Source: Elusimicrobiota bacterium (GTDB taxonomy: Bacteria; Elusimicrobiota; UBA8919). From it: a stretch of 64,000 nt of DNA. The notes beneath the pieces were generated by a model, which ran no database searches, was not told the DNA's origin, and saw nothing but the letters and a program-made list of their open reading frames with translations. The stretch is from NCBI GenBank assembly GCA_016928195.1, contig JAFGLF010000006.1, forward strand, positions 10,807 to 74,806, in the 5' to 3' direction. Shown one piece after another: positions 1-64,000 of this stretch. Numbering within the stretch: the stretch's first letter is position 1; the number at the start of each line of letters is the position of its first letter. The position numbers and the translations under genes are program-made.

Positions 1-2
1 TT

Positions 3-1010
3 GTAGTTAACAGAAATTCTTTACCCCCACACCAATGGTTAGTTTATTGGTGTGGGGGATTTTTAAAGGTAGTAAGACCTCTAATAATGTTTTGTGCTAT
101 AAGCATTACCATTGTTTCACCCTGGTTTTTAAAAAGTTATATACATACGGGTAATCCTGTCTGGCCATTTGCATATAAAATTTTCGGCGGAGCAAATTGG
201 TCCGTCGAATATGATAAGCGGTTCGCTGTTGCTGTAAGGTCGCATGGAGCAAATAGAAGAGGCATTGTCAATTATTTTCTTTTACCTGTTAATTTTATCA
301 GGTATAGCGATGATTTCGGATATAAACCGCAGCATTTTTTTACACCGTTTTTTGTATATTTGATACTTTTTATGGTGTTTATCAGAAAAAATCCACAGCT
401 GATAAAATACCTGTTGGTTTATTCATTTATTTATTCTATTCTGTTTTTCCGAATAGGACAGGAGACAAGATTTTTACTGCCTGTACTTCCGGTTCTGAGT
501 TTAATTCTGGCTTTTTGGGTTGAACAGTTTTATATTCATAAAAAATACATATTCAGGATATGTGCTTTTTTTATAATTATTCCGCTGGTTTACAGATTCC
601 CTTTAACAAGCCATTCTCACTATAAACGGCTGCCTATGGTACTGGGTATGGAAACAAGAGAGGAATATCTGCAGAGGTCATTAGCGGTATACCCCGTATT
701 TTCATGGATGAACCGGAATCTGGGTAGTGATAGCAGAATATTGATAATAGGAGATATCAGATGTTTTTATTCTGATTTGCCCTATGTATGGAGTTGTCCT
801 GTCAGTCAGGCATATATAGATTATGATTTATGCCGTTCAGTAGACGATTTTAAAAAAAGATTAAAAGAACTGAATATAACGCATGCTGCGGTGTTCCCCT
901 ATAAGGATTTACCATGGCCTATACATGTAAAGAAATTAAAGGATTCCCTTCTTAAAGAATCCCGTTTGATATATGAAAATGGAAATATGAAGGTATACAG
1001 TTTAAATTAG
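3..1010 (+). CDS. Membrane glycosyltransferase (ArnT/GT-C-like), 5'-truncated by window edge
   Basis: Frame open from position 3; multi-TM protein with TGNPVWPF and RFLLP motifs; glycan locus context. Confidence 0.6.
   Translation, partial: VVNRNSLPPHQWLVYWCGGFLKVVRPLIMFCAISITIVSPWFLKSYIHTGNPVWPFAYKIFGGANWSVEYDKRFAVAVRSHGANRRGIVNYFLLPVNFIRYSDDFGYKPQHFFTPFFVYLILFMVFIRKNPQLIKYLLVYSFIYSILFFRIGQETRFLLPVLPVLSLILAFWVEQFYIHKKYIFRICAFFIIIPLVYRFPLTSHSHYKRLPMVLGMETREEYLQRSLAVYPVFSWMNRNLGSDSRILIIGDIRCFYSDLPYVWSCPVSQAYIDYDLCRSVDDFKKRLKELNITHAAVFPYKDLPWPIHVKKLKDSLLKESRLIYENGNMKVYSLN
24..58. mobile_element. 35-bp palindromic mini-element CCCCCACACCAAT-N9-ATTGGTGTGGGGG, in frame in CDS
   Basis: 13-bp perfect inverted repeat; sibling copies at 27080-27114 and 29074-29108. 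Confidence 0.85.
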
Positions 1011-1020
1011 GAGGGACGGG

Positions 1021-1746
1021 GTGAAATCACTCGTAATAATTCCGACGTACAACGAAAAGGGAAATATAGAAAAGATTATAGGCCGGGTTTCTGAGTTAGG
1101 ATTTTATATTCTGGTTATTGATGATAATTCACCTGACGGTACTGGAAAAATATTAGATAGGTTACAAATGACAAATGACTCGCCTCGCTCAAGCGAGAGC
1201 GGAGCGGGCAAATTACAGATCATACATCGTGAAGCAAAATTGGGACTCGGGACCGCATATATTCAGGGATTTAAATGGGCTTTGGAAAGGGATTTTGACT
1301 GTATTTTCACGATGGATGCTGATTTTTCGCATAGTCCCGAATGTTTGCCGGAATTCCTGAAAAAGCTTACGGATTTTGATTTAATAGTCGGCTCCCGGTA
1401 CGTTCCTGGCGGTGGTGTGAGAAATTGGCCTATTCGCAGAAAGATAATTTCCCGCTGCGGCAATATGTATGCCAAGACTATATTACGGTTTCATGTCAAT
1501 GACTGTACAGCAGGATTTATGGGTTTCCGCCGTAAGGTTCTTGAGAAGATAGATTTGGACGGCATAAAGTCGGAGGGTTATGGATTTTTAATAGAAATGA
1601 AATACAGAACCTATAAACTTGGGTATAAAATTTTTGAATATCCCATAATTTTTACTAATAGAACTCTTGGAAAATCGAAAATCTCGAAAAATATTATATG
1701 GGAAGCGATTTTCCTTGTATGGAAATTGAAGTTAAGAATTAAATGA
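1021..1746 (+). CDS. Polyprenol monophosphomannose synthase-like GT2
   Basis: IIPTYNE, IDDNSPDGT, MDADFSH motifs; GTG start after GGAGG. Confidence 0.9.
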   Translation: MKSLVIIPTYNEKGNIEKIIGRVSELGFYILVIDDNSPDGTGKILDRLQMTNDSPRSSESGAGKLQIIHREAKLGLGTAYIQGFKWALERDFDCIFTMDADFSHSPECLPEFLKKLTDFDLIVGSRYVPGGGVRNWPIRRKIISRCGNMYAKTILRFHVNDCTAGFMGFRRKVLEKIDLDGIKSEGYGFLIEMKYRTYKLGYKIFEYPIIFTNRTLGKSKISKNIIWEAIFLVWKLKLRIK

Positions 1747-3176
1747 AAAAAAACCTGTTAATCATAATCTTCTCAATATTTGTTTTCAGTATTGTTTTTC
1801 ACATTAAAGGTATTACAAGCCCGTTGCTTGATTTTCAGTCGTGGAGGCAGACCCAGACAGCAATGGTAGCAAGAAATTATTATGAAAATGGTTTTAAATT
1901 CTTCCATCCTCAGGTTGATTGGTCCGGCAGAGAATCAAATAGGAGAGCAGGAACGGAATTCCCGGTTTTTTCTTTTCTAATTGCGTTATTATATAAAATA
2001 TTCGGTGTCCATGATATTTTAGGAAGGTTTCTCGCTGTATTTATTTCTGCATGCAGTGCTGTTTACCTGTTTCTGTTATTAAGGAAATTTTTTGAGTTCT
2101 GGTCTGCATACATTGCTTCACTAATTTTTTCTGCTATACCCATTAAAATTTATTTTACACGCACGGTCCAGCCTGAGTCACTAATGTTATTTTCGATAAT
2201 TGCCGGATTTTATTATTTTATATGCTATCTTGAAAATAGTAACATAAAGATCCATATAATACTTTCCTGGATTTTTTTAGTATTAGCACCGCTTGTAAAG
2301 CTTCCATCACTTTATATTCTGTTACCTGTTGCATATCTTTCGTATCATAAATGGGACCGGAAGTTTCTGTACCGTATTGATATCTGGTGTTTTAATGTTT
2401 TGCTAGTTCTTTGCGTGTGGATATGGTACAGATATGCTAAAAGCGGAATAGGGGTTCTTCCTTTGGAATTCAGCGGATTTTTGGCTATGCTTAAAATAAT
2501 AGGCCAGCCGCATTTCTGGACACGGAATTTCCTTTCAAGGTTTCCCGAACTTACGACAACGTATGCGGGCCTTATTTTTTTTGCAGTAGGATTCTGGAAT
2601 ATTGTTCTGAAAAAACGCCAGATTTTTTTTGGTGTATGGTTTTTTTCAGTTGTGATATATATTATTTTTATAGGGGAGTACGGATATATTCATCAGTATA
2701 CGGTATTGCATTATGCTCCGATAAATGCTGCTTTTATGGGAGCAGGCGTAGGATATTTGTGGACCAGGTTTGGAAACAGAAAAGTCAATAAAATACTTAT
2801 TATACTTCTGGTCATGTCTATTCCTATAAACAGCATTGTAAGAATAAGGAAATGGTATAGACTTGATAATTTGTGGCTTCTAAAAGCCGGAAGGATAGTA
2901 GCAGAACTGAGTAGCCCCAAGGATTTGTTTTTATGCAATACAAGAGGGCCCAGGGATCTTTACCATATTCACCGTAAGGGTTTTCAGACAGATATCAGAA
3001 TAGAGAGGTTAGAACGAATCAAGAATATTATTAAAAAGGATGTAAGTTTTTTTCTGACTGCAACGAATGAAAGATGGACTGATAATCAATCAGTGAGCCG
3101 GTATTTTCTGAAAAATTATCCTATAGCTTACAGGGATGAGAAATTTTTAATTTTTGATCTGAGGAAGAAAATATGA
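1743..3176 (+). CDS. GT39/ArnT-like membrane glycosyltransferase
   Basis: WRQTQTAMVARN, EFP motifs, many TM helices; ATGA overlap. Confidence 0.8.
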   Translation: MKKNLLIIIFSIFVFSIVFHIKGITSPLLDFQSWRQTQTAMVARNYYENGFKFFHPQVDWSGRESNRRAGTEFPVFSFLIALLYKIFGVHDILGRFLAVFISACSAVYLFLLLRKFFEFWSAYIASLIFSAIPIKIYFTRTVQPESLMLFSIIAGFYYFICYLENSNIKIHIILSWIFLVLAPLVKLPSLYILLPVAYLSYHKWDRKFLYRIDIWCFNVLLVLCVWIWYRYAKSGIGVLPLEFSGFLAMLKIIGQPHFWTRNFLSRFPELTTTYAGLIFFAVGFWNIVLKKRQIFFGVWFFSVVIYIIFIGEYGYIHQYTVLHYAPINAAFMGAGVGYLWTRFGNRKVNKILIILLVMSIPINSIVRIRKWYRLDNLWLLKAGRIVAELSSPKDLFLCNTRGPRDLYHIHRKGFQTDIRIERLERIKNIIKKDVSFFLTATNERWTDNQSVSRYFLKNYPIAYRDEKFLIFDLRKKI

Positions 3177-4318
3177 AAGTAGCAATTGTTCATGATTGGT
3201 TGACGGGCATGCGCGGCGGAGAAAAGTGTCTGGAAGTTTTTAGTGAGCTTTTCCCGAAAGCGACATTATTTACGCTTGTACATATGAAAGGTGTGATGTC
3301 TGATATTATTGAGAATATGGAAATCAGAACTTCTTTTCTGCAGAAATTTCCTAATATAGAAAAAAGATATAGACATTATCTGCCGTTTATGCCGAAAGCA
3401 ATAGAGCAATTTGATTTAACCGGTTACGATTTAATATTATCGTCAAGCCATTGTGTTGCCAAGGGTATAAAAGTACCAAAAGACTCTCTTCATATATGTT
3501 ACTGCTACACGCCGATGAGATATATATGGGATATGTATGAACAGTATTTCGGCAATTCCTCTTTTCCTACTAAGATAGCGATGAAATTCCTTAGACCATA
3601 TCTCCAGAAATGGGATGTGAAAAGTTCAAAGAGTGTGAAGTACTTTATTGCAATTTCTGATAATGTAAAGGAACGGATAAAAAGACATTATAACCGTGGT
3701 TCAATAGTAATCTATCCCCCGGTAGATACAGATTTCTATACTCCAACTACTGCCTATGGTTCGACATGCTCACCATCCCGAGCAAAGTCGAGGGACTCCC
3801 TACTGCCTACTCCCTATTATTTGATTGTTTCTGCATTTGCGCCGTATAAAAGAGTTGATTTGGCAATAGAAACGTTTAATATTTTAGGATATCCTTTGAA
3901 AATAATAGGCCGTGGTCAAAATGAAAGGAAGCTGAAAAAAATTGCAAGAAAAAATATTGAGTTTTTGGGTTGGCGGGACAATAATGAATTAAAAAAATAT
4001 TACCAAAATTGTAAAGCTTTAGTTTTTTCCGGCGAAGAAGACTTTGGAATTGTTCCTGTTGAAGCACAGTCCTGTGGTAAACCGGTGATTGCTTATAAAA
4101 AAGGAGGGGCACTAGAGACAATAGTTGACAGAGAAACCGGTATTTTCTTTGAAAATCAGACAGTTGAGTCGCTCATTAATACTATAAAAAAATTTGAAAA
4201 TATAAAATTTGCTGGAAATGTAATCAGAAATAATGCTTTGAAATTCAGCAGAAAGTCTTTTAAGGATAAGATTGCTGAATTTATTCAGTCCAAAATAAGC
4301 GAAAAAGGTTTTAAATAA
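3173..4318 (+). CDS. Glycosyltransferase family 4
   Basis: HDWLTGMRGGE, EDFGIVPVEAQ motifs. Confidence 0.9.
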   Translation: MKVAIVHDWLTGMRGGEKCLEVFSELFPKATLFTLVHMKGVMSDIIENMEIRTSFLQKFPNIEKRYRHYLPFMPKAIEQFDLTGYDLILSSSHCVAKGIKVPKDSLHICYCYTPMRYIWDMYEQYFGNSSFPTKIAMKFLRPYLQKWDVKSSKSVKYFIAISDNVKERIKRHYNRGSIVIYPPVDTDFYTPTTAYGSTCSPSRAKSRDSLLPTPYYLIVSAFAPYKRVDLAIETFNILGYPLKIIGRGQNERKLKKIARKNIEFLGWRDNNELKKYYQNCKALVFSGEEDFGIVPVEAQSCGKPVIAYKKGGALETIVDRETGIFFENQTVESLINTIKKFENIKFAGNVIRNNALKFSRKSFKDKIAEFIQSKISEKGFK

Positions 4319-4327
4319 AAAGACCTC

Positions 4328-4387
4328 ATCTGTGTAATCTTGTCTGTTATCTGTGTAATCAGAGATTACTGGGTTTTAGTAATCTCT
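4328..4387. repeat. ATCTGTGTAATC repeats followed by AGAGATTACT/AGTAATCTCT palindrome
   Basis: Direct reading; same units at 16874-16955, 38441-38510, 41057-41141, 61324-61407. Confidence 0.75.
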
Positions 4388-4396
4388 AAAAAGATA

Positions 4397-4425
4397 TTGA
4401 CGAAAATCCGAAAAACTGATATAAT
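4397..4425 (+). promoter_or_regulatory. sigma70-type promoter
   Basis: TTGACG-17 bp-TATAAT with extended TG; 9 nt before ATG. Confidence 0.7.
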
Positions 4426-4434
4426 AACAAAATT

Positions 4435-5802
4435 ATGAGATCAAAAATCAGAAGAATTATTTTTCCGATAGTGCTTTTCTTGGCAGATATATTTGCTGTT
4501 TATTTTTCTTTTATTTTTGCATATTGGTTAAGGTTTTATTCCAACTGGGTCCCTGTTGCACGCGGTATCCCTCCGTTTGAACTGTACCATACCGCAATAA
4601 TAGTTGTAATATTCTTATGGGAGATAATTTTTATTTATTCTGGATTTTACAGTGAGAGAAAAATAGATGTGATTAATGAGTATCTTAGAATTCTGAAGGG
4701 TGTATTCATAGGCACCGTAATAATTGCAGCTATTACGTTTTTATACCGCGAATTTACCTTTTCGCGGTTAATGCTTGCAATAGCTTTTGCTATCAGCACA
4801 ATTATAATTTTTGTTTTTCATGAAATAATAAGAATAATGGACATTTACTTAGGGAATCTTTTATTGGGGACGCATAAGATTCTTGTTCTTGGAAGCGGAA
4901 GAGTTGCAGAAGATATCCAGAAAATATTGAAAAAGAAAAGGAATTTCGAAGTCCATCATTCGCACTTTAGTGATTTGGAACATCTTAGAAATTTTATAAA
5001 TGCCTATGCTATTAACGAGGTCATATTTTCAAAAAGTCAGACAGCCCATAAGGAGATTATTAAGGTCGCGAATATATGTGAGGATTTTGGTATTGATTTT
5101 AGATTTGTACCTGACATTTTAGAATTGAGCCGGGGTGAGATAGTAATTGATGAGTTCCTTGGGATTCCGGTTTTCCGGCTAAAAGCAACATCGCTATATG
5201 GTTGGAGTTTTTTTGCAAAAAGGCTCTTGGATATATCGTTTTCATTATTTGTACTCATGTTTACCATAGTTCCGCTTTTAATTATAGCACTGATAATAAA
5301 ACTTGAAGATGGTGGACCGGTTTTCTACGAACATAAAAGGAAAGGATACAGAGGGGGGGATTTTAATTTCCTTAAGTTCAGGACAATGGTTGTCAATGCA
5401 GACCAGATTTTAGATGAGATAAAACATCTTTCAGAGAGATCCGGTCCTGTATTTAAAATGAAAAATGACCCGCGTATAACGAAGATTGGAAAGTTTTTAA
5501 GGAAATTTTCCCTTGATGAAATGCCGCAGTTTATAAATGTTCTAAAAGGTGATATGTCCATAGTCGGTCCGCGCCCGCAGGTTTTGTGGGAAGCTGCCCA
5601 TTACGATGAGTTTGCAAAACGGCGCTTGAAAGTACTTCCTGGTATTACAGGTCTCTGGCAGGTTCGCGGAAGAAGCGATCTTTCTTATGAAGAGATGATC
5701 AGCCTGGATATTTATTATCTTGAAAACTGGTCGGTAGCATTGGATATAAGAATAATTTTAAGTACTGTACCTGCTATTATGTCTCAAAAAGGTGCATACT
5801 AA
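4435..5802 (+). CDS. Undecaprenyl-phosphate sugar phosphotransferase (WcaJ/WbaP family)
   Basis: N-terminal TMs; KFRTM, DPRIT, SLDEMPQ, GDMSIVGPRP, PGITGLWQV. Confidence 0.92.
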   Translation: MRSKIRRIIFPIVLFLADIFAVYFSFIFAYWLRFYSNWVPVARGIPPFELYHTAIIVVIFLWEIIFIYSGFYSERKIDVINEYLRILKGVFIGTVIIAAITFLYREFTFSRLMLAIAFAISTIIIFVFHEIIRIMDIYLGNLLLGTHKILVLGSGRVAEDIQKILKKKRNFEVHHSHFSDLEHLRNFINAYAINEVIFSKSQTAHKEIIKVANICEDFGIDFRFVPDILELSRGEIVIDEFLGIPVFRLKATSLYGWSFFAKRLLDISFSLFVLMFTIVPLLIIALIIKLEDGGPVFYEHKRKGYRGGDFNFLKFRTMVVNADQILDEIKHLSERSGPVFKMKNDPRITKIGKFLRKFSLDEMPQFINVLKGDMSIVGPRPQVLWEAAHYDEFAKRRLKVLPGITGLWQVRGRSDLSYEEMISLDIYYLENWSVALDIRIILSTVPAIMSQKGAY

Positions 5803-5887
5803 GAAAGTCAAGTTTAGAATTAAAAGTTTAAAGTTAAAAATTTTTACTAATAAATTTAAAATAAAAAATCATTATTGGAGGGGCGGG

Positions 5888-6910
5888 GTGAAAGCAATAA
5901 TTTTAATAGGCGGATTGGGTACCCGGTTGCGGCCTTTAACCTGCAACACACCCAAACCCTTGCTTCCTGTAATCAATAAACCATTTTTACTTTACCAGAT
6001 AGAACTTATTAAAAAGTACGGTATAAAAGATGTTATTTTATGTATGGCATATTTACCGTCTGAATTTAAAAAGTATTTCGGTAACGGTAAAAAATTCGGT
6101 GTAAGAATTTCTTATGCAATAGAGAAAAATCCGCTTGGCACCGGCGGGGCAATTAAAAATGCTGAAAAATTTGTAAGGGGCCCGGTTCTTGTTTTTAACG
6201 GCGATGTTTTGACTGACCTGAACCTGGCAAAACTTATAAAAGTTCATAAAGCAAAAAAAGCAAAGGCAACTATTACACTTGTCCATGTAAAAGACCCTAC
6301 CAGTTATGGTCTTGTCGAAACCACAAAAAGCGGTAAAATCCTGCGGTTTTTGGAAAAACCTTCTTTTAATCAGATTACCTGCAATACAATAAATGCCGGA
6401 ACCTATATTTTTGAACCTGAGATATTTGAAAAGATTCCTCCTGGAATTGTATATTCCGTTGAAAGAGAGGTTTTTCCGACATTGCTTTGTGAAAAAATCC
6501 CGTTTTATACATACACCCATTCCGGTTATTGGATAGATATAGGTACAGTCGAAAAGTATTTACAGGTTCATTCTGATATAATGAATAAAATGAGAGAAAA
6601 TATTTTGGGAAAAAAATCAAAAGTTGATAAAAGAATCAAGATTTTCGGAAGACTGGTTATGGGAAACGGCTCTAAAATCGGCAGGGATACAATGGTTATA
6701 GGTAATGTTTGTATAGGGAATAATGTTAATGTCGGAAGCAATTGTTATCTTTCGGATTGTGTTATTTTGGATGGAAGCCGGATAGATGACGGCACTAAAA
6801 TTGAAGAATCATTGGTTGGCAGGGATTGTATGGTCGAAAAGAATGTTCAGCTTCACGACGGCTGTGCAATCGGAGATAAAACAGTTATTAAAGGGTATAG
6901 TAAATTATAA
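5888..6910 (+). CDS. NDP-sugar synthase (mannose-1-phosphate guanylyltransferase-like)
   Basis: GGLGTRLRPLT..PKP, NGD, C-terminal beta-helix; GTG 5888 follows GGAGG (frame is open from 5792). Confidence 0.88.
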   Translation: MKAIILIGGLGTRLRPLTCNTPKPLLPVINKPFLLYQIELIKKYGIKDVILCMAYLPSEFKKYFGNGKKFGVRISYAIEKNPLGTGGAIKNAEKFVRGPVLVFNGDVLTDLNLAKLIKVHKAKKAKATITLVHVKDPTSYGLVETTKSGKILRFLEKPSFNQITCNTINAGTYIFEPEIFEKIPPGIVYSVEREVFPTLLCEKIPFYTYTHSGYWIDIGTVEKYLQVHSDIMNKMRENILGKKSKVDKRIKIFGRLVMGNGSKIGRDTMVIGNVCIGNNVNVGSNCYLSDCVILDGSRIDDGTKIEESLVGRDCMVEKNVQLHDGCAIGDKTVIKGYSKL

Positions 6911-6994
6911 ATACAAATTACACGAATGATAACGAATAACACGAATACTTTTGTTCGTGAGATTCGAATTTTTAATTCGTGACATTCGGGAATT
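6911..6994. repeat. Periodic inverted-repeat hairpin (CGAAT units then ATTCG units)
   Basis: Fills the intergenic gap; 5' arm nearly identical to that of 18561-18646 read on the - strand. Confidence 0.85.
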
Positions 6995-6997
6995 ATC

Positions 6998-7324
6998 ATG
7001 AAGATTGTTAAAAAGCCTTGGGGATATGAGAAGTGGTTTGCAGTTGCAGAAAAATACGTTGGGAAAATTCTTTTTATAAAAAAAGGACGTCGTTTAAGCA
7101 AACAGTACCATAAGGTAAAACACGAGACTATTTATACTTTTAAAGGCAGATATATTATGGAGCTGGCTAAAGGTAAAAAATTGATGAAACAAGGGAGTGT
7201 AATTGTTATACCGCCAAAAAGAATTCATAGAATGTATGCAAAATTTTGCGATGTAATGCTTATTGAGGTATCGACACCGCAGGTTAAAGATGTTGTAAGA
7301 CTGGAAGATGATTATGGGCGGTAA
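6998..7324 (+). CDS. Cupin, mannose-6-phosphate isomerase type II-like
   Basis: KPWG, LSKQYH..KHE, HR, EVSTP..DVVRLEDDYGR. Confidence 0.85.
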   Translation: MKIVKKPWGYEKWFAVAEKYVGKILFIKKGRRLSKQYHKVKHETIYTFKGRYIMELAKGKKLMKQGSVIVIPPKRIHRMYAKFCDVMLIEVSTPQVKDVVRLEDDYGR

Positions 7325-8807
7325 CTCGATAAATATAAACTTTGGAACCGACGGATGGCGCGGTATTATAGCAAAAGATTTCACGTTTAAAAATGTTAGA
7401 ATTGTTTCCCATGCAATAGCAGACTATATAAAATCAGGCAGTAGGCAGCAGGCAGTAGGCAGTAGCCTACACCCTACACCCTATACCCTATACCCTGCCG
7501 TAGTAGTCGGTTATGACAATCGCTTTCTTTCCGAGAAATTTGCAGCAGAAGTCGCTAAAGTTATTTCTGCAAATGCTATAGATGTACACATTTCACAAAC
7601 AGCGGTAACCTCTCCATCAGTTTCTCAGTACTGTCAAAAAAATAATTGTATCGGAATAATGGTAACTGCAAGTCATAATCCTTCGGTATGGAACGGATTG
7701 AAGATTAAAATGGAGTATGGCGGTTCTGTAACTGAAGAAGTTATAAATACTATTTCGTTAAATCTTTATAAAAATAGCGTAAAAATCAGTCCTGATACCG
7801 CAGGGCGGAATATAAAAACAGTTGATATTCTGAAGGGATATAAAAAACATCTTAAGGCACTTATAAAAATAGGTTCAGGTATAAAATCAAGGGTTATTAT
7901 TGATTCAATGTGCGGCAGCGGTTTGGGTATTTTTGAACAGATATATAAAGGGAAAGTATGTTCTATTCGCAACTACAGAGATCCGTTGTTCCCAGGATTT
8001 AACCCGGAACCAATAGAAAAGAACTTGCATGAACTGAAAAAAGAAGTATTAAAGAATAAAGCTGCTGCCGGATTTGCTTTGGATGGTGATGCTGACCGTC
8101 TCGGAGTTATTGATGATAAAGGCCGTTTTTTGCCTCCTCATATTGTATTCCCTTTGATTTTATTATATCTTTTTGAGTATAAAAAGTTAAAAGGAAAAGT
8201 TGTTCAGACGATTTCCCTTGGATATCTTTCCGAACGTATCGCAAAGAAATATTCTCTTCCGTTTGAAGAGGTGCCTGTCGGTTTTAAGTACATATGTGAA
8301 AAGATGTTAAAAGAGGATGTTTTGCTGGGCGGAGAAGAATCCGGCGGGTATGGATGGAAAGGCGGGATACCTGAAAGAGATGGTGTGCTGAATGCACTGC
8401 TGCTAACGGAAATGATGGTGAATTTAAAAAAGAAACTTTCATTTTTAGTGGATGACTTACAAAGAAGATTTGGCAAATCATTTTTTATGAGGAGAGATAT
8501 CAAACTTTCTAATCCGGTAGATAAACAAAAATTTACCGAAGAAATAAAGAAAAAAATTCGTAATAATTCGGGTTTTAATTCGTCTGCCTCGCCGTCGTCA
8601 GGCGGGTGTCAATTCGTATCTTCTGTTGCAGAAATCAGAACATATGATGGTATAAAAATAATTTTTAATCCGCCGGAGGCGGGGTGGCTTTTACTCAGGC
8701 CTTCGGGAACCGAACCGGTTCTAAGAACCTATTCGGAAACCTGTTCAATAGCCAGGACAAAAAAACTTCTTGATTTCGCGGAAAAAATTTGCTTTAATAT
8801 AACATAA
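7308..8807 (+). CDS. Phosphoglucomutase/phosphomannomutase
   Basis: FGTDGWRG, TASHNP, DGDADR, GEESGG, RPSGTEP. Confidence 0.93.
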   Translation: MIMGGNSININFGTDGWRGIIAKDFTFKNVRIVSHAIADYIKSGSRQQAVGSSLHPTPYTLYPAVVVGYDNRFLSEKFAAEVAKVISANAIDVHISQTAVTSPSVSQYCQKNNCIGIMVTASHNPSVWNGLKIKMEYGGSVTEEVINTISLNLYKNSVKISPDTAGRNIKTVDILKGYKKHLKALIKIGSGIKSRVIIDSMCGSGLGIFEQIYKGKVCSIRNYRDPLFPGFNPEPIEKNLHELKKEVLKNKAAAGFALDGDADRLGVIDDKGRFLPPHIVFPLILLYLFEYKKLKGKVVQTISLGYLSERIAKKYSLPFEEVPVGFKYICEKMLKEDVLLGGEESGGYGWKGGIPERDGVLNALLLTEMMVNLKKKLSFLVDDLQRRFGKSFFMRRDIKLSNPVDKQKFTEEIKKKIRNNSGFNSSASPSSGGCQFVSSVAEIRTYDGIKIIFNPPEAGWLLLRPSGTEPVLRTYSETCSIARTKKLLDFAEKICFNIT

Positions 8808-8808
8808 A

Positions 8809-8908
8809 CAACGCAAATATACGCGAATAAGAAAAAACAACGCGAATACACACAAATAATTAGAGACAATTAGCGTGAGATTTGCGACCATTCGCGTTAT
8901 AGCGAAGC
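8809..8908. repeat. Periodic inverted-repeat hairpin (ACGCGAAT/ATTCGCGT) ending in GCGAAGC
   Basis: Direct reading; same units at 11491-11620, 19737-19832, 50230-50294. Confidence 0.8.
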
Positions 8909-8923
8909 GATTAGGAGGGAAAA

Positions 8924-10120
8924 ATGTTTGGTGGTAATTATGTTTTTACATCAGAGTCGGTAACCGAAGGACATCCGGACAAGGTTTGTGATCAGATTTC
9001 AGATGCGGTATTGGATGAGGTTTACAAAAAGGATCCGCCGTTGAAAAACAATTTCAGGTGCAGGGTTGCCTGTGAGACGTACATAACAGTGGGGCTTTTA
9101 ATAGTAGGCGGTGAGATTACCACTGAGGCGTATATTGATGTACAGGATCTTGCCAGGAACGTGATTAAGGATATCGGATATACCCATGTAAAATACGGGT
9201 TCAATTATCAGACCTGCGGTATACTCAATGCGATAGGCCGCCAGTCCCCAGATATTTCACAGGGGGTCGGCAGAAAAGGGAAAAAGATCGGTGCCGGTGA
9301 CCAGGGGCTTATGATTGGTTATGCATGTAATGAAACCAAGGAACTTATGCCTCTTCCTATAACATTAGCCCAGGAATTAACATTACGTCTTGCACAGGTA
9401 AGGAAGAAAAATATTCTGAAGTATATCGGACCTGACGGTAAATCACAGGCTACAGTTAGATATGAAGACGGTAAGCCGGTTTCAGTAGAAAAAATTGTTA
9501 TTTCGACCCAGCATACCGAGGATTCGGTGGATAAAAAAACCGGGAATCTTGCCAAGTGGGCAAAGGATGAAATAATTGAGACTGTTATTCTGCCGATAGT
9601 TCCAAAGAAGCTTTTAAAAAAGTTTAGTTTTAAGAAAGATTGTTATATTAATCCGACAGGAAGATTCGTTGTCGGCGGTCCGCAATCCGATACGGGTATG
9701 ACAGGCAGGAAGATTATTGTTGATACATATGGCGGTATGGCACCTCACGGCGGCGGAGCATTTTCCGGAAAGGATCCTACAAAGGTTGACCGGTCTGCAT
9801 GTTATATGGCAAGATATATTGCAAAGAATATAGTCGCTGCCGGCCTTGCAGACAAGTGTATGATAGAGCTTGCATATGCGATAGGTGTGGCTGAACCTGT
9901 TTCAATAATGGTAGATTCTCTCGGTACCGGAGTTTCGGATGAAAAACTCGAAAAAGCAGTAAGAAGAGTATTTGATTTGACCCCCAGAGGTATCATTGAA
10001 ATGCTTGAACTGCATAGACCGATTTACTGTCAGACAGCTGCCTACGGTCATTTTGGAAGAAAAGAATTCAGATGGGAAAAAACAGACAAAGCAGCAGCAT
10101 TAAAAGCAGCAATAAAATAA
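8924..10120 (+). CDS. metK: S-adenosylmethionine synthetase
   Basis: [35 protein letters not shown]. Confidence 0.98.
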
Positions 10121-10153
10121 ATAGTGATATAAAAATAAACCCAGCCCCTCTGA

Positions 10154-11488
<1,335 letters not shown>

Positions 11489-11490
11489 CA

Positions 11491-11620
11491 GAACGCGAAT
11501 ACACGCGAATAGAAAAGGAAACGCAAATTAACGCGAATGAAACAGACATAGATATTCGTCCGCCGCGGCGGAGTAATTCGGTCTTTAATTTGTGGTAATT
11601 TGTGTTTCGTATGTATGTGC
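11491..11620. repeat. ACGCGAAT periodic hairpin with nested TCCGCCGCGGCGGA palindrome
   Basis: Direct reading. Confidence 0.8.
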
Positions 11621-11630
11621 AAAATTCACA

Positions 11631-11659
11631 TTGACAAGAATGTGGATATTTGTTATAAG
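11631..11659 (+). promoter_or_regulatory. sigma70-type promoter
   Basis: TTGACA-17 bp-TATAAG with extended TG. Confidence 0.55.
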
Positions 11660-11700
11660 AAATATTAAAGCCGGCTTTCTTAAGAAATGAGGAGGTGCGT

Positions 11701-13428
11701 ATGTTGAACAAAAAGATGTTATCATATGTTTTACTTGTTCTCTTGTTCTCTTGTTCTCTTGTTCTCTGTCTTTATGCAGAATCATTTAAAATTTTAGGTA
11801 CACGTCCGCTTAGTATGGGTGGTGCCTATGTTGCAGTCGGAGAGGATGCCATTACGCAGTACTGGAACCCCGCAGGTCTTGGTATAAATAAAGATGTCGA
11901 TTTGCAAATCCCGGTGGCTGTCAGGGCGGAGCTTACGGGTGATATTCTTGGTTCTGCAGACCGGCTTTCGGAGCTCTCCACTCAGTATACTAAAATTTCA
12001 GAAGCACAGAAGGCAGGAAAATCCATTTCACTTGATCAGCTTTCAGCTTTTGCCAAAGGCATAAAAGAACTTAATGAGTTGAATGACCCTAAAAAAGGTG
12101 TTATTATAGATGTAAGTGGTGGTGGAAATATAAGAGTCGGACATTTTGCGATTTCTGTAAACAATTTTACATCAGTCGGTGCTGACCCGAATATTGACAT
12201 ACAAAATCTCGGATTAGGTTCCGGAAGTTTTTCTCCGGAGTTAAGAAGGGCGGTTTCCAGGGTAACGATACCGGAAGAATACAGCGGTCTGGATCTGGGG
12301 GATATTGTAGATGATTATAATGCGACTTACCAGGCGAGTAATCCCGGTAAAAATATTTATGATACTCCGTCCGATGCCTCAGTAGCTGCATCCGCAACCA
12401 CACTTGCTGCAGGGTTTTTAAAGGATATTACAACAGAGCTTACAAATTTGGGAATAGATACATCAATAACAGCTTCTCTTCCTGCAGGACTTTCGGTTGA
12501 ACAGGCAATAGCCAATGCTATTGTAAATGCAGCATCGGACCCTAATATTGCAGCACAGCTTGGAACTACTGCACTTACGCCTACGGAAATTTCGGAATAT
12601 GTACAGCAAATAGAGGAAGTAAGACCTTTAGTCAAGACTATTTTGCAAAGTGCGGTTGCCGGGTCATCTTATGCTAAGAACCAGTCAAACCTAACAATAC
12701 GCGGTATATCAACATACGAGGCATCTTTAGGTTATGGAATGGAAGCGCCTTATGTCCAGTCAACAGAGGTTTTGAACGGATTTTTTAAAGGACTTTATGT
12801 GGGTGCCAATTTGAAATATATGAGAAGCGATGTCGGTTATTTAAAGGTTTCACCGTTGTCTGATGATGATGTGGATATATTTGATGATATTGACAATAAT
12901 AAGGAAACTTCAAATGCTATAGGTATGGACCTAGGATTTTTATTACAGAAAAGATTTTTTAACAAAAAAACCCATTTCGGACTTTTATTCAGAAACATAA
13001 ACGGTCCTTCCTTTGACCAGCCGCTTGCTGCACAAACGGACGGCGAGGGCTCGGATTATGAGCTCGACCCCCAAATCCGCGGCGGTTTAGCTTTTTGGCC
13101 GTTTAACTGGTGGACACTTTCACTGGATATGGATATAACTAAAAATGATACTCCATTGCCAGGTTACAATTCACGTCTTTTTGGGGTTGGAAACGAGTTT
13201 AATATATTAAACAAGACATGGCTTAATCTCGCGTTAAGGTGTGGTCTTATGAAAAATACAGCAGAATCCTCCGCAAAAATGGCTTATACAGTTGGTTTCG
13301 GGTTAAATCTTTTCCATTTTGTTATTGATGCCGGTGCTGCTGTATCTTCGGAATGGGTGGAAATAGAAGACGGTACAGAAGTTCCTTCTTCTGGTGCAGG
13401 TGCAGTAACTGTTTCGTTTGACTTTTAA
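11701..13428 (+). CDS. Outer-membrane beta-barrel, TraF/PorV-like clan, with large central insertion
   Basis: Signal peptide; GTRPLSMGGAYVA..YWNPAGL; C-terminal F; ATG 11701 after GAGGAGG. Confidence 0.7.
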   Translation: MLNKKMLSYVLLVLLFSCSLVLCLYAESFKILGTRPLSMGGAYVAVGEDAITQYWNPAGLGINKDVDLQIPVAVRAELTGDILGSADRLSELSTQYTKISEAQKAGKSISLDQLSAFAKGIKELNELNDPKKGVIIDVSGGGNIRVGHFAISVNNFTSVGADPNIDIQNLGLGSGSFSPELRRAVSRVTIPEEYSGLDLGDIVDDYNATYQASNPGKNIYDTPSDASVAASATTLAAGFLKDITTELTNLGIDTSITASLPAGLSVEQAIANAIVNAASDPNIAAQLGTTALTPTEISEYVQQIEEVRPLVKTILQSAVAGSSYAKNQSNLTIRGISTYEASLGYGMEAPYVQSTEVLNGFFKGLYVGANLKYMRSDVGYLKVSPLSDDDVDIFDDIDNNKETSNAIGMDLGFLLQKRFFNKKTHFGLLFRNINGPSFDQPLAAQTDGEGSDYELDPQIRGGLAFWPFNWWTLSLDMDITKNDTPLPGYNSRLFGVGNEFNILNKTWLNLALRCGLMKNTAESSAKMAYTVGFGLNLFHFVIDAGAAVSSEWVEIEDGTEVPSSGAGAVTVSFDF

Positions 13429-13429
13429 A

Positions 13430-13471
13430 TGTGGATAAGTTATCCACAATTGTTAGTAACCCTGTTAATAA
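13430..13471. promoter_or_regulatory. DnaA-box cluster
   Basis: TGTGGATAA (13430-38) and TTATCCACA (13440-48) perfect boxes; degenerate TGTTAGTAA and TGTTAATAA. Confidence 0.6.
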
Positions 13472-13533
13472 CTTAATATGCATGTCTGAGTAGGGCACCT
13501 TCCAGGGTGCTCTACTTATTTTGGTTATCAATT

Positions 13534-15426
13534 ATGAAAAAATTCCTTCTTATCCTTATAATAACTACTGCCTACTTTCTCTCCGCCAGCTGGCGGACTG
13601 TTCCCTGCCTCTTTTCTGTTCCACACATAAACGGTAAGGATCCCGGCCCAAAAGAATATGTGAGAAAAATACCTGATATACGCGTTCTTAAGACTAAAGG
13701 TATGTCACAAAATGCAATTGCTAAAACAGTCGGTGCAATAGGAACAAAAAATATTGCTGTAATTCTGGTAAACTTTTCGGGTGCCGGGACCGATACATCC
13801 GGCAGTCACACAATGTCATCGGATGAGGTTTACGGGTTAAATGCAATATTTGATTACTTTAAAAATTTTTATAAAGAGGCGTCATACGGTCAACTAAATC
13901 TTAATATAACATTTTTTTATTCAACCGGTTCAGCTACAACTTTAAGCGGCGGTGAAACCCCTTATACTCTTGCAGATACAATGTCATCCTATGGAGAGGA
14001 TACTGATAGCTCGCTTTCACAGCTTATAATTGATTCTTTGAATGCCTGCGGAGGCGGTGTAACATCTGCTGGTTATGACGGCGTTATGGTTGCACATGCC
14101 GGTTTTGGGAATGAGTCAACTACAAATGATGGGGATATCTGGGCTGCTTATGTCGGGCCATTTGCTCTAACCCATGGTTTTATTGACGGTACTAATATTC
14201 CTGTAAAAGAGTCAGGCGCAAGTCCTATAGGCGTTGCATGCCACGAGTTCGGACATCAATTGGGGTTGTGGGATTTGTATTCCACAGGTGTGTCCGGAGG
14301 AACTTCGCAGGTAGGCAAGTGGTCATTAATGGACTATGGTGTCTGGGTTAAAAATGGAGCTAACCCTGCCCATCCATGTGCATGGGATAAATATAAACTT
14401 GGCTGGTTGACACCTGTTGAGATTTCATCCGGTACGCACAGTTTGACAACTCATGCATTTGAGACATCGGCAAATTCTGTTTATAAATTAAAACCCGTAA
14501 ATTCCGATACTGAATATTTTCTTGTATACCATACCTCACGTACCGCATATTCTCCATATACTCCAGGAGACGGGCTTTTGATACTGCATATTGATGAAGG
14601 AACAATAGACGGAGTAACACTTGCTCAAAGGATGGCTAACAATTCACTGAATAATTATTCTCACAGGACTGTTGATGTTGAAGAAGCTGACACCAGTGAT
14701 CCTTATTTAAATTTTGGTGATTCTACTGATCTGTGGCCCGGAACAAGGATTACTTTCACGGCTCCTTATGCCGACAAATATGACGGACAAATGAGTATGC
14801 TGGCTGTTTTTGATATTACTAATCAGACGCAATATTCAAATTTTACCGTTTCGTATAAACCTTTTATCAGCGGATATGTTAAAAATGCAGCGGGCACAGG
14901 TTCAGAAGATGTAGTTGTACAGCTTTATACTGCATCGGGTAGTTATTCGGAATATATTACAAGTACGGATGGGTACTATGTTTTTACAAATCTGGAAAAC
15001 GGCATTTATACGGTTAAAGCAATAAAATCCGGCTGGAGGTTTACACCAGAGAGTATTTCTGTTACGATTTCGAATTTGCATTCAACAGGTAATGATTTCG
15101 CCGGAATTGCTGAAGTTAGTTATGTGGATTTAATAGGTGAACCTGACAATATAAAACCTGTAAATAATCTTTTTATACCGGGGCAGGAAAAAACCACTAT
15201 TTATTACAAGACCTCTGAAGCCGGGGATGTTACAATAAAACTATACACCCTTGACGGAAGATTTATAAAGACACTTTTGGATGAATATGTTAGTGCGGGT
15301 ATAGGTTCTGTAACTTGGGACGGTAAGAATCTGGATGATAATACAGTGTCATCAGGAATATACCTTGTCCATATTATAGCGCCGAGCGGTTATAAGGCGA
15401 TAAAAAAGATATGCGTAATAAGATAG
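13534..15426 (+). CDS. Secreted M6 (immune inhibitor A-like) metalloprotease with Ig-like and FlgD-Ig/T9SS-CTD-like C-terminus
   Basis: HEFGHQLGLWDLY, WSLMDYG; C-terminal IKLYTLDGRFIKTL..WDGKN..SSGIYLVHI..KKICVIR. Confidence 0.85.
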   Translation: MKKFLLILIITTAYFLSASWRTVPCLFSVPHINGKDPGPKEYVRKIPDIRVLKTKGMSQNAIAKTVGAIGTKNIAVILVNFSGAGTDTSGSHTMSSDEVYGLNAIFDYFKNFYKEASYGQLNLNITFFYSTGSATTLSGGETPYTLADTMSSYGEDTDSSLSQLIIDSLNACGGGVTSAGYDGVMVAHAGFGNESTTNDGDIWAAYVGPFALTHGFIDGTNIPVKESGASPIGVACHEFGHQLGLWDLYSTGVSGGTSQVGKWSLMDYGVWVKNGANPAHPCAWDKYKLGWLTPVEISSGTHSLTTHAFETSANSVYKLKPVNSDTEYFLVYHTSRTAYSPYTPGDGLLILHIDEGTIDGVTLAQRMANNSLNNYSHRTVDVEEADTSDPYLNFGDSTDLWPGTRITFTAPYADKYDGQMSMLAVFDITNQTQYSNFTVSYKPFISGYVKNAAGTGSEDVVVQLYTASGSYSEYITSTDGYYVFTNLENGIYTVKAIKSGWRFTPESISVTISNLHSTGNDFAGIAEVSYVDLIGEPDNIKPVNNLFIPGQEKTTIYYKTSEAGDVTIKLYTLDGRFIKTLLDEYVSAGIGSVTWDGKNLDDNTVSSGIYLVHIIAPSGYKAIKKICVIR

Positions 15427-15459
15427 AGGCATCGAAAATTGAAAATCTAAAATTTAAAA

Positions 15460-16857
15460 ATGAAGACCTATAAATTTAACATTTTATATTTTACATTTTA
15501 CATCCAGCGTAGCTGGTTGGCTTTACTTTTTACTTTTTATATTTCACATTTTACATGCCTTTATGGCAAGGGTGCCGGTACCACTGTCAGCACGGTAATG
15601 ATGCATACCTTTGGTGCAAGACAGATGTCACTCGGGGGCTGTGGGGCCTCTATCAATAATGATATTTATTCATTGTATTTTAATCCTGCCGGTCTTCATA
15701 AAATTTCAGAGAATCAGATGTCATCACTGTTTTCGAGTGGATTAAGTAATGATTATAAGGCTTCAGTTGTTTATGTGCACCCGCTTAATATACAAAGAGA
15801 GTCGGTTATTGCTTTCGGGGTTTTTCACTTGAACGGCGGTATAATGGAGATAAACTATGTTGACGGTACTTCTGAAGACGTTGTTTCGCAATCTGATTTT
15901 CTGGCGACCATAGGCTGGGGAGGATATTTATCGAAAAATACTTCAATCGGTTATAATATAAAATATCTTTCCACTAAACTTGCTGAGAAATATAGTACCT
16001 CTGCTATTGCTTTTGATGCCGGAGTACACATGTCCGTTACTAAAAGACTAAATATGGGTGTTTCTGCACAGAATTACGGGACTTCTCTAAAATATCGTAG
16101 TGAGAAAGAATCGCTTCCGTTTTTAGCCCGCGGGGGTATATCTTACCAGTTACCGCTGGCTGATTCCCATTCAGTACTTACAGTAGTTGACGGATTTTAT
16201 TTGGTTAAAGAAAAAGATATTTATGGTTCTGCAGGTATTGAATATTCGATTCATCAGAAATATTTCTTAAGGGGAGGGTGTAAAATTCTTCCCGACAGGA
16301 ACGATTTTACATTAGGCGCAGGGCTAATATTTAAGGAAAAATTTTCTGTTGACTGGGCCACCGAGCTTTCCGTGCTAAACAACCCTCATAACATATCCTT
16401 CTCAATGCGATTTGGCGGAGCACGGGAGGATAAAGTAAGAAAAAAAGGGAGGGAAGAGAAAACAAAGATATGGAATCTTGCAGTCGCTGATTTTGTAGGC
16501 AAGAATGTTTCTCAAGCGGATGCATCAATTGTTACTGATTTCATAAGAACAGAACTTGTAAAAATTGGTAGATTTAATGTCGTTGAAAAAGCAAATATGA
16601 ATGAAATTTTGTCAGAAGCAGCATTTCAACAGACAGGTTGTACAACTGCCGAGTGCGCAGTTCAGATTGGAAAAATCTTAAACGTACAACAGATGATTGT
16701 CGGTTCCCTTTCAAAACTTATGGATACATATTTTATCACTCTAAATCTCGTAGATGTAGAAACAGGTAAGATAGTAAAATCAGATAATATAAAAGCGTAT
16801 TCCGCTGAGGAACTTCAATCCGTTTGTAAAACCCTTGCCAATAAACTTATAAAATAA
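15460..16857 (+). CDS. PorV/PorQ-family barrel fused to CsgG/TolB-N-like domain
   Basis: GARQMSLGG..YFNPAGL; C-terminal LAVADF..EAAFQQTGCTTAECAVQIGKILNV. Confidence 0.75.
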   Translation: MKTYKFNILYFTFYIQRSWLALLFTFYISHFTCLYGKGAGTTVSTVMMHTFGARQMSLGGCGASINNDIYSLYFNPAGLHKISENQMSSLFSSGLSNDYKASVVYVHPLNIQRESVIAFGVFHLNGGIMEINYVDGTSEDVVSQSDFLATIGWGGYLSKNTSIGYNIKYLSTKLAEKYSTSAIAFDAGVHMSVTKRLNMGVSAQNYGTSLKYRSEKESLPFLARGGISYQLPLADSHSVLTVVDGFYLVKEKDIYGSAGIEYSIHQKYFLRGGCKILPDRNDFTLGAGLIFKEKFSVDWATELSVLNNPHNISFSMRFGGAREDKVRKKGREEKTKIWNLAVADFVGKNVSQADASIVTDFIRTELVKIGRFNVVEKANMNEILSEAAFQQTGCTTAECAVQIGKILNVQQMIVGSLSKLMDTYFITLNLVDVETGKIVKSDNIKAYSAEELQSVCKTLANKLIK

Positions 16858-16873
16858 GCGACTTCGTCGCACT

Positions 16874-16955
16874 GATTACACAGAGTATTAGAGACGATTA
16901 CACAGATTAGTAAATTGGTTTTATCTGTGTAATCTGCCTTTTAATCGCTGTAATC
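16874..16955. repeat. GATTACACAG / ATCTGTGTAATC periodic hairpin
   Basis: Direct reading; flanked by small palindromes GCGACTTCGTCGC and AGTATCGGA..TCCGATACT. Confidence 0.8.
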
Positions 16956-17002
16956 AAGTATCGGATTCAGTTTCCGATACTATAAACTTACAAAATAACA
17001 AT

Positions 17003-17470
17003 ATGTTACCAAAAAGAAAAAATTCATTGCGATTCAAGAACTGGAATTATAACCTGCCAGGACCATATTTTGTTACAGTTTGTATAGTTAATCGTAGGGG
17101 TGGACTTGTCCACACGCTATTTGAGCAAGAACCTGTGCGAAATTCTGTAATAGAAGTAATTAAAACCGTAGGGGCGGATTTATCCGCCCGAATTCACTGT
17201 ATGGTTATTGCAATAGACCATTTTCACATATTAGTTACCTTGCCGGATGGCAAGATAATTTCATTATCAAAACTTATAGCAATAATAAAAGTTCGTATAA
17301 CGCAATATTTTAGTCGGGCAGGTAAACCTGCCCCTACGCCGCCGAAAATTTGGCAAAGGTCATATTATGAACACATTATCAGAGATGAAAAGGATTTTTT
17401 ACAGAAAGCCAGATATATTGAAAACCATCCGGTAAAAGAAATTGGGAACGATTATGCTGAATGGCATTAA
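17003..17470 (+). mobile_element. REP-associated tyrosine transposase (RAYT, Y1 HUH family)
   Basis: RKNSLR..YFVTVC, HUH motif HFH, WQRSYYEHIIR, YIENHP; three internal GTAG-palindromes. Confidence 0.88.
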
Positions 17471-17486
17471 AAACTTTTTTGGGAAA

Positions 17487-18557
17487 TTATTTTCCAATTT
17501 TATATATTAGCAAAACAGAAATGCCCAGAAATACAATATTAGGGAACCATGCAGCCAGGATTGGATGTATAGTCTGGCTCATACCCATAGCAAGACCTAT
17601 TTCTACCGCCCCCCAATATAAAAATCCGATAAATATAGCAAGTGCAAAGGAAAAGATTTTTGCTGTTCTTGCGGTTTTTATTGCGAATGGTATTCCCAGA
17701 AAAATCATTATTATATTGGCAAATGGTTTTGCCAGTTTCGAATGCTTATATACCGTTTCTTTATGGAACGGTATCCCGGATTTTTTAAACCGCAGAATCA
17801 TATCTGAAAGTTCTTTGTATGACATCTCATCGGGATTTCTTCTTAGATTCACAAATTCCGAAGGTTTTTTTTCAAACGGAAGCTTAATTGAAGCAAATTT
17901 TTCTGCTGTAAAACCTTTGTCTGAAAATTTTCCAATCGATACATCGGTAAGTTTAAGATAACCATTTTGCCATACCGCTTCTCTTGCTACGGTCTTTTCA
18001 ATCAGCTCCATATTTTCGTTAAATTTAAGAATGATAAGTCCTAAGATTTTTTCATTGTTGCCATCTATTATTTTTGCAGAAAAAATCTTGTCGTTATCGA
18101 TTTGAACAACATTAAAGGCTTCATTCGGCTGATATTTCCGTTTTTTGATTTCATGTTTCCATATTTTTGTATATTTTTTGTTAGATTTCAGCAGGATTGA
18201 ATTATTAAAAAATATAAAAAATAGAGTTATTAAGATACTTGAGATGATTAGGAATTTTGAAATTGTGAGTATATTCATGCCTGCTGTTCTCAGGGCGGTA
18301 ATTTCGTTGTTTCTTGCCAAATCTCCGATTGAGAAAAGCGTTGCCAAAAGCATTGCTACAGGAAATATGAGTGAAATCCATCCGGGAAAAGAATAGAAGA
18401 GCGACAGAAGAAAAAGGAAAAAGGAAGCATCATGTTTAAAAATTACATCTATGCGGTCGAATATGTATGTTACACATATTATAAGTGAAAAAACTATAAC
18501 AGCAATGGACAGTGATTTTAAAAAGGTACCAGTAAGATATTTATCGATAATTTTCAT
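17487..18557 (-). CDS. lptG: LPS export permease LptF/LptG family
   Basis: MKIIDKYL start, NEITALRTAG, 6-TM layout, AAWFPN. Confidence 0.8.
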   Translation of the reverse strand: MKIIDKYLTGTFLKSLSIAVIVFSLIICVTYIFDRIDVIFKHDASFFLFLLSLFYSFPGWISLIFPVAMLLATLFSIGDLARNNEITALRTAGMNILTISKFLIISSILITLFFIFFNNSILLKSNKKYTKIWKHEIKKRKYQPNEAFNVVQIDNDKIFSAKIIDGNNEKILGLIILKFNENMELIEKTVAREAVWQNGYLKLTDVSIGKFSDKGFTAEKFASIKLPFEKKPSEFVNLRRNPDEMSYKELSDMILRFKKSGIPFHKETVYKHSKLAKPFANIIMIFLGIPFAIKTARTAKIFSFALAIFIGFLYWGAVEIGLAMGMSQTIHPILAAWFPNIVFLGISVLLIYKIGK

Positions 18558-18560
18558 GTT

Positions 18561-18646
18561 AAGTACCGAATAAAAGCCGAATATAAAACCCGAATTACGC
18601 GAATAATTATTCGAGTTATTCGTTATCATTCGTGTAATTCGTACTA
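18561..18646. repeat. CGAAT/ATTCG periodic hairpin spanning lptF-lptG junction
   Basis: On - strand: TGA t [AGTACGAAT...ATTCGGTACT] taac ATG. Confidence 0.85.
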
Positions 18647-19732
18647 TCAGTGCCTAGCAATTTTTAATGTAAAAAATATTCCTGCTAATCCGATTGTTAA
18701 ATTTGGAAGCCACACCCCTGCTATCGGATTTACGAATCCTCTTTCGCCTAATGTGGTTCCTGCGACAAGAAGGATATAATAGATAAATATGATTGCAATG
18801 GTAGCAGTAATCCCGAAGCTTTTAGCTCTCTTTTTATAAAGAAGGGAAATAGGCCCTGCCACAAAGACGAATATGAAACTTGCAAATGCAAGAGCAATGC
18901 GCGAGTGATATTCGATACGGTAATAATGCTTTATATTTTCCGGTACTGTTTTTATTTTTTCTACTAAATCGGAGGATGTTAACTCTCTGATACCGCCTTC
19001 TCTTTTGGATAGAAAATCACTTTTCTGATTTAGTCCGAGTATCATCTCATTATCCGAGAAGCCGCATAAGTTAAATTCTCCTATTTTATTCAGGTTTTCT
19101 TTTAAAATTTTACCGTTATTAAGGCGAAATAAAATACCTTTTCCTTCGGCGATAGCCATTTCTGCAGTTTTGGCGGTTGTTATTGTAGGTAATCCTTCCT
19201 TCCATTGATAAATCAGTATATCATTGAGCTTATTGTCTTCTGAAATCCTTTTTATATATATATCATAATTTTGAATCTGAACAAAACTTTTCTCGGAAAA
19301 CTGCATAATCGGATTTTTATATAAGATTTCATAATAGAATGTTTTAAACTTTGAGTTTGATTTCGGTGCCAACGTAGAATTAAAATAAAGCATAATCAGG
19401 GAAAATACTAGTGAAATTATTATAATGGGTTTTATTATTGAGGGCATTGTCACGCCTGCTGTGTGTATTGCGGTTATTTCATTGTCTTCGTTTAGTCTGG
19501 AAAAAAGCAGAACCGTACCTGCAAGTATTGCCATTGGAACTGTGAATATAAAAAGGGAGGGTAGAATATACGAGAACAGTTTAATTGTGTTAAGTAATCC
19601 CACGCCTTTATTTAAAAGCAGGTCAGCAAGGTCGAAGAGACGGTCCATTAGCAATATGAAGGTAAACACTAAAAGGGATGTTAAAAATTTCGGGAAAAAT
19701 TCGCTGATAAGATAGCGGTTGATTATTTTCAT
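18647..19732 (-). CDS. lptF: LPS export permease LptF/LptG family
   Basis: MKIINRYL, RLNEDNEITA..AG, WLPN. Confidence 0.8.
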   Translation of the reverse strand: MKIINRYLISEFFPKFLTSLLVFTFILLMDRLFDLADLLLNKGVGLLNTIKLFSYILPSLFIFTVPMAILAGTVLLFSRLNEDNEITAIHTAGVTMPSIIKPIIIISLVFSLIMLYFNSTLAPKSNSKFKTFYYEILYKNPIMQFSEKSFVQIQNYDIYIKRISEDNKLNDILIYQWKEGLPTITTAKTAEMAIAEGKGILFRLNNGKILKENLNKIGEFNLCGFSDNEMILGLNQKSDFLSKREGGIRELTSSDLVEKIKTVPENIKHYYRIEYHSRIALAFASFIFVFVAGPISLLYKKRAKSFGITATIAIIFIYYILLVAGTTLGERGFVNPIAGVWLPNLTIGLAGIFFTLKIARH

Positions 19733-19736
19733 AAAG

Positions 19737-19832
19737 TAACGCGAATGTACGCGAATAAAGAAACAACGCGAATTTACACGAATAAAAAATTTGTCCGCCG
19801 AGGCGGATTAGATTAGCGTTAATTTGCGTTTG
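19737..19832. repeat. ACGCGAAT periodic hairpin with nested TCCGCCGAGGCGGA
   Basis: Direct reading. Confidence 0.75.
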
Positions 19833-19854
19833 ATGTTCATTATACAAAAAGTAC

Positions 19855-19883
19855 TTGACAAAATCAAGAAATTTCATTATAAA
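19855..19883 (+). promoter_or_regulatory. sigma70-type promoter for riboswitch/SprA-like gene
   Basis: TTGACA-17 bp-TATAAA. Confidence 0.7.
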
Positions 19884-19900
19884 AGTACTAAGACGATAAA

Positions 19901-19960
19901 CCCCGTTAGAAATAACTGAAGGGGGTTATCCCGTTAGATATTGTATATTTTCTAACGGGG
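19901..19960. mobile_element. 60-bp palindromic element CCCCGTTAGAAA..TTTCTAACGGGG flanked by TAAA direct repeats
   Basis: 12-bp terminal inverted repeat; TAAA at 19897-19900 and 19961-64. Confidence 0.8.
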
Positions 19961-20178
19961 TAAAGGCAAACTCTGAGAGGCGGTTCAATAGTTCAATGGT
20001 TGAAATGTTCACAAGGACTTAAGAACCAATGAACATACTAACAAATGAACTGACTTTTTGGGGGGCGCAAAGCCACAACCCAGAACGGCGGTTCACAGGT
20101 TCAATGGTTCAAATGTTCTTAGGAACTAATGAACATACGAACAAATGAACTGACTTTCTGGGTGCCGGGTTACCGAAA
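19959..20178 (+). ncRNA. c-di-GMP-I (GEMM) riboswitch aptamer with greatly extended P2 and P3
   Basis: Core motifs in order: TAAAGGCAAAC, GGCGCAAAGCC, GCCGGGTTACCG; pairable P2 and P3 stems; downstream terminator. Confidence 0.8.
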
Positions 20179-20242
20179 TTAAAAGATAGGGCAAAAGTAA
20201 GCTTTTGTGCTTATGTATTTTTGCGCCTTTCTGTTGATTTAT

Positions 20243-20284
20243 CCGAGTTTCGGTTGTTACGGCAGTCCGTTGGCTCGGTTTTTT
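20243..20284 (+). terminator. Intrinsic terminator (riboswitch expression platform)
   Basis: CCGAG..CTCGG stem + T6; TTTCGGT (20248-54) is complementary to aptamer ACCGAAA (20172-78). Confidence 0.75.
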
Positions 20285-20328
20285 ATTGCTAAATTTTAGT
20301 AAAAGATGTAAAATAGACAAATATTAAA

Positions 20329-23300
20329 ATGAAAAGAATTATTTTAATTATTTCTATTTTTTTGGTTTTAATTAGTTCTGTTCCCTTTGTTTTAGGAGAA
20401 GAGTTTGATATGGATGAATGGCAGAAGCTAAGGGGTCAGAAAGAGAAAAAAATATTTACCGATGAAAAAATTGAAACCGCTCTTCCTGGGACATTACACA
20501 TAAGTTCAGCCCCGGCTGTTCCAGAGCCAACGGTTCCTGCTATTCTTTCTGAAGGCATAGACCTTCCGTATGAATCAAAACTTGCGATTTCCGGAAGAAA
20601 ATATATAGGTATGAAATATAAAACATCAAAATACCTGAATGAAAGAGAAGATGGCAAGCTTGCACCGTCTCCCAGCGGGTTCGAACTGAATCAGCAGCTT
20701 CAGGTCAGGGTTAAAGGAACAGTTAAAAGAAAAATTACCGTGAATGTAGATTATGACGATACAGTCGAGAATAAAAAAGATATTTCAATACAGTATAAAG
20801 GCGACCCGGATGAAATTGTTCAGGAGGCGGCATTCGGAGATGTAACTTTGTCGCTACCGGGGACAGAATTTGTTTCATACAATAAAGCGGCATTTGGCGC
20901 GACAACAAAGTTGAAATATAAAAGGGCAAATGCATATGCGATTTTCTCCAGAACAAAAGGAACAACCGAAACAAAACGTTTCACAGGTTCAACAACCTTT
21001 GAAAAAGAAGATATTAACGATACTTCATATTTAAGAAGAAAATATTATAAACTTGCACTTGACCCTTCACATCTCCCCATAAAGCCCGGAAGCGAAAAAA
21101 TCTATATTGATGATAAAAATGCTGCGAACAATACTATTGTCACCTCCAGTATTACCGTTGCACAATATAATGTCTGGGGGTCATCGGTTCAGGCTACTGC
21201 TGAACTTTTATATGCAGGAAGCGATTATACTATTGACTACGAGAGAGGTGTAATTGTTTTTAGAAAAACAATAGAGGCGAATTATATAATTGCTGTTGAT
21301 TATGAAAAGAAAGATGGTACAAGGGTAATAAATGATGCTCCCGGAGGTTTGTATAAAATGATAAAAGATGAATCGGACAACCTTCAGTATGAATTAAAGA
21401 ATTACTATTCAATAGGCAGGAGAAAGATAGTCAGGGATGATAATAAAGGTAATTTTATATTACAAATTTTGGACCTAAACCGTAAAGAAGTTACCAGGAT
21501 AGATGAAACCGCCCAGAATGTCAATTACCCGGAGTATGTAGAGGTGGATTTTGAAGCAGGAACTTTCAGGTTTACCGACGGCACAGGCAATGATGCCGAA
21601 CCTTTTCCCGCAGCAACCTATGCGAAATCTCCAACCCGCAGTCATATAATTTATCTTGAGTACAGATACAGAGCGAAATCATATCTTGTAAAACCCAACA
21701 TAGTTCCGCATTCGGAAAAGATAATGATGAATAATAAAATGCTGATTAGAGATGTAGATTATTTTATAGATTATGATTCCGGTTTTATTACATTTTTGAA
21801 TGAGGAAAAAATTACCGATTCTACGGTTATAGAAATAACTTACGAATGGACTCCTTTTGGGGGTCAGCTGGACCAGACAGTTGTAGGGTTTCGCGGGGAG
21901 TACGCTCCGTTTGATAATTTCGGGTTTGGCTCTACTTTTTTATACAATTTCCCGGCAAAACCTCAAACTGCTCCGAGTGTCCGTTCTACCCCGGAAAGCA
22001 TCGCTGTTTACGAATTTGATTCAAGAGCTTCATTTAAAAATTTGCCGTTACAGCCGTCTATCTCCGGGGAATATGCAGGCAGTGTAAAAAATCCCAATAC
22101 ATATGGTAATGCGCTTATTGAAAACATGGAAGGTATAAAAATGATATCTTCCATGGCCATCAATAAACTTTCATGGAAATACTCTGCAAATATAGCTGCA
22201 GATGTAACTGAATATGACTCACTTTACTGGGAAAATGTAGACGTTCAGAACGGTATAATCAATCCGTCTGTCCCGGAAGGCGAGAGGGAAACCAACAGGC
22301 AGGTGCTGAACATTGCATATAAACTTCAGACCGGCAAAGAAACATCAATTATATATTCTATTTCGCGTCTTGGTGCTGATTACACAAAGAAACTTTTTCT
22401 TGAAGTGTGGATGTATGGTGACGGTTCGGGCGATGATGTTACATTATCCATCGGTTCTTTAAATGAAGATGCTGACGGTGACGGTGTTCTTGATACAGAG
22501 GATCTTAATTCCGACGGTATCTTGAATTCCGGTGAAGATGTGGGTATTTCGTTTAATCATCCCAGCGGTGTAGTTACAACAATAGGCAGTGCTAATGGTA
22601 GGATCGACACCGAAGATCTCGACGGTGATGGTATCTTAAGAAGAAATGATAATATTTTAGGGAGTTTCGGTATAGCAAATTTTGTTAATTCGGACGGTAG
22701 TCTTGGATTTATTGACGAATCCGGTAATCAGTATACAAGTATTTCCTGGACAGGCTGGAAACATTTTATACTGCCTCTCGGGGATGTTTCGTCCTGGGAA
22801 GCTGTAAAACAGGTCCGTATAACTGTGAAATCGACATCCGGAAGTTCCGTTTACCGTAATATTCAATTTGCCGAGATATCACTGGTTGGAAACAAATGGG
22901 AGAAGCCTGTTGTTACAGGGACCGGTATTAACGACAAAATGACTGCAACCGCAATTAATAATGTTGACAATACCGGATATATCCCGCTATACAGCTATTT
23001 CCCGTCACTCTATGAAGACCTTTATAATCTTGACAGTAATGATTTAATAGATAAGAAAGAACAGTCATTATTGCTTCAATATACACTCATCAATGGTTCA
23101 AAAGCATCAACAAAAGTTGTTTTTTCCCGTGCCGAGGACTATTCTAAACACAGAAAACTTACTTATTTTTTATGGGGTGATGATTCAAAGGGAGCTACGT
23201 TTAAGATACAGTTCGGTGCAGAATCGGCATATTTTGAGCATACAATAACACCCAATTGGACAGGTTGGGGAAAGATAGTTTTAGAGCTTATAGATATAAA

Positions 23301-25524
23301 TAACGACAATATGCCTGATATCATGACGTATAATAACCACCAGATTACACAGGTTGGGACCCCGTCTCTTACAAATATAGCCCAGATAAAGATTGTTGTT
23401 GAAAATAATTCCGGTTTGGATATAGAGGACGGAAAAATCTGGGTAGACGAATTATATGTAGATGACGCATGGAAAGTAAAAGGTTATGCTCATAGGGAAA
23501 ATGCCGATTTTACAATCCCGGAGTGGGCGACATTCGGAGGAAAATATAAATATATTGACCGTAATTTTCAGACACTTACAACCCAGATTGCCAATCGTGA
23601 CTATGAAGAAAAGAGCGGATACTTTAAGATGCCTCAGATATGGTTTTTAAAACCGTCGATTTTTAACTGGATTTCTGTTCCGCTTGATACATCAGTTTCA
23701 AAGACATTAACAATAACACCCTCGTCCGTTCAAACGGGTGACCCGAATCTTGTTTCTATATTGGACGAAGGAAGGGTTGTGAATGTATCGGGCAATAGTT
23801 CAACTTCGGTTTCAATCAAAAAATTTCCCCAGCTCGGTGCATCATATTCCAAATCAATTACAGAAACAAAGAACTTATCGCAGCGTGATGAAAGTAATTC
23901 ATATAGCGGTAACCTGAGTTATACAAACCCTTTAAAGCTTTATGTTACTCCGAACAGTTTATCGGCATCCTATTCCAGAACCGATTCCTACAGGGGTTAT
24001 CCTGAGGAAGAAGAAACCGACTTTAAAGACTTATTCAGTAATATAACCACCTGGTATCTTTTGACATATACCAAGGATTATTCCGGCCAGGTGTCTTTTA
24101 CACCGCTTGGCTGGATGGAAACATGGGTTGGAATAATACCATTTTCTAATCTTTCACTTTCACCTAATTATAAATATACAATAACACGCGAAGAGAAACT
24201 TTTGTCCGATGATAAGATAACATGTTATCCTAAGAACGACTCTCAGACGGCTTCTGTTTCAAGTTCTTTCCGTATTTTTTCGTGGTTTCAACCATCCGCA
24301 TCCTATAGTTCTGGAATTACCCAGACATACGATCTTACGGCTTCAACTTATACTGGTACTGATTGGGATAGGCTTATTCAGGTAACTACCGGACAGATTG
24401 ATGCAGAAACAAAATCGGTTTCGAGAACAGCCAGCGGAGATGTTTCTGTTTCACTTATTCCTAAAAATATTGTTAAGTTTAAACCTATAAACTCTCTTTC
24501 GTTGAATGCATCCTATTCAATTTCCGACGGTGATTCCTACGAAAAAGTCAGCTCATCACTCACATCACGTACGGATGTATACAAGGAGTTATGGGTAAGG
24601 AAATCCATACCATTAGAAAGCCCGGCTGCCAAAAGAAAGTCATTGACTCTTTCGGATACGGTAAGGGGTAATGCCAGATGGTCGCCGTTTGAGTTTATAA
24701 AATTTCCGTCGCGGCTAACACCTATAGGAAATATAACAACAAGTTCTGCATATTCAAAAAGTGATAGAAGAGAAGAAACAACAGGAACTGTAAGCAAGAC
24801 GATTACGAAGAATTGGCCCGATATTACAGCAGGAATGCCTGGTACGGAAAAGTTCCTTTATTATATCGGTAAGTATGTATCTGATACTCATATAAATGTA
24901 AAATATACAAAAAGAACTACCGATGTATATGCCTCTACCGAACAGGTAAAATCCGATTGGACGGTTTCTAACTCTTATGATTACAGATTCAATGTTATAA
25001 GAAAGTTTGACTGTTTTTCATCATATAGCGTTTCAACCAATTTCAGCGAAGATTTAAGATTAAACAAAGTTACTGCTGACGGTAAGGCCCAGTCTGCATC
25101 CGGACAGATAGGCTATAGGTGGAGGGACTGGAGGCTCACTCCGAGATTTGACTGGACAAAAAGTGTAGAACTTGATGGCGAAGGTAAATTCATAAATGAT
25201 ACGTTAGGACGTACTTATTCACTTGGTATAAACTACGATGTTTCAAAACCTATTTTATGGAAAATACCGTTTACATCGACAATTCTTGAGCTTAAGAATC
25301 GTTTTACCGCAACCAGTAATTTAAAATATACACGAAACCATGACAGGGTTGAGGATAAAAACAACACAGACACATATACTATGTCAATGAGCGGTGATTA
25401 CACTATTTCCGATAATTTAAGAATGAATATCGGCTCGTCAGGTACATATTACAAATGCCGCACCTTGAAGCAGGACGACTACTATTCACTTGAAATCTCC
25501 TCCGCGCTTACCATTACTTTCTGA
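20329..25524 (+). CDS. SprA/Sov-like giant outer-membrane protein (T9SS translocon-like)
   Basis: Signal peptide; QQLQVRVKG..VDYDD..YKGDPDEIVQEAAFGDV, DYFIDYDSG, EDADGDGVLDTEDL recall SprA; beta-rich C-half ending in F. Confidence 0.7.
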   Translation: MKRIILIISIFLVLISSVPFVLGEEFDMDEWQKLRGQKEKKIFTDEKIETALPGTLHISSAPAVPEPTVPAILSEGIDLPYESKLAISGRKYIGMKYKTSKYLNEREDGKLAPSPSGFELNQQLQVRVKGTVKRKITVNVDYDDTVENKKDISIQYKGDPDEIVQEAAFGDVTLSLPGTEFVSYNKAAFGATTKLKYKRANAYAIFSRTKGTTETKRFTGSTTFEKEDINDTSYLRRKYYKLALDPSHLPIKPGSEKIYIDDKNAANNTIVTSSITVAQYNVWGSSVQATAELLYAGSDYTIDYERGVIVFRKTIEANYIIAVDYEKKDGTRVINDAPGGLYKMIKDESDNLQYELKNYYSIGRRKIVRDDNKGNFILQILDLNRKEVTRIDETAQNVNYPEYVEVDFEAGTFRFTDGTGNDAEPFPAATYAKSPTRSHIIYLEYRYRAKSYLVKPNIVPHSEKIMMNNKMLIRDVDYFIDYDSGFITFLNEEKITDSTVIEITYEWTPFGGQLDQTVVGFRGEYAPFDNFGFGSTFLYNFPAKPQTAPSVRSTPESIAVYEFDSRASFKNLPLQPSISGEYAGSVKNPNTYGNALIENMEGIKMISSMAINKLSWKYSANIAADVTEYDSLYWENVDVQNGIINPSVPEGERETNRQVLNIAYKLQTGKETSIIYSISRLGADYTKKLFLEVWMYGDGSGDDVTLSIGSLNEDADGDGVLDTEDLNSDGILNSGEDVGISFNHPSGVVTTIGSANGRIDTEDLDGDGILRRNDNILGSFGIANFVNSDGSLGFIDESGNQYTSISWTGWKHFILPLGDVSSWEAVKQVRITVKSTSGSSVYRNIQFAEISLVGNKWEKPVVTGTGINDKMTATAINNVDNTGYIPLYSYFPSLYEDLYNLDSNDLIDKKEQSLLLQYTLINGSKASTKVVFSRAEDYSKHRKLTYFLWGDDSKGATFKIQFGAESAYFEHTITPNWTGWGKIVLELIDINNDNMPDIMTYNNHQITQVGTPSLTNIAQIKIVVENNSGLDIEDGKIWVDELYVDDAWKVKGYAHRENADFTIPEWATFGGKYKYIDRNFQTLTTQIANRDYEEKSGYFKMPQIWFLKPSIFNWISVPLDTSVSKTLTITPSSVQTGDPNLVSILDEGRVVNVSGNSSTSVSIKKFPQLGASYSKSITETKNLSQRDESNSYSGNLSYTNPLKLYVTPNSLSASYSRTDSYRGYPEEEETDFKDLFSNITTWYLLTYTKDYSGQVSFTPLGWMETWVGIIPFSNLSLSPNYKYTITREEKLLSDDKITCYPKNDSQTASVSSSFRIFSWFQPSASYSSGITQTYDLTASTYTGTDWDRLIQVTTGQIDAETKSVSRTASGDVSVSLIPKNIVKFKPINSLSLNASYSISDGDSYEKVSSSLTSRTDVYKELWVRKSIPLESPAAKRKSLTLSDTVRGNARWSPFEFIKFPSRLTPIGNITTSSAYSKSDRREETTGTVSKTITKNWPDITAGMPGTEKFLYYIGKYVSDTHINVKYTKRTTDVYASTEQVKSDWTVSNSYDYRFNVIRKFDCFSSYSVSTNFSEDLRLNKVTADGKAQSASGQIGYRWRDWRLTPRFDWTKSVELDGEGKFINDTLGRTYSLGINYDVSKPILWKIPFTSTILELKNRFTATSNLKYTRNHDRVEDKNNTDTYTMSMSGDYTISDNLRMNIGSSGTYYKCRTLKQDDYYSLEISSALTITF

Positions 25525-25663
25525 TTTTTTTCTTGACTTTTTCCGGTTATTTTATAAAATAGTAAAAATGAGTAAGAAATTGAAGGATTTAAAGATTCAA
25601 AAATTAAATCCGGCAATGGAAAACTGATTTTTTTAATCTTTTAGTTGTTTTTATGGAGGTTCA

Positions 25664-26710
25664 ATGCGTGTAGGTATTAATGGTTTTGGCAGGATAGGCA
25701 GGCTGGTTGCAAGAGTAATACTTGAAAGGAACAACAAGAACATGGAACTTGTTGCGGTAAATGATTTGTTTGATGCAAAGGCAAATGCACACCTTTTAAA
25801 GTATGATTCCGTTCATGGTCAGTTTCCGGGAGATGTGAAAGCCGAAGGTTCCGATGTGATTTCGGTCAACGGTAAAAAGATAAAGGTTCTTAAAAAGAAA
25901 GACCCGACTGAACTTCCGTGGAAGGATCTGGGTGTTGAAGTCGTCGTTGAATCGACCGGACTCTTTTTGCTGAAAAAGGACGGCGTTAATAAAAAAGGCA
26001 AAGAGGTAAAAGGTGCTGAAAATCACATAACAAAGGGCGGTGCTAAAAAAGTTGTTATTTCCGCGCCTGCTCAGGGTGAAGATTTAACTGTGGTTTTGGG
26101 TGTCAATGATGATAAATATGATCCCAAAAACCATCATGTCGTTTCAAATGCTTCGTGTACTACAAACTGTCTGGCACCAGTCGCAAAGGTTATTAATGAT
26201 AACTGGGGAATCGAAAAAGGTCTTATGACAACAATACATGCTTATACCAACGATCAGAGAGTACAGGATATGGCACATTCCGATATGCGCCGTGCCCGTG
26301 CTGCTGCCGTTTCAATGATTCCTACAACTACTGGTGCTGCAAAAGCAATCGGACTTGTAATTCCGGAACTCAAGGGAAAACTGGACGGTTTTGCAATCCG
26401 TGTTCCGACCCCTAACGTTTCTGTTGTTGATTTATCCGCTACTTTAAAGAAAAAAGCGACAGCTGAAGAAATAAATGCTGCATTGAAGGCAGCATCTGAA
26501 GGTAAGATGAAAGGGTATTTGGGTTATTCAGAAGAACCCCTTGTTTCGATTGATTTCAATCATTGCCCGCTTTCGTCGGTTGCAGACCCTCAATTTACCA
26601 AAGTTATTGACGGTAACTTCGTAAAGGTACTTGCCTGGTATGACAACGAATGGGGATATTCCAACAGAGTAATCGACCTGATCGAATTCATGATGAAAAA
26701 AGGTATATAA
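25664..26710 (+). CDS. gap: Glyceraldehyde-3-phosphate dehydrogenase type I
   Basis: [28 protein letters not shown]. Confidence 0.98.
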
Positions 26711-26804
26711 TGGAGGCAGTTAAGAAGATTAAAAGATTAAAAGATTAGAAAAATTAAAATCTTTCAATCTTTCGAATTTTCCCAATCTTTTTAATTGATT
26801 TTAA
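26711..26804 (+). repeat. TGGAGG + 81-nt AAAGATTAA/TTCAATCTT periodic hairpin
   Basis: Near-identical copy at 30322-30418; looser copy at about 25575-25645. Confidence 0.85.
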
Positions 26805-28037
26805 ATGCCAAAACTTACGATTCGTGATATTGATTTAAAAAATAAAAAGATTTTGATGCGTGCGGATTATAATGTTCCTTTGGATAAATCCTCGCCGCGG
26901 CAGATTACCGATGATACAAGAATAAAGGAATCAATTCCGACCATAAAGCATCTTATCGGGCAGGGCTGTAGTCTTATTCTGTGTTCCCATTTGGGTCGCC
27001 CAAAAGGCAAGGCGTTGCCTGAGTTTTCACTTAAGCCGGTTGCTGAGCGTCTGTCAGAATTGCTTGGACAGGAAGTAAACCCCCACACCAATGGACAGTC
27101 TATTGGTGTGAGGGTAAAATTTGCATCCGACTGTGTCGGAGATGAAGTAAAAAAGCTTGCCGGAAGTTTAAAACCAAAGGATATATTATTGCTTGAAAAC
27201 CTGAGGTTTCATCCTGAAGAGGAAAAGAACAACGAAAATTTTGCCAAACAGCTTTCTGAATTGGCGGAGTTCTTTGTTCAGGATGCATTTGGGACTGTTC
27301 ACCGTGCCCATGCCTCAACAGCAGGTGTAAATAAATTTTTGCCTTCCGCAGCCGGATTTCTCCTTGAAAAAGAAATAAAGTACTTGGGTGATTCGCTGCA
27401 GAATCCCAAGAGACCTTTTGTCGCGATTTTAGGCGGTGCAAAAGTTTCGGATAAAATCGGCGTAATCGAAAATCTTATACCTAAGGTTGATGCCATAATT
27501 ATCGGCGGTGCAATGGCATATACGTTTCTAAAAGCTCAAGGTATACGAGTGGGAAGTTCCCGTGTTGAAGAAGATAAACTGGAAGTAGCAAAGGAGATTT
27601 GTAAAAAATCCGGTAAGATTACATTTCTTTTACCGGTTGACCATGTTATTGCCGACAAGCTTGATAAAGCCGCAAATGTAGAAAATACAAACGGTATTGA
27701 AATCAAAGACGGCTGGATGGGTGTTGATATAGGTGATTCCTCGATATCAAGATATTGTACTGTAATACTGTCGGCAAAGACGATTGTTTTAAACGGACCT
27801 ATGGGTGTTTTTGAGATTGATAGGTTTGCTAAAGGGACAAATGCAATTTCATATGCTATTGCCGATGCAACTTCAAACGGAGCTGTTTCAATCATCGGCG
27901 GCGGTGACAGTGTGTCTGCGGTCAAGAAAGCCGGTCTGGCAGAAAAGATGTCGCATATTTCTACAGGCGGCGGAGCTTCCCTTGAATTCCTGGAAGGAAA
28001 AGAACTTCCCGGAATTGCTGCATTAAAGGATAAGTAA
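26805..28037 (+). CDS. pgk: Phosphoglycerate kinase
   Basis: RADYNVP, SHLGRP, LLENLRF, GGAKVSDK, STGGGASLE. Confidence 0.98.
   Translation: MPKLTIRDIDLKNKKILMRADYNVPLDKSSPRQITDDTRIKESIPTIKHLIGQGCSLILCSHLGRPKGKALPEFSLKPVAERLSELLGQEVNPHTNGQSIGVRVKFASDCVGDEVKKLAGSLKPKDILLLENLRFHPEEEKNNENFAKQLSELAEFFVQDAFGTVHRAHASTAGVNKFLPSAAGFLLEKEIKYLGDSLQNPKRPFVAILGGAKVSDKIGVIENLIPKVDAIIIGGAMAYTFLKAQGIRVGSSRVEEDKLEVAKEICKKSGKITFLLPVDHVIADKLDKAANVENTNGIEIKDGWMGVDIGDSSISRYCTVILSAKTIVLNGPMGVFEIDRFAKGTNAISYAIADATSNGAVSIIGGGDSVSAVKKAGLAEKMSHISTGGGASLEFLEGKELPGIAALKDK
27080..27114. mobile_element. 35-bp palindromic mini-element in frame in pgk
   Basis: TAAA duplicated at 27076-79 and 27115-18; 39 bp net = NPHTNGQSIGVRV. 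Confidence 0.9.
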
Positions 28038-28043
28038 CCACTC

Positions 28044-28139
28044 GGGAAAACTTTTTTTGAGCCGCTCGGCACCAGCTCGCTCGGAGATTTGCTCGTGAAT
28101 GTATAGTCGCAAATCGAGGCTCTTCAAAAAGTGTTTCCC
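28044..28139. repeat. About 95-bp imperfect inverted repeat
   Basis: GGGAAAACTTTTTTTGAGCC ... GGCTCTTCAAAAAGTGTTTCCC. Confidence 0.6.
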
Positions 28140-28168
28140 TCGCAGAGATATAAAAGTGGGAGGGGTAA

Positions 28169-29053
28169 ATGCGAAAAGCTATTTTTATTTTTGGATTACT
28201 GTTTGTAAGTGTATCCTTTTGTTCTGCTGAACCTTATGACTATCTGGCAAAGAGAATATCAAAAGGTGCAAAAAAACTGACCAATAAAAAAGTTGCTGTT
28301 TTACCCTTTCAATACTATGACGGAAGAAAATCCCCGGGTTCCAATATTGTATCCGAACATCTGATAACAAAAATTGTGGAACGGGGAAAACTTCAGGTTG
28401 TTGAAAGAGCATTACTTAACAAGATTATGGATGAAATGAAACTGGAACAGTCGGGTGTTATCGACCAGGAAACCACAAAGGAATTGGGTAAGGTTTTGGG
28501 TGTTGAAGCCGTAGTAACAGGAACATTGATTGAAGAAACAGATTCCGAATGGGTTAATATAAATACAAGGCTTATAAAAGTGGAAACAGGAGACATTCTG
28601 GTTGCGGCAAGCAAAGAAGTAAAAAAGACATGGGAAGATGCGACTTTTTCTGTAGTAGAAGATACACCGGAAGAAAAGACAGAAGAGTCACCGGCACATG
28701 AGCCGGACATGAAAGTTGAGGAACCTGAATCGATTAAAATAGGTCCGGGTGACGGAGAAAAAAAAATACCTGAAGCTATAGTGGAATTAAAGAAAAGTCA
28801 TAATCTTTTTAAAGCAAAGCGCTATAAAATGGCAATAGATGAAGCAAAAAATGTTTTGAAGAAATATTCCGATAAGCCTGTTGTAGCGTCACGCGCTTTG
28901 TTTATTATTGGTAGATCGCATGAGTTCCTAAAACAACCCAGGATGGCCAGAGCCGCCTACATAAAAATAATTAAAGACTATCCTTTAAATACCAAGGCAG
29001 TAAAGGGAGCACAAGAACGTCTGCGTTATCTTGATCGGGGACAGAGACGGTAA
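28169..29053 (+). CDS. Exported CsgG/FlgO-like domain protein with C-terminal TPR
   Basis: Signal peptide; VAVLPF..VVER..ELGKVLGVEAVVTG..RLIKVETG; TPR-like helices. Confidence 0.7.
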   Translation: MRKAIFIFGLLFVSVSFCSAEPYDYLAKRISKGAKKLTNKKVAVLPFQYYDGRKSPGSNIVSEHLITKIVERGKLQVVERALLNKIMDEMKLEQSGVIDQETTKELGKVLGVEAVVTGTLIEETDSEWVNINTRLIKVETGDILVAASKEVKKTWEDATFSVVEDTPEEKTEESPAHEPDMKVEEPESIKIGPGDGEKKIPEAIVELKKSHNLFKAKRYKMAIDEAKNVLKKYSDKPVVASRALFIIGRSHEFLKQPRMARAAYIKIIKDYPLNTKAVKGAQERLRYLDRGQRR

Positions 29054-29073
29054 AATAAATAAGGTAAGGTAAA

Positions 29074-29108
29074 CCCCCACACCAATAGAACGACCATTGG
29101 TGTGGGGG
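29074..29108. mobile_element. 35-bp palindromic mini-element, intergenic
   Basis: TAAA at 29070-73 and 29109-12. Confidence 0.9.
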
Positions 29109-29118
29109 TAAATAAATT

Positions 29119-30321
29119 ATGATAGAACAGGAATTTTTAAAAAAACTTTCGGTAAAAACAGATACAAAGATTGTTATGCTTGTAATGGACGGATTGGGCG
29201 GATGTCAGAATGAATCCGGTGAGACTGAAATTGAAACAGCAAAACATCCGAATCTTGATAATCTTGCAAAAATTTCCATCTGCGGGCTTTCCGACCCTGT
29301 TTCTCCCGGTATAACCCCGGGTAGCGGACCTTCGCATCTTGCGCTTTTCGGATACGACCCGCTTAAGTATGAGATAGGACGCGGTCTTCTGGATACGTTG
29401 GGTATAGATTTCGAGTTTACCGCTGATGATTTGGCAGCCAGAGGGAATTTTTGCACTGTTAACGAAAAAGGTGTTATCACCGATAGGCGTGCCGGCAGAA
29501 TACCCACGGAAAAAAATATTGAAATCTGTAAAAAGCTGGATGGAATGGAGATTGACAGTGTAAAGATTTTTGTAAAAACGGTTAAAGAACACAGATTTTC
29601 GGTAATTTTCAGAGGTAAAAATCTTTCTGACAAACTGCAGGATTCTGACCCGCAGAAGGAGGGGCTGGAACCGCTTGATGTTATTGTAACGGAAAAGTCC
29701 GCCGAACCATCTGCGAAAATAGTAAATAAATTTGTCCAAAAGGTTAAAGAAGTTCTGAAGGATGAAAAGCCTGCCAATATGGTGCTTTTGCGAGGTTTTT
29801 CAAAAATGGTGGCCCTTCCGAAGTTTCAGGATATATATAAACTTACACCTGCCTGTATTGCAATATATCCTATGTATAAAGGGCTTGCACAGCTTTGTGG
29901 GATGGAAGTAATAAAATCCGGCGATACAATTGAAACAGAATTTGCAACACTCAAGGAAAATTTTTCTAAATATGACTTTTTTTATGTTCATATAAAGCAG
30001 ACCGATTCTTCGGGTGAAGACGGGGATTTTAATAGGAAAGTAAGGGTTATTGAACAGGTTGATAAATCAATACCCATACTGACAGGTCTTAATCCCGATG
30101 TTATAATAATAACAGGTGATCATTCGACACCCGCAGTTATCGGTGCTCATTCATGGCATTCTGTTCCTGTGCTAATTTACTCGAAGAAATGCAGATTTGA
30201 TAAAGTTGAAAAATTTTCAGAAACCGAATTTATTTCCGGTGGATTAGGCAGAATTTTAGCAAGGGATATAATGCCCATTGCTTTAAGCAATGCCGGCAAA
30301 CTTTTAAAATATGGAGCATAG
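29119..30321 (+). CDS. apgM: 2,3-bisphosphoglycerate-independent phosphoglycerate mutase (ApgM type)
   Basis: DGLGG, PGSGPSHLALFGYDP, RGNF, DRRAGRI, TGDHSTP. Confidence 0.92.
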   Translation: MIEQEFLKKLSVKTDTKIVMLVMDGLGGCQNESGETEIETAKHPNLDNLAKISICGLSDPVSPGITPGSGPSHLALFGYDPLKYEIGRGLLDTLGIDFEFTADDLAARGNFCTVNEKGVITDRRAGRIPTEKNIEICKKLDGMEIDSVKIFVKTVKEHRFSVIFRGKNLSDKLQDSDPQKEGLEPLDVIVTEKSAEPSAKIVNKFVQKVKEVLKDEKPANMVLLRGFSKMVALPKFQDIYKLTPACIAIYPMYKGLAQLCGMEVIKSGDTIETEFATLKENFSKYDFFYVHIKQTDSSGEDGDFNRKVRVIEQVDKSIPILTGLNPDVIIITGDHSTPAVIGAHSWHSVPVLIYSKKCRFDKVEKFSETEFISGGLGRILARDIMPIALSNAGKLLKYGA

Positions 30322-30418
30322 TGGAGGCAATTAAAAGATTAGAAAATTAAAAGATTAAAAAAATTAAAATCTTTCAATTTTTCAAATTTTTCCAATCTTT
30401 TTAATTGATTTTATTTAA
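30322..30418 (+). repeat. TGGAGG + 80-nt AAAGATTAA periodic hairpin
   Basis: Copy of 26711-26804. Confidence 0.85.
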
Positions 30419-30760
30419 ATGTATGGTTTTGTTTTGACTATTCATATTATAGTAAGTGTAGGTTTAATTTTGATTGTACTTTTGCAAGCTGGTAAGGGTG
30501 CAGGAATTTCCGGACTTTTCGGAGGGGGAAGTAATGATTCGGCTTTCAGCGGGGCTACCACACCGGGTGTTATTAAAAAGATTACAACCACAATGGCTGT
30601 GTTGTTTATGATAACGTCTTTAGCTTTAACGGTCATTATAGCAAAATCCAGAAGAAGGTCTTTGGCTGAAACTATACCTGTTGCTCAGCCCACACAGCAA
30701 CAGCAGCAGCCAGCCCCGTCTCCATCAGGTCCGGATGCTGTGCCACCGGCACAAGAGTAG
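30419..30760 (+). CDS. secG: Preprotein translocase subunit SecG
   Basis: VLLQAGKGAGISGLFGGG, two TMs. Confidence 0.95.
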   Translation: MYGFVLTIHIIVSVGLILIVLLQAGKGAGISGLFGGGSNDSAFSGATTPGVIKKITTTMAVLFMITSLALTVIIAKSRRRSLAETIPVAQPTQQQQQPAPSPSGPDAVPPAQE

Positions 30761-30839
30761 AGAGACAGACCGCGAAGGATGAGGGACGAGAGACGAAACA
30801 TCGTCCATCTTCCGTCGTCCATCGCATCCGGCGTTAATT

Positions 30840-30921
30840 GCTGGGGTGGCGGAATTGGTATACGCGCACGTTTGAGGGGCGTGTGGAGAAATCCGTGCGG
30901 GTTCAAGTCCCGCCCCCAGCA
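30840..30921 (+). tRNA. tRNA-Leu(GAG), CCA not encoded
   Basis: Acceptor GCTGGGG/CCCCAGC, anticodon loop TTGAGGG, long variable arm, TTCAAGT T-loop. Confidence 0.95.
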
Positions 30922-30941
30922 TTCCTGTCCAAAATAAAATA

Positions 30942-32558
30942 ATGTCATTAATAAAAGTAACTTTTCAACCCGATAACTCTGCAGTTTTTGTCCCCGCAGG
31001 AACAACCTTAAAAGATGCTGCCGTACTTGCCGGTATATTGACCGATTTCCCCTGCGGTGCCCAGGGTAAATGCGGAAAGTGTAAGGTATGGGTAAAAGAA
31101 GGTTTGTTTAGGCCTAATTTGGCAGAAAAAAAACTACTTTCGTTAAATGAATTAAAAAAAAACATACGGCTTGCATGCCAGGCAAAAGTTAAATCCGATA
31201 CCGTTGTTTTTGTTCCCAAAAAGTCTCAGGTAAACAGAAAAAAATTGCTGATTTCACCGATATATAAAAAGGTTAAAGTAAAAAGGAAATTTCGCCCTAA
31301 TTATGGACTAGCACTGGATATCGGAACTACAAGTGTATCCGGGGTTTTGATTGATTTGAATACAAACAGAGAGTTATCGGTAGTATCGGAAACAAACACA
31401 CAGTTGGTTTATGGTGCAGATGTAATTTCGAGGATAAATCACGCTGTCAGTAATGATAACGGTTTATCGGATCTGCAGCAGAAAATAATAGGAGTAATAA
31501 ATAGAATTATAGATAGACTTTCGATTGAATCCCGTATAAATAAAACGGATATAAATGATGTAACTGTAGTTGGTAATACCGCAATGCAGCATTTTTTAAT
31601 GGGATTTAGTGTGAAAGGTTTGGCAGCATTACCCTTTGAACCTACATGCAAAGACCATATCAATGTAAAAGCGAAAAGACTGAAAATAAAGGTTAATCCC
31701 GAGGCAGACATATATATATTTCCGTGTATAGCAGGTTTTATCGGCGGCGACACCGTAGGGATGATCCTGGCTCTGAATTTACATCGCAACAAAGGAGTAA
31801 ACCTGGCAATAGATATAGGGACAAACGGCGAGATAGTTCTGGGTTCAAAAGAGAAACTCTTGTGTACTTCGACTGCTGCTGGTCCCGCATTTGAAGGTGC
31901 ACATATTTCCTGCGGGATGAGAGCAGTAGAATCCGCAATAGAATCGGTTTACGTTTCCAATGAAGGTGTTTTTTGTAGAACAATAGGCGATGTTAGTGCG
32001 GAAGGTATTTGCGGGTCCGGATTGATAGACATAGCCGCAGAATTAGTGAAGTTCGGTATAGTCGATAAAATGGGCAGGTTTATAGATAAAAACATTGGAT
32101 TGGCTCCTGCTTTGCTGAATTTACTGATACAGCGTAATGGACAGAGTGCGTTTCTTATTGCTGAGGATAAAATAAAAAATAAAAAGATTTTTCTCAGTCA
32201 GAAAGACATTAGAGAGTTACAGCTGGCAAAAGGTGCCATATATAGCGGGATACAGATTTTAAAAACAGAACTAGGTGTAAATAATATCAACATTAAACGT
32301 TTGTTTATATCGGGGACATTTGGAAATTACATAGACAAAAAAAACGCACAGGTTATAGGATTAATGCCCGATATGCCTTTGGAAAAAGTAGTGTTTGTAG
32401 GCAACGCAGCTTTAGCAGGTGCGAAACTTGCATTGGTATCTCCCGGTACACGGAGAGAGATAGAAACTATTATTAAAAAAGTGGAGTATATAGAACTTTC
32501 TGTTCGTCCTGATTTTAATAGTGAGTTTGTTAAATCAATGCAGTTTAGATCATGTTAA
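30942..32558 (+). CDS. Reductive activator of corrinoid proteins (ASKHA, RACo/RamA-like) with 2Fe-2S domain
   Basis: CGAQGKCGKC..RLACQ; DIGTT, GADVISR, DIGTNGE, GPAFEG, DIRELQLAK. Confidence 0.9.
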   Translation: MSLIKVTFQPDNSAVFVPAGTTLKDAAVLAGILTDFPCGAQGKCGKCKVWVKEGLFRPNLAEKKLLSLNELKKNIRLACQAKVKSDTVVFVPKKSQVNRKKLLISPIYKKVKVKRKFRPNYGLALDIGTTSVSGVLIDLNTNRELSVVSETNTQLVYGADVISRINHAVSNDNGLSDLQQKIIGVINRIIDRLSIESRINKTDINDVTVVGNTAMQHFLMGFSVKGLAALPFEPTCKDHINVKAKRLKIKVNPEADIYIFPCIAGFIGGDTVGMILALNLHRNKGVNLAIDIGTNGEIVLGSKEKLLCTSTAAGPAFEGAHISCGMRAVESAIESVYVSNEGVFCRTIGDVSAEGICGSGLIDIAAELVKFGIVDKMGRFIDKNIGLAPALLNLLIQRNGQSAFLIAEDKIKNKKIFLSQKDIRELQLAKGAIYSGIQILKTELGVNNINIKRLFISGTFGNYIDKKNAQVIGLMPDMPLEKVVFVGNAALAGAKLALVSPGTRREIETIIKKVEYIELSVRPDFNSEFVKSMQFRSC

Positions 32559-32585
32559 TTCTATGTATTAAAGGCGGGTAAGAGG

Positions 32586-32945
32586 ATGAAAAAAATACTT
32601 ATTGCTGATGATGATGTATCTTTGGTAGAAATTTTAAAAGATGAATTGGAAGAAGCCGGTTATAAAATAATTACCGCTTTTAACGGAAAGGACTGTTTTA
32701 AACTTATGGAAACAACAATACCGGATTTGCTTATACTGGATATTAAACTCTCAGGCATGAGCGGATTGGAAATTTTGGAAGGGGCAAGACATAAGTTTAA
32801 AAATATACCGATAATTATGTGCACGGCTTATGATTCTTTTAAAACGGATTATGAGGTATGGGCATCCAGAATAGCCGATTATATAGTAAAACCTGTGGAT
32901 CTGGATGAATTAAAAGAAAAAATAAGTAAAATACTTGGTGAATAA
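32586..32945 (+). CDS. Single-domain response regulator
   Basis: ILIADDD, LDIKL, CTAY, KP. Confidence 0.9.
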   Translation: MKKILIADDDVSLVEILKDELEEAGYKIITAFNGKDCFKLMETTIPDLLILDIKLSGMSGLEILEGARHKFKNIPIIMCTAYDSFKTDYEVWASRIADYIVKPVDLDELKEKISKILGE

Positions 32946-32954
32946 ACAAAAATA

Positions 32955-33866
32955 ATGCAAATACCGGACTGCTGGTTATGGACCATATTTCTTGGGTTTG
33001 CGGTAGGATTTTTATCCGGTCTGTTTGGTATTGGAGGCGGGTTTCTTCTCGTACCGCTTTTAAGAGCAGGTTTCGGTATACCTTACAATATAGCTGTAGG
33101 AAGCAGTTTATGTCAGATGGTTTTTTCATCAAGTGCTGGAACGATAAAGCATTTCAAGAAAAACCATATAAATATTAAACTTGGTTTATTGCTTCTTTTT
33201 GGTTCAATACCGGGTGCGGAAATAGGGGCCAGCGTTCTTCAGTTCTTTAAAAAAACGGCAATAGTAACTATTTTTGGCCACAGCGTTGTATCAATGGATT
33301 TTTTCATGAACATTATGTATCTGATACTTCTGCTGTCTATTTTTTTTATTATGTTCAGGGAAGTTAAACAATGGCAGAGTAGAACCGGGGGAGAAATAAA
33401 GAATTTAAAAAGATATAAAATAAGATTTTTTTTGAATCCTGTATATAAAGTAAAATATAAAACCGATTTCTCAGAACATACCGAATTATTTATTAATGCT
33501 GGTTTTGTGGTTGTTCTCGGAATTGCCGTCGGTTTTTTATCGGGTGTTCTGGGTATCGGGGGCAGTATAATATTTATACCGGTTGTAATTTGTTTGTTTA
33601 AGATTCCTGCCGCTCTTGCGGTTGGTACCGGACTTTTCCAGATTATATTTACTTCATTTTATGGTACCATAACCCATATAGTAAAAGATAATGTCAGTTT
33701 TGTTCTTGCCGGATTACTGGTGTGCGGTTCGATGCCGGGTGCTCTTGTGGGGGCCGTATTGACGGAAAAAATAAGAGGTAGGAAGATCAGGTTATATTTT
33801 AGTATTATTATTTTAGCAGTATCCATTATTGTATTTATTCAGCTGATGAAAAGTTTTATAAAATAG
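32955..33866 (+). CDS. TauE/SafE (TSUP) family permease
   Basis: Duplicated GFLSG.GIGGG motif, multi-TM. Confidence 0.88.
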   Translation: MQIPDCWLWTIFLGFAVGFLSGLFGIGGGFLLVPLLRAGFGIPYNIAVGSSLCQMVFSSSAGTIKHFKKNHINIKLGLLLLFGSIPGAEIGASVLQFFKKTAIVTIFGHSVVSMDFFMNIMYLILLLSIFFIMFREVKQWQSRTGGEIKNLKRYKIRFFLNPVYKVKYKTDFSEHTELFINAGFVVVLGIAVGFLSGVLGIGGSIIFIPVVICLFKIPAALAVGTGLFQIIFTSFYGTITHIVKDNVSFVLAGLLVCGSMPGALVGAVLTEKIRGRKIRLYFSIIILAVSIIVFIQLMKSFIK

Positions 33867-33890
33867 AAACAAAACAGGAGGTTTCGATAA

Positions 33891-34523
33891 ATGGTTAGCC
33901 TAAAAGAAGTAGCTGATAATTTAATCAAGGGACAGGCTGTAAAGGTCAAGGAGCTGGTCCAGCAGGCAGTAGATGAAAAGATGCCTGCTGATAAGATTTT
34001 ACAGGAAGGATTGATTGCCGGTATGGATGTAGTGGGCACAAAATTTAAAGCGAATGAAATTTATATACCGGAAGTATTAATAGCTGCCCGTGCTATGCAG
34101 GCCGGAATGAATATACTTAAGCCGATTCTGGCTAAATCCGGCGCAAAACCAGCGGGTAGATTTGCTATAGGTACCGTTAAAGGCGATGTCCACGATATTG
34201 GGAAAAATCTTGTAGCAATGATGATGGAAGGTGCCGGATTTGAGGTGACCGATTTAGGGACGGACGCTCCTCCGGAAAAATTTGTTGCTGCGGCAAAAGA
34301 AAAAAATATTCAGATATTGGGTTTGTCAGCGCTTATAACTACTACGATGCCTATAATGAGGGATACCATAATAGCTCTGGAGAAAGCAGGATTGAAGGGT
34401 AAGGTAAAGACAATGATAGGCGGTGCGCCGATAACTCAGAGTTTTGCGGATGAAATAGGTGCTGATGGTTATGCGCCTGACGCTGCCTCTGCAGTTGATA
34501 AGGCAAAAGAATTAATAAAATAA
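33891..34523 (+). CDS. Methyltransferase cognate corrinoid protein
   Basis: GDVHDIGKN B12-binding motif, GLSALITTT, IGGAP. Confidence 0.95.
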   Translation: MVSLKEVADNLIKGQAVKVKELVQQAVDEKMPADKILQEGLIAGMDVVGTKFKANEIYIPEVLIAARAMQAGMNILKPILAKSGAKPAGRFAIGTVKGDVHDIGKNLVAMMMEGAGFEVTDLGTDAPPEKFVAAAKEKNIQILGLSALITTTMPIMRDTIIALEKAGLKGKVKTMIGGAPITQSFADEIGADGYAPDAASAVDKAKELIK

Positions 34524-34602
34524 TCCCGACTAAATGCGAAGCTAATGCCTGCCATCTTATGAAATTTGAGTCGGGCTTTTGGCGGGTGATTGAGAGGTAA
34601 TC

Positions 34603-35589
34603 ATGTCTATTTTAGTAACAGGGGGAGCAGGATATATCGGTAGCCATACAGTAACTGAGCTCCTGGATATGGGGCATAAAATCATAACCCTTGACAACCT
34701 GCAGAAGGGGCATAAAAAAGCAGTTCTTGGAGGGAAATTGGTTAATGTAGATCTTCTGGATACTAAGAAGCTTGATACAGTTTTCAAAGAGAATAAAATA
34801 GATTCGGTAATTCATTTTGCAGCAGATAGTTTGGTTGGCGAGTCGGTTCAGAACCCAAGCAAATATTTTAGAAACAATATTATTGCCGGTATTAATTTGC
34901 TTGAAACAATGTTAAAATATGATGTGAAAAAAATAATATTTTCTTCTTCTGCGGCAACATACGGCGAGCCTGATAGAATACCCATACGGGAGGACAACAA
35001 TACAAGCCCTACAAACCCGTACGGAGAGACAAAATTGATGTTTGAAAATATACTTAAATGGTATGATAATGCATACGGACTGAGGTATGTATCGCTAAGG
35101 TATTTCAATGCAGCCGGAGCGCACAGCAGCGGTAAGATAGGCGAAGACCATAATCCTGAGAGCCATCTTATACCGATAGTTCTTCAGGCTGCATTAGGAC
35201 AGAGACCGCATGTAGAAGTGTACGGAACTGACTATGAAACAAAGGATGGTACATGCGTAAGAGATTATATACATATTACAGATCTAGCTATGGCGCACAT
35301 TTTGGGGCTTAAGAGATTGGATGAAAATGGAAAAAGCGTAATATATAATCTCGGTAACGGTGAAGGATTTTCTGTAAAGGAAATTATTAAAGTTGTGGAA
35401 GATGTAACGGGTAAGAAAATAAATGTAAAACACGGGCCGCGCAGAGCAGGTGACCCTGCGGTTCTTATAGCAAGTTCGGAAAAAATTAAAAGAGAACTGA
35501 AATGGAAACCTAGATTCCATGAAATACATACCATAATAGAAACTGCCTGGAAATGGCACAAGAACAATCCATCAGGTTTTGGTGATTAA
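34603..35589 (+). CDS. galE: UDP-glucose 4-epimerase
   Basis: TGGAGYIGSH, YGETK, LRYFN, RDYIH. Confidence 0.95.
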   Translation: MSILVTGGAGYIGSHTVTELLDMGHKIITLDNLQKGHKKAVLGGKLVNVDLLDTKKLDTVFKENKIDSVIHFAADSLVGESVQNPSKYFRNNIIAGINLLETMLKYDVKKIIFSSSAATYGEPDRIPIREDNNTSPTNPYGETKLMFENILKWYDNAYGLRYVSLRYFNAAGAHSSGKIGEDHNPESHLIPIVLQAALGQRPHVEVYGTDYETKDGTCVRDYIHITDLAMAHILGLKRLDENGKSVIYNLGNGEGFSVKEIIKVVEDVTGKKINVKHGPRRAGDPAVLIASSEKIKRELKWKPRFHEIHTIIETAWKWHKNNPSGFGD

Positions 35590-35656
35590 AAAATTAGGGC
35601 CTCGTAAGCCGAGAGTGCCTTTTGCGATAGGCTATAAAAAATATGTGGAGGTAAGG

Positions 35657-37693
35657 ATGTCTCGGAGTGGAGCATTGGAACAGAGGGTTACAAATTGTAT
35701 AAGATTGTTGGCAGCGGATGGAGTTGAAAAAGCAAAATCGGGTCATCCCGGGATGCCGTTAGGTGCTGCGGATATAGCATATGTATTATGGCAGAAGCAT
35801 TTAAGGTTTAATCCCGATAAACCGGATTGGATAAACCGCGACCGTTTTATACTTTCTGCCGGTCACGGGTCGATGCTGTTGTATTCACTGCTTCATTTAT
35901 ACGGTTATGACCTGCCGCTGGATGAACTGAAGAATTTCAGACAGCTGGACAGCAAGACTCCCGGTCACCCGGAATACGGTCACACCCCGGGAGTGGAAAC
36001 CACAACAGGTCCTCTGGGTCAGGGATTTGCAAATGCCGTGGGTATGGCAATAGCCTATCAGGTATTAAGGAATAGTTTATCTAAAAACGGGAAATCTCCG
36101 ATTAACCATAAAATTTATGTTATTGCGGGTGACGGCGATATGATGGAAGGAATAAGTTCGGAAGCTGCCTCCATTGCCGGACATTTGAACCTTTCAAATC
36201 TGATTGTGATTTATGACGATAATAAGATCACCATAGAAGGGAGTACCGGTCTTGCTTTTTCCGAGGATGTTAGAAAAAGATTTCAGGCATGTAACTGGAA
36301 TGTTGTTAAAATCAACGGACATAATTTAAAACAGATAGACAATGCACTTAAAGGCGCAGGTAATAAGAATAACAAACCGACCATAATTATTGCTGAAACA
36401 AAGATAGCAAAAGGCAGCACATGTTTAGAGGGTTCTTGTAAGTCCCACGGCTCGCCGTTAGGCGAAGATGAAATAATCAATATTAAGAAAAAGATGAAAT
36501 TTCCGGAATGTGAGTCTTTTTGTATCCCGGATGATGTAAAAGCACATGTGAAAATTAGAGTAGATAAGCTTAAAAAGGAATACGAAGAACGGAATGAAAA
36601 ATTCGAAGAGTTTATGGATAAAAATCCTGAAATAAAAAAAAGGTATGAGGAGTATAAGAATAAAAAAAATATTGATATCAATGAACTTCTTAACATAGAT
36701 TTCAAGAAAGACAAGATTGCTACCAGAAGTGCTTCCGGTATTGTTATGCAGTATATTGCAAAAAAGGTTCCTGGTTTTATTGGCGGCTCTGCAGATTTGG
36801 GTCCGTCAAATAATACCATGCTTAAAGAGTATCCTTCTTTCAGCAAGACTAACCGCAACGGCAGAAACCTTCATTTCGGAATAAGGGAGCATGCCATGGG
36901 TGCGATTTTGAACGGAATGGCTGTTTATGGAGGGTCGGTCCTCCCCGGAGGACACCGCGGTGGGCTGCTTCCGTTTGGTGCTACATTTCTTGTTTTTGCT
37001 GATTATATGAGGCCGGCAATTAGGATGGCATCCTTGATGAAACTGCACGTTGTATATGTTTTTACTCATGATAGTTTTTTTGTCGGGGAAGACGGCCCTA
37101 CGCATCAGCCGATTGAACATTTATGGAGCTTAAGAACCATTCCTAATCTTGATGTGGTTCGTCCTGCGGATGCAAGGGAAACTGCCGCTGCATGGGCCCA
37201 AGCGGTAAATAACGATGAAAATCCCACTGCTTTGATACTTACAAGACAAAATATACCGGTTTTAGACAGAGCAAAATATGCATCCGCGGAAAATTTACTG
37301 AAAGGTGCATATATTATATCTGGCGAAAAGGATAGGGATAACCTGCAGTTGATAATTATTGCTACCGGTTCTGAAGTGTCTCTGGCACTGGAGGTTCAGC
37401 AGAAACTTCAGGGAGACGGAGTATCAGTCAGGGTTGTGAGCATGCCTTCTATTGAATTGTTTGAAAGACAGGATAAGAATTATAAAAAGACCGTTTTGCC
37501 TGCGGACTGTTTGAAGAAAGTGGTTATTGAAGCAGGTGTTGCAGGCGGATGGTATAAATATATAGGCGCAGATGGATTGGTTTTTGGGATGGAAGGTTTT
37601 GGTACTTCGGCACCTGCCAATGTTCTTATAGATAAGTTCGGGTTTACTTCCGATAAAATATATTCACAAATAAAGAATAGGTTTGATTTTTAA
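35657..37693 (+). CDS. tkt: Transketolase
   Basis: SGHPG, RDRFILSAGH, TTGPLGQG, GEDGPTHQP; ATG 35657 after GGAGG. Confidence 0.97.
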   Translation: MSRSGALEQRVTNCIRLLAADGVEKAKSGHPGMPLGAADIAYVLWQKHLRFNPDKPDWINRDRFILSAGHGSMLLYSLLHLYGYDLPLDELKNFRQLDSKTPGHPEYGHTPGVETTTGPLGQGFANAVGMAIAYQVLRNSLSKNGKSPINHKIYVIAGDGDMMEGISSEAASIAGHLNLSNLIVIYDDNKITIEGSTGLAFSEDVRKRFQACNWNVVKINGHNLKQIDNALKGAGNKNNKPTIIIAETKIAKGSTCLEGSCKSHGSPLGEDEIINIKKKMKFPECESFCIPDDVKAHVKIRVDKLKKEYEERNEKFEEFMDKNPEIKKRYEEYKNKKNIDINELLNIDFKKDKIATRSASGIVMQYIAKKVPGFIGGSADLGPSNNTMLKEYPSFSKTNRNGRNLHFGIREHAMGAILNGMAVYGGSVLPGGHRGGLLPFGATFLVFADYMRPAIRMASLMKLHVVYVFTHDSFFVGEDGPTHQPIEHLWSLRTIPNLDVVRPADARETAAAWAQAVNNDENPTALILTRQNIPVLDRAKYASAENLLKGAYIISGEKDRDNLQLIIIATGSEVSLALEVQQKLQGDGVSVRVVSMPSIELFERQDKNYKKTVLPADCLKKVVIEAGVAGGWYKYIGADGLVFGMEGFGTSAPANVLIDKFGFTSDKIYSQIKNRFDF

Positions 37694-37698
37694 CTTGT

Positions 37699-38364
37699 AT
37701 GCAGTACATATTCCCTCCTTATATAGGGCCTAAACTCCGGAAGTTTCATGACGGAAGTGTTGAGGACCCGTGGAAGACAAGACGGGATCCTGTTTATAAC
37801 GAAGTATGTTATGCTCCGCTGAGTGAAGCATCCAGTCTTCGGGATATTAATAATTATGAATGGCCTAATCCTGATTGGTATGATTATTCGAAGATTCCTG
37901 ATATGTGCAGAAAGTATAATGACTGCTCGGTTGTTATTTATGGCGGAAATTGCGGTATGACAACTGTACTGTATCAGGGGATTAATCTTTGCGGTATGGA
38001 AAAAATGATGGCTGATTTGGCGCTCAATCCTGATTTTGTACAGGAAATGTTTGAAAGGATAACCGGGTTTTATCTTGAAGTAAACAAAAGAATATTTGAA
38101 GCTGCAAAAGGGGAAATAGACAGTATACTGATGGGAGATGATTTTGGAACACAGAGAGGACTTTTAATATCTCCGGCAATGTTAAAGAGATTTGTATTCC
38201 CTAATCTAAAAAAACAGTTTGATCTTGCACATAGATATAATATAAAAGTAATGTTTCATTCCTGTGGAGCTATAAGTGAAATTATCCCCGACCTGACTTC
38301 TCTTGGTGTGGATGTTTTAAATCCAGTCAATATTGAGTTTGAAAAGGTTCTTGTTTATAAATAG
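37699..38364 (+). pseudogene. URO-D/MtaA-like methyltransferase fragment
   Basis: GDDFGTQRGLLISP, FHSCG, GVDVLNP motifs; the usual N-terminal and C-terminal barrel segments appear missing (221 aa). Confidence 0.6.
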
Positions 38365-38510
38365 TCGAAATATAACTATTGACTTCGGCCAATCATTACT
38401 TACCTGATACACATATCATAAAATATTATTAGTTTTTATTAAATCCGCTGAGACCACAAAGGTTTTATCTCTGTGTCATCTGCGGGTTTTCTGCGTAATC
38501 TGCGTGATTA

Positions 38511-39455
38511 TTAAGATTTGATTTTTTCGTTTTCCTGTATAGGAATGAACTTATTTATTATGTTTAGTATATATAATAAAATGTTCCAGGAATTGAAAAA
38601 TTTATTAGATGAGTATTTTTTCTTAAAGTCTTCTATAGCTTTACTTGGTTCCAGATACTGTCCGTATTGTTCTTTCAAATAGTGCCAGTGTTCAGTTATC
38701 CATATATACAGATCGCTTAACCCGGCCTTTGGAAAATTACTGGCCAGTTTTTCTTTTTTAATAAGTTCCACCAGCGGAAGATAAACAAAATCATACCAGT
38801 TGCATACGGCTTTTTTATAATCAATATCAGCTTTTTCTTTTTCACCAAGAAAATATTTGTGCACTTCAATATGTTTAATTAGTATCTCATAGTTTCCTAT
38901 TATTTTTATTTCTATATTGTTCACCGGACGATATGTGTCAAGACCGGTTATGCGAAAGAATTCTTTTAATTCATATTCCAGTATTTTTTTATTAATCTGT
39001 TCCGGTTTATCGAATTTTATTAATGATTCTATTTCTATGACTTCCGCATCAATAAAATCTATACCGCGCTGCCGGGCCACAGATACCCGGTGGTTCCCGT
39101 CCCTTACATAATATGTATCGCCTATCTTATAGAGCGACACAGCCGGCAGGGGTATTTCGTCGTAATGAGCCTTATCGATATTTTCCCATCTGTCCCTTAT
39201 ATGGTCATGTTTCGGAAGAAACAGATTGTCAAAATCCCTGAACCTGCCCTGACTACCGACTATTTTTTCCACGGGTACAGTCTCCATGCCTTTATAGTAT
39301 TCTGATTTGATATGTGCCTGTTTCCTTAATGTCTCAAAATCTATCAGGTCGTTAGATTCATTGGTTATAAGTGTTTTGATGAAGTTTATAAAGGATTTGT
39401 ACCTTGCCATATCAAAATCCAGTTTAGCTTTAATTGAACTATCTTTTTTTTTCAT
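38511..39455 (-). CDS. ParB/Srx-like fold protein (DUF4032-like)
   Basis: KIVGS.GR..DFD..FLP, YYVRDGNHRVSVAR, HIEVHKY, DLYIW. Confidence 0.7.
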   Translation of the reverse strand: MKKKDSSIKAKLDFDMARYKSFINFIKTLITNESNDLIDFETLRKQAHIKSEYYKGMETVPVEKIVGSQGRFRDFDNLFLPKHDHIRDRWENIDKAHYDEIPLPAVSLYKIGDTYYVRDGNHRVSVARQRGIDFIDAEVIEIESLIKFDKPEQINKKILEYELKEFFRITGLDTYRPVNNIEIKIIGNYEILIKHIEVHKYFLGEKEKADIDYKKAVCNWYDFVYLPLVELIKKEKLASNFPKAGLSDLYIWITEHWHYLKEQYGQYLEPSKAIEDFKKKYSSNKFFNSWNILLYILNIINKFIPIQENEKIKS

Positions 39456-40085
39456 TTACTTTCCCTCAGTGTCAAGAACATAATGATCGTATGCATTTAT
39501 TATTTTTGTTTTACCAAGCATTGAAATCCGGGATTTATTCCTGTCATATATATGTATATGACCGTGTACAAGATATCTGGGTTGATATTTTTCTACCAGA
39601 CGCCGCAGTGAAGAAAAACCCTTATGGCATAATTCATTAGGAGTTCCGAATCCTTTTGGAGGTGCATGGGATATTATAAGGTCAATAAATGTACCATATC
39701 TTATCCTGTTCCACCAGAAACGGGGTTTCATCGTTTGGATGGTTAAATTCATATCAAACTCCGAATATTGTATACGGTCGGAATTGTTATACTTTAAACA
39801 GCCTTCAAACCCGCAAAAACTTATGTTATTAAATCTTACAATTTTTTTATGAATATTTTTTCCCCCGTCAGGATCAAATATCTTTTGCTGTTTTTCGTCA
39901 TTATGTGTAAAATGGTTCCCGCGTATATAATAGAGGGGTTTGTTAAGGGTTGATACGATGAAATCATAATAATTAAACGGCAGATCACCGCAGCTTATAA
40001 CAAGGTCACACTCCCCAAACCTTTCTTTTATTTTTTCACTATATATAATCGGTGAGACATTATCCGTTACAAATAGTATTTTCAT
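39456..40085 (-). CDS. Calcineurin-like metallophosphoesterase
   Basis: TD, CGDL, RGNH, SHAPP, HGHIH motifs. Confidence 0.88.
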   Translation of the reverse strand: MKILFVTDNVSPIIYSEKIKERFGECDLVISCGDLPFNYYDFIVSTLNKPLYYIRGNHFTHNDEKQQKIFDPDGGKNIHKKIVRFNNISFCGFEGCLKYNNSDRIQYSEFDMNLTIQTMKPRFWWNRIRYGTFIDLIISHAPPKGFGTPNELCHKGFSSLRRLVEKYQPRYLVHGHIHIYDRNKSRISMLGKTKIINAYDHYVLDTEGK

Positions 40086-40094
40086 AGCAGACAT

Positions 40095-40207
40095 ATTATA
40101 TATAATGAAAGCGAAAAGTCAATCCAAATACTGTTACATTGGGTCCTGCCCCGTACCAGAGCAAAGCTCGATACGGGGTTGACATAACCGAAAAAGAATT
40201 GTAGAAT
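40095..40207. promoter_or_regulatory. Divergent sigma70-type promoters with palindrome CCCCGTA..TACGGGG (40149-40178) between them
   Basis: +: TTGACA(40179)-17-TAGAAT; -: TTGACT(40122)-16-TATAAT. Confidence 0.6.
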
Positions 40208-40241
40208 AAAACCATACTAATTAAATATACAGGAGATAGCA

Positions 40242-41027
40242 ATGTTGGTAATTGGAGAAAGAATTAACGCAACCAGAAAGAGCATGGGTGAAGCAATAAC
40301 AAAGAAGGACTCGGATTTTATCCGGCAGGAAGCAGTAAAACAGCTGGAAGCCGGTGCGGATATACTTGATGTAAACTGCGGTATGAGTGTAAAGGACGAA
40401 TCAAGTAATATGGAATGGCTGGTAAATACCGTACAGGATGCAGCCGATACTTCACTTGTGATAGATAGTCCGAATCCTGCTGTGATTGAAAGCGGTCTTA
40501 AACTGTGCAGGAAAAAAGCAATAGTCAATTCAATTACCGGTGAAAAGGAAAGAATCGAAAAGATAATGCCGCTTGTGGAAAAATATAATGCCGATGTGAT
40601 TGCGCTTACAATGGATGAAAAAGGAATGCCTAATACATCCGAAGAACGGTATAATATAGCGGAGAAAATAGCTGATTCGATAAAAAAATATAAAGTTCCA
40701 TTAGACAGAGTATATTTTGATTTATTGGTAAGGCCTATCAGTACCGAACCCAACCAGGCAAATGAGTTTTTAGGAGCGGTAAGTCTTGTAAAGAAAAATC
40801 TAAAAGCAAAAACGGTATGCGGTCTGAGCAATATTTCTTTCGGGTTGCCCAATAGAAAACTTATCAATGCCACCTTCCTTACAATGTCGTTTTATGCAGG
40901 ACTGGATGCTGCAATAATAGATCCAACAGATAAAAATATGATGCTGACAATCAGATCATCCGAAGCACTTTTAGCCAGGGATGAATACTGCTTAAAATAC
41001 ATTACCGCTTTTAGAGAAGGAAAATAA
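40242..41027 (+). CDS. Methyltetrahydrofolate:corrinoid methyltransferase (AcsE-like, pterin-binding)
   Basis: IGERINATRK, LDVN, IDSP, VNSITGE, GLSNISFGLP, GLDAAIIDP. Confidence 0.88.
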   Translation: MLVIGERINATRKSMGEAITKKDSDFIRQEAVKQLEAGADILDVNCGMSVKDESSNMEWLVNTVQDAADTSLVIDSPNPAVIESGLKLCRKKAIVNSITGEKERIEKIMPLVEKYNADVIALTMDEKGMPNTSEERYNIAEKIADSIKKYKVPLDRVYFDLLVRPISTEPNQANEFLGAVSLVKKNLKAKTVCGLSNISFGLPNRKLINATFLTMSFYAGLDAAIIDPTDKNMMLTIRSSEALLARDEYCLKYITAFREGK

Positions 41028-41056
41028 AAAGTTCTTTTTAGAAACCAAAAGAACTT

Positions 41057-41154
41057 GATTACACAGATTTTAAGAGACAATTACACAGATACTACAGATT
41101 GAGATTTAATCTGTGTAATCTTGTGGTTAATCTGCGTAATTCCGCCGCGGCGGA
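41057..41154. repeat. GATTACACAG/ATCTGTGTAATC hairpin with TCCGCCGCGGCGGA
   Basis: Direct reading. Confidence 0.8.
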
Positions 41155-41258
41155 TTGATGGTTTTTACAACAGACACTAAAAAGTATCGTTTTACCTATT
41201 AATAATATTACCACCACCCAACCCCGGTAAAAAAAAATTAATAATTTTCGAAAGGTAC

Positions 41259-41288
41259 TTGACAAAACTATATGTAGTATGCTACAAT
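41259..41288 (+). promoter_or_regulatory. Promoter with NrdR box in the spacer
   Basis: TTGACA-18-TACAAT; AAACTATATGTAGTAT (41265-80) resembles acaCwAtATaTwGtg; upstream of nrdR/nrdD. Confidence 0.65.
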
Positions 41289-41432
41289 ACTAATCCGTAG
41301 AATAAGTAGTAGCAGTATTCCTCTATTTAGCACGGTAAATACAAAAGCGTAGTATATATAGAATATGACATATCCTTTAAATAAATTCAATTTCTATCCT
41401 AAATTTAAATTAAGTAACGGCGAATAAATAAT

Positions 41433-41885
41433 ATGCGGTGTCCTTTTTGCGGTGGAACTGATTGTGATGTTAATGATACCCGCCCTATCGAAGACAGTTC
41501 AATAATAAAAAGAAGAAGAGAGTGCGCCCGTTGTAAAAAACGGTTTACAACATATGAAAGAATGGAGGTTGCTCCTCTTACAGTAATCAAAAGTGATAAT
41601 AAGAGAGAGCCTTTTGCGGTAGAAAAACTGACAAGAGGTATTAGACTTGCGTGTCTAAAAAGACCTATACCTGAAGATACGCTGGAAAAGATTATCAGCG
41701 AAATAGAAATGGAACTTAATGATTATATAATGGAGGTCCCTTCCAAAACAATAGGTGAGATGGCGCTGAAACGCCTTAAAAAAATAGACGAAGTTGCATA
41801 TGTAAGATTTGCCTCAATATATAGAAAGTTTGATAGTATCAATACATTTTTAAAAGAGCTGAGAAAACTGAAAAGAAGGAAATAG
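41433..41885 (+). CDS. nrdR: Transcriptional repressor NrdR
   Basis: MRCPFC, RRREC..C..RFTTYE, ATP cone, VAYVRFASIYR. Confidence 0.97.
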   Translation: MRCPFCGGTDCDVNDTRPIEDSSIIKRRRECARCKKRFTTYERMEVAPLTVIKSDNKREPFAVEKLTRGIRLACLKRPIPEDTLEKIISEIEMELNDYIMEVPSKTIGEMALKRLKKIDEVAYVRFASIYRKFDSINTFLKELRKLKRRK

Positions 41886-41953
41886 AAATATAAACCCTGT
41901 GATCCCGTGTGGGGTTTTACGGGACTTTAAAGGGTAATAATTAAGGGGGGACG

Positions 41954-42352
41954 ATGGATAAGATGGATTGTACGTCCGGCAGTTGTACTTTAACACAGGA
42001 GCAGATAGATTTTATTAAAATGGCCAAGCCTTCCGCAGAAGATACATCCAGAGAAATTAAAAGCAATATAAAAATTAAAATTTTTAGTAAAAAGGATTGT
42101 ATTAACTGTAAAACGGCAATTGAAAAGCTGACTAGTTGTTTGTCCAATATTAATCCCGAATTTGTTAATGCTATTATTTATTATGATTTGGATACACTTG
42201 ACGGATTAACAGAGGCTGCAATATATACGGCGTTTGATGTTCCTACCATCATTTTCGAATCCTCTTCAGGCGAAGAAATTAAACGGTGGAATTATGGTTC
42301 AGCGGAGTTGTCCGAACAGGATTTGAAAAATGTTTGTAGCAGACTATCTTGA
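41954..42352 (+). CDS. Thioredoxin/glutaredoxin-like protein (NrdH-like redoxin)
   Basis: FSKKDCINCK CxxC, VPTII; in RNR operon. Confidence 0.75.
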   Translation: MDKMDCTSGSCTLTQEQIDFIKMAKPSAEDTSREIKSNIKIKIFSKKDCINCKTAIEKLTSCLSNINPEFVNAIIYYDLDTLDGLTEAAIYTAFDVPTIIFESSSGEEIKRWNYGSAELSEQDLKNVCSRLS

Positions 42353-42606
42353 AACATTCCTTTTAGACTGGGAAGGGAAAGTATCGTGTGTTTTGTTTTT
42401 GTCGGGCTGTAATTTTCGTTGCCCCTGGTGTCAGAATAAAGATCTTGCCTTAGGAAGAATTGACCCCGATAAAACTGAGACTATTACAGAAATACTTCGG
42501 AAATTTGTTCCTCATAATACATTGGATGATAGATAATAGATATATGAATGTTAAACCTTATTCTGACCGGGAAATAAAAAAAATGCAATCAATTGTTAAT
42601 TCTTAA
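42330..42606 (+). pseudogene. nrdG: Anaerobic RNR activase (radical SAM), internally deleted and frameshifted
   Basis: DWEGK..GCNFRCPWCQN N-terminus joined to FVPHNTLDDR C-terminal segment; 7-bp duplication ATAGATA creates a stop. Confidence 0.7.
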
Positions 42607-42668
42607 TTCCCTGCCTGACTGCCGCAGGCAGGCAGGTTAATTCTGTTTTTATACGGAGGTTATGTTTT

Positions 42669-45119
42669 ATGCGTAAGTATTTCAGTTTTGTAAAAAAAGC
42701 GGACAACAAGATCGAGCCTTTCAATGAGAAAAAAATTGTTATTGCTGTTACCGGAGGTAGCAGGGAGGGGGGGCATGAAAACAGGGAAACCATAAGCCAG
42801 ATCGTCAAAAAGGTTTTGGAATTTTTAAAGATGAATTATCTCCCTGGCGAAACAATTACAACGCAAACGATAAACGATGCTGTTGAAAAAATTCTTATTG
42901 AAGAAAAATACGAACAGACCTTTCATGCATATCAGAAAAGGCGTATTAAGAAAAAAGAGATGCGTGAACGTATGAAAGTTGCAAAAAGAAAAGAAAAAAA
43001 CAGTTCAACGGATTTAACTCTCCTGGTACAGGCGGAAATTGAAGAAGAATCGTCGTCTTGGGATAAGACAAAGATTGTTGACGCTCTCGTAAAAGAGACA
43101 AAACTTCCGCATGCTGATGCCCGCAAGGTTGCCCGTAATATTGAAAAGAAGGTTATGCTGTTCGGTATTGATAAAATCACGACTGCTCTTTTGAGAGAAA
43201 TTGTGGACAACGAATTGTTGCTCTCCGGTCATTCGGCAAAAATAAAAAAGCAGACATCTTTAGGTATACCGACTTATAATTTGGAACAGCTTATTTTCTC
43301 AAAAGGTAAAGAAAACTCAAATGTCGCAGCGCATAATCCGGAAGCAATAAACCTGTCTATTGCGGAGATAATACTTAAACAGTATGCTTTGAATAATATT
43401 TTTTCTCAGGATGTTGCCGACTCACACCTGGAGGGCCGTCTCCATATACATGATTTGGGGTACCCCACAAGAGTCTACTGTTCAAGCCATTCGCTTGAAT
43501 ATCTGAAAAAATACGGACTCCGTCTGGAAAACCTTGATGTGATTTCGGGTCCTGCAAAACATGCAAGAACATTAACCGGACACCTTAATACGTTTCTTGC
43601 TTCCATGCAGGCGTATTATGCAGGTGCACTTGGTGTGGGGTATCTTAATATTTTTTATGCGCCGTATCTTGTAGATTTTACCTATGAAGAGATGATTCAG
43701 GAAGCCCAGTATTTAATTTTCTCGCTTTCCCAGTCTGCATTTTCCAGAGGCGGGCAGGTCTTGTTTCTGGATGCCAATATCCATACCGGAGTTCCCGCTT
43801 ATCTTAAGAATGTTCCTGCTATAGGTCCCGACGGCAAATATACGGGTAAAACATATGCACATTATGAAAAACAGGCACAGCAGTTTGCCCTTGCTCTTCT
43901 TGAAGTATGGCGCCGTGGAGATAAATATGGACATGTATTTGCTTTTCCGAAATGCGACCTGCATATAAATGCAGAAACATTCTCGGATCCGAACCAGAGA
44001 AAGATATTGGAATATGCCTGTCTTGTTGCATCGGAGAACGGAACACCATATTTCGTTTTTGACAGAGATGAGGTTACGCTTTCTGCATGCTGCAGACTGA
44101 GGACACAGATAAGGGATAATTATATGATTGAACATCCGGAATCCATGCGTTTTTGCGGGTTCCAGAATGTTACTATAAATCTGCCTCAGGCAGCATACCG
44201 TGCCGGAAAAAGGAATGTGGATAAATTACTGAATGAAATTGCAGAGGATATGGATCTTTGTGTAAAAGCGCATCTTCAGAAAAAATCATTTATAAAAAAG
44301 CTGATGGCAAATGAAGGGTCGCCCCTTTACCATATAGGTAAAGCCGCTTGTGACGGCAGGCCTTATGTGGATCTGAGGAACTCAACATATATAATAGGTA
44401 TGATAGGTCTTAATGAATGTGTCCAGTACTTAACAGGAAAACAGCTTCATGAAGACGAGGCGGTTTTCAGACTTGGTCTAAGGATAATTTCCTATATGTA
44501 CCTGAAAACCAAAGAATACGAGAAAAAACATGGCTTAAAGTTTGCTCTTGAAGAAAGTCCTGCGGAATCTGCCGCGAGACGTATGGCGAAGGTTGATCTG
44601 CAGAAATACCCGGTAGCAAAAGAGGTCGTAAAAGGCGATGTAAACCATGATGAATATTATTATACAAACAGTATACATTTTTCTGCTGATGCTCCGGTAG
44701 GTCTTGTTGAGAGGATAGTAAGACAGAGCCAGTTCCATTCACTCATAGAAAGCGGTGCTATTACACATGCATTTATAGGAGAATCAAGACCGCATTTTTC
44801 TTCGATAATGAATCTTATTGAAAAGACCTGGTATAATACAAAGTCTGCGCAGTTGACTATTTCTCCTGAGTTTACGATATGTAATGATTGCCACAGAAGT
44901 GTCAGGGGATTAAAGGATACATGTCTGCGTTGCGGTTCAACCAGTGTTTACGGTATAACAAGGATTGTCGGGTATTATTCAAGGATTTCAAACTGGAATA
45001 GGTCTAAAATAGGAGAGTTGAAAAACAGACACAAAGGAAATTACGCTTTGGAGAAAGATAATGTTAGTGAAAGTAGTGAAGTTGAAAAAGGGGATAAAGT
45101 TGCCGCAATACCAGCATAG
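42669..45119 (+). CDS. nrdD: Class III (anaerobic) ribonucleoside-triphosphate reductase, two ATP cones
   Basis: HIHDL, SACCRL, PAESAA.R, YYTNS, CxxC..CxxC, RIVGYY glycyl-radical motif. Confidence 0.96.
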   Translation: MRKYFSFVKKADNKIEPFNEKKIVIAVTGGSREGGHENRETISQIVKKVLEFLKMNYLPGETITTQTINDAVEKILIEEKYEQTFHAYQKRRIKKKEMRERMKVAKRKEKNSSTDLTLLVQAEIEEESSSWDKTKIVDALVKETKLPHADARKVARNIEKKVMLFGIDKITTALLREIVDNELLLSGHSAKIKKQTSLGIPTYNLEQLIFSKGKENSNVAAHNPEAINLSIAEIILKQYALNNIFSQDVADSHLEGRLHIHDLGYPTRVYCSSHSLEYLKKYGLRLENLDVISGPAKHARTLTGHLNTFLASMQAYYAGALGVGYLNIFYAPYLVDFTYEEMIQEAQYLIFSLSQSAFSRGGQVLFLDANIHTGVPAYLKNVPAIGPDGKYTGKTYAHYEKQAQQFALALLEVWRRGDKYGHVFAFPKCDLHINAETFSDPNQRKILEYACLVASENGTPYFVFDRDEVTLSACCRLRTQIRDNYMIEHPESMRFCGFQNVTINLPQAAYRAGKRNVDKLLNEIAEDMDLCVKAHLQKKSFIKKLMANEGSPLYHIGKAACDGRPYVDLRNSTYIIGMIGLNECVQYLTGKQLHEDEAVFRLGLRIISYMYLKTKEYEKKHGLKFALEESPAESAARRMAKVDLQKYPVAKEVVKGDVNHDEYYYTNSIHFSADAPVGLVERIVRQSQFHSLIESGAITHAFIGESRPHFSSIMNLIEKTWYNTKSAQLTISPEFTICNDCHRSVRGLKDTCLRCGSTSVYGITRIVGYYSRISNWNRSKIGELKNRHKGNYALEKDNVSESSEVEKGDKVAAIPA

Positions 45120-45492
45120 CGGCGATTCATGTGTTGATTTGGTTAATGTAGGCGGGGATGTTTTAATTGAACCGTTTTCAAGGCAGATTATACCGACAGG
45201 CATTAAGATCGCAGTTCCTGAAGGTTATGAACTGCAGGTTAGACCGAGAAGCGGGTTAGCATTAAAAAAAGGGATTACTGTATTAAATACTCCGGGAACC
45301 GTTGATTCGGGTTACAGAGGCGAGGTTTGTGTTATTTTATATAATAGTTCCAAAGAGACTGTAAAGCTGGAAAACGGCGAAAGGGTTGCACAGGCTGCAC
45401 TGTGCAAAGTAGAAAAAATTTGTTGGGAGGAAGTAGAGGAAATAGATAAGACAAAAAGGAATGAAGGCGGGTTTGGGTCGACGGGAATTTAA
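45061..45492 (+). CDS. dut: dUTPase
   Basis: RPRSGLA, GTVDSGYRGE, GGFGSTG. Confidence 0.96.
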   Translation: MLVKVVKLKKGIKLPQYQHSGDSCVDLVNVGGDVLIEPFSRQIIPTGIKIAVPEGYELQVRPRSGLALKKGITVLNTPGTVDSGYRGEVCVILYNSSKETVKLENGERVAQAALCKVEKICWEEVEEIDKTKRNEGGFGSTGI

Positions 45493-45496
45493 TCTC

Positions 45497-45628
45497 GAAA
45501 TACATGGAAATACGATAGAAATACAATGGAAATACGGTAGAAATATGGTAGAAATACAGTGGAAATATAATTGTGTTTCTATGAATTTCTACGAGTTTCC
45601 CGCCGAAGGCGAGGCTCGCCTCTGGCGG
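45497..45628. repeat. 11-mer tandem GAAATACRRTR array with inverted arm and nested GC palindrome
   Basis: About 7 GAAATA units followed by TTTCTA units and CCCGCCGAAGGCG..GGCGG. Confidence 0.8.
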
Positions 45629-45663
45629 CAATTTATTTCATTTTAATAAAGGAGTTAAGCGTT

Positions 45664-46833
45664 ATGCCGTTTTTTATAGGGAAAGATAGAGAAGCAAGGC
45701 GGGTTTATGGATTCGATGAAGTAGCACTTGTTCCTTCAACAACGACGGTTGATATTGATGATGTTGATACAACAACAAGAATTGGAAAAATGAAACTGGA
45801 AATTCCGTTTTTGGCGTCAGCCATGGATGGTGTTGTGGATGTAAAATTTGCTATTGCTTTCGGAAAACTTGGAGGGCTTGCTGTTTTGAATCTGGACGGT
45901 GTACAGACAAGGTATGAAAATCCTCAGGAAGTAATCGAAAAAATTAGAAATGCCTGTAAAGTAAAGGACACTAAATCAACCGCAACCATACAGGAGGTTT
46001 ATAAAAAACCGGTAAATGAAAAATTAATATCCAAAAGAGTATCCGAAATAAAAAAGGGCGGTGTTATGGCAGCCGTTTCGACAATTCCAAAAAATGCACA
46101 AAGGTATTCAAAGATCGCCGAAGAAGCGGGGTGTGATGTTTTTGTGATACAATCAACTGTTACAACCGCAAAATTTGAATCCAGCAATCAGGAAAAGGTT
46201 GATTTAAAAAAGATATGCAGTTCTATAAAAATTCCTACAATTATAGGCAATACTGTGTCATATGAAACTTCACTTGAGCTTATGGAAACAGGCTGTTATG
46301 GAATCCTGGTGGGAATTGGTCCCGGTGCCGCTTGTACAACGAGAGGTGTTTTAGGAATCGGGGTCCCGCAGGTGACCGCTATTGTTGACTGTGCCGCTGC
46401 AAGGGATTTTTATTATAAAAAAACAGGAAAATACGTTTCAATAATTGCAGATGGCGGAATGGTAACAGGCGGTGATATTTGCAAAGCATTTGCCTGCGGC
46501 AGTGATGCCGTGATGATAGGAAGCGGGTTTGTACGTGCGGAAGAATCTCCCGGCAGGGGATATCACTGGGGTATGGCGACAAGTCACAAAAACCTGCCCA
46601 GAGGCACCGGGGTTTGTGTGGGTGTTTCTGGTACTATTGAAGAGATACTTTTAGGTCCTGCAAAAACTGATGACGGCACACAAAATCTTGTCGGAGCATT
46701 AAAAACAAGCATGGGTTCACTCGGAGCAAGGAATATAAAAGAAATGAATCTTGCCGAGATTGTAATCGCACCGGAAATAAAACACGAAGGAAAGGTTTTA
46801 CAGAAAATGCAGAAAGTAGGGATGGGTAAATAA
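45664..46833 (+). CDS. guaB: IMP dehydrogenase family protein (GuaB3-like, no CBS domains)
   Basis: YGFDEVALVP, SAMDGVV, GIGPGAACTTR, IADGG, WGMA. Confidence 0.85.
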   Translation: MPFFIGKDREARRVYGFDEVALVPSTTTVDIDDVDTTTRIGKMKLEIPFLASAMDGVVDVKFAIAFGKLGGLAVLNLDGVQTRYENPQEVIEKIRNACKVKDTKSTATIQEVYKKPVNEKLISKRVSEIKKGGVMAAVSTIPKNAQRYSKIAEEAGCDVFVIQSTVTTAKFESSNQEKVDLKKICSSIKIPTIIGNTVSYETSLELMETGCYGILVGIGPGAACTTRGVLGIGVPQVTAIVDCAAARDFYYKKTGKYVSIIADGGMVTGGDICKAFACGSDAVMIGSGFVRAEESPGRGYHWGMATSHKNLPRGTGVCVGVSGTIEEILLGPAKTDDGTQNLVGALKTSMGSLGARNIKEMNLAEIVIAPEIKHEGKVLQKMQKVGMGK

Positions 46834-46935
46834 AAAAAACGATGTAGACAGATAAAAAAGCAGATTCAGACAGATAATTTATATGTATAAGGCCGTTAGC
46901 CATCTGTTTGAATCCGTAAGTTATCTGCTTGAATT

Positions 46936-48462
46936 ATGATTTTAATACTTGATTTTGGTTCCCAGTATACACACCTTATTGCAAGAAGAGTTCGTGAATT
47001 GAAAGTTTACTCCGAAGTTCTTCCTTACAACGCAGAGATTGCGGATATACTGAAGAAAGAGCCTTCGGGAATTATATTGTCGGGCGGTCCCGCCTCGGTT
47101 CTTACAAAAAACTCGCCTGTATGTGACCCGTATATCTATAATCTCGGGATACCTGTTCTGGGGGTATGTTACGGTATGCAGCTTCTTGCTAAAGTATTCG
47201 GAGGAAAAATTGTAAGAGGCAGTTCCCGCGAATATGGAAGAGCAAAAATATTTATTAATAAAAAAAATATTCTTTTTAACAATATTCCAAAGAGTTCATA
47301 TGTCTGGATGAGTCATGGCGATAGAATTAAAACACTGCCTAAAGAGTTTATGGGAATTGCACATACGGAAAGTGTAAGCAATGCCGCATTTGAGGACCCC
47401 AGCAGAAAACTGTACGGTGTCCAGTTCCATCCGGAAGTGGTTCATACGCAGTTTGGAAAGGAAATTCTAAAGAATTTTATTTTTAATATTTCACATGCAA
47501 AGAAAAGCTGGAATTTAAAATCATTCGTCAAAGGTCAAATCCTCGAAGTAAGAAAAAAGGTAAAAAACTCAAATGTTATATGCGGTTTATCCGGCGGTAT
47601 AGATTCTTCGACTGTAGCGGTGTTGCTGAAAAAGGCTGTTGGTAAAAAACTTGTTTCTATTTTTGTCGATAACGGACTTTTAAGAAAAGGGGAGAAAGAG
47701 AGAATAAAAGATATTTTTGGGAAGAAATTCAGCCTTAATATGCGGTTTATTGATGCAAGGGATGTTTTTCTTAAAAAATTGAAAGGTGTTGTCAATCCGG
47801 AGAAGAAAAGGAAGATTATCGGAAAGGAGTTTATAGATGTTTTCGAAAAAGAAGCAAGAAAGATAAAAGGTGTAAAGTTTTTAGCGCAGGGGACACTGTA
47901 TCCGGATGTAATAGAATCACTTCCGGTAAAGGGGCCTTCTTCTACGATAAAATCGCATCATAACGTAGGTGGTCTTCCCGAAAAAATGAATCTTTCTCTG
48001 ATTGAGCCTTTGAGATATTTATTTAAGGATGAAGCTCGTGTTATTGCAAAATCGCTTAATTTACCGGATGAAATTGTACATAGACAGCCATTTCCAGGTC
48101 CCGGTCTGGCAATAAGGATCATAGGCGAGGTAACCGAGGAGAGGCTCAGGATTTTGAAAGAGGCAGATTGGATCTTAATTGACGAGATGAAAAAGTCAGG
48201 TTTTTATTATAAAGTCTGGCAGTCCTTTGCAATACTTATTCCTATTAAGACGGTTGGTGTTATGGGCGATAAAAGAACTTATGAAAATGTTGTGGCGATA
48301 AGAATAGTTGAAAGTTCCGACGGTATGACCGCGGATTTTACCAGAATTCCATATCAATATCTTGAAAGGCTGTCTACAAAAATTGTAAACGAGGTAAAAG
48401 GTGTCAACAGGGTTGTATATGATATCACCTCAAAACCGCCCGGAACCATCGAATGGGAGTAG
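46936..48462 (+). CDS. guaA: GMP synthase (glutamine-hydrolysing)
   Basis: [33 protein letters not shown]. Confidence 0.98.
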
Positions 48463-48477
48463 ATTTATTAGGGAGGT

Positions 48478-49323
48478 ATGGTTAAGATGAAAATAGACGG
48501 AAATATACCCGTGTTTTTAGTTGAAGGTGACACACTGCCTGAAGTCTGGGAGAAAGCCGTAGTTAAAACATGGAATGAAGGGATACAGATAAAAACGGAA
48601 TATGATAAACCGGGTGATCCGCCGAGTAAAGACTGTACAATGATAATGATATGCCGTAATCCTTTTCAGGAGCCGAGAATTCACAGATGTTTTCCTGCAG
48701 GACTTGATACGCTTGAGATATACAAACAGGAAGTAGTGGATGGTATTCATGATCACTGGATTAAACCCGAAGAAGGTAAATGGACATATACGTATCATGA
48801 ACGGATTTTTTCCTATAAAACAGAGAATAAAATAATTAACCAGATAGACTATATAGTTGAAAAACTTTCTGAAACCCATTATTCGCGCAGGGCACAGGCT
48901 ATAACATGGAATGTAGCAACTGATCCTCAAACATATGACCCGCCGTGCCTTCAGAGAATATGGTTCAGGTTATTTGAAAATGATAAAAAAGAATTAGTTT
49001 TAAATATGAATACAAACTGGCGTTCCAGAGACGGCTATAAAGCTGCGTTCATGAATATATTTGCATTGACCCAGTTGCAGAAAATTGTTGCGGAAAAGAT
49101 CTCCGGAAAAACAAACAGAAGGGTTTCTGTGGGAAGATATGTGGATATGGCCGATAGTTTTCATATTTATGGCAGTTATTATAAAGAATTCGAAGGATTT
49201 ATGGAAACACTGAAAAATAGGAATTTTGAAGCACGGACCTGGAATAGCGAATTTGCCGAAGAAATATTTAAAGAAACCCGGAAAAAGTTAGAGCAGGAGA
49301 GGAAAAATGAACAACGCATTTAA
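48478..49323 (+). CDS. thyA: Thymidylate synthase, archaeal-type
   Basis: YTYHER, SRRA, DPPCLQ, WRSRD..AAFMN, SFHIY. Confidence 0.8.
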   Translation: MVKMKIDGNIPVFLVEGDTLPEVWEKAVVKTWNEGIQIKTEYDKPGDPPSKDCTMIMICRNPFQEPRIHRCFPAGLDTLEIYKQEVVDGIHDHWIKPEEGKWTYTYHERIFSYKTENKIINQIDYIVEKLSETHYSRRAQAITWNVATDPQTYDPPCLQRIWFRLFENDKKELVLNMNTNWRSRDGYKAAFMNIFALTQLQKIVAEKISGKTNRRVSVGRYVDMADSFHIYGSYYKEFEGFMETLKNRNFEARTWNSEFAEEIFKETRKKLEQERKNEQRI

Positions 49324-50224
49324 TGAAAGTGTTCTGGACGGATTAAAACAATCTTACCGCGGTAAAGTGAGAAATGTATACGAAGTTGATAACGACAGAT
49401 TACTGATTATTTCCAGTGACAGAATATCATGTTTTGACCATATCCTGCCGACTTTAATTCCAGAAAAAGGAAAAATATTAACGAGAATATCTGTTTTCTG
49501 GTTTAATTATTTAAAGGATATTATGGATAACCACTTGATTGCAACCGATACAAAAGATCCTGTGGTTTCAAAATTTATCGGTGCAAACTTGATGCAGGAA
49601 CTTAAAGACCGAATTATGCTTGTTAAGAAGGCTAAAAGGATGGATATTGAATGTATTGTTCGGGGTTATTTGTCTGGGAGTGCATGGAAAGAATATCAAA
49701 AAAGCGGCAGCATTTGCGGAATTAAGTTGCCGCCCGGATTAAAAGAGTCTGAAAAGCTTCCGCAGGTACTGTTCACGCCTTCTACAAAAGCGCAGGATGG
49801 TCAGCATGATATTAATATTACCGAAAAAGAGGCGGAAAAGGTCGTAGACGGTTTATTACCGGGTGTAAGCGGGGCTGAACTTGTTAAAAAGGTTAAAGAG
49901 AAAAGCATAAAACTATATAAGAAAGCATCTGAATATGCGCTGTCGAAAGGCATTATAATCTCCGATACGAAATTTGAATTTGGAATCGATAATGGAGAGA
50001 TTATCTTGATTGATGAGATTTTCACTCCGGATTCTTCGAGATTCTGGGATAAAGAAAAGTATTCGTCCGGGGGGGCTCAGCCGAATTTTGATAAACAGTT
50101 TGTCAGGGATTATCTTATATCGATTAATTGGGATAAACAGCCGCCCGTACCCGAACTTACTGAAGATATTGTCAGGAAAACCAGAGAGAGATATATTGAA
50201 GCGGAAAGAAGGTTGTGTGGCTAA
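49307..50224 (+). CDS. purC: SAICAR synthetase
   Basis: GKVR, SDRIS.FD, ECIVRGYLSGS, DTKFEFG, DEIFTPDSSRFW. Confidence 0.97.
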   Translation: MNNAFNESVLDGLKQSYRGKVRNVYEVDNDRLLIISSDRISCFDHILPTLIPEKGKILTRISVFWFNYLKDIMDNHLIATDTKDPVVSKFIGANLMQELKDRIMLVKKAKRMDIECIVRGYLSGSAWKEYQKSGSICGIKLPPGLKESEKLPQVLFTPSTKAQDGQHDINITEKEAEKVVDGLLPGVSGAELVKKVKEKSIKLYKKASEYALSKGIIISDTKFEFGIDNGEIILIDEIFTPDSSRFWDKEKYSSGGAQPNFDKQFVRDYLISINWDKQPPVPELTEDIVRKTRERYIEAERRLCG

Positions 50225-50306
50225 AATACTACACGCGAATACACGTCCGCCGCGGCGGATTGGGTTTGCGAAGATTCGCGTTTCTGAGCGAAGCGGAAGA
50301 GGTTGC

Positions 50307-50765
50307 GTGGTTAAATATAAAATTCTTGTAAAACATAAAGACGGATTTTTTGATGCAGAAGCAGAAAATATTAAAAAGGATATTCTGGATTCGGGCATAA
50401 GAGGTATTGATTCCGTGGAAGTAGCACAGCTTTATGAAATTTCCGGCAATGTTTCTGATAAAGAGATTAGTAGAATCTGTGATAAACTCCTTGCCGACCC
50501 TATTACGCAATCATTGTATGTGAACTCCAATCCCGAAAAAAACAATAGCAGTAGAATAGAAGTAAATTATAAAAGCGGTGTAACTGATGCGGTGGCGGAT
50601 ACTGTAAAAATAGGAATAGCTGATATAGGAATGAAAAACAAGTTGTCTGTAAGAACCGGAAAAAGATTTTTTTTAAAAGGAAACTTAACGGAAGAAGAAC
50701 TGAAAATGATAGCGGAAAAAATCCTTTCAAATACTGTTGTTCAGGAGTATAGCATAGAAAGGTAA
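50307..50765 (+). CDS. purS: FGAM synthase PurS subunit, tandem domain
   Basis: Two PurS-like halves (LLADPI; GVTDAVA..ILSNTVVQEY); alternative in-frame GTG at 50217. Confidence 0.75.
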   Translation: MVKYKILVKHKDGFFDAEAENIKKDILDSGIRGIDSVEVAQLYEISGNVSDKEISRICDKLLADPITQSLYVNSNPEKNNSSRIEVNYKSGVTDAVADTVKIGIADIGMKNKLSVRTGKRFFLKGNLTEEELKMIAEKILSNTVVQEYSIER

Positions 50766-50792
50766 AATTTATAATAAGGAGGAAAAGAAGGG

Positions 50793-52304
50793 ATGAAAAA
50801 AGTCAAAACAGCATTGATAAGTTTATCTGATAAAACGGGTGTCGTTGAATTTGCAAAAAGTTTGCAAAAGTTAAAGGTAAAAATAATTTCCACAGGAGGT
50901 TCTTTAAAAGTCCTGAAAGATGCAGGAATAAAAGCCGTATCTGTAGAAAGTGTTACGGGCTTTCCGGAGGTGCTTGACGGAAGGGTAAAAACTCTGCACC
51001 CTAAGATACACGCAGGTATTCTTGCAGTAAGAAATAAAAAACATCTGGGAGAATTGAAGAAGCTGGGAATCGAACCTATAGATATTGTTGTTGTAAACCT
51101 TTATCCTTTTGAAGCAAAACCTTCGATTGAAAATATAGACATAGGCGGTGTCGCTCTTTTGAGAGCAGCTGCAAAGAATTTTAAGGATATTCTGGTTGTT
51201 TGTGACCCCGGAGATTACTCTGCTGTAATCGAAAATGTAAAAAAATCAAAAGATGATTTGCGGTTCAGAAAAAATCTGATGGCAAAAGCATTCAGACATA
51301 CGGCATATTACGATTCGGTTATTTCTAATTATTTTTCCGACGAACAGTTCCCGGAAAAAATAACGGTCGGCCTTAAAAAACTATCCGGACTCAGATACGG
51401 TGAAAATTCGCATCAGAAAGCCTCCATGTATCAAAGAGGAGATAGTAAATCGAAATCCGAAAATTCAAAACAGCTTCAAGGCAAGGAGCTTTCCTATAAT
51501 AACTATATAGATATAGATTCTGCATTTGGTCTTGTGTCTGAATTTGAAGATCCTTCCTGTGTTATTGTAAAACACTGTAATCCTTGCGGTACGGCTTCAT
51601 CAAAAGATATATTCACAGCATACAAAAATGCCTTGACCTGTGACCCTGTTTCTGCATTTGGCGGAATAGTAGCATTCAATAGATCGGTTGACGGTAAGAC
51701 CGCCCAAGAGGTTATTAAAGTATTTACTGAATGTATTATAGCTCCCGGTTATTCAAAAGATGCATTGAAAGTTTTTTCCCAGAAGAAGAATCTTAGAGTA
51801 TTAATTAAACCGATATGTCGTCCCGATATCCGCATACCGGAAGTGCGTTCGATTTCCGATGGGGTACTTGTATCGGATAAAGATGTCAAGATTTATGAAA
51901 GTTTAAAAGTTATAACTGGGAAGCCTACAAAACAGGAACTGGAATCCCTGAGATTTGCAACTACAGTTGCAAAATGGGTAAAATCAAATGCAATTATACT
52001 GGTAAAAGGAACACAAACAGTAGGTGTGGGGGCGGGTCAAATGTCCAGAATAGATGCATTAAAAATTGCGAATATTAAGATGTCTTCGATTTCGGAATCA
52101 ATAACTCATTTAGAAGACCAGCCTCTTGTACTTGCCAGTGACGCATTCTTTCCGTTTCGCGATGTGGTTGATGAATCGGCGAAAATAGGCGTTACGGCAA
52201 TAATACAGCCCGGAGGTTCGGCAAGAGATGAGGACTCCATATCTGCCTGTAATGAACATGGTATTTCAATGATGTTTACCGGATTGAGACATTTTAGACA
52301 TTAA
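50793..52304 (+). CDS. purH: AICAR transformylase/IMP cyclohydrolase
   Basis: ALISLSDK, GRVKTLHP, LRYGENSHQ, ASDAFFPF, RHFRH. Confidence 0.98.
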   Translation: MKKVKTALISLSDKTGVVEFAKSLQKLKVKIISTGGSLKVLKDAGIKAVSVESVTGFPEVLDGRVKTLHPKIHAGILAVRNKKHLGELKKLGIEPIDIVVVNLYPFEAKPSIENIDIGGVALLRAAAKNFKDILVVCDPGDYSAVIENVKKSKDDLRFRKNLMAKAFRHTAYYDSVISNYFSDEQFPEKITVGLKKLSGLRYGENSHQKASMYQRGDSKSKSENSKQLQGKELSYNNYIDIDSAFGLVSEFEDPSCVIVKHCNPCGTASSKDIFTAYKNALTCDPVSAFGGIVAFNRSVDGKTAQEVIKVFTECIIAPGYSKDALKVFSQKKNLRVLIKPICRPDIRIPEVRSISDGVLVSDKDVKIYESLKVITGKPTKQELESLRFATTVAKWVKSNAIILVKGTQTVGVGAGQMSRIDALKIANIKMSSISESITHLEDQPLVLASDAFFPFRDVVDESAKIGVTAIIQPGGSARDEDSISACNEHGISMMFTGLRHFRH

Positions 52305-52354
52305 AATGTTGATATTGAACATGTATAAAAAATTTAAAAAGTTAAAAACAGAAT

Positions 52355-53065
52355 ATGAGTAAAATAAATGATTGGATAACTAGTATTTCTACTTTTGTTT
52401 TAGCAATTGCAACAATAGTTTTAGCAACTTACACAGTAAGGCTTTTTTTAATAAACACAGAACTTGTTGAAAGTACAAAAGATTATGTGAATGCAACTAA
52501 GAGCATGGCAACATTAAATAAAGAATATGTAAAAGAAACTAGGGATTTAGTAAAGACTACAATTGAACAAACAAACTTTATGCGTCAACAATGGGAATAT
52601 GAACATAGTCCACATATCGTTGCCGACTATTCTGTTAGGTTTGGCGGACCAGGTGTGGAAAACCCTTCTCTAAAAATATATTTAGAAAATATTGGTAAGG
52701 GTGCGTGTGAAATACTTCAATATAAATTGAGTGTTTTTGATAAAAGCGGTTCTATTGAGAATTTTTATAGTGGACAAAAATATACAATATGGCATGGGTA
52801 TATAACTAAACTGCTTGAAAAATTAAAAAATGGTTTTGAAGTTGATCTTAAATATGCTTTTGCTAACTCAACTAAAACCAAAAATTACAAATTTAAAGTA
52901 AATCTTCTTAAACCTTCTGAAAGAGACATGTCTGATATATATAATATTTTAGAAAAACTTCACAAAGATTTTGCATATATGTATCCAGAATCTAAATATA
53001 ATATTTCTGGTAAGTTACATAATATTAATGAAAGCCTTGAAAAGATTGAGAAGAAGACTAAATAG
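52355..53065 (+). CDS. Hypothetical protein, N-terminal TM helix plus coiled region (AT-rich insert)
   Basis: ORF track; hydrophobic N-terminus; no recognised motif. Confidence 0.6.
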   Translation: MSKINDWITSISTFVLAIATIVLATYTVRLFLINTELVESTKDYVNATKSMATLNKEYVKETRDLVKTTIEQTNFMRQQWEYEHSPHIVADYSVRFGGPGVENPSLKIYLENIGKGACEILQYKLSVFDKSGSIENFYSGQKYTIWHGYITKLLEKLKNGFEVDLKYAFANSTKTKNYKFKVNLLKPSERDMSDIYNILEKLHKDFAYMYPESKYNISGKLHNINESLEKIEKKTK

Positions 53066-53154
53066 TAGACTAAAAAAGTATAGTCTGTGAAGAAATGTAA
53101 TCATACACCATTGGAGAGCCGACTATTAGTTCATTTTTGTAAAGGTAATATTAT

Positions 53155-54525
53155 ATGTACACAAACCAATCAACAGTAATATCTTTATCAAAACATCAAG
53201 ATGTAGTAAATAATAATATTGAAAATACCAAGAAGGATTTCGGTATTTTTTTTACGCCTGAACGAATTGTTAACTTTATGATTGAAATGATTGATATGAA
53301 AAAAATATCTTCAAGAAATGATGTTTTTATACTTGAACCAGCATGTGGTTTAGCACAATTTTTATATGGAGTTAAAAGAATTAAACCATCTCTTTATAAT
53401 AAATCAAAACTTTTTGGAGTTGAGGTTAATCAAGATATACAAAATTATTCAAAAACATTACCTTTTAGTAAAGAATACGCTTTATATAAAGAAGATTATT
53501 TATTGTTTGAAACAAATATTCACTTTGATATAATTATTGGTAATCCACCTTATGGAATACCAAGTATGTCAAAACATTATAAGATAAAAACATCATCAGA
53601 GACAAAACAACTGTATAAGAATATATATAAAACTTGGTCTGGTAAATATAATGTTTATGGGGCTTTTATAGAAAAGTCTATAAATTTACTAAACAACAAT
53701 GGGCAATTAATCTTTATAGTACCTGCTACTTTTATGATTCTGGATGATTTTAAAAAACTAAGAAACTATTTATCAAATAGTGGGTATACTTCTTTAACTT
53801 ATACCGGGCCCGATGTGTTTAAGCCTGAAGCTGATGTGTCATCGGTTATATTGTATTTTCGTAAGTCTCATAAGGTGAATAGTTTAAAACTTGCCGAATA
53901 TAAAAATAATAGTATACATACTGTTTATGAAAATAGTAATTGGAATGGAGAGGTAATTAGGTTCGTGACAGAGTATACAAAAAAATTGGATAATCGATGT
54001 TCATATAAATTAGGTGACATTTATAACATAAATATATCTTCAAGAACCCCCGAAATTAAGGATAATATTTATATTAAAAAAGGAAAACCTTTAAATATAA
54101 ATGATTATTACCCATTACTTAATGGCCGTAACTTAAAATGTAATAAAATAAATTATGATAATCTGACAGGATATTGGATAAAAAAAGAAAATTCAAATAA
54201 ACTGCGAGGATATTATAATAAACCGCATATAGTTATTGGGTTGGGTTTTCGTGAAGATGGTAGATTGGCAGCAGCTTATGATAGAAAATGCTATCCATGG
54301 ATGGGTGATATTTATCACTTGTCGAAAAAAAATGATTTGTTTTTTGCCAATTTTGATATCTCTGAAATAGATTTGTTAGCATATCTTAATTCTGATTATG
54401 TAAAAAGGTATATTAAGGAAACATATCGTGAAATTACTTATCATTTAAGTATTACTCAATTAAAGAATTTACCTGTACCGTCCGATAAAGAATGGAAAAT
54501 AATTAAAGCAAGGGGAAAAATGTGA
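53155..54525 (+). CDS. N6-adenine DNA methyltransferase, M.TaqI-like (gamma class)
   Basis: FFTP, LEPACG, GNPPYG, TW.GKYN.YGAF.EK, VPAT, GRNLK, YPW: collinear with M.TaqI as recalled. Confidence 0.92.
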   Translation: MYTNQSTVISLSKHQDVVNNNIENTKKDFGIFFTPERIVNFMIEMIDMKKISSRNDVFILEPACGLAQFLYGVKRIKPSLYNKSKLFGVEVNQDIQNYSKTLPFSKEYALYKEDYLLFETNIHFDIIIGNPPYGIPSMSKHYKIKTSSETKQLYKNIYKTWSGKYNVYGAFIEKSINLLNNNGQLIFIVPATFMILDDFKKLRNYLSNSGYTSLTYTGPDVFKPEADVSSVILYFRKSHKVNSLKLAEYKNNSIHTVYENSNWNGEVIRFVTEYTKKLDNRCSYKLGDIYNINISSRTPEIKDNIYIKKGKPLNINDYYPLLNGRNLKCNKINYDNLTGYWIKKENSNKLRGYYNKPHIVIGLGFREDGRLAAAYDRKCYPWMGDIYHLSKKNDLFFANFDISEIDLLAYLNSDYVKRYIKETYREITYHLSITQLKNLPVPSDKEWKIIKARGKM

Positions 54526-55178
54526 GATTAGATGAAGCAAGATTCGTGGAAATTGTCAGCGAACTTATAAAGTTTAAATCCTCTACAACAAGGATTCCTA
54601 TTAAAGCAACTAGCTGGGAAGAATTGATTTGTGCAACATTAATTTTTATGTATGGAGCTGATAAGATAAATTGGGACCCACAATCTCATGAAAAGAGTAT
54701 TGATATTACGTTCAAAACAAATGGAGATATTTTTAAAGTTTCAGCTAAAGCAGGTGAAATAAAGAAAGGTATACTTACGATATCATCTTACAGATTAACA
54801 ACATTCAATACCTTAAATGAAAAACTAAATTTTATTAAAAAGCAGCATAATTCTTTTGATTTTTATCTAATTTGTGCACGAGCAGTAGAAGGTAATTTTA
54901 TAACATATAATGTTATAAAAGCACAGGCTAAAAGATTAGCTGATGCTTGGTTTACTGATAATAAAAATTGGTCAAAATCCTCTGGGGGCTATATATTGAA
55001 ATCGGGGTTAGGTTTTAATGCAAATATATGCCATAAGATGTCTGACCAATTATGGTATTCAATTCCAATGTCATATTTTAATACTGATGAAGTAATAGCC
55101 CATATCCCAGTTAATAAAAATGATTTAGGGAAAGGATTAGTAGAATTTTTAAAAGAAAGATTTTTAAACAACAAATGA
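54522..55178 (+). CDS. Putative type II restriction endonuclease
   Basis: Coupled to MTase by GTGA overlap; WEE..SID..VSAK resembles a PD-(D/E)xK-type core. Confidence 0.55.
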   Translation: MRLDEARFVEIVSELIKFKSSTTRIPIKATSWEELICATLIFMYGADKINWDPQSHEKSIDITFKTNGDIFKVSAKAGEIKKGILTISSYRLTTFNTLNEKLNFIKKQHNSFDFYLICARAVEGNFITYNVIKAQAKRLADAWFTDNKNWSKSSGGYILKSGLGFNANICHKMSDQLWYSIPMSYFNTDEVIAHIPVNKNDLGKGLVEFLKERFLNNK

Positions 55179-57526
55179 AAACAGTATTAGTTAACCTTCT
55201 TAAAGCAGATAATACTCAGCTCCAGAAAATAAGTAAAGATTGTCTTTTATCACTGAATCTTGAAGAGATGAAGGCAATACAGGAATATTTTAAAAGTAAA
55301 AAAAGAAATCCTACCGACGCCGAGCTTGAAACAATCGCACAAACCTGGTCTGAACATTGTAAACATAAAACATTGACAGGAATTATAGAATACAAGTGGC
55401 AGACAGCAGGGGGCAAATGGCAGACAAAGACATATAATAATCTTTTGAAAGAAACGATTTTTAAGGCTACAAAAGAACTTAATAAAAAATGGTGTCTTTC
55501 CGTTTTTGAAGATAATGCAGGCATAATAGAGTTTGACAAAAAAAATGCCGTTGCTTTTAAGGTTGAGACGCATAATCATCCCTCGGCTATAGAACCCTAT
55601 GGCGGTGCAGGTACGGGTATTGGAGGCGTTATACGTGATATAATGGGTGTCGGACTTGGTGCCAGGCCCATTATGAATACCGATATATTCTGTTTCGGTC
55701 CTCCGGATTATCCTTCACGGGAAGTTCCGGAAGGTGTCCTGCATCCTAAAAGGGTTTTTAAGGGTGTTGTCTGGGGTGTCAGGGATTATGGTAACAGAAT
55801 GGGTATCCCCACTGCAAATGGTTCTGTAGTTTTTGATAAAGGATATGTTTTCAATCCTCTTGTATACTGCGGTACCATCGGCGTTTTACCAAAAAACAAA
55901 TCTTTTAAGAAAGTTTCGCCGGGCGATTTAATTCTGGCTGTCGGGGGCAGGACAGGCAGAGACGGTATTCACGGCGCTACTTTCTCCTCGCTTTCTCTAG
56001 GTAAAAATATCTCTTCAAGTGTTGTTCAGATAGGCAATCCTATTGTTGAAAAGAAACTGGTTGATACTATTATTCAGGCAAGGGATAAAAATTTGTATAA
56101 TGCAATAACCGACTGCGGTGCCGGCGGATTTTCGTCTGCAGTCGGAGAGCTTGCGATTTTTTCAGGCGGGGTAAAAGCCTTTCTGGAAAAAGCGCCGCTC
56201 AAGTATAAAGGATTATCTCCTTGGGAAATATGGATTTCTGAAGCCCAGGAACGGATGGTGTTGGCGGTTCCTAAAAAAAATCTGAAAAAAATTTTAAAAA
56301 TCTTTACCGATGAAGATGTTGAGACAACTATTTTGGGTGAATTTACAGATACAGGTAAACTTGAAGTTTTTTATAAAAAGAAAAGAGTTTGTTGTCTTGA
56401 TATGGATTTTCTCCATAAGGGAGTCCCTAAATTAAAAAAGAATGCTGTATGGAACGGTAACGGAAAAACAGATTTTGAAATTCCAATAGATACAAAGACA
56501 CCAGGTCTTTTGCCTAAACTGAAAGAACTTCTATCATCATGTAATATATGTTCCAAAGAATGGGTGATCCGGCAGTACGATTATGAAGTTCAGGCACAGA
56601 CAGTCGTTAAACCTCTTGTGGGAGTAAAGAATGAAGGCCCGTCAGATGCATCGGTAATAAAGCCGTTTTTTGATTCCTATTGTGGCATTGTCGTGTCAAA
56701 CGGAATAAATCTATATGGGAAAAAAGATCCTTATTGGATGGCTGCATCGGCAATTGATGAATCCTTACGGAATATTGTCGCTGTAGGAGGTAATTTGAAT
56801 AAAACCGCACTCCTTGATAATTTCTGCTGGGGTATTTTGGATAAACCGGAAGAACTCGGCGGCTTAGTCAGGGCTGCGGAGTCATGCTATGATATGACAA
56901 AAGTATTTGAAACACCTTTTATTTCCGGAAAGGATAGTTTAAACAATAAATATGTTTTACAGGATGGTAAGCTGATATCCATTCCTCCGACGTTACTGAT
57001 TTCTGCCATGTCTGTTATAGATGATATACGAAAATGTATTACCATGGATCTGAAAGAAGCAGGCAATCCGGTTTATATTATAGGAATTACAAAAAGCGAG
57101 TATCCGCCGCAGGTTGACCCGAAAACGTCAAAAAAACAGATGATATCTTTACAGAAAGCTATTCAGAAGGGAACAGTTTCGTCCTGTCATGACTGCTCGG
57201 AAGGCGGATTAGCGGTTGCGTGCAGTGAAATGTGTTTTTCCGGTGAATTCGGGATGGAAATCGATCTAAGAAATGTTCCTGTAAGCGGCAGAATAAACGA
57301 CGAAACAATTCTTTTTTCTGAAACAAACAGCAGGTTTATTGTGGAAGTGAAAAAAGAGAAAGAGCAGGAATTTAAAAAGATTTTACAAGAGATAAATTTT
57401 GCAAAAATCGGAACAGTTATTAAAAATAAAAAGTTTAATATTAAAGGAATTGACGGAAAAGAAGTTATTGATGCCGATATCTTTGAATTAAAGGAATGTT
57501 GGCAGAAGACACTGTCAAATATTTAA
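55175..57526 (+). CDS. purL: FGAM synthase subunit PurL
   Basis: WSEHCKHK, KVETHNHPS, DCGAGG, SEAQERM, QYD, HDCSEGG. Confidence 0.97.
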   Translation: MKTVLVNLLKADNTQLQKISKDCLLSLNLEEMKAIQEYFKSKKRNPTDAELETIAQTWSEHCKHKTLTGIIEYKWQTAGGKWQTKTYNNLLKETIFKATKELNKKWCLSVFEDNAGIIEFDKKNAVAFKVETHNHPSAIEPYGGAGTGIGGVIRDIMGVGLGARPIMNTDIFCFGPPDYPSREVPEGVLHPKRVFKGVVWGVRDYGNRMGIPTANGSVVFDKGYVFNPLVYCGTIGVLPKNKSFKKVSPGDLILAVGGRTGRDGIHGATFSSLSLGKNISSSVVQIGNPIVEKKLVDTIIQARDKNLYNAITDCGAGGFSSAVGELAIFSGGVKAFLEKAPLKYKGLSPWEIWISEAQERMVLAVPKKNLKKILKIFTDEDVETTILGEFTDTGKLEVFYKKKRVCCLDMDFLHKGVPKLKKNAVWNGNGKTDFEIPIDTKTPGLLPKLKELLSSCNICSKEWVIRQYDYEVQAQTVVKPLVGVKNEGPSDASVIKPFFDSYCGIVVSNGINLYGKKDPYWMAASAIDESLRNIVAVGGNLNKTALLDNFCWGILDKPEELGGLVRAAESCYDMTKVFETPFISGKDSLNNKYVLQDGKLISIPPTLLISAMSVIDDIRKCITMDLKEAGNPVYIIGITKSEYPPQVDPKTSKKQMISLQKAIQKGTVSSCHDCSEGGLAVACSEMCFSGEFGMEIDLRNVPVSGRINDETILFSETNSRFIVEVKKEKEQEFKKILQEINFAKIGTVIKNKKFNIKGIDGKEVIDADIFELKECWQKTLSNI

Positions 57527-57543
57527 GTTAACCGGAAGGGTAT

Positions 57544-59142
57544 ATGACCAAAAAATTTATTTTTGTTACAGGCGGAGTTGTTTCCTCACTCGGAAAGGGT
57601 ATTACAACCGCATCGATTGGAATACTTCTGAAAAGCAAAGGCATTAAAGTGAATGTGTTAAAAATGGACCCATACTTAAATGTGGATCCCGGCACAATGA
57701 GTCCGTATCAGCATGGAGAAGTTTTTGTCACTGAGGATGGTGCCGAGGCAGATCTGGATCTCGGTTACTATGAAAGGTTTTTAGATATAAATATGTATAA
57801 AAAGAATAATGTTACTACCGGGCAGATTTATGAAACCATCCTAATGAGAGAAAGACGCGGAGATTACTTAGGAAAAACAATTCAGGTAATACCGCATGTT
57901 ACCAATGAAATAAAAGCCAGAATAAGCAAGGTAAGCGAGGATTCGGATATAACCATTGTAGAACTCGGCGGAACCGTAGGCGATATAGAAGGACTTCCGT
58001 TTCTGGAGGCAATAAGACAGTTTAAAATAGATAAAGGACGGGACAATGTGTTATATATACATTTAACACTGATCCCGTATATTCAGACAGCTGAAGAACT
58101 GAAGACGAAACCGACACAGCAGTCGGTCGGAAAACTCAGAGAAATTGGAATAGAACCTGATATTATAATAGCAAGAACGGAAAAACCTCTGACAAACGAA
58201 ATTAAATCAAAAATATCCTTATTCTGTAATGTTAAAAAGGAAGCTGTAATAGAGGAAATAGATGTCGGCGCTGGAAATATTTACGCTATACCGCTTATAC
58301 TGAGAGAACAGGGGCTGGATAAGATTATTTTAAGGTGTCTTAAGATTTTTTCTAAGAAACAGGATATGCATAACTGGAAAAAACTGGTTGAGAGTAAAAA
58401 GAGTTTTAAGAAGAAGGTTGAAATTGCCATTGCTGGAAAATATACAGGTTTAAAAGATGCATATAAAAGCATCTGTTCTGCATTGGTTCATGCCGGTTTC
58501 GCCAATAAAGTAAATGTTAAGATAAAGTATGTTGATGCAGAGAGCAATTCGCTCGGAGATGATTTAAAAGATGTAGGCGGTGTAATTCTTCCGGGCGGGT
58601 TTGGAGAAAGGGGAATTGAGGGGAAGATAGATGTGGCAAAATATGCCAGGGAAAACAATATTCCTTTTCTGGGCATATGTCTCGGGATGCAGTGTGCTGT
58701 GATTGAATTTGCAAGGAATGTGTGCGGTATGAAAAATGCCAATAGTACAGAGTTTAATCCAGAGACTCCTTATCCAGTGATTGATTTATTGCCATTGCAG
58801 AGAAAAATCAAAACAAAAGGCGGCACAATGCGACTTGGAAGTTATCCGTGTGTTCTGAGCGAAGGTACAACCGCATATAATTCATATAAATCAAAAAAGA
58901 TTTCTGAAAGACACAGGCACCGTTATGAATTTAATAATAAATATAAGAAAAAATTAGTATCAAAAGGACTTTTAATTGCAGGACAGTATAACGGTCTTGT
59001 AGAGGTTGTAGAATTGAAAGAGCACCCATGGTTCGTTGCTACACAGTATCATCCGGAGTTTAAGTCGCGGCCGCTGAACCCGCACCCGTTATTTAAAGGC
59101 CTTGTTAAAGAGGCTATAGAATATACCAATGGGAGAAAATAA
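57544..59142 (+). CDS. pyrG: CTP synthase
   Basis: [40 protein letters not shown]. Confidence 0.98.
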
Positions 59143-59155
59143 CGTGAATGTCTGC

Positions 59156-59242
59156 TGATATGTTTATATGTTGATACGTTGATATGTAAAATCCTATATC
59201 CGTATCAGCGTATCACCGTATCATCTTATTCTTTCGCGAAGC
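59156..59242. repeat. 8-mer TGATAYGT / CGTATCA periodic hairpin ending in GCGAAGC
   Basis: Direct reading. Confidence 0.75.
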
Positions 59243-59247
59243 GAATT

Positions 59248-60042
59248 ATGAAAAAAGTCAACGTAATAGTATTAAAAACAGCCGGAACAAATAATGATCT
59301 TGAAACGGCACAGGGTTTTAGACTTGCAGGTGCCGACGCTGATATTGTGCATATAAACAAACTTTTGAGAAATGAGGTTAACATAAAAAAAAGCGAGTAT
59401 AAAATCCTTGCTATCCCCGGCGGTTTTTCCTATGGTGATGATATTTCGGCAGGCAAGATTTTTGCAAATAAATTAAAATATAAACTGGAAAAAGGAATAA
59501 CGGAATTTGCGAAATCAGGAAAACTTATTATAGGTATTTGTAACGGATTCCAGGTTCTTGTAAAATCAGGGCTCCTTCCTTTTACGGACGGTAATCAATC
59601 CGCCACTCTCACATATAATGATTCCGGGAAATTTGAATGCAGGTGGGTATATTTAAAGACAATGCGGAATGCGGAATCCGGAACCCGGAATTTTTGGGTC
59701 AAGGGTCTTCCGGAGATAATTCAGCTTCCTGTGGCACATGGCGAAGGAAAGTTCGTTTGTTATAAAAATGCTGGTGACTTAATTAAAAGGAGAGGGCTTA
59801 TAGTTTTTAAATATGTCGATGAATATGGCGAGGAAAAGGGTTATCCGTATAATCCAAACGGGTCATTTGATAATATTGCCGGTATAACAAATACAGAGGG
59901 CAATATTTTCGGTCTTATGCCTCATCCTGAAAGGTTTGCGATAAAATATCATCATCCTTTCTGGACAAGAAATAAAAATACTGAGCCGTATGGACTACAG
60001 ATTTTAAAAAATGCTGTGAATTATTCAAAGGAGAATTTATAA
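59248..60042 (+). CDS. purQ: FGAM synthase subunit PurQ
   Basis: GTNND, PGGFSYGD, GICNGFQ, AHGEG, MPHPER. Confidence 0.97.
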   Translation: MKKVNVIVLKTAGTNNDLETAQGFRLAGADADIVHINKLLRNEVNIKKSEYKILAIPGGFSYGDDISAGKIFANKLKYKLEKGITEFAKSGKLIIGICNGFQVLVKSGLLPFTDGNQSATLTYNDSGKFECRWVYLKTMRNAESGTRNFWVKGLPEIIQLPVAHGEGKFVCYKNAGDLIKRRGLIVFKYVDEYGEEKGYPYNPNGSFDNIAGITNTEGNIFGLMPHPERFAIKYHHPFWTRNKNTEPYGLQILKNAVNYSKENL

Positions 60043-61319
60043 TGGGTGGAACGAATATTCTTATTATTGGTTCCGGAGGGAGAGAACATGCTATTGCCTG
60101 GAAATTAAAACAATCTAAAAAGGTATCAAAGCTTTTCTGTATTCCCGGCAATGGCGGAATTTTACAGGATACTGCAAGGGCTGATGGAGGTAAAATTGAT
60201 ATTCTTGACTTCGACGGGATATACGGGTTTGTAAAAGAAAATAAAATTGATCTGACCATAGTCGGTCCTGAGCTTCCTCTCTCTGAAGGTATAGTTGATT
60301 ATTTTAAAACAAAAAATTTAAAGATTTTTGGGCCTGACCGTAGATCAGCACAGCTTGAATCAAGTAAGATTTTCGCAAAAGAGTTCATGGAAAAATATAA
60401 CATACCGACAGCCGCTTTTGAAGTCTTTGATAATTATGATTTGGCAGTTAAACATATTGAACATTATACATCACACATTGCGCGTTCATTAGTCGTTAAA
60501 GCTGATGGCCTTGCTGCCGGGAAAGGTGTTTTTGTTTGTGATTCCAAAGAAGATGCTGAGGATGCTGTAAAAAAGATAATGGTAGATAAAATATTCAGTA
60601 GTGCAGGGAAGAGGGTTATTATTGAAGAGAAACTTACGGGACAGGAAGCATCGCTCATGGCATTGTGTGATGGTAAAACCATACTGCCTTTAGTACCATC
60701 TCAGGATCACAAAAGAATCTTTGATGGGGATAGGGGTCCGAATACCGGCGGTATGGGTGCATATGCACCGGCAAAAATACTGGACGAGGCTTCTGCTAAA
60801 AAACTAATATTTGATAATTTTTTAAGAGGATTGAAGGAAGAATCCCTGGATTTTAAGGGTGTAATTTACGCAGGAATAATGTTAACCAATCATGGCATAA
60901 GTGTTCTGGAATTTAATGTTAGGTTTGGGGATCCCGAGACGCAGGTTATACTTCCGCTTTTAAAGACAGATTTACTAGAACTTATTTTGGCGACGGTTGA
61001 CGGGAATCTTAATAAATGTAAAATAAGTTGGGAGGATGGTAGCTGTGTGTCTGTTGTTTTAGCTTCTGGAGGATATCCGGGAAAATATGATAAAGGAAAG
61101 GAAATTTTTGGTTTGAATAATATAGGTGATGCTGTTGCTTTTCATGCAGGGACGAAATTTGAAGACAATAAATATTTGACAAGTGGCGGCAGGGTATTAA
61201 ATGTTTCTGCAATTGATTCTACTCTTAAAGGGGCAATTTCAAAGGTTTATAAAAACGTTGAAAAAATAAAATTTGATGGCATGCATTTCCGGCGTGATAT
61301 TGCTGCCAAAGGACTATAA
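60042..61319 (+). CDS. purD: Phosphoribosylamine-glycine ligase
   Basis: GSGGREHA, KADGLAAGKGV, QDHKR, NTGGMG, EFNVRFGDPE. Confidence 0.98.
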   Translation: MGGTNILIIGSGGREHAIAWKLKQSKKVSKLFCIPGNGGILQDTARADGGKIDILDFDGIYGFVKENKIDLTIVGPELPLSEGIVDYFKTKNLKIFGPDRRSAQLESSKIFAKEFMEKYNIPTAAFEVFDNYDLAVKHIEHYTSHIARSLVVKADGLAAGKGVFVCDSKEDAEDAVKKIMVDKIFSSAGKRVIIEEKLTGQEASLMALCDGKTILPLVPSQDHKRIFDGDRGPNTGGMGAYAPAKILDEASAKKLIFDNFLRGLKEESLDFKGVIYAGIMLTNHGISVLEFNVRFGDPETQVILPLLKTDLLELILATVDGNLNKCKISWEDGSCVSVVLASGGYPGKYDKGKEIFGLNNIGDAVAFHAGTKFEDNKYLTSGGRVLNVSAIDSTLKGAISKVYKNVEKIKFDGMHFRRDIAAKGL

Positions 61320-61323
61320 AAAT

Positions 61324-61407
61324 GATTACAGCGATTAATCCGCCAGCCGGCGGAGATGATTTCAGTGATTAGAATTATTGTAATCGTTGTACATAATCAC
61401 CGTAATC
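61324..61407. repeat. GATTACAG/GTAATC periodic hairpin with nested TCCGCCAGCCGGCGGA
   Basis: Direct reading. Confidence 0.75.
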
Positions 61408-61439
61408 AATATTTATATAATGATAGGGGATGAAGTAAA

Positions 61440-61958
61440 ATGAAAAAACCTTTGGTAAGTGTTGTAATGGGAAGTGATTCCGATTTGTCTCAGATGAAAC
61501 ATTGTGCGGAAATGCTTGAATATTTTGGGATACCGTTTGAAATTACATTTACATCTGCACACAGGACACCGGAAAAGGCGGCTTCATATGCAAAGAATCT
61601 GTCCAAACGGGGAATTCAGATAGTTATTGCAGGTGCTGGTGGCGCCGCACATCTTGCGGGTGTTATTGCATCCTTAACAGTATTACCTGTTATTGGTGTG
61701 CCAATGAAAACAAAATCGCTTTCAGGTGTTGACTCTCTCTATTCTATTGTTCAAATGCCTAAGGGTATTCCGGTTGCGACGGTTACTATTGGAGAAGCGG
61801 GGGCAGCTAATGCTGCAATACTTGCTGCTGAAATATTGGGTTTAAAAAATATTAATATTAAAAAGAAACTTATGCTTTATAAGAAAAAACTCACAAATGG
61901 TGTTTCCAGGAAAGCGTTAAAACTTAAAAAAGTAGGCTATAAGCACTATCAGGTATAA
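61440..61958 (+). CDS. purE: N5-CAIR mutase
   Basis: MGSDSD, SAHRTP, AGGAAHL, VQMPKG.PVAT. Confidence 0.97.
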   Translation: MKKPLVSVVMGSDSDLSQMKHCAEMLEYFGIPFEITFTSAHRTPEKAASYAKNLSKRGIQIVIAGAGGAAHLAGVIASLTVLPVIGVPMKTKSLSGVDSLYSIVQMPKGIPVATVTIGEAGAANAAILAAEILGLKNINIKKKLMLYKKKLTNGVSRKALKLKKVGYKHYQV

Positions 61959-61977
61959 AAAAACTGGAACGTTTAAA

Positions 61978-62349
61978 ATGATTAAAAAAATACTGATTGT
62001 TGATGACGATAAGAGTATTTTAAGTTTTCTGGAAAAGGCGATACTAAAATTCAACAGTCTTAATATTGTTAAAAGAGCTGATTCCGTTTCCGGCGCTATA
62101 CAGGAGCTTTTAAAAAATTATTACGATATCCTGATAACGGATATAAATATACCTGATGAGTCAGGGTTTTATCTTATTGAATATACTAAAAAGAATTTTC
62201 CTAATTGTAAAATAATAGCAATGAGCGGTGAACCTTCTTTGTTGCGGGATGCGAAAAGATTAAAACTTGAAGGTTATTTATCGAAACCGTTCTCAGTTTT
62301 AAAACTTGCGGAGGAACTAAAAATTATAGACGGAAAAAAGGTTCTGTAA
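61978..62349 (+). CDS. Single-domain response regulator
   Basis: ILIVDDD, ITDI, MSG, SKPF. Confidence 0.88.
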   Translation: MIKKILIVDDDKSILSFLEKAILKFNSLNIVKRADSVSGAIQELLKNYYDILITDINIPDESGFYLIEYTKKNFPNCKIIAMSGEPSLLRDAKRLKLEGYLSKPFSVLKLAEELKIIDGKKVL

Positions 62350-62367
62350 TTCACAAAAGGAGTAAAT

Positions 62368-62913
62368 ATGAAATTTATCCAGAAAAAAATAATAATGAAT
62401 GAGAAGGAAGTGGAAAGGACATTAAAACGTCTTGTTCACGAAATTGTTGAGCAATCAAATAGAATTAATGATTTAGTGCTTATAGGAATTCAAACAAGAG
62501 GTGCTTGTTTAGCCAGGAGAATTTGCCTTGAACTGAAAAAAGTGGCAAAAAGGACGGTGCCTTTGGGTATTTTGGACATTACGCTTTATAGAGATGATGT
62601 TGAGTCGATTTCTCATCAGCCGGTTGTCAAAGAAACAAAGATTCCGTTCGATGTAACCGGAAAAGAGGTTGTTCTTATTGATGATGTTCTTTTCACTGGC
62701 AGAACAATAAGAGCAGCAATCGATGAGATAATTGACTTTGGCAGACCAAAAATAATAAAACTGGCGGTTCTTATTGACAAAGGCGGACGTGAAATTCCGA
62801 TACAGCCGGATTTTGTCGGCAAAAGATTTCCGACTTCCAAAGAAGAACTGATACGTGTTAGTTTAAAAGAGATAGATGAAAAAGATAATGTTGTCTTGAA
62901 GGAGATGAAATGA
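62368..62913 (+). CDS. pyrR: PyrR bifunctional regulator/uracil phosphoribosyltransferase
   Basis: GIQTRG, LDITLYRDD, VLIDDVLFTGRT. Confidence 0.96.
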   Translation: MKFIQKKIIMNEKEVERTLKRLVHEIVEQSNRINDLVLIGIQTRGACLARRICLELKKVAKRTVPLGILDITLYRDDVESISHQPVVKETKIPFDVTGKEVVLIDDVLFTGRTIRAAIDEIIDFGRPKIIKLAVLIDKGGREIPIQPDFVGKRFPTSKEELIRVSLKEIDEKDNVVLKEMK

Positions 62914-63016
62914 ACCCCTCACCTCCTGGCAAAGTAATTATGATAGCAGGGCGGGTATATACGGATGTATTTTTTCAAGATATAGTAACTCAAATATGCA
63001 TTATAGGAGGAGCGGG

Positions 63017-63964
63017 GTGAAACTGGAACATAAGGATTTATTAGGACTTGAGTATTTATCAAAATCCGAAATAGAACTTATACTTCGGACGGCAAAACCA
63101 TTTAAGGAAATTTTTACAAGAACCGTAAAAAAAGTACCGACATTAAGAGGCAAGACCGTTGTTCTTCTGTTTTATGAACCTTCAACGAGAACAAGGACGT
63201 CGTTTGAGCTTGCAGCAAAGCGTCTCAGTGCGGATACGGTAAATATTGCCGTTTCATCATCGGCAGTTGTAAAAGGGGAATCACTTATAGATACTGCAAA
63301 AACAGTTGAGGCTATGAAAGCCGATTTTATCGTTATCAGACACAATATGTCAGGGGCTGCACATATTATTGCAAATACAGTTTCTTCTTCAATAGTAAAT
63401 GCAGGTGACGGAATGCATGAACATCCGACACAGGGTCTTTTGGATATGTTCACAATTATGGAAAAGAAGGGAAAGATAAAAGGGTTGAATATTGCGATTA
63501 TCGGAGATATTATGCATTCCAGGGTTGCGAGGTCAAATATATGGGGATTGAATAAATTAGGAGCCAATGTATTTGTTGTAGGGCCGTCAACTCTTATACC
63601 AAAAGAGATTAAAAAAATGGATGTTGAGGTTCATCACAATATTACGGAAATTGTTCATAAAATGGATGTTATAAATATTTTGAGGATACAGAAAGAAAGA
63701 CTGGAACAGAACCTTTTTCCGACGCTTGAGGAATATAGTGAGGTTTTCGGAATTAATTCGCAAAAACTTAAAAAAGCCAAAGATGACATTTTGATACTGC
63801 ATCCTGGCCCTATGAACAGGGGTATTGAAATATCATCAGAAGTCGCGGATAGTAAGAATTCTGCGATTACTGAACAGGTTACAAACGGAATAGCTGTAAG
63901 AATGGCTGTTCTTTACTTGCTTGCCGGGGATACTGGAGGTAAAAGTGAAATTATTAATCCTTAA
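63017..63964 (+). CDS. pyrB: Aspartate carbamoyltransferase catalytic subunit
   Basis: FYEPSTRTR, HEHPTQ, HPGPMNRG; GTG 63017 after AGGAGG. Confidence 0.97.
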   Translation: MKLEHKDLLGLEYLSKSEIELILRTAKPFKEIFTRTVKKVPTLRGKTVVLLFYEPSTRTRTSFELAAKRLSADTVNIAVSSSAVVKGESLIDTAKTVEAMKADFIVIRHNMSGAAHIIANTVSSSIVNAGDGMHEHPTQGLLDMFTIMEKKGKIKGLNIAIIGDIMHSRVARSNIWGLNKLGANVFVVGPSTLIPKEIKKMDVEVHHNITEIVHKMDVINILRIQKERLEQNLFPTLEEYSEVFGINSQKLKKAKDDILILHPGPMNRGIEISSEVADSKNSAITEQVTNGIAVRMAVLYLLAGDTGGKSEIINP

Positions 63965-64000
63965 TGGAATTGTTTGTGATCCTGCAAATAAATTTAAGAG
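63945..64000 (+). CDS. pyrC: Dihydroorotase N-terminus (truncated by window)
   Basis: GGAGG then GTG; VKLLILNGIVCDPAN; position after pyrB. Confidence 0.6.
   Translation, partial: MKLLILNGIVCDPANKFK

Follow-up and report, generated by a model that had tools for sequence, protein, structure and literature searches.

The 23S rRNA genes of Leptospira and other bacteria carry intervening sequences (IVSs), some with an ORF of their own, and known rRNA IVSs are excised by RNase III. MITEs and palindromic repeats are another kind of small bacterial element, and include Correia/nemis, ERIC, RUP, BOX and REP/REPIN, the last with its REP-associated tyrosine transposase (RAYT). The ends of Tn7 and Mu and the subterminal repeats of Ac/Ds and En/Spm contain several transposase-binding sites per end.

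The 23S rRNA IVS of Coxiella burnetii is reported to carry an S23p ORF (PMC4990558). Heptamer tandem repeats have been described in Xanthomonas and Nostoc, with convergent pairs in Xanthomonas (Rehm 2015, PMC4692102), and TAACTGA repeats in Beggiatoaceae, cyanobacteria and Bacteroidetes, with a patchy spread across phyla (MacGregor 2015, PMC4679880). In the accessible portions of these two papers, the repeats consist of short words in tandem that lie close to stop and start codons between aligned ORFs, as do those described below, but they are read as G-quadruplex or translational signals and are not tied to hairpin cassettes or to the two gene families treated here.

The window analysed here is a stretch of 64,000 nucleotides from an Elusimicrobiota bacterium. 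At 17 of its 51 junctions there is a hairpin built from tandem copies of a short word followed by inverted copies of the same word. Fifteen were found by script, to which come those at lptF/lptG and dut/guaB3, where the ORFs called, by longest-ORF heuristics, overlap the hairpin. The elements are listed below; z gives the RNA fold of each region scored against 200 dinucleotide shuffles.

4328..4360, plus strand: half copy of the GATTACACAG family with two right-arm words ATCTGTGTAATC, 3' of a glycosyltransferase gene; no fold alone
6911..6994, plus strand: CACGAAT-word hairpin at the manC-like/cupin junction, between the stop at 6910 and the ATG at 6998; z -3.32
7436..7496, plus strand: (AGGCAGT)n(CCTACAC)n, in frame and translated inside the phosphomannomutase gene (pmm); z -2.27
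8809..8911, plus strand: ACGCGAAT-family hairpin of 4+4 words with a GCGAAGCGA tail, followed by the AGGAGG of metK; z -3.65
11491..11620, plus strand: hairpin of ACGCGAAT/AATTTG words 3' of ahcY, with a nested TCCGCCGCGGCGGA mini-hairpin; z -3.91
16874..16955, plus strand: GATTACACAG-family hairpin with small outer hairpins, 5' of a RAYT gene; z -4.58
18561..18646, minus strand: CGAAT-word hairpin that exactly fits the gap from the lptF TGA to the lptG ATG; z -2.97
19737..19832, minus strand: ACGCGAAT-type element 5' of lptF with a nested TCCGCCTCGGCGGA; z -2.77
20083..20150, plus strand: GGTTCA/TGAAC word hairpin 5' of sprA; z -4.16
26717..26797, plus strand: AAGATT-word hairpin at the gap/pgk junction; z -4.65
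30328..30407, plus strand: AAGATT-word hairpin at the apgM/secG junction; z -1.80, weak
30765..30830, plus strand: GACGAGA-word hairpin between secG and a tRNA gene; z -5.23
38441..38510, no strand assigned: partial copy with ATCTG/TAATCTGCG words at a convergent-gene junction; z -2.92
41057..41141, plus strand: GATTACACAG-family hairpin followed by TCCGCCGCGGCGGA; z -4.63
45497..45598, plus strand: GAAATAC 11-mer array with a shorter inverted arm at the dut/guaB3 junction; z -5.24
46845..46932, plus strand: CAGAT-word hairpin at the guaB3/guaA junction; z -5.18
50230..50300, plus strand: short ACGCGAAT-type element with a nested TCCGCCGCGGCGGA and a GAGCGAAGCGG tail at the purC/purS junction; z -1.15 for 50230-50283 alone
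59156..59247, plus strand: TGATAYG-word hairpin with a TTCGCGAAGCGAA mini-hairpin tail that ends 2 nt before the purQ ATG; z -5.67
61324..61407, plus strand: GATTAC-word hairpin with a nested TCCGCCAGCCGGCGGA at the purD/purE junction; z -4.56

The sequences that an earlier note had read from the window are present where it placed them, and the junction of lptF with lptG reads as it stated: TGA, t, hairpin, taac, ATG. Two elements, 20083-20150 and the in-frame copy at 7436-7496, were absent from its list. The match it reported at 31 of 32 nucleotides between two 5' arms is real, although the partner of 6916-6947 is the reverse complement of 18608-18639 and not of an arm at 18637. Stable folding was found for 14 of the 17 listed regions (z -2.77 to -5.67, with 0 or 1 shuffle as good), and folding brings the stop and start codons side by side. 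The exceptions are 30328-30407 (11/200 shuffles as good), 50230-50283 (25/200), where the element extends beyond the end first given, and 4328-4360, which had been listed as a half copy from the start.

A single grammar with many word types is also found in the genome as a whole, where tandem words followed by inverted words are 5-9 times commoner than control orientations. At least three tandem 5-mers together with at least three reverse-complement copies form 65 clusters, against 7 for the reversed and 9 for the complemented word; with at least three plus at least two copies, there are 153 clusters against 29 and 32. Since the strict 5-mer scan recovers only 10 of the 17 listed sites, these counts are lower bounds. 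More than 10 word families coexist in the genome. The element at 8809-8911 is the seed of the ACGCGAAT family, which has 50 dispersed full-length copies of 67-83% identity, and copy pairs in other families reach 94-97%.

The link to GxxExxY and four-helix-bundle genes, which the earlier note had proposed, is borne out: all 12 such loci of the genome (7-8 PF05635 and 5 PF13366) have tandem words on one side and the same words inverted on the other. No ORF is present in the copies of the window; a PF05635 ORF between complementary ends is found in their ORF-bearing relatives. Of 154 intergenic elements that lack an ORF, 122 can be assigned to a family with an ORF-bearing member elsewhere in the genome. 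In the window, the AAGATT family of 26717-26797 is that of a four-helix-bundle cassette, the TGATAYG words of 59156-59247 are those of the four-helix-bundle cassette C62:302649, and the pmm element shares its words with a four-helix-bundle pseudogene cassette on C62. With a strict criterion applied to relatives (two or more copies per side of an inverted 6-mer), 23 of 31 four-helix-bundle and 10 of 17 GxxExxY loci are flanked in this way. The two cargo types go with different word classes (8/17 versus 0/31, using a pattern chosen post hoc).

ORF-bearing copies encode PF13366 or PF05635 proteins and no known transposase. Conservation of the active site (E, D and E-x-K) is complete or almost complete in 16 GxxExxY sequences: E28 and D67 never vary, and E77 and K79 are present in at least 90%. 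The AlphaFold model (pLDDT 94.8) is nearest, by Foldseek, to lambda exonuclease (E 5.2e-4) and Cas4 SSO0001 (E 9.3e-4). With this active site on a modelled restriction-endonuclease-like fold, the GxxExxY cargo is a PD-(D/E)XK nuclease by predicted activity. The four-helix-bundle protein has no catalytic motif, which weighs against the cassette reading proposed below, as two unrelated cargoes would need two mechanisms or a common host factor.

It is probable that the hairpins are ORF-less members, either non-autonomous or decayed, of a family of small insertable cassettes. A full cassette would have a word of 7-14 nt, specific to its family, in 2-7 tandem copies, optionally with a mini-hairpin outside them, then a small gene for either a GxxExxY PD-(D/E)XK nuclease or a four-helix bundle (Avd/23S-IVS-protein), and then the same words inverted; some families add a tail, either a mini-hairpin or Shine-Dalgarno-like, immediately before the ATG of the next gene. 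The words may be binding sites for the cassette's own protein, probably multimeric, which would join the two arrays and, in the nuclease type, cut; empty copies could thus be moved or copied in trans. Once transcribed, the hairpin would make the insertion harmless by folding the insert away and thereby keeping the stop codon next to the start codon or, in 23S rRNA, one strand of helix 45 next to the other; RNase III may also cut the hairpin RNA out, as it does with rRNA IVSs. Binding, cutting and movement are all putative activities, proposed from genome sequences. No description of this element class was found in the literature searched.

The earlier note had called the element structure-conserved, which is not supported: it is the words that are conserved and not the pairs. 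In the arms of the 50 ACGCGAAT copies, canonical pairs make up 1111 of 1313 cells (shuffles, 1123.7 +/- 4.9), so there is no covariation. At the degenerate word position, pairing is rarer than shuffles give (74/188 cells against 84.2 +/- 3.8), as it is for TGATAnG (4/22 against 8.4). Fixed word positions of the ACGCGAAT family have a consensus frequency of 0.94, compared with 0.70 for spacers and loop and 0.45 for the flank. This pattern of substitution among copies shows purifying selection on the words as words rather than as base pairs.

Homologues of the GxxExxY protein whose gene is flanked here by GATTACACAG words have 53-80% identity and come, by their record titles, from at least 15 lineages. 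At 52 of 72 such loci, the 12-mer GATTACACAGAT (one mismatch allowed) precedes the gene and its complement follows it; the wrong orientation is seen in 3/72 and 5/72. The flanks of these homologues thus show one nuclease clade travelling with one word across many phyla. Recent transfer of whole cassettes, rather than selection on the words, could account for this conservation, but the word is still present in 21 of 36 loci in the more distant half of the proteins, which argues against that reading. Because the arms keep their words without compensatory pairing and a 12-base word persists in at least 15 lineages, we read the words as probable protein recognition sites of a mobile cassette, whose insertion the RNA hairpin would make tolerable.

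At the junctions of the manC-cupin-pmm-metK-ahcY-porV block in 11 relatives, there are other word families or none. In G001 and G010, the element is absent from manC/cupin and the genes overlap by ATGA. Compared in this way, the gene orders show cassettes and their empty forms to be DNA insertions that come and go at junctions. No PF13366 match at E <= 1e-10 was found in G002, G003 or G004 (94, 91 and 96% complete), and G003 and G004 nevertheless bear GATTACACAG/ATCTGTG hairpins. That empty copies are maintained, or moved, in the absence of the protein also weighs against the cassette reading.

The resemblance to IVSs lies in the long stem within a transcribed region and in the PF05635 cargo common to both. 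In the genome's own 23S rRNA, the helix 45 loop also contains a hairpin of 92 nt that follows the same word grammar, inserted at model position 1218/1219, and the genome encodes RNase III (242.6 bits); by analogy, this copy fits RNase III excision as known for rRNA IVSs. However, the window elements lie between protein genes, and once within one, rather than in the loops of 23S helices 9, 25 or 45, and are mostly ORF-less, and the second cargo family of the cassettes, the GxxExxY nuclease, has the same design. Tandem-word arms were not found described for IVSs in the literature searched.

Like MITEs, the elements are small intergenic insertions that are dispersed and co-transcribed and form hairpins, and a few "master" copies stand beside many empty ones; there are many similar short non-coding copies with inverted ends. 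Unlike MITEs, they have no known transposase, target duplication or simple terminal inverted repeat, their ends being arrays of short words, of more than ten families in one genome. No target-site duplication was detectable (n=43; longest substring common to both flanks 4.40, mismatched controls 4.41). As in Tn7, Mu, Ac/Ds and En/Spm, each end has several copies of one short word, here putatively protein-binding, which keep one direction within an end and are reversed at the opposite end, and the words are kept while spacers drift. Those systems have known transposases and target duplications, whereas the candidate protein here is a predicted PD-(D/E)XK nuclease or four-helix bundle of 120-140 aa.

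It is also conceivable, though unlikely, that the hairpins serve the host as RNA, being intercistronic stem-loops selected in the mRNA for processing by RNase III or RNase E, for stabilisation or for coupling of translation, with the ORFs as incidental passengers. Strong folds, the exact fit from stop to start and the helix 45 copy in a genome with RNase III are all in keeping with this, and sense RNA folds slightly better than antisense (82 versus 60 elements, Wilcoxon p 0.028; G-U pairs 398 versus 322). An orientation bias is seen in the two families with distinguishable arms, at 62:5 and, for the GAAATAC family of 45497-45598, 14:1 with transcription, but is unmeasurable in five more symmetric seeds (24:15, 7:13, 9:14, 9:10 and 5:4). 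The sense-fold advantage and the co-orientation of the two families are equally expected from RNA-level selection. Such a role is harder to square with 50 copies that have no compensatory changes, with junctions that, in relatives belonging to the same bacterial family, are empty or occupied by a different word family, with the non-complementary arms at manC/cupin in G004 and with words that accompany a nuclease gene across phyla. The pmm copy also speaks against it: it encodes a variable loop with AIADYIKS on one side and VVGYDNRF on the other, both conserved, and its translation in frame disfavours obligatory removal from RNA.

Much less probable is that these are REP/REPIN-like palindromes moved as single-stranded hairpins by the RAYT encoded at 17003-17470. 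The gene lies directly 3' of the element at 16874-16955 and scores 82.1 bits with model NF047646 (cut-off 80), the elements have the shape of a hairpin, and target-site duplication is missing, as in IS200/IS605 relatives. However, the genome has no second RAYT gene, this one has an element on one side only, and there are more than 10 unrelated word families whose words are linked to the cargo genes and not to RAYT, which sets the elements apart from the RAYT/REPIN class.

Growth in place by slippage, as simple-sequence repeats forming non-B DNA (G-quadruplex or cruciform) and having no mobility, has been proposed for GGGNATC heptamers and is, if anything, less probable still here. Arms can contain perfect tandem units, such as GGTGATAC three times in G008, unit numbers vary, and 70-75 convergent heptamer pairs lie between aligned ORFs according to Rehm 2015 (PMC4692102). 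Against this, dispersed copies have spacers, loop and tail in common over their full length, and the ends of the cassettes show conservation between phyla. G-tracts are absent from most of the words here: CGCGAAT, CACGAAT, GATTACACAGAT, TGATAYG, AAGATT and GAAATAC lack GGG runs, which places the window outside the G-quadruplex heptamer class (at least four G-tracts of at least three G), although some four-helix-bundle families of relatives are G-rich (GGGGATAG).

Ordinary intrinsic terminators, which the position after stop codons might suggest, are hardly credible and already largely refuted, as the bulged, A+T-rich stems have neither the U-tract nor the transcription-unit-end position of that class: at least six T occur in the next 10 nt in 23/143 sense and 22/143 antisense cases, and of 163 intergenic clusters in the strict scan only 4 lie between convergent genes (88 of 1970 junctions), with no enrichment there, while 143 are at co-directional junctions (1793), inside long gene runs.

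The cupin, lptG, guaA and purQ genes, said to have no Shine-Dalgarno sequence, indeed have no GGAG, GAGG or AGGA before the ATG, but this does not make them special, because only 673 of 1962 called genes have one. At the manC/cupin junction, and only there, ATGA or TATGA is repeated at both ends of the element.

The periodic hairpins that fill gene junctions in the window belong to a defined cassette family that is inserted at the DNA level and gained and lost at orthologous junctions. Full-length copies without an open reading frame (empty copies) are dispersed through the genome, and selection acts on their words, the short family-specific units that make up the arms, not on base pairs. Word and protein are linked across phyla, and one copy sits in an rRNA gene.

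The architecture that the earlier note had read from the sequence is found at its sites: 2-7 tandem units with a core of 5-14 nt, a short centre, and the cores then inverted. The arm match of 31 out of 32 nt (6916-6947 against the reverse complement of 18608-18639) and the lptF/lptG geometry, TGA t (hairpin) taac ATG, were likewise confirmed. RNA folding of each region against 200 dinucleotide shuffles gave z-scores of -2.77 to -5.67 in 14 of the 17 listed, so that stable folding holds for most of the set. The remaining three are weaker or unfolded:

30328-30407: weak fold, z -1.80
50230-50283: z -1.15; this interval cuts the element short
4328-4360: half copy; no fold

Two more elements lie at 20083-20150 and, in frame within a gene, at 7436-7496. 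By our own count, elements fill 17 of 51 gene junctions in the window.

The source assembly comprises 2.37 Mb in 87 contigs, with 37.7% G+C. Clusters of at least three tandem 5-mers followed by at least three reverse-complement copies number 65, compared with 7 for the reversed and 9 for the complemented word; with at least two inverted copies, there are 153 clusters versus 29 and 32 in the same controls. A scan of both strands yields 240 clusters, 163 of them mostly outside ORF calls, even though those calls make 92.5% of the genome coding. The strict 5-mer scan recovers just 10 of the 17 sites in the earlier list. Elements take up a third of the window's junctions, and the 2.4-Mb genome has them at 163 or more intergenic sites. 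The longest-ORF starts of lptG, guaB3, purS and purQ extend into hairpins at 18561-18646, 45571-45660, 50010-50320 and 59179-59250, while the real starts sit immediately past the elements. In annotation, such hairpins distort start-codon calls and should not be labelled terminators or regulatory RNAs by default.

The alternative that these are ordinary terminators, raised in the earlier note, is not borne out: 143 of the 163 intergenic clusters lie between co-directional genes, and a T-rich tract follows the element in 23 of those 143. Another 7 clusters are divergent, 4 convergent and 9 at contig edges or inside calls (background junctions of the genome: 1793 co-directional, 89 divergent, 88 convergent). 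The idea that the reverse orientation is avoided as a would-be terminator was also rejected, T-rich tails being found at 23/143 versus 22/143 on the other strand.

An orientation bias relative to transcription is seen in two families. The ACGCGAAT family is oriented with its flanking genes at 45:3, or 62:5 at a shorter length cut (37:2 when scored with the arms of the ORF-bearing copy), and the GAAATAC family at 14:1. Five other seeds show no provable bias (24:15, 7:13 with 10 ambiguous, 9:14, 9:10 and 5:4), strand assignment being unreliable there because the arms are nearly symmetric. Folds of the sense RNA are slightly more stable than those of the antisense (82 vs 60 elements, Wilcoxon p 0.028). 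The orientation bias may stem from transcription or from replication, as local GC skew tracks the coding strand (skew of 0.135 on that strand; 1593 vs 148 genes on the 'leading' strand). A search for RNA data sets matching 25600-31000 listed none, and three metatranscriptome runs gave only short matches of 90-95% likeness, at conserved bits and the tRNA, with no match across the hairpins and no junction reads.

The anatomy of the elements is clearest in the family of 8809-8911, whose 50 full-length genomic relatives are 67-83% identical to it, none of them an opposite-strand match. In the alignment, four left words CGC[D]AAT arranged as 2+2 are followed by a short loop and four inverted words. 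Most copies have a stop triplet 0-8 nt ahead of the first word and a GAGC-GNA-GCG(A) tail whose end lies 2-12 nt ahead of the next ATG; some tails also read as GGAG. The tail variants GAAC-GAA-GTG and GAGT-GAA-ACG are seemingly compensatory in a two-pair GNA-triloop mini-hairpin, as judged by eye and uncounted. In other families, whole-element pairs reach 94-97% identity, and copying must therefore be recent. No target-site duplication was detectable in general among the element flanks.

A GC-GNA-GC tail, up to TTCGC-GAA-GCGAA, is also seen at 8899-8911, 50284-50300, 59229-59243 and many other loci of the source genome, 2-12 nt before start codons, with AC..GT and GT..AC variants that appear compensatory by eye. 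GCGAAGC is an unusually stable DNA mini-hairpin. As a general feature of the elements the tail was rejected, since it occurs downstream in 19/143, upstream in 1/143 and at 48/791 control junctions.

The earlier note took the elements to be conserved in structure, a reading that the alignments do not support. In the 8809-8911 family the six fixed positions of the word have a consensus frequency of 0.94 and its degenerate position one of 0.59; spacers and loop give 0.70 and the 5' flank 0.45. RNAalifold found just 9 pairs in the family alignment, and the four word pairs were therefore set by hand. Canonical pairs fill 1111 of 1313 cells versus 1123.7 ± 4.9 after shuffling of partners between copies, a count reached by 300 of 300 shuffles, and the degenerate word position pairs in 74 of 188 cells versus 84.2 ± 3.8; compensatory pairing is thus absent, and a smaller, regex-selected copy set agrees. 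Read in word orientation, the degenerate position is G, A or T in both arms and almost never C. The TGATAnG family shows the same behaviour, with 4 of 22 complementary versus 8.4. The sole positive signal, CnCGAAT (12/18 vs 7.2), arises because sub-families have one word variant common to both arms. At the manC/cupin junction of the relative G004, the arms are not complementary at all, (AAAGTCCAATGTCC)n being followed by (TAATCTGTG)n. Words and spacers can be identical within an arm while the two arms have just the core in common, as with GGTGATAC x3 versus ATATCAnC x3 in the relative G008. Judged from these alignments, pairing is a by-product of the same word being kept in two orientations and not itself the conserved property.

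The same words surround two kinds of gene. The genome has 7-8 matches to PF05635 (23S_rRNA_IVP, four-helix-bundle) and 5 to PF13366 (PDDEXK_3, 'GxxExxY'), and every one has tandem words upstream and inverted words downstream. These are the words of the empty hairpins: CACGAAT, ACGCGAAT, GATTACACAGATTA, CGCAGATTACGC, TGATAYG, AAGATT, GTTCTT and GGCAGTA. By single-linkage BLAST, 122 of 154 intergenic empty elements cluster with an ORF-bearing copy of the same genome, in keeping with the suggestion in the earlier note that similar repeats flank such genes and that the hairpins may be empty derivatives. Four families without an ORF-bearing copy account for 15 of the others and singletons for 17; at least one 'empty' element is actually an arm of an ORF-bearing locus. 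The ORF lies on its neighbours' strand in 11 of 11 ORF-bearing loci between co-directional genes, and a twelfth locus, between convergent genes, is a fragment. The cargo types differ in word class, C[AG]C[AG][AG]A[ATC] being present at least twice in both arms of 8/17 GxxExxY versus 0/31 four-helix-bundle loci, a post hoc pattern from the window's relatives, whose loci are non-independent as they come from kin genomes. Such hairpins are also kept in genomes without a detectable GxxExxY gene.

Gain and loss can be followed in eleven related genomes, from the same family or order, whose genes are about 65-80% identical in DNA and in which the gene order manC-cupin-pmm-metK-ahcY-porV is maintained. 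In a search of metagenomes for same-species relatives, with the cupin protein as query, no relative exceeded 84% identity.

Content of the manC/cupin junction in the source genome (G000) and its relatives (G001-G011)
G000: CACGAAT
G003 and G007: GATTACA-type
G008 and G009: CACGGAAC
G006: CGCGAAA
G005: CGCAGAT
G004: chimera
G002: short remnant
G011: unrelated spacer
G001 and G010: nothing; ATGA overlap of the genes

The remaining four junctions of the block vary likewise. At filled manC/cupin sites, ATGA or TATGA is repeated at both ends.

Copies are also found within genes. The element at 7436-7496 in pmm (phosphomannomutase) reads (AGGCAGT)n(CCTACAC)n, and its in-frame product, GSRQQAVGSSLHPTPYTLYPA, lies between two conserved blocks. 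It forms a hypervariable loop that is absent in G011 and reaches about 35 residues in G006. This shows that the element entered as DNA and that it is translated. In the genome's own 23S rRNA gene (contig C39, locus L154, ~2204-2295), an extra 92 nt sit precisely in the loop of helix 45; they consist of AAUGAYU-like words together with the inverse of these, and this region folds at z -4.96. RNase III is encoded in the genome. In the same rRNA gene, the region of helix 25 is extended by 43 nt (~1511-1553) with no obvious words.

Across phyla, a single-protein query with the GxxExxY protein flanked in this genome by GATTACACAG words retained 80 relatives (L156-L235) at 53-80% identity. Their record titles include Nitrospirota, WOR-3, Omnitrophota, Planctomycetia/Scalindua, Elusimicrobia, Nitrospinota, Deltaproteobacteria, Atribacteria, Latescibacterota, Clostridia and Dehalococcoidales, among others. 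Identities of up to 80% across so many titled phyla point to recent horizontal spread of the cassette. The 12-mer GATTACACAGAT, with at most one mismatch, is present upstream in 58 of 72 loci with full flanks, its complement downstream in 58, and both together in 52; in the wrong orientation they are seen in 3 and 5 of the 72. In the more distant half of the relatives, both sides are present in 21/36. Many loci have the ATG inside the last left word and the TAA stop inside the first right word. A 3' hairpin, GGTATAAT...ATTATACC, is found in 19/72 loci and is followed by AGGAG ahead of the host ATG in 18 of those 19.

Among sixteen GxxExxY proteins (30-72% identical to the first), E28, D67, Q92, G105, N109, F110 and R119 are invariant and E77 and K79 nearly so. 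The structure model is a confident one (pLDDT 94.8), and its closest matches, at modest scores (E 5e-4 to 1e-3), are lambda exonuclease and Cas4; a PDB sequence search with a GxxExxY ORF region gave 0 matches.

In the mechanism that we propose, the cassette protein would bind the word arrays, several subunits per array, and pair both ends, and the nuclease type would also cut. Empty copies with intact words could be acted on in trans. Copies would survive just where a co-transcribed, self-folding insert does little harm, and this would account for the filling of junctions, the juxtaposition of stop and start, the portable Shine-Dalgarno-like tails and the helix 45 site. We entertain, at somewhat worse than even chances, a joint reading in which the word arrays and the GxxExxY nuclease (in parallel, the four-helix-bundle protein) form a hitherto unrecognised class of prokaryotic mobile element. 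Its tiny sequence-specific protein would recognise arrays of its own 7-14 nt word at either end, and would move or copy the cassette, along with its empty derivatives, into transcribed sites that tolerate a hairpin, namely operon junctions, loops of rRNA helices and surface loops of proteins. The class would spread between phyla, and both rRNA intervening sequences and the unexplained heptamer repeats of cyanobacteria and Xanthomonas would originate from it.

In many phyla the same design recurs around two very large families of small, uncharacterised proteins. If the words are the recognition sites of these proteins, PF13366 and PF05635 (outside retroelements), now of 'function unknown', would gain a role, the origin of rRNA intervening sequences would be explained, and published heptamer-repeat puzzles would get a new reading. 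There might also be a minimal, sequence-programmable DNA-binding or cutting module, with a natural catalogue of protein-word pairs. Neighbouring literature includes papers on rRNA intervening sequences, Rehm 2015 (PMC4692102) and MacGregor 2015 (PMC4679880). No paper tying PF13366 or PF05635 to word-array hairpins or empty intergenic copies was found in a search of the literature outside subscription journals and supplements.

Other features were noted as well. A gene for a REP-associated tyrosine transposase (RAYT; 17003-17470; NF047646, 82.1 bits, cut-off 80) is directly 3' of a GATTACACAG hairpin; it is single, with no second RAYT copy in the genome, and its far side lacks an element. Five elements of the window contain or adjoin small G+C-rich hairpins, TCCGCC-N4-6-GGCGGA (at ~11559-11572, and inside or next to 19737-19832, 41141-41160, 50245-50260 and 61338-61355), and this hairpin may be a second mini-insertion. 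As an element component it was set aside, the tie being modest: 7 of 116 CCGCC-N3-9-GGCGG sites genome-wide are at strict-scan elements and 61 in coding sequence. A G+C-rich repeat of ~110 nt, with three copies 92-97% identical (C34:48840-48898, C49:14726-14784 and C31:53354-53412), has AGCGA-type words and a GAGCGAAGC...GCTTCGCTC palindrome, unlike the A+T-rich word hairpins. Finally, the purine-synthesis run holds three genes between purH and purL (52355-55178), two of them unknown; the middle one (53155-54525) is a fragment of a PglX/BREX-like adenine methyltransferase.

Follow-up and report, generated by a model that had tools for sequence, protein, structure and literature searches.

In the window, i.e., the complete 64,000-nucleotide stretch of DNA that was analyzed, the gene for a SprA-like protein is preceded by a leader that is predicted from its sequence to be a genuine c-di-GMP-I (GEMM-I) aptamer. 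It belongs to a known class and is not a new kind of regulator; its core is stretched to about three times the normal size by hairpins. A working OFF switch with tolerated expansion hairpins that were spread by copying is the reading we favor and consider probable. In this reading, three hairpins (62, 76, and 68 nt) would be inserted into a core of ~83 nt, so that the leader represents a naturally stretched c-di-GMP-I aptamer with ~206 nt of inserts at three positions and every core residue kept. The features are listed in Table 1.

Table 1. Features of the leader and the downstream gene, with positions in the window.
Feature	Position	Strand	Details
Likely promoter	19855–19883	+	−35 TTGACA (19855–19860), 17-nt spacer, −10 TATAAA (19878–19883)
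Probable true aptamer 5' end, AAGACGATAA	19890–19899	+	P1 5' strand (GACG, 19892–19895)
Third inserted hairpin	19900–19961 (62 nt)	+	Stem ACCCCGTTAGAAA / TTTCTAACGGGGT, 13 bp, perfect
J1/2 core, AAAGGCAAAC	19962–19971	+	G20 equivalent = G19965; from sequence and cmscan
P2	19971–20063	+	Base helix CTCTGAGA (19971–19978) with TTTTTGGGG (20055–20063)
GTTCA module copy 1	19979–20054 (76 nt)	+	Inside P2; subtype A, one extra 8-nt unit
J2/3 core, GGCGCAAAGCCACAA	20064–20078	+	C44 = C20066, A47 = A20069, A48 = A20070
P3	20079–20162	+	Base helix CCCAGAA (20079–20085) with TTTCTGGG (20155–20162)
GTTCA module copy 2	20087–20154 (68 nt)	+	Inside P3; subtype C
3' core, GCCGGGTTACCGAAATT	20164–20180	+	G83 = G20164, U90 = T20171, C92 = C20173; P1 3' strand
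Switching segment, ACCGAAA	20172–20178	+	Within 3' core
Spacer hairpin	20181–20240	+	Between aptamer and terminator; sequence differs in every leader
Intrinsic terminator	20243–20284	+	CCGAG (20243–20247) / CUCGG (20274–20278), then U6 (20279–20284)
SprA/Sov-like type IX secretion translocon gene	20329–25524	+	1731 aa; TIGR04189 (score under cut-off)

Aptamer core, class, and 5' boundary

The first-pass annotation had placed the core motifs of a c-di-GMP-I aptamer at 19962, 20064, and 20164, with G and C at the equivalents of G20 and C92, and both statements proved correct. Read from the sequence, AAAGGCAAAC, GGCGCAAAGCC (20064–20074), and GCCGGGTTACCG (20164–20175) follow one another as J1/2 AAAGGCAAAC-like, J2/3 CGCAAAGCC-like, and 3' GCCGGGUUACCG-like strands, which enclose two hairpins and are closed by P1. 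Alignment to the consensus revealed the ligand contacts G20 and C92 and the intercalating A47, and the residues of the pairs C44–G83 and A48–U90 are present in the sequence (Table 1); the junction-proximal C44–G83 equivalents were retained despite the inserts. The Vc2 numbering was transferred by our own alignment. A 341-nt stretch of the window folded with z = −6.4, and none of 100 shuffles folded equally well. G20 and C92 are described as contacting the ligand in the Vc2 aptamer (PMC6140456), and C44–G83 as the junction-proximal inter-helix pair, alongside an A48–U90 contact (PMC11705072). The former source also names an A at the G20 position as a criterion for 3'3'-cGAMP/bispecific GEMM-Ib (PMC6140456). 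This signature is absent from the window, which has a G there (AAAGGC), unlike the C25 aptamer and the aptamer of the G008 ortholog with AATAGC in this region. The signature of c-di-GMP-I-GGC, a G for A after GACGC in J2/3, is likewise absent; the window reads CGCAAAG, with the A that every family aptamer examined has at this position, and the aptamer is therefore of the canonical c-di-GMP-I type and not the GGC variant.

Using cmscan, the complete model of RF03167 from the c-di-GMP-I clan (positions 1–80 of 80) was aligned at 19956–20178. The score was 19.8 bits at a gathering score of 59, and the E-values of 0.028 (431 nt searched) and 0.022 (331 nt searched) apply to targeted searches of these short stretches, not to a genome-wide search. 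Local-end gaps, one of 79 nt and one of 72 nt, coincide precisely with the tips of P2 and P3, and it is due to these gaps that the aptamer stays below the threshold. At the gathering threshold, the 64-kb window yielded tRNA only, and the site is missing from the genome-wide Rfam matches (five at E ≤ 1; seven at E ≤ 10); no RF01051 match was listed for it. The low score and this absence bear out the expectation of the first-pass annotation that a covariance model would probably miss the aptamer; where a lineage tends to expand its stems, genuine riboswitches can escape curated covariance models. Rfam matches to miRNA, AdoCbl, CRISPR-DR, and lncRNA families on the hairpins (E 2.7–10) were discarded as noise.

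An HMM was built from 12 compact aptamers of relatives (a sequence-only profile, not the Rfam covariance model); the core that remained after both stem hairpins had been deleted in silico scored 36.6 bits with it, compared to 14.1 bits for the native sequence. Among 300 shuffles, the best reached 2.3 bits and 295 gave no match, and the training members themselves score 38–65 bits. As far as such a profile shows, the aptamer assignment thus withstood the removal of the inserts, on which it had been staked. A decayed riboswitch, which lost sensing to the insertions and now only attenuates constitutively or provides a long, structured 5' UTR, would fit the three large insertions and the weak P1. 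We regard it as quite unlikely, given that neither the window aptamer nor the four other module-bearing aptamers have lost any conserved core position, that the insert-deleted core still scores as a weak family member (36.6 bits next to 38–65), and that insertions occur only where a helix can be extended.

Upstream of the aptamer, the −35 box of the likely promoter lies within the palindrome CTTGACAAAATCAAG, which is common to the divergent lptF/G promoter; palindrome and box are conserved upstream of SprA-like orthologs. A promoter consensus scan reported the minus-strand partner (10/12 matches) and not the plus-strand site, because it accepts a −10 box only if the sixth base is T. The P1 5' strand is presumably the distal one at 19890–19895, with the pairs C19894–G20175 and G19895–C20174 and possibly A19890/A19891–U20180/U20179. 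A start at 19890 matches the compact G008 ortholog in sequence type and in distance from the −10 box, and it resembles the ACGATAAAGGC starts of the genome's other aptamers. P1 is short and its 5' strand ambiguous: cmscan selected a proximal strand (CGGGG, 19956–19960), which includes a non-standard pair, and kept it when 30 nt more upstream sequence was supplied, because a 62-nt insert that is not part of a stem is too costly for the model. The profile did not discriminate between the two (35.6 bits distal, 36.6 bits proximal). The insert in question is the third hairpin, which seems to lie between P1 and the core. A TAAA direct repeat borders it, a second CCCGTTAGA copy is found inside it, and similar CCCYGTTAGA..TCTAACRGGG palindromes were found at C1:17137, C23:41693, and C62:263801 and upstream of the G006 ortholog. 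Since it separates the P1 5' strand from the core, the aptamer would span ~290 nt, and the ~220 nt given initially would be too short.

Periodic hairpins in P2 and P3

Two near-identical periodic hairpins of about 70 nt had been described in P2 and P3, and we found them exactly there (Table 1), with 81% identity in an ungapped comparison at a spacing of 100 nt and 90% over aligned module columns. Both are copies of one module, termed GTTCA module here, which is a GGCGGTTCA..GAACTGAC hairpin of 68–77 nt. GUUC(A)/(U)GAAC helices of 4–5 bp, with a period of 8 nt, alternate with purine-rich 3 × 3 internal loops; the apical loops in the window are ACAA and TTAG. GGCGGTTCA occurs twice in the window (0.34 expected; 4 of 100 shuffles reach two), and the two occurrences of AATGAACTGAC are not significant alone (31 of 100 shuffles). 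In register, 94.2% of cells pair, compared to 25–52% when the partner was slid. Minority cells are fewer in stem columns (11/252) than in internal-loop columns (27/168; Fisher p = 8e-5, for copies that are not independent). Covariation analysis of the module gave one compensatory pair, from two 97%-identical copies, and no measure above shuffles; it is complementarity that supports the RNA structure of the module.

Genome-wide, GGCGGTTCA is present at 30 sites, of which seven start a periodic hairpin and 23 are unrelated. All seven module copies lie inside c-di-GMP-I aptamers, i.e., in P2 and P3 of the window and of C65, and in P2 of C67, C1a, and C25. These five paralogs are among the genome's eight aptamers; only two pass the RF01051 cut-off. 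C67 and C1a carry the module in P2 only, and in C25 the contig end cuts inside P2, with P3 outside the assembled sequence. Of 41 genomes, the source genome alone matched the module pattern, with none in the 40 relatives. A looser pattern (17 fixed bases, 40–70-nt gap) gave chance matches among those listed for metagenome and genome contigs; eight of the listed matches that were screened carried at least five GTTC/GAAC words, and none was periodic or flanked by aptamer motifs. The window P3 module is 94% identical to C67 P2 and C25 P2 and 90% identical to C65 P3, and the C65 P2 module is 97% identical to that of C1a P2, though the P2 bases differ. Sequence identity follows neither helix nor host, which suggests that the module was copied between P2 and P3 stems of paralogous aptamers. 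The window and C65 aptamers are close paralogs with nearly identical J2/3 and 3' cores.

The proposed link to a repeat family is borne out only in part: this very module is confined to aptamers, and the genome's many other 7–9-nt arrays differ in sequence. The genome contains 512 short-period arrays with 244 different unit types, compared to an expectation of 38 arrays that was derived by simulating a genome of equal composition, and these arrays may pose the larger question. Arrays of the form (GTTC-N4)n or (GAAC-N4)n are present at about 20 further loci, with leaders (e.g., AACGGCG) and trailers (e.g., GCCGTTTTT) that are related. TRF found no array in the RNase P RNA (453 nt) or the two cobalamin riboswitches of the source genome, so these RNAs lend no support to periodic hairpins invading any structured RNA. 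The likeness of GAAC-N4-GTTC at the module base to a LexA box and that of GUUCAA to a T-loop were dropped as probable by-products of the repeat.

Regarding the relatives, the aptamer before the SprA-like ortholog in G008 is compact (80 nt) and scores 35.5 bits at an RF01051 cut-off of 35. It shares its tail and terminator with the window, its P2 loop is AAAAAU, and its P3 is a plain hairpin; GNRA loop and receptor are both missing. The module is also absent from the tandem aptamers of G010, G004, G008, and G009 that are orthologous to C1a/C1b. By sequence comparison, the GTTCA hairpins are lineage-specific additions. Length as such is common, with lengths of 105–185 nt for 25 of the 40 aptamers matched across 10 relatives, and other periodic hairpins occupy P3 in G007:C114 (8-mers) and G009:C273 (7-mers). 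The GAAA tetraloop and the 11-nt receptor are absent from the window aptamer as well as from the compact G008 ortholog. The lineage was therefore already without this contact, and nothing was 'replaced'; nor is the twin arrangement required, since the module is restricted to P2 in C67 and C1a and P3 is unseen in C25. With three of five module aptamers showing no second copy, the idea that twin helices take over the tetraloop/receptor contact is not supported.

In the favored reading of a working OFF switch, the GTTCA hairpins would be tolerated as 'expansion segments'; they would lengthen P2 and P3 at a distance from the ligand pocket and would have to remain hairpins so that folding is undisturbed. 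The insert positions would show at which points helices can be added to the fold, a guide for engineering and for adding mass in cryo-EM. The hairpins are presumably passive; however, a purely neutral insertion would not be expected to occur in c-di-GMP-I aptamers exclusively, as the module does, and this leaves room for a function. Such a function could be bistability: the P2 3' arm may pair with the P3 5' arm, and the outer arms with each other, into a 'rod' that destroys the three-way junction and acts as a built-in anti-aptamer sharpening the switch, with the ligand locking the twin-hairpin fold. A variant assumes side-by-side packing of two helices of equal length. The arm swapping suggested by the first-pass annotation is thermodynamically feasible in silico, with −80.3 kcal/mol for the twin fold and −77.8 kcal/mol for the forced rod in the window (ensemble shares 0.90 and 0.10). 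In C65, the rod is even the minimum-energy fold (shares 0.98 for the rod and 0.02 for the twin fold), so that the predicted ground state is not the aptamer fold, which counts against the favored reading. Arm lengths are matched in the window (93 and 84 nt) and in C65 (85 and 85 nt), and both loci kept both copies. We still consider functional twin modules unlikely. The energies are nearest-neighbor predictions that include neither tertiary structure nor ligand, the P2 hairpin would form co-transcriptionally before the P3 arm exists, and the rod may simply be a tolerated cost. Besides the aptamers with the module in P2 only and the unseen P3 of C25, the close paralogy of window and C65 means that the two loci may reflect one event.

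Alternatively, the module could be the binding site of a trans-acting factor that gives the c-di-GMP regulon a second shared input, either a protein recognizing GUUC/GAAC in RNA every 8 nt or a DNA-binding protein reading GTTC-N4 arrays. The nearly invariant GTTC/GAAC cores next to variable 3–4-nt spacers, the exclusivity for one riboswitch class, the ~20 other array loci with related leaders and trailers, and the GAAC-N4-GTTC start of five of the seven copies are all in line with this. Yet the invariant cores are exactly the paired positions, so that hairpin maintenance explains the same pattern; the periodic hairpins in P3 of relatives have unrelated units, the 244 unit types argue against one reader protein, and no candidate protein was identified. 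Taken together, a trans-acting factor appears very unlikely. A wider proposal combines these elements: the GTTCA hairpin would be a riboswitch-specific copy-and-paste RNA domain and a product of a family-wide growth of 7–8-nt periodic hairpins at stem tips. When doubled, it would create a two-state device, in which the ligand-binding twin fold competes with a rod unable to bind, so that the expression platform would be situated partly inside the aptamer; or else it would provide the shared second input to the entire c-di-GMP regulon of the lineage. We rate this as rather improbable; if bistability or a trans-acting factor were true, it would be a new way to build regulation into an aptamer.

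When the run that is the probable source was assembled independently, two contigs covered the stretch with an overlap at 20084–20111, and no single piece among those listed spans it. Two metatranscriptome runs of the same study gave no coverage of the stretch, a result without bearing on its expression. The contig breaks inside the repeat, the double depth of a 32-nt piece (20082–20113), and the ends of several genome contigs at or near module copies, e.g., C25, C65, and C67, could point to hairpins misjoined across a repeat shared with other loci. We consider such an artifact highly improbable, as one contig (19850–20111) starts upstream, crosses P2 and the J2/3 core, and ends within the P3 module, and the other begins at 20084 and continues across the 3' core as far as the gene. 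Moreover, no other join makes the P3 base strands complementary and gives one core in the correct order, and C65 shows the twin layout independently.

Expression platform and downstream gene

The terminator and the complementarity of its TTTCGGT to the aptamer segment ACCGAAA were found as annotated initially, with UUUCGGU (20248–20254) in the terminator 5' half. RNAfold gave −15.9 kcal/mol for the terminator hairpin; a simple terminator scan did not flag 20243–20284, because its loop rule of 3–8 nt excludes the site. The arrangement of tail, variable spacer hairpin, and UCCGARUUUYGGU terminator is common to five leaders (window, C65, G008, G007, and G003), and a C-to-U change in the platform of G007 and G003 is G–U-compatible. 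The C65 spacer is a periodic AAAGATT hairpin, and the spacers of G008, G007, and G003 are unrelated in sequence.

We consider it most likely that the leader is an OFF switch working through transcription termination. In the proposed mechanism, c-di-GMP would bind at the three-helix junction of P1 (19890–19895 with 20174–20180), P2, and P3, and thereby keep the tail ACCGAAA within the aptamer. The hairpin at 20243–20278 with its U6 could then form, and RNA polymerase would stop before the gene. Without ligand, the tail would pair with UUUCGGU and termination would be prevented. Both the response to the ligand and the OFF polarity are deduced from conserved elements. In an isolated fold, the terminator form reaches −41.7 kcal/mol and the forced antiterminator −32.9 kcal/mol, a difference of 8.8 kcal/mol in favor of the terminator, and the OFF logic therefore rests on the conserved complementarity and not on energies. 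A terminator that is favored regardless of the tail would also suit the decayed riboswitch considered above, as would a possible misfolding into the rod. The g4 ortholog leaders of G007 and G003 have kept tail and terminator without a recognizable core (no cmscan match at E ≤ 1, no motif match), so decay does occur in the family.

The first-pass annotation had assigned the downstream gene to SprA-like proteins, and this was substantiated by TIGR04189 (E = 9.4e-44; 149 bits, under the 200-bit cut-off) and by atlas neighbors that carry SprA_N; a comparison to Pfam gave no match for the protein. SprA-like orthologs are present in 11 of 11 family genomes. Apart from the SprA-like protein, genes downstream of module-bearing aptamers encode Wza/Wzc-like export proteins and a Por_Secre_tail surface protein (PorV/PorP-like neighbor), a regulon that is typical for the c-di-GMP-I riboswitch class.

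Comparison with known RNAs and repeat elements

The structural reference RF01051/Vc2 from Vibrio cholerae shares with the window aptamer the order and sequence of the strands, the aligned ligand and junction residues, three helices around one pocket, a surface/export/secretion regulon, and an intrinsic-terminator platform. In contrast to Vc2, the window aptamer measures ~290 instead of ~90 nt, lacks the GAAA tetraloop and receptor, carries periodic hairpins of 68–76 nt in P2 and P3 and a third hairpin between P1 and J1/2, and scores under the curated cut-off. GEMM-I members without the tetraloop/receptor pair exist ('type 2'). The window and compact G008 aptamers resemble them in having neither a GNRA loop nor an 11-nt receptor, but the stems of 'type 2' are short and plain, whereas those of the window are several times longer and share a repeat module. 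RF03167 (c-di-GMP-I-GGC) belongs to the same clan, has the same overall architecture, and gave the highest cmscan score for the window; it differs in its consensus GCGAA, compared to GCAAA in RF01051, and the window has the A. In the searched literature, we found nothing on a c-di-GMP-I riboswitch with tetraloop and insertion, nothing pairing a GEMM-I riboswitch with a tetraloop receptor or a riboswitch aptamer with miniature inverted-repeat elements, and nothing linking a c-di-GMP riboswitch to type IX secretion.

In the variable peripheral stems of other riboswitch classes and in rRNA expansion segments, helix length is added at tips away from the core. The window aptamer likewise carries its extra helix at the stem tips, off the functional core, but differs in that one internally periodic module is found in two stems and in five paralogs. 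REP/REPIN elements with RAYT transposases and MITEs are repetitive palindromic elements of bacterial genomes. The module resembles them as a hairpin unit of ~70 nt with two inverted halves that was apparently copied between loci. Unlike them, it has seven copies, all in one RNA stem class and none dispersed intergenically, without a clear target duplication; with the other 23 GGCGGTTCA sites unrelated, a mobile repeat of the REP/REPIN or MITE type was rejected. The genome also contains one Y1 transposase gene, which lies within the window (17003–17470), and a REP-like 12-mer with ~110 exact copies, the family of which adjoins the transposase gene and is unlike the module in sequence.

Aptamer core and family assignment

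At curated thresholds, Rfam returned a tRNA as the sole match in the whole window and did not detect the riboswitch, as the first-pass annotation had expected of a covariance model. In a permissive run (331–431 nt), the c-di-GMP-I clan (RF03167) was the top match among 4227 Rfam families (19.8 bits; E-value 0.022–0.028). The cmscan alignment spans model positions 1–80 of 80, and where the two internal stems have their tips it skips 79 and 72 nt as local-end gaps. Since the residue separating RF03167 from the canonical family is an A in the window (CGCAAAG), the aptamer was assigned to the canonical c-di-GMP-I type. The layout originally proposed at 19959–20284 matches the sequence, with all three core strands in place (see table). 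In our own alignment to the Vibrio cholerae reference aptamer Vc2, positions 19965, 20066, 20069, 20070, 20164, 20171, and 20173 presumably correspond to G20, C44, A47, A48, G83, U90, and C92, respectively. Roles of these Vc2 residues are described in PMC6140456 and PMC11705072.

The core was further scored with a sequence-only profile built from 12 compact aptamers (77–87 nt) of related genomes. Deletion of both hairpins raised the score from 14.1 bits for the native stretch to 36.6 bits, so the outcome that the first-pass annotation had named as refuting, a hairpin-deleted core without a score, did not occur with this profile; the best shuffle reached 2.3 bits and 295 of 300 shuffles gave no match. 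As the training aptamers themselves score 38–65 bits, the window core still resembles a family member, at the weak end.

Features of the riboswitch region and example periodic arrays (window positions)
Feature	Position	Description
Third hairpin	19900–19961	perfect 13-bp stem, TAAA on either flank; between the AAGACGATAA segment and the AAAGGC motif
Conserved strand	19962–71	c-di-GMP-I aptamer
P2 insert	19979–20054	copy of the GTTCA module
Conserved strand	20064–74	c-di-GMP-I aptamer
P3 insert	20087–20154	copy of the GTTCA module
Conserved strand	20164–75	c-di-GMP-I aptamer
Spacer hairpin	about 20181–20240	between aptamer and terminator
Periodic array	7436–7496	
Periodic array	11734–11767	
Periodic array	26720–26790	one array-pair element, first of two copies
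Periodic array	30329–30406	second copy of the same element
Periodic array	45497–45600	
Periodic array	59156–59223	

Helix P1, as placed by cmscan (CGGGG, 19956–60), includes a non-standard pair. A distal candidate, AAGACGATAA at 19890–99, lies ten bases past the −10 box and matches other aptamer starts of the host genome (G000) and that of the orthologous leader in the related genome G008, which has an equal promoter distance; here, C19894 pairs with G20175 and G19895 with C20174. The distal P1 stays provisional, because the profile scores of the two choices (35.6 vs. 36.6 bits) do not discriminate. With it, the aptamer would span about 19890–20180, i.e., ~290 nt including ~206 nt of inserts, which revises the earlier size of ~220 nt by adding the third hairpin. 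Judged from its sequence, the element is a c-di-GMP-I riboswitch with three hairpin insertions. Palindromes of the form CCCYGTTAGA...TCTAACRGGG occur at four places in G000 (window 19900–19961, C1:17137, C23:41693, and C62:263801) and, in G006, ahead of the orthologue of the SprA-like gene (L052); they may serve as an operator or represent another small, mobile palindrome.

Expression platform

The terminator (CCGAG..CUCGG, −15.9 kcal/mol) is followed by U6, and UUUCGGU in its 5′ half is complementary to ACCGAAA, the aptamer tail, as noted in the first-pass annotation. The order of tail, spacer hairpin (of unrelated sequences), and UCCGARUUUYGGU terminator is also found at C65, another aptamer locus of G000, and in G008, G007, and G003; the C-to-U change in the G007 and G003 terminators retains a G-U pair. 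This design, conserved across leaders, supports a ligand-OFF reading. Folding energies do not back the OFF logic, the terminator form being 8.8 kcal/mol better than the forced antiterminator. Most likely, the element would be a working OFF switch for the type IX secretion pore gene (SprA-like); that it is a decayed riboswitch appears improbable.

Upstream of the SprA-like orthologues in G007 (L055) and G003 (L057), GTTACCGAAAC and the terminator are kept, and no recognisable core strands were found in these leaders; L057 has a 7-nt AACTNNN array at the expected P3. Both leaders either decayed or diverged past the reach of the models. In the C65 leader (L299, 350–420), the spacer is a periodic hairpin of AAAGATT/AATCTTT units, a family recurring at window 26720–26790. 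Periodic hairpins (e.g., GTGGTTAT.. / CTTATCCA..) were also seen in the first ~90 nt of three SprA-like orthologues (L052, L056, and L051), directly 3′ of the apparent start codon, annotated ATGAAAAA; this is either a signal-peptide coding region or, should translation begin further downstream, a 5′ UTR.

The GTTCA hairpin module and its origin

The near-identical periodic hairpins described for P2 and P3 are present, with 90% identity over aligned columns. The module consists of stacked GUUC(A)/(U)GAAC helices of 4–5 bp with an 8-nt period, parted by 3×3 internal loops without complementarity. Its motif GGCGGTTCA has 30 sites in G000, seven of which begin a periodic hairpin, and each of the seven copies belongs to stem P2 or P3 of a c-di-GMP-I aptamer: both helices in the window and C65, and P2 in C67, C1a, and C25 (this contig ends within P2, with P3 outside the available sequence). 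Two of the three window insertions are thus copies of a module confined, in G000, to the c-di-GMP-I class. Three more G000 aptamers (C34, C19, and C1b) lack it, and the pattern was absent from all 40 related genomes searched. When the seven copies are aligned, in-register pairing holds for 94.2% of cells vs. 25–52% with a slid partner. Covariation in this alignment amounted to one compensatory pair, and no measure exceeded shuffles. Minority cells made up 11 of 252 in paired columns vs. 27 of 168 in loop columns, the copies being related and not independent; this lower variation would fit selection to stay a hairpin.

Given the near-identity of the P2 and P3 hairpins, their inner arms can also pair together and their outer arms likewise; a single long rod whose loop contains the J2/3 strand is then predicted. 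In secondary-structure predictions, which leave out ligand and tertiary contacts, the window favors the twin fold (−80.3 vs. −77.8 kcal/mol; ensemble shares 0.90 and 0.10), and the rod is the ground state of C65 (0.98 vs. 0.02). The predictions show just that both states are close in energy. The arm swapping proposed earlier is thus energetically accessible in the model and could be either a cost or put to use; bistability is not a general requirement, as C67 and C1a have the module in P2 only and P3 of C25 is unseen. That the hairpins are functional, be it through bistability or a binding partner, is doubtful.

SprA-like orthologues exist in all 11 family genomes; among nine scanned loci, only that of G008 gave an aptamer match. 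This aptamer is compact (80 nt; 35.5 bits, barely above the RF01051 cut-off) and has the 3′ strand and terminator motif of the window, a plain AAAAAU P2 loop, and a short P3. The tetraloop/receptor pair was therefore already missing in the lineage before the hairpins, and the suggestion that twin helices substitute for this contact is unsupported. Four genomes from another genus have tandem aptamers orthologous to those of C1, and these lack the module as well. We read the hairpins as late additions to the aptamer.

Module identity tracks neither helix nor host aptamer: the window P3 module is 94% identical to those in C67 P2 and C25 P2 vs. 90% to C65 P3, and the C65 P2 and C1a P2 modules are 97% identical with differing flanking P2 bases. 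We infer that the module was copied between loci, via recombination or a hairpin-mobilising activity. Overall, the inserts are probably passive, hairpin-constrained expansions spread by copying. An assembly artefact is very unlikely: although, in an independently made assembly of the probable source run, the stretch is split between two contigs that share 28 nt within the P3 module, where a short piece also has double depth, the window's join is the only one yielding complementary P3 base strands, and the C65 locus has an equivalent layout. No RNA sequencing run was found to cover the riboswitch region, a blank that speaks neither for nor against expression.

Upstream of the riboswitch, at a distance of 2.5 kb, G000 has its sole Y1 (IS200-like) transposase gene (17003–17470; Pfam E-value 1.4e-9), preceded by the palindrome GATTACACAGAT-N15-ATCTGTGTAATC at 16896–16934. 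A 12-mer of this palindrome has 52 exact copies in G000 and its complement 58; gene and palindrome look like a REP/RAYT-type pair.

Periodic arrays and related aptamers

G000 contains 512 tandem arrays (period 7–9, at least 2.8 copies, 244 unit types), compared to 38 in a same-size third-order Markov genome. Periods 7 (225) and 8 (207) dominate vs. 6 (36) and 10 (44). Many arrays are paired into periodic hairpins, and some pairs lack complementarity. RNase P RNA and two cobalamin riboswitches of G000 contain no periodic array, so the array-forming process spares some structured RNAs. At 19738–19838, in the interval that separates the lptF/G start from the shared bidirectional promoter, a periodic hairpin of ACGCGAAT units surrounds a small CCGCC..GGCGG stem-loop; three orthologous loci from other genera (L052, L053, and L056) have a periodic hairpin of different units at the equivalent position.

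Aptamer matches were found in eight of ten related genomes (40 in total, 77–185 nt; 25 of at least 105 nt). Periodic hairpins of other units occur in P3 of G007:C114 (8-mer) and G009:C273 (7-mer); thus, c-di-GMP-I stem tips are recurrent periodic-expansion sites in the family. Some of the long aptamers are long because their 3′ half is duplicated, not because of stem extension. In nine loci of relatives (L030, L036, L039, L022, L027, L037, L304, L306, and L307), a second 3′-strand copy (..GCCRGGTTRCCGA..) lies 20–60 nt past the aptamer, which suggests two alternative 3′ halves sharing one 5′ half.

A subclass of the family's aptamers with AATAGC in place of AAAGGC, i.e., A at G20, comprises L014 (C25:1–120), L051/L313 (G008), L040 and L042 (G010), L044 (G007), and L028 (G003). 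The compact G008 orthologue of the window leader falls in this subclass, whereas the window aptamer has G. According to PMC6140456, A at the G20 position marks cGAMP-binding or bispecific GEMM-Ib elsewhere. Tandem c-di-GMP-I aptamers (C1:30186–30328 and 30482–30702) precede the gene of a Por_Secre_tail surface protein (1324 aa) and a PorV/PorP-like gene; in G000, only the first carries the GTTCA module. The tandem arrangement is also conserved in another genus (G010:C9, G004:C45, G008:C108, and G009:C227).

Follow-up and report, generated by a model that had tools for sequence, protein, structure and literature searches.

Bringing a distant Shine-Dalgarno (SD) sequence to its start codon by folding of the mRNA has been described for two genes of phage T4. 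A stem-loop shortens the SD-AUG distance from 22 to 5 nt in gene 38 and from 27 to 11 nt in gene 25, the latter located at an intercistronic junction, as far as these cases are covered in the review of the original studies (Nivinskas, 1999; Malys and Nivinskas, 2009; reviewed in PMC3014915). Two junctions in the 64,000-nt stretch of DNA analysed here (the window), gap-pgk and apgM-secG, resemble these cases: on the linear sequence the SD lies at too great a distance from its AUG, and a stem-loop would give a spacing of 5–11 nt. In contrast, the T4 structures, as portrayed in that review, are single and gene-specific and shorten the distance by only 16–17 nt, whereas the predicted hairpins considered here span 60–125 nt and belong to a dispersed element with conserved ends found ahead of dozens of genes in several genera.

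A second system for comparison is the intervening sequence (IVS) in the 23S rRNA of Coxiella burnetii, which carries an S23p/PF05635 gene, is excised by RNase III and is called a selfish element, at least in the account given in PMC4990558. The likeness exists at the level of the family, in which inverted-repeat arms enclose an optional PF05635 gene (present in the C30 copy), with the copies in the window being ORF-less. Different, however, are the arms, which are tandem word arrays, as well as the directional frame with its SD-like foot and 8-nt tail, and excision would apply here only by analogy. Neither copy is inserted at helix 25 or 45 of a 23S rRNA, both lying between protein genes.

MITEs and the REP elements with RAYT transposases are likewise small, dispersed, palindromic and ORF-less and have a longer ORF-bearing relative. 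The present element resembles MITEs in its terminal inverted repeats (CAATTAAAAG...CTTTTTAATTG) and its 33 dispersed loci, but a target-site duplication was not seen, the purine run on the left and RNKTTAYY on the right not being direct repeats, and the ORF-bearing partner encodes PF05635 instead of a known transposase. A reverse transcriptase was not found, and the single Y1 transposase-like gene (window 17003–17470) is unlinked and does not bear these words at its flanks. The cyanobacterial STRR are a heptamer repeat class comparable to the TAACTGA repeats. The latter are direct repeats near start codons in Beggiatoaceae, Cyanobacteria and Bacteroidetes and, according to the source describing them, share with the cassettes the 7–8 nt tandem words a few nt from the starts of essential genes, those for ribosomal proteins included (PMC4679880). 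They are, however, mostly direct and overlap the expected SD place, with most downstream genes being SD-free in that description (PMC4679880), whereas the cassettes are inverted arrays (period 8–9 according to TRF) with a hairpin that ends 7–11 nt before the start and leaves the SD at the 5' foot.

Arrangement at the gap-pgk and apgM-secG junctions

Table 1. Features at the two junctions and upstream of apgM (window coordinates).
Feature	Position	Strand	Remarks
gap, glyceraldehyde-3-phosphate dehydrogenase	25664..26710	+	ORF list; Pfam Gp_dh_N/Gp_dh_C
gap stop TAA	26708-26710	+	1 nt ahead of pgk GGAGG
GGAGG, sole SD-like word for pgk	26712..26716	+	adjoins hairpin 5' foot; duplex with 16S tail -9.3 kcal/mol
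pgk-side inverted word-array element, 81 nt	26717..26797	+	ORF-less, IVS-like family; arms TTAAAAGA x4.8 and AATCTTTC x3.9 (TRF); ends CAGTTAAG...TTAATTG
pgk tail ATTTTAA, 7 nt	26798..26804	+	variant of element-borne RNKTTAYY; ATG directly after
pgk, phosphoglycerate kinase	26805..28037	+	ATG at 26805; ORF list; Pfam; N-terminus conserved in relatives
GC-rich palindrome, 37 nt	29073..29109	+	ACCCCCACACCAAT...; different dispersed family; upstream of apgM
apgM, cofactor-independent phosphoglycerate mutase	29119..30321	+	ORF list; Pfam
apgM stop TAG	30319-30321	+	1 nt ahead of secG GGAGG
GGAGG, sole SD-like word for secG	30323..30327	+	adjoins hairpin 5' foot; -9.3 kcal/mol
secG-side inverted word-array element, 80 nt	30328..30407	+	same family as 26717-26797; arms AATTAAAA x5.0 and AATTTTTC x4.5 (TRF); ends CAATTAAAAG...TTAATTG
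secG tail ATTTTATTTAA, 11 nt	30408..30418	+	up to secG ATG
secG	30419..30760	+	ATG at 30419; ORF list; Pfam; N-terminus conserved in relatives

The linear distance from GGAGG to ATG amounts to 88 nt at pgk and 91 nt at secG and would be reduced to 7 and 11 nt, respectively, by folding of the 81- and 80-nt palindromes, for which stems closing at 26717/26797 and 30328/30407 are predicted. A preliminary description had already given this spacing, and re-reading of the sequence reproduced its coordinates, letters and distances exactly to the base. Its statement that no other SD is near either start holds as well, as an SD-like word between hairpin and ATG is found neither at pgk nor at secG, both spacers being free of G and that of secG scoring 0. 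The 16S rRNA terminates at its 3' end with GGATCACCTCCTTT (also written ...CACCTCCTTT), hence the anti-SD is canonical. As in T4 genes 25 and 38, therefore, a 16S-complementary SD is too distant and none is nearer, and the predicted stem-loops bring the spacing into the range of about 5–11 nt. The two cassettes are 87% identical across the aligned stretch, and the 20-nt 3' end common to both occurs twice in the window versus 0.10 times expected. Curated Rfam models (positions 25500–31500, E <= 1) did not match the cassettes, the sole match being a tRNA-Leu at 30840–30921. At apgM, AAGGTAAGG ends 3 nt ahead of the 37-nt palindrome, which is followed by 9 nt (AAATAAATT) up to the ATG, a further split arrangement, the third in this gene row and weaker than the other two.

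Folded as plus-strand RNA, the pgk copy reaches -25.9 kcal/mol (z -3.9, with 0 of 200 shuffles as good), while the z value of the secG copy is only -1.1 (29 of 200 shuffles as good), its stem base being predicted as paired (first 8 nt 0.01 unpaired). Dinucleotide shuffling of these AT-rich stretches reaches the 26 and 27 Watson-Crick pairs of the two copies in 14 and 15 of 300 trials, respectively. What makes the hairpin secure is not such single-copy statistics but the family, in which 33 loci share these inverted word arrays and the terminal CAATT...AATTG, with each arm consisting of 4–5 tandem words of about 8 nt (TRF period 8–9, x3.9 to x5.0 per arm).

A dispersed word-array family with one PF05635-bearing copy

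The search for further copies proposed in the preliminary description was run with iterated nhmmer and revealed 33 loci of this AT-rich inverted word-array element in the genome, the pgk and secG cassettes included. Classified by eye, 15 of these copies show the strict order of stop, SD, hairpin, 5..11 nt and ATG, while 2 are loose, 8 precede an ordinary SD, 2 are next to tRNAs and 6 are unclear; one copy is found behind a tRNA in the spacer of the rRNA operon. An automated check covered those copies, 15 of the 33, whose ends match CARTT..AAYTG exactly and which have an ORF no more than 70 nt away. All 10 start-abutting copies in this set have an SD-like foot, 8 of them at <= -4.5 kcal/mol, compared with 1 of the 5 non-abutting copies, and that one abuts when judged by eye.

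At C30:10801-11290, the same AAAGATT/AATCTTT arms surround a 120-aa ORF matching, with 117.9 bits, PF05635, the family of the 23S-rRNA-IVS protein (S23p), an Avd-like four-helix bundle. The genome has five intact PF05635 genes, and each lies between inverted word arrays of its own, drawn from a different word family. Arms are common to the ORF-less and the PF05635-bearing form. It is near certain that the pgk and secG cassettes belong, as copies without a gene, to a dispersed IVS-like element.

Mismatches in the stems are not biased towards one strand, neither in hairpins 4–13 nt from a start (71 sense-strand G.U versus 71 A.C) nor in framed hairpins (15 versus 13), and the palindromes look more like DNA-level products than like stems maintained by selection on the sense RNA. 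Likewise, openness of the flanks is not predicted to exceed that of shuffled flanks (0.60 versus 0.54, p 0.09, and 0.50 versus 0.52, p 0.5).

Directional frame and SD placement in this genome and its relatives

Several word families have a directional frame in common, comprising a purine/SD foot, CAR...YTG, RNKTTAYY and ATG. The pattern YTG-RNKTTAYY-ATG has 22 matches in the genome versus 4 in the reversed genome used as control, with 19 of the 22 standing behind word-array hairpins from at least four word families. The 8-nt tail, for which further word families have AAGTTATT or ACGTTATT, is unlike ordinary spacers, which are A-rich and without positional signal, and it stays with the element also at places where it is followed by a tRNA or by another SD. 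In abutting copies the foot is G-rich (GGAGG, GGGGG, AGAGG), whereas it is A-rich and without GG in most copies whose gene has its own SD downstream.

Genome-wide, 158 gaps with hairpins of at least 24 Watson-Crick pairs were evaluated; the hairpin caller has a high chance background, with 359 gaps versus 210–224 in shuffles at >= 14 pairs and 168 gaps versus 45 in shuffles at >= 24 pairs. The distance from hairpin to start peaks at 8–9 nt (35 of the 158 gaps). Where the spacer measures 6–11 nt (n = 60), an SD-like foot is present in 29 gaps at a threshold of <= -3 or 18 at <= -4.5, with 0 in the mirror control, and an own SD in 3 or 2, respectively. Where the hairpin lies at least 16 nt from the start (n = 64), the corresponding numbers are 45 or 36 for an own SD and 17 or 6 for an SD-like foot. 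Thus, the SD is found at the 5' foot where the hairpin abuts the start, while genes keep their own SD where it sits further upstream. Between 29 and 40 of the 60 strong abutting hairpins are without an SD-like word at either place and, among hairpin-free genes, 42% have an SD at <= -4.5. As about half of the abutting hairpins are SD-free and only about 42% of genes possess an SD, SD-less initiation is common in this genome.

In related genera, the frame is found at the same and at other junctions with different arms. At the pgk junction, GGAGG, hairpin, 8 nt and ATG recur with unrelated arms in three genomes of other genera (G009, G008, G001) and in one of another family (G011), GGAGG ahead of pgk being kept in five genomes despite the unrelated arms, and the split cassette at the secG junction is also present in G004 and G008. 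The strict frame pattern occurs in 9 of 10 same-family genomes, with 38 matches versus 3 in the control by hand tally, and nine ribosomal-protein regions of relatives contain 13 framed cassettes, 12 of which have an SD-like foot. Two framed cassettes of relatives (in G008 and G004) keep such a foot although an own SD comes after, and part of what is scored as SD may merely be the purine-rich end of the element.

A putative portable split ribosome-binding site and competing readings

The explanation that we favour starts from the cassette as an ORF-less copy of a palindromic, dispersed element with arms of tandem words of about 8 nt, which brings along its own frame, comprising the purine-rich SD-like 5' foot, the closing pairs CAR...YTG and RNKTTAYY as the 8-nt tail. 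Roughly every second copy has nothing but this frame as the entire spacer between two genes, in the order upstream stop, 1–7 nt, SD, hairpin, about 8 nt and ATG. Formation of the stem on the mRNA would then place the SD 7–11 nt from the AUG, and a 30S subunit, or a ribosome just terminated at the stop beside the SD, might initiate as at an ordinary site, by a mechanism like that of T4 genes 25 and 38 but residing on a portable element. We give the complete explanation, an IVS-like dispersed cassette acting as a portable split ribosome-binding site, an even chance of being right, and the odds that the split site is used in translation are about even, too. Stem formation in vivo, use of the foot SD and the manner of element movement are what we infer here, unlike anatomy, dispersal, frame, SD placement and recurrence, which were observed directly. 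Among the readings put forward in the preliminary description, the portable split ribosome-binding site fits best, and does so more broadly than foreseen there, with 33 copies, a conserved SD-like foot, the 8-nt tail and recurrence in relatives. Both RNA runs of the one study holding this DNA gave no RNA coverage of the locus.

Alternatively, the element could be a selfish passenger filling intercistronic gaps, with the genes starting SD-less from an A/U-rich leader and the foot being a purine end or a relic. The many strong abutting hairpins that are SD-free at both places, the presence of an SD in less than half of the genes, the equality of G.U and A.C in the stems, the two cassettes of relatives in which an SD-like foot coexists with an own SD, and flanks no more open than shuffled ones are in line with this. 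Against a passenger speak feet that are G-rich in abutting copies and A-rich without GG in most copies with an own downstream SD, the empty mirror control (0 of 60), a GGAGG kept at pgk in five genomes with unrelated arms, and a share of SD-like feet among abutting hairpins (30% at <= -4.5) that is near the general SD usage (42%). We consider it rather unlikely. A lower probability is assigned to IVS-like processing, in which RNase III would cut the stem and split the gene row into mRNAs, the downstream one beginning at or near the 8-nt tail. The preliminary description had listed an RNA-excised spacer, and this idea gains plausibility only by analogy, from the ORF-bearing PF05635 form and the 23S IVS cut by RNase III, for which excision is reported in Coxiella (PMC4990558). 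The genome has a gene for RNase III, the conserved tail could act as an SD-less leader, and the rRNA operon harbours one copy behind a tRNA; a cut, however, would part the foot SD from the AUG and leave SD placement unexplained unless the lower stem joins the halves, and the stems are AT-rich with many mismatches.

Extremely improbable is a uORF-coupled switch, as likewise suggested earlier, where translation of a mini-ORF overlapping the upstream stop into the 5' arm would control folding. The mini-ORFs are indeed present as described, with TAATG and TAGTG opening 12- and 9-codon frames in the pgk and secG copies, but of the 11 copies of this word family that abut a start in the genome only 3 have a start codon overlapping the stop, none of the six split cassettes that relatives have ahead of pgk and secG does so, and the peptides are merely the words read in frame; the mini-ORF is incidental. 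Similarly, there is hardly any chance that the cassette is a leaky intrinsic terminator or attenuator, for which the stem with AUUUUA, a U-rich tail, behind it could be invoked. The tail is U-rich in the AT-rich family of these cassettes, whereas AAGTTATT or ACGTTATT stands in its place in further families, and terminator-like sites were called at neither cassette. Moreover, cassettes sit between many ribosomal-protein genes, which need similar dosage.

Returning to the split site, one PF05635 paralogue per word family might bind the 4–5 words of one arm and thereby decide on stem closure and SD delivery, which we regard as quite improbable. The same low probability applies to the ensuing view of word families as translational regulons, with one trans-acting protein per word, which the portable split site would insert into the spacers between genes of core operons. 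Five intact PF05635 genes with differing words, many ORF-less copies per family, the cross-genus frame and word turnover would allow this reading.

To our knowledge, split ribosome-binding sites have so far been two curiosities of phage T4, while here a repeat that is mobile or evolves fast bears the split geometry, ahead of dozens of core genes and in several genera. Besides pgk and secG, the cassette-bearing genes presumably include those of ribosomal proteins L24, L6 and L20 and a Clp ATPase, as read from the N-termini. Given the frequent placement of the repeat between ribosome-binding site and ATG, translation of many core genes may require the RNA to fold. If the stems are not needed for initiation, the cassettes show how precisely a selfish element can be fitted into just those nucleotides that a compact operon leaves free. 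If they are needed, however, this lineage tolerates or exploits 60–125-nt helices within the initiation complex, gene finders seeking an SD within 20 nt would mis-score such starts, and the PF05635/IVS proteins would become connected to translation in a way open to testing.

The cassettes before pgk and secG

Re-reading of the sequence bore out, in letters and coordinates, the layout of the two intercistronic cassettes as set out in the preliminary description, in which a Shine-Dalgarno (SD) sequence, a hairpin and a short tail precede both pgk and secG. The linear SD-to-ATG spacing of 88 nt (pgk) and 91 nt (secG), also stated there, shrinks to 7 and 11 nt, respectively, with the stems closed. 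Identity between the gap/pgk and apgM/secG stretches amounts to 87%, and the 20-nt 3' end common to both cassettes occurs twice in the window, compared with 0.10 expected occurrences. Pfam supports the identities of gap, pgk, apgM and secG and assigns a CsgG/FlgO-like lipoprotein to the gene between pgk and apgM. Use of SD sites by the organism follows from the 3' end of its 16S rRNA (GGATCACCTCCTTT) together with a peak of SD-like 4-mers 9–13 nt upstream of longest-ORF starts.

Positions of the cassette components in the window
Feature	Position	Strand	Basis or remark
gap stop TAA	26708-26710	+	sequence
GGAGG for pgk	26712-26716	+	sequence
81-nt palindrome, gap/pgk	26717-26797	+	then ATTTTAA before ATG
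pgk ATG	26805	+	sequence
apgM stop TAG	30319-30321	+	sequence
GGAGG for secG	30323-30327	+	sequence
80-nt palindrome, apgM/secG	30328-30407	+	then ATTTTATTTAA before ATG
secG ATG	30419	+	sequence

Because the sequence is AT-rich, each hairpin alone is only moderately above chance, with folding z-scores of –3.9 (pgk) and –1.1 (secG) and the same number of pairs being reached by 14 and 15 of 300 shuffles, respectively. It is the family of copies that settles the hairpin question, not the single hairpins. The gap/pgk cassette is bridged without differences by assembled DNA contigs (26638–28092). A search of public sequencing runs listed no RNA run that contains this stretch, and neither cassette is covered by RNA reads in the two RNA runs from the same study as this DNA match, the RNA pieces found there being short, of 90–95% likeness and confined to the conserved 3' part of gap. 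Scans for promoters (12 such sites versus 12.3 expected) and terminators (5 versus 5.6 expected) found nothing beyond chance in the cassettes and the Rfam search matched them to no family, leaving none of the three as an explanation.

A dispersed element family and its ORF-bearing copy

When the cassettes were compared with the window's own genome (2.37 Mb, 87 contigs, 37.7% G+C), BLAST gave 71 matches, and iterated nhmmer converged on 33 loci, providing the further copies that the preliminary description had proposed to look for. Four to five words of about 8 nt follow each other in tandem in each arm; those of the left arm resemble AAAGATT and those of the right arm AATCTTT. The elements end in CAATTRAAAG...CTTTYAATTG. 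One copy on the minus strand of contig C30 (C30:10801–11290), situated between genes which we take by eye to be ispD and ispF, has a 120-aa ORF between these same arms; the ORF matches PF05635 (23S_rRNA_IVP, 117.9 bits). The genome has five intact PF05635 genes, and inverted word arrays stand on both sides of every one, with a different word family at each gene. PF05635 proteins are described as those encoded by ORF-bearing intervening sequences (IVS) of 23S rRNA (PMC4990558) and as resembling the Avd protein of diversity-generating retroelements (PMC10053308). Judging from sequence, the word family of the cassettes is an IVS-like element. In the C30 copy, the left-arm words themselves encode the last codons and stop of the upstream gene (KEDIKILKD, then stop), and the PF05635 ORF likewise begins (MKVERFE) within left-arm words. 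Another PF05635 gene of the genome (C62:301456–301783) is interrupted by TAG, giving two separate matches, and flanked by GGCAGTAGG words, so that it has the look of a degenerating ORF-bearing element, a member of the most abundant GC-rich word family.

Read by eye in the direction of the downstream gene, 15 of the 33 loci, pgk and secG included, are strict cases, in which the upstream stop is followed by an SD-like purine run containing Gs at the 5' foot, then by the hairpin and, after 5–11 nt, by a long ORF's ATG. Of the others, 2 are loose, 8 precede an ordinary SD, 2 are found beside tRNAs and 6 are unclear. By their N-termini, likewise read by eye, the other strict cases presumably include genes for L24, L6, L20, KsgA, TrkA, NadB and a Clp ATPase. 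An automated pass retained 15 of the 33 copies, namely those whose ends match CARTT...AAYTG exactly and which have an ORF no more than 70 nt away. Ten of these abut the start (7–11 nt), all with an SD-like foot, which in eight has a duplex energy with the 16S tail of –4.5 kcal/mol or below. Among the five non-abutting copies, the foot is SD-like in one, a compound hairpin that by eye abuts the start, and a strong own SD follows the element in two.

Elements are also found at stable RNA genes. In an rRNA operon (C39:94153–96772), A-rich and T-rich word arrays flank the 16S gene (94465–96018) and, behind the tRNA on its downstream side, there is a complete AT-rich element; these elements may be linked to rRNA processing stems. 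In the window, a hairpin of GAGAGAC/GACGAGAGACG words fills 30761–30838, from the secG stop to tRNA-Leu (GAG) at 30839–30922, so that word-array elements also abut tRNA genes.

SD placement and a directional frame

Folding of the 230 nt upstream of every gene was discarded as uninformative because nearly every gene gave a hairpin. Restricted to intergenic gaps and to unbranched hairpins with Watson-Crick pairs only, at least 14 pairs were found in 359 of 1021 gaps versus 210–224 in dinucleotide shuffles, and at least 24 pairs in 168 gaps versus 45. Without the latter cut, genome-wide counts are diluted by a high chance background, and conclusions therefore rest on the set with at least 24 pairs (158 gaps) and on the frame pattern. 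The distance from 3' foot to start peaks at 8–9 nt (35 of the 158 gaps). Judged by the foot and own-SD counts of both groups tabulated below, a hairpin that abuts the start leaves the role of the SD position to its 5' foot; among genes without hairpin, 42% have an SD at –4.5 kcal/mol or below.

SD-like words around hairpins of at least 24 pairs (counts at ≤ –3 / ≤ –4.5 kcal/mol)
Hairpin position	n	SD-like foot	Own SD after hairpin	Control, mirror	Control, 20 nt upstream
spacer 6-11 nt	60	29 / 18	3 / 2	0 / 0	14 / 10
≥ 16 nt from start	64	17 / 6	45 / 36	9 / 2	11 / 2

Many further inverted word-array hairpins lie in intergenic gaps of the genome. On the 5' side of framed hairpins, a stop codon and 4–7 purines, mostly ending in GG, precede CAR, and the 3' motif YTG-RNKTTAYY-ATG occurs 22 times in the genome versus 4 times when the genome is reversed; 19 of these 22 sites stand behind hairpins that, taken together, are built from at least four different words (AAAGATT, GGCAGTA, GTGAGTAA and GCAGAAGA). 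Position by position, the 8-nt tail of 20 framed cassettes reads A (70%), T (55%), G/T (80%), T (80%), T (90%), A (90%), T (60%) and T (80%). It is distinct from the generic spacer of this genome; ordinary-SD spacers, by contrast, show about 45–50% A at every position. Since the tail persists where no ATG comes next, i.e., before a tRNA, after a tRNA in the rRNA operon and before a second SD, with two more such cases in relatives, it is part of the element. Neither length nor sequence is fixed in the left flank, which is G-rich where a copy abuts the start and A-rich in most of the other copies. The window holds a further CA...TG-framed hairpin of 79 nt at about 46849–46935 (CAGATAAAAAAGCAGA...GTTATCTG); CTTGAATT (8 nt) separates it from the start codon, ATG, of a 508-aa ORF, and no clear SD is present in GATGTAGA, the sequence to the left of the hairpin.

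The pgk start was compared in ten genomes of the same family (G001–G010) and one of another family of the same order (G011). G009 and G008 read TAAC-GGAGG-CAGT...ACTG-GTTTTACC or GTGTTACT-ATG with arms unrelated to those of the window, G001 reads GAGGAGGAGG-CGGTG...CGCTG-AAGTAATT-ATG, and G011 reads GGGAGG-CAATC...GATTG-AACATACT-ATG. An AT-rich hairpin followed by an own GGGGG is present in G007 and an ordinary SD in G004, G010, G002, G005 and G003, while in G006 the ATG directly follows AGAGGAATATA with no hairpin. At secG, compared in five genomes, G004 and G008 have the split arrangement built of other words, G009 and G001 a hairpin plus an own SD, and G010 no large hairpin. The arms turn over even within a genus. 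A search for named relatives with the PGK protein yielded only members of distant phyla, at 51–58% identity. A different repeat, of GCTCG words, occupies the spacer between pgk and the lipoprotein gene of the window (28038–28165), followed by an ordinary SD (GGGAGGGG, 3 nt, ATG), and spacers of a similar kind precede pgk or secG in G001, G002 and G003.

In the L24 regions of nine relatives (about 159 kb in total), 12 of 13 CA...TG-framed hairpins with 6–11-nt spacers have an SD-like foot, and their 8-nt tails follow the consensus R-T-R-T-T-A-A-N. A strict frame pattern (GGCAR, 50–80 nt, YTG-RNKTTAYY-ATG) was run over 301 genomes of the phylum with a backwards control. It gave 14 matches versus 0 in the window's own genome, some being overlapping registers of one site, 38 versus 3 by our tally in the same family, where 9 of 10 genomes have matches, and 2 versus 0 in G011. 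Outside the family, by our tally, 54 of 290 genomes have matches, mostly single and about twice the control, of which by eye few (in G211 and G127) are word-array hairpins. With the pattern so concentrated, the frame is a feature of the family and its near kin.

Split-site and rival readings

The feature is real, and it is mechanistically plausible that the IVS-like repeat hairpins of the cassettes carry a split ribosome-binding site. The anatomy is that of a portable intercistronic cassette whose 5' foot brings or keeps an SD and whose 3' foot carries a fixed 8-nt tail; a stem forming on the mRNA would place the SD 7–11 nt from the AUG. Given that no more than 1–7 nt separate the upstream stop from the foot, a ribosome terminating there would have opened the stem base and would sit on the SD during refolding, making re-initiation coupling a natural variant. 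The same approach of SD and AUG through a stem is reported for phage T4, where mutation and probing demonstrated a shortening from 22 to 5 nt in gene 38 and from 27 to 11 nt in gene 25 (PMC3014915). Counting against use as a split site, or lending it no support, are the many abutting hairpins without any SD (29 to 40 of 60 have none at either place) and two cassettes of relatives with an SD-like foot beside an own SD. Two further analyses count against this use or give it no support: stem mismatches show no excess of G.U over A.C (71 vs 71; 15 vs 13), and the openness of the flanks does not clearly differ from that of shuffled flanks.

Alternatively, the stems may be processed by RNase III in the manner of rRNA intervening sequences; an RNase III is encoded in the genome. 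A uORF-coupled switch, which the preliminary description had considered for the mini-ORF opening at the upstream stop, fares poorly: a start codon is found at the stop in only 3 of 11 abutting copies here and in none of six split cassettes in relatives, and the mini-ORF is incidental. Regarding mobility, no target-site duplication was seen in the flanks of the copies and no reverse transcriptase was found. A 155-aa ORF at 17003–17470 (+), the sole gene in the genome to match Y1_Tnp (PF01797, 38.7 bits), is RAYT/IS200-like in appearance; its flanks contain neither word arrays nor matching palindromes, and it has no link to the words. A GC-rich 37-nt palindrome before apgM (29073–29109, ACCCCCACACCAAT...) looks like a separate REP-like family, as it recurs in other gaps of the genome (C17:5801–5962 and C39:39759–39829).

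Split sites in T4 (PMC3014915) and ORF-bearing rRNA intervening sequences (PMC4990558) have already been described, and direct heptamer repeats are reported to adjoin start codons of genes mostly lacking an SD (PMC4679880). In the literature searched outside subscription journals, no description was found of a dispersed element that has a conserved frame and lies between an SD and a start codon. To these precedents, the present cassettes add the directional frame, the element-borne tail and the complementary SD placement, as well as recurrence at orthologous junctions with different arms.
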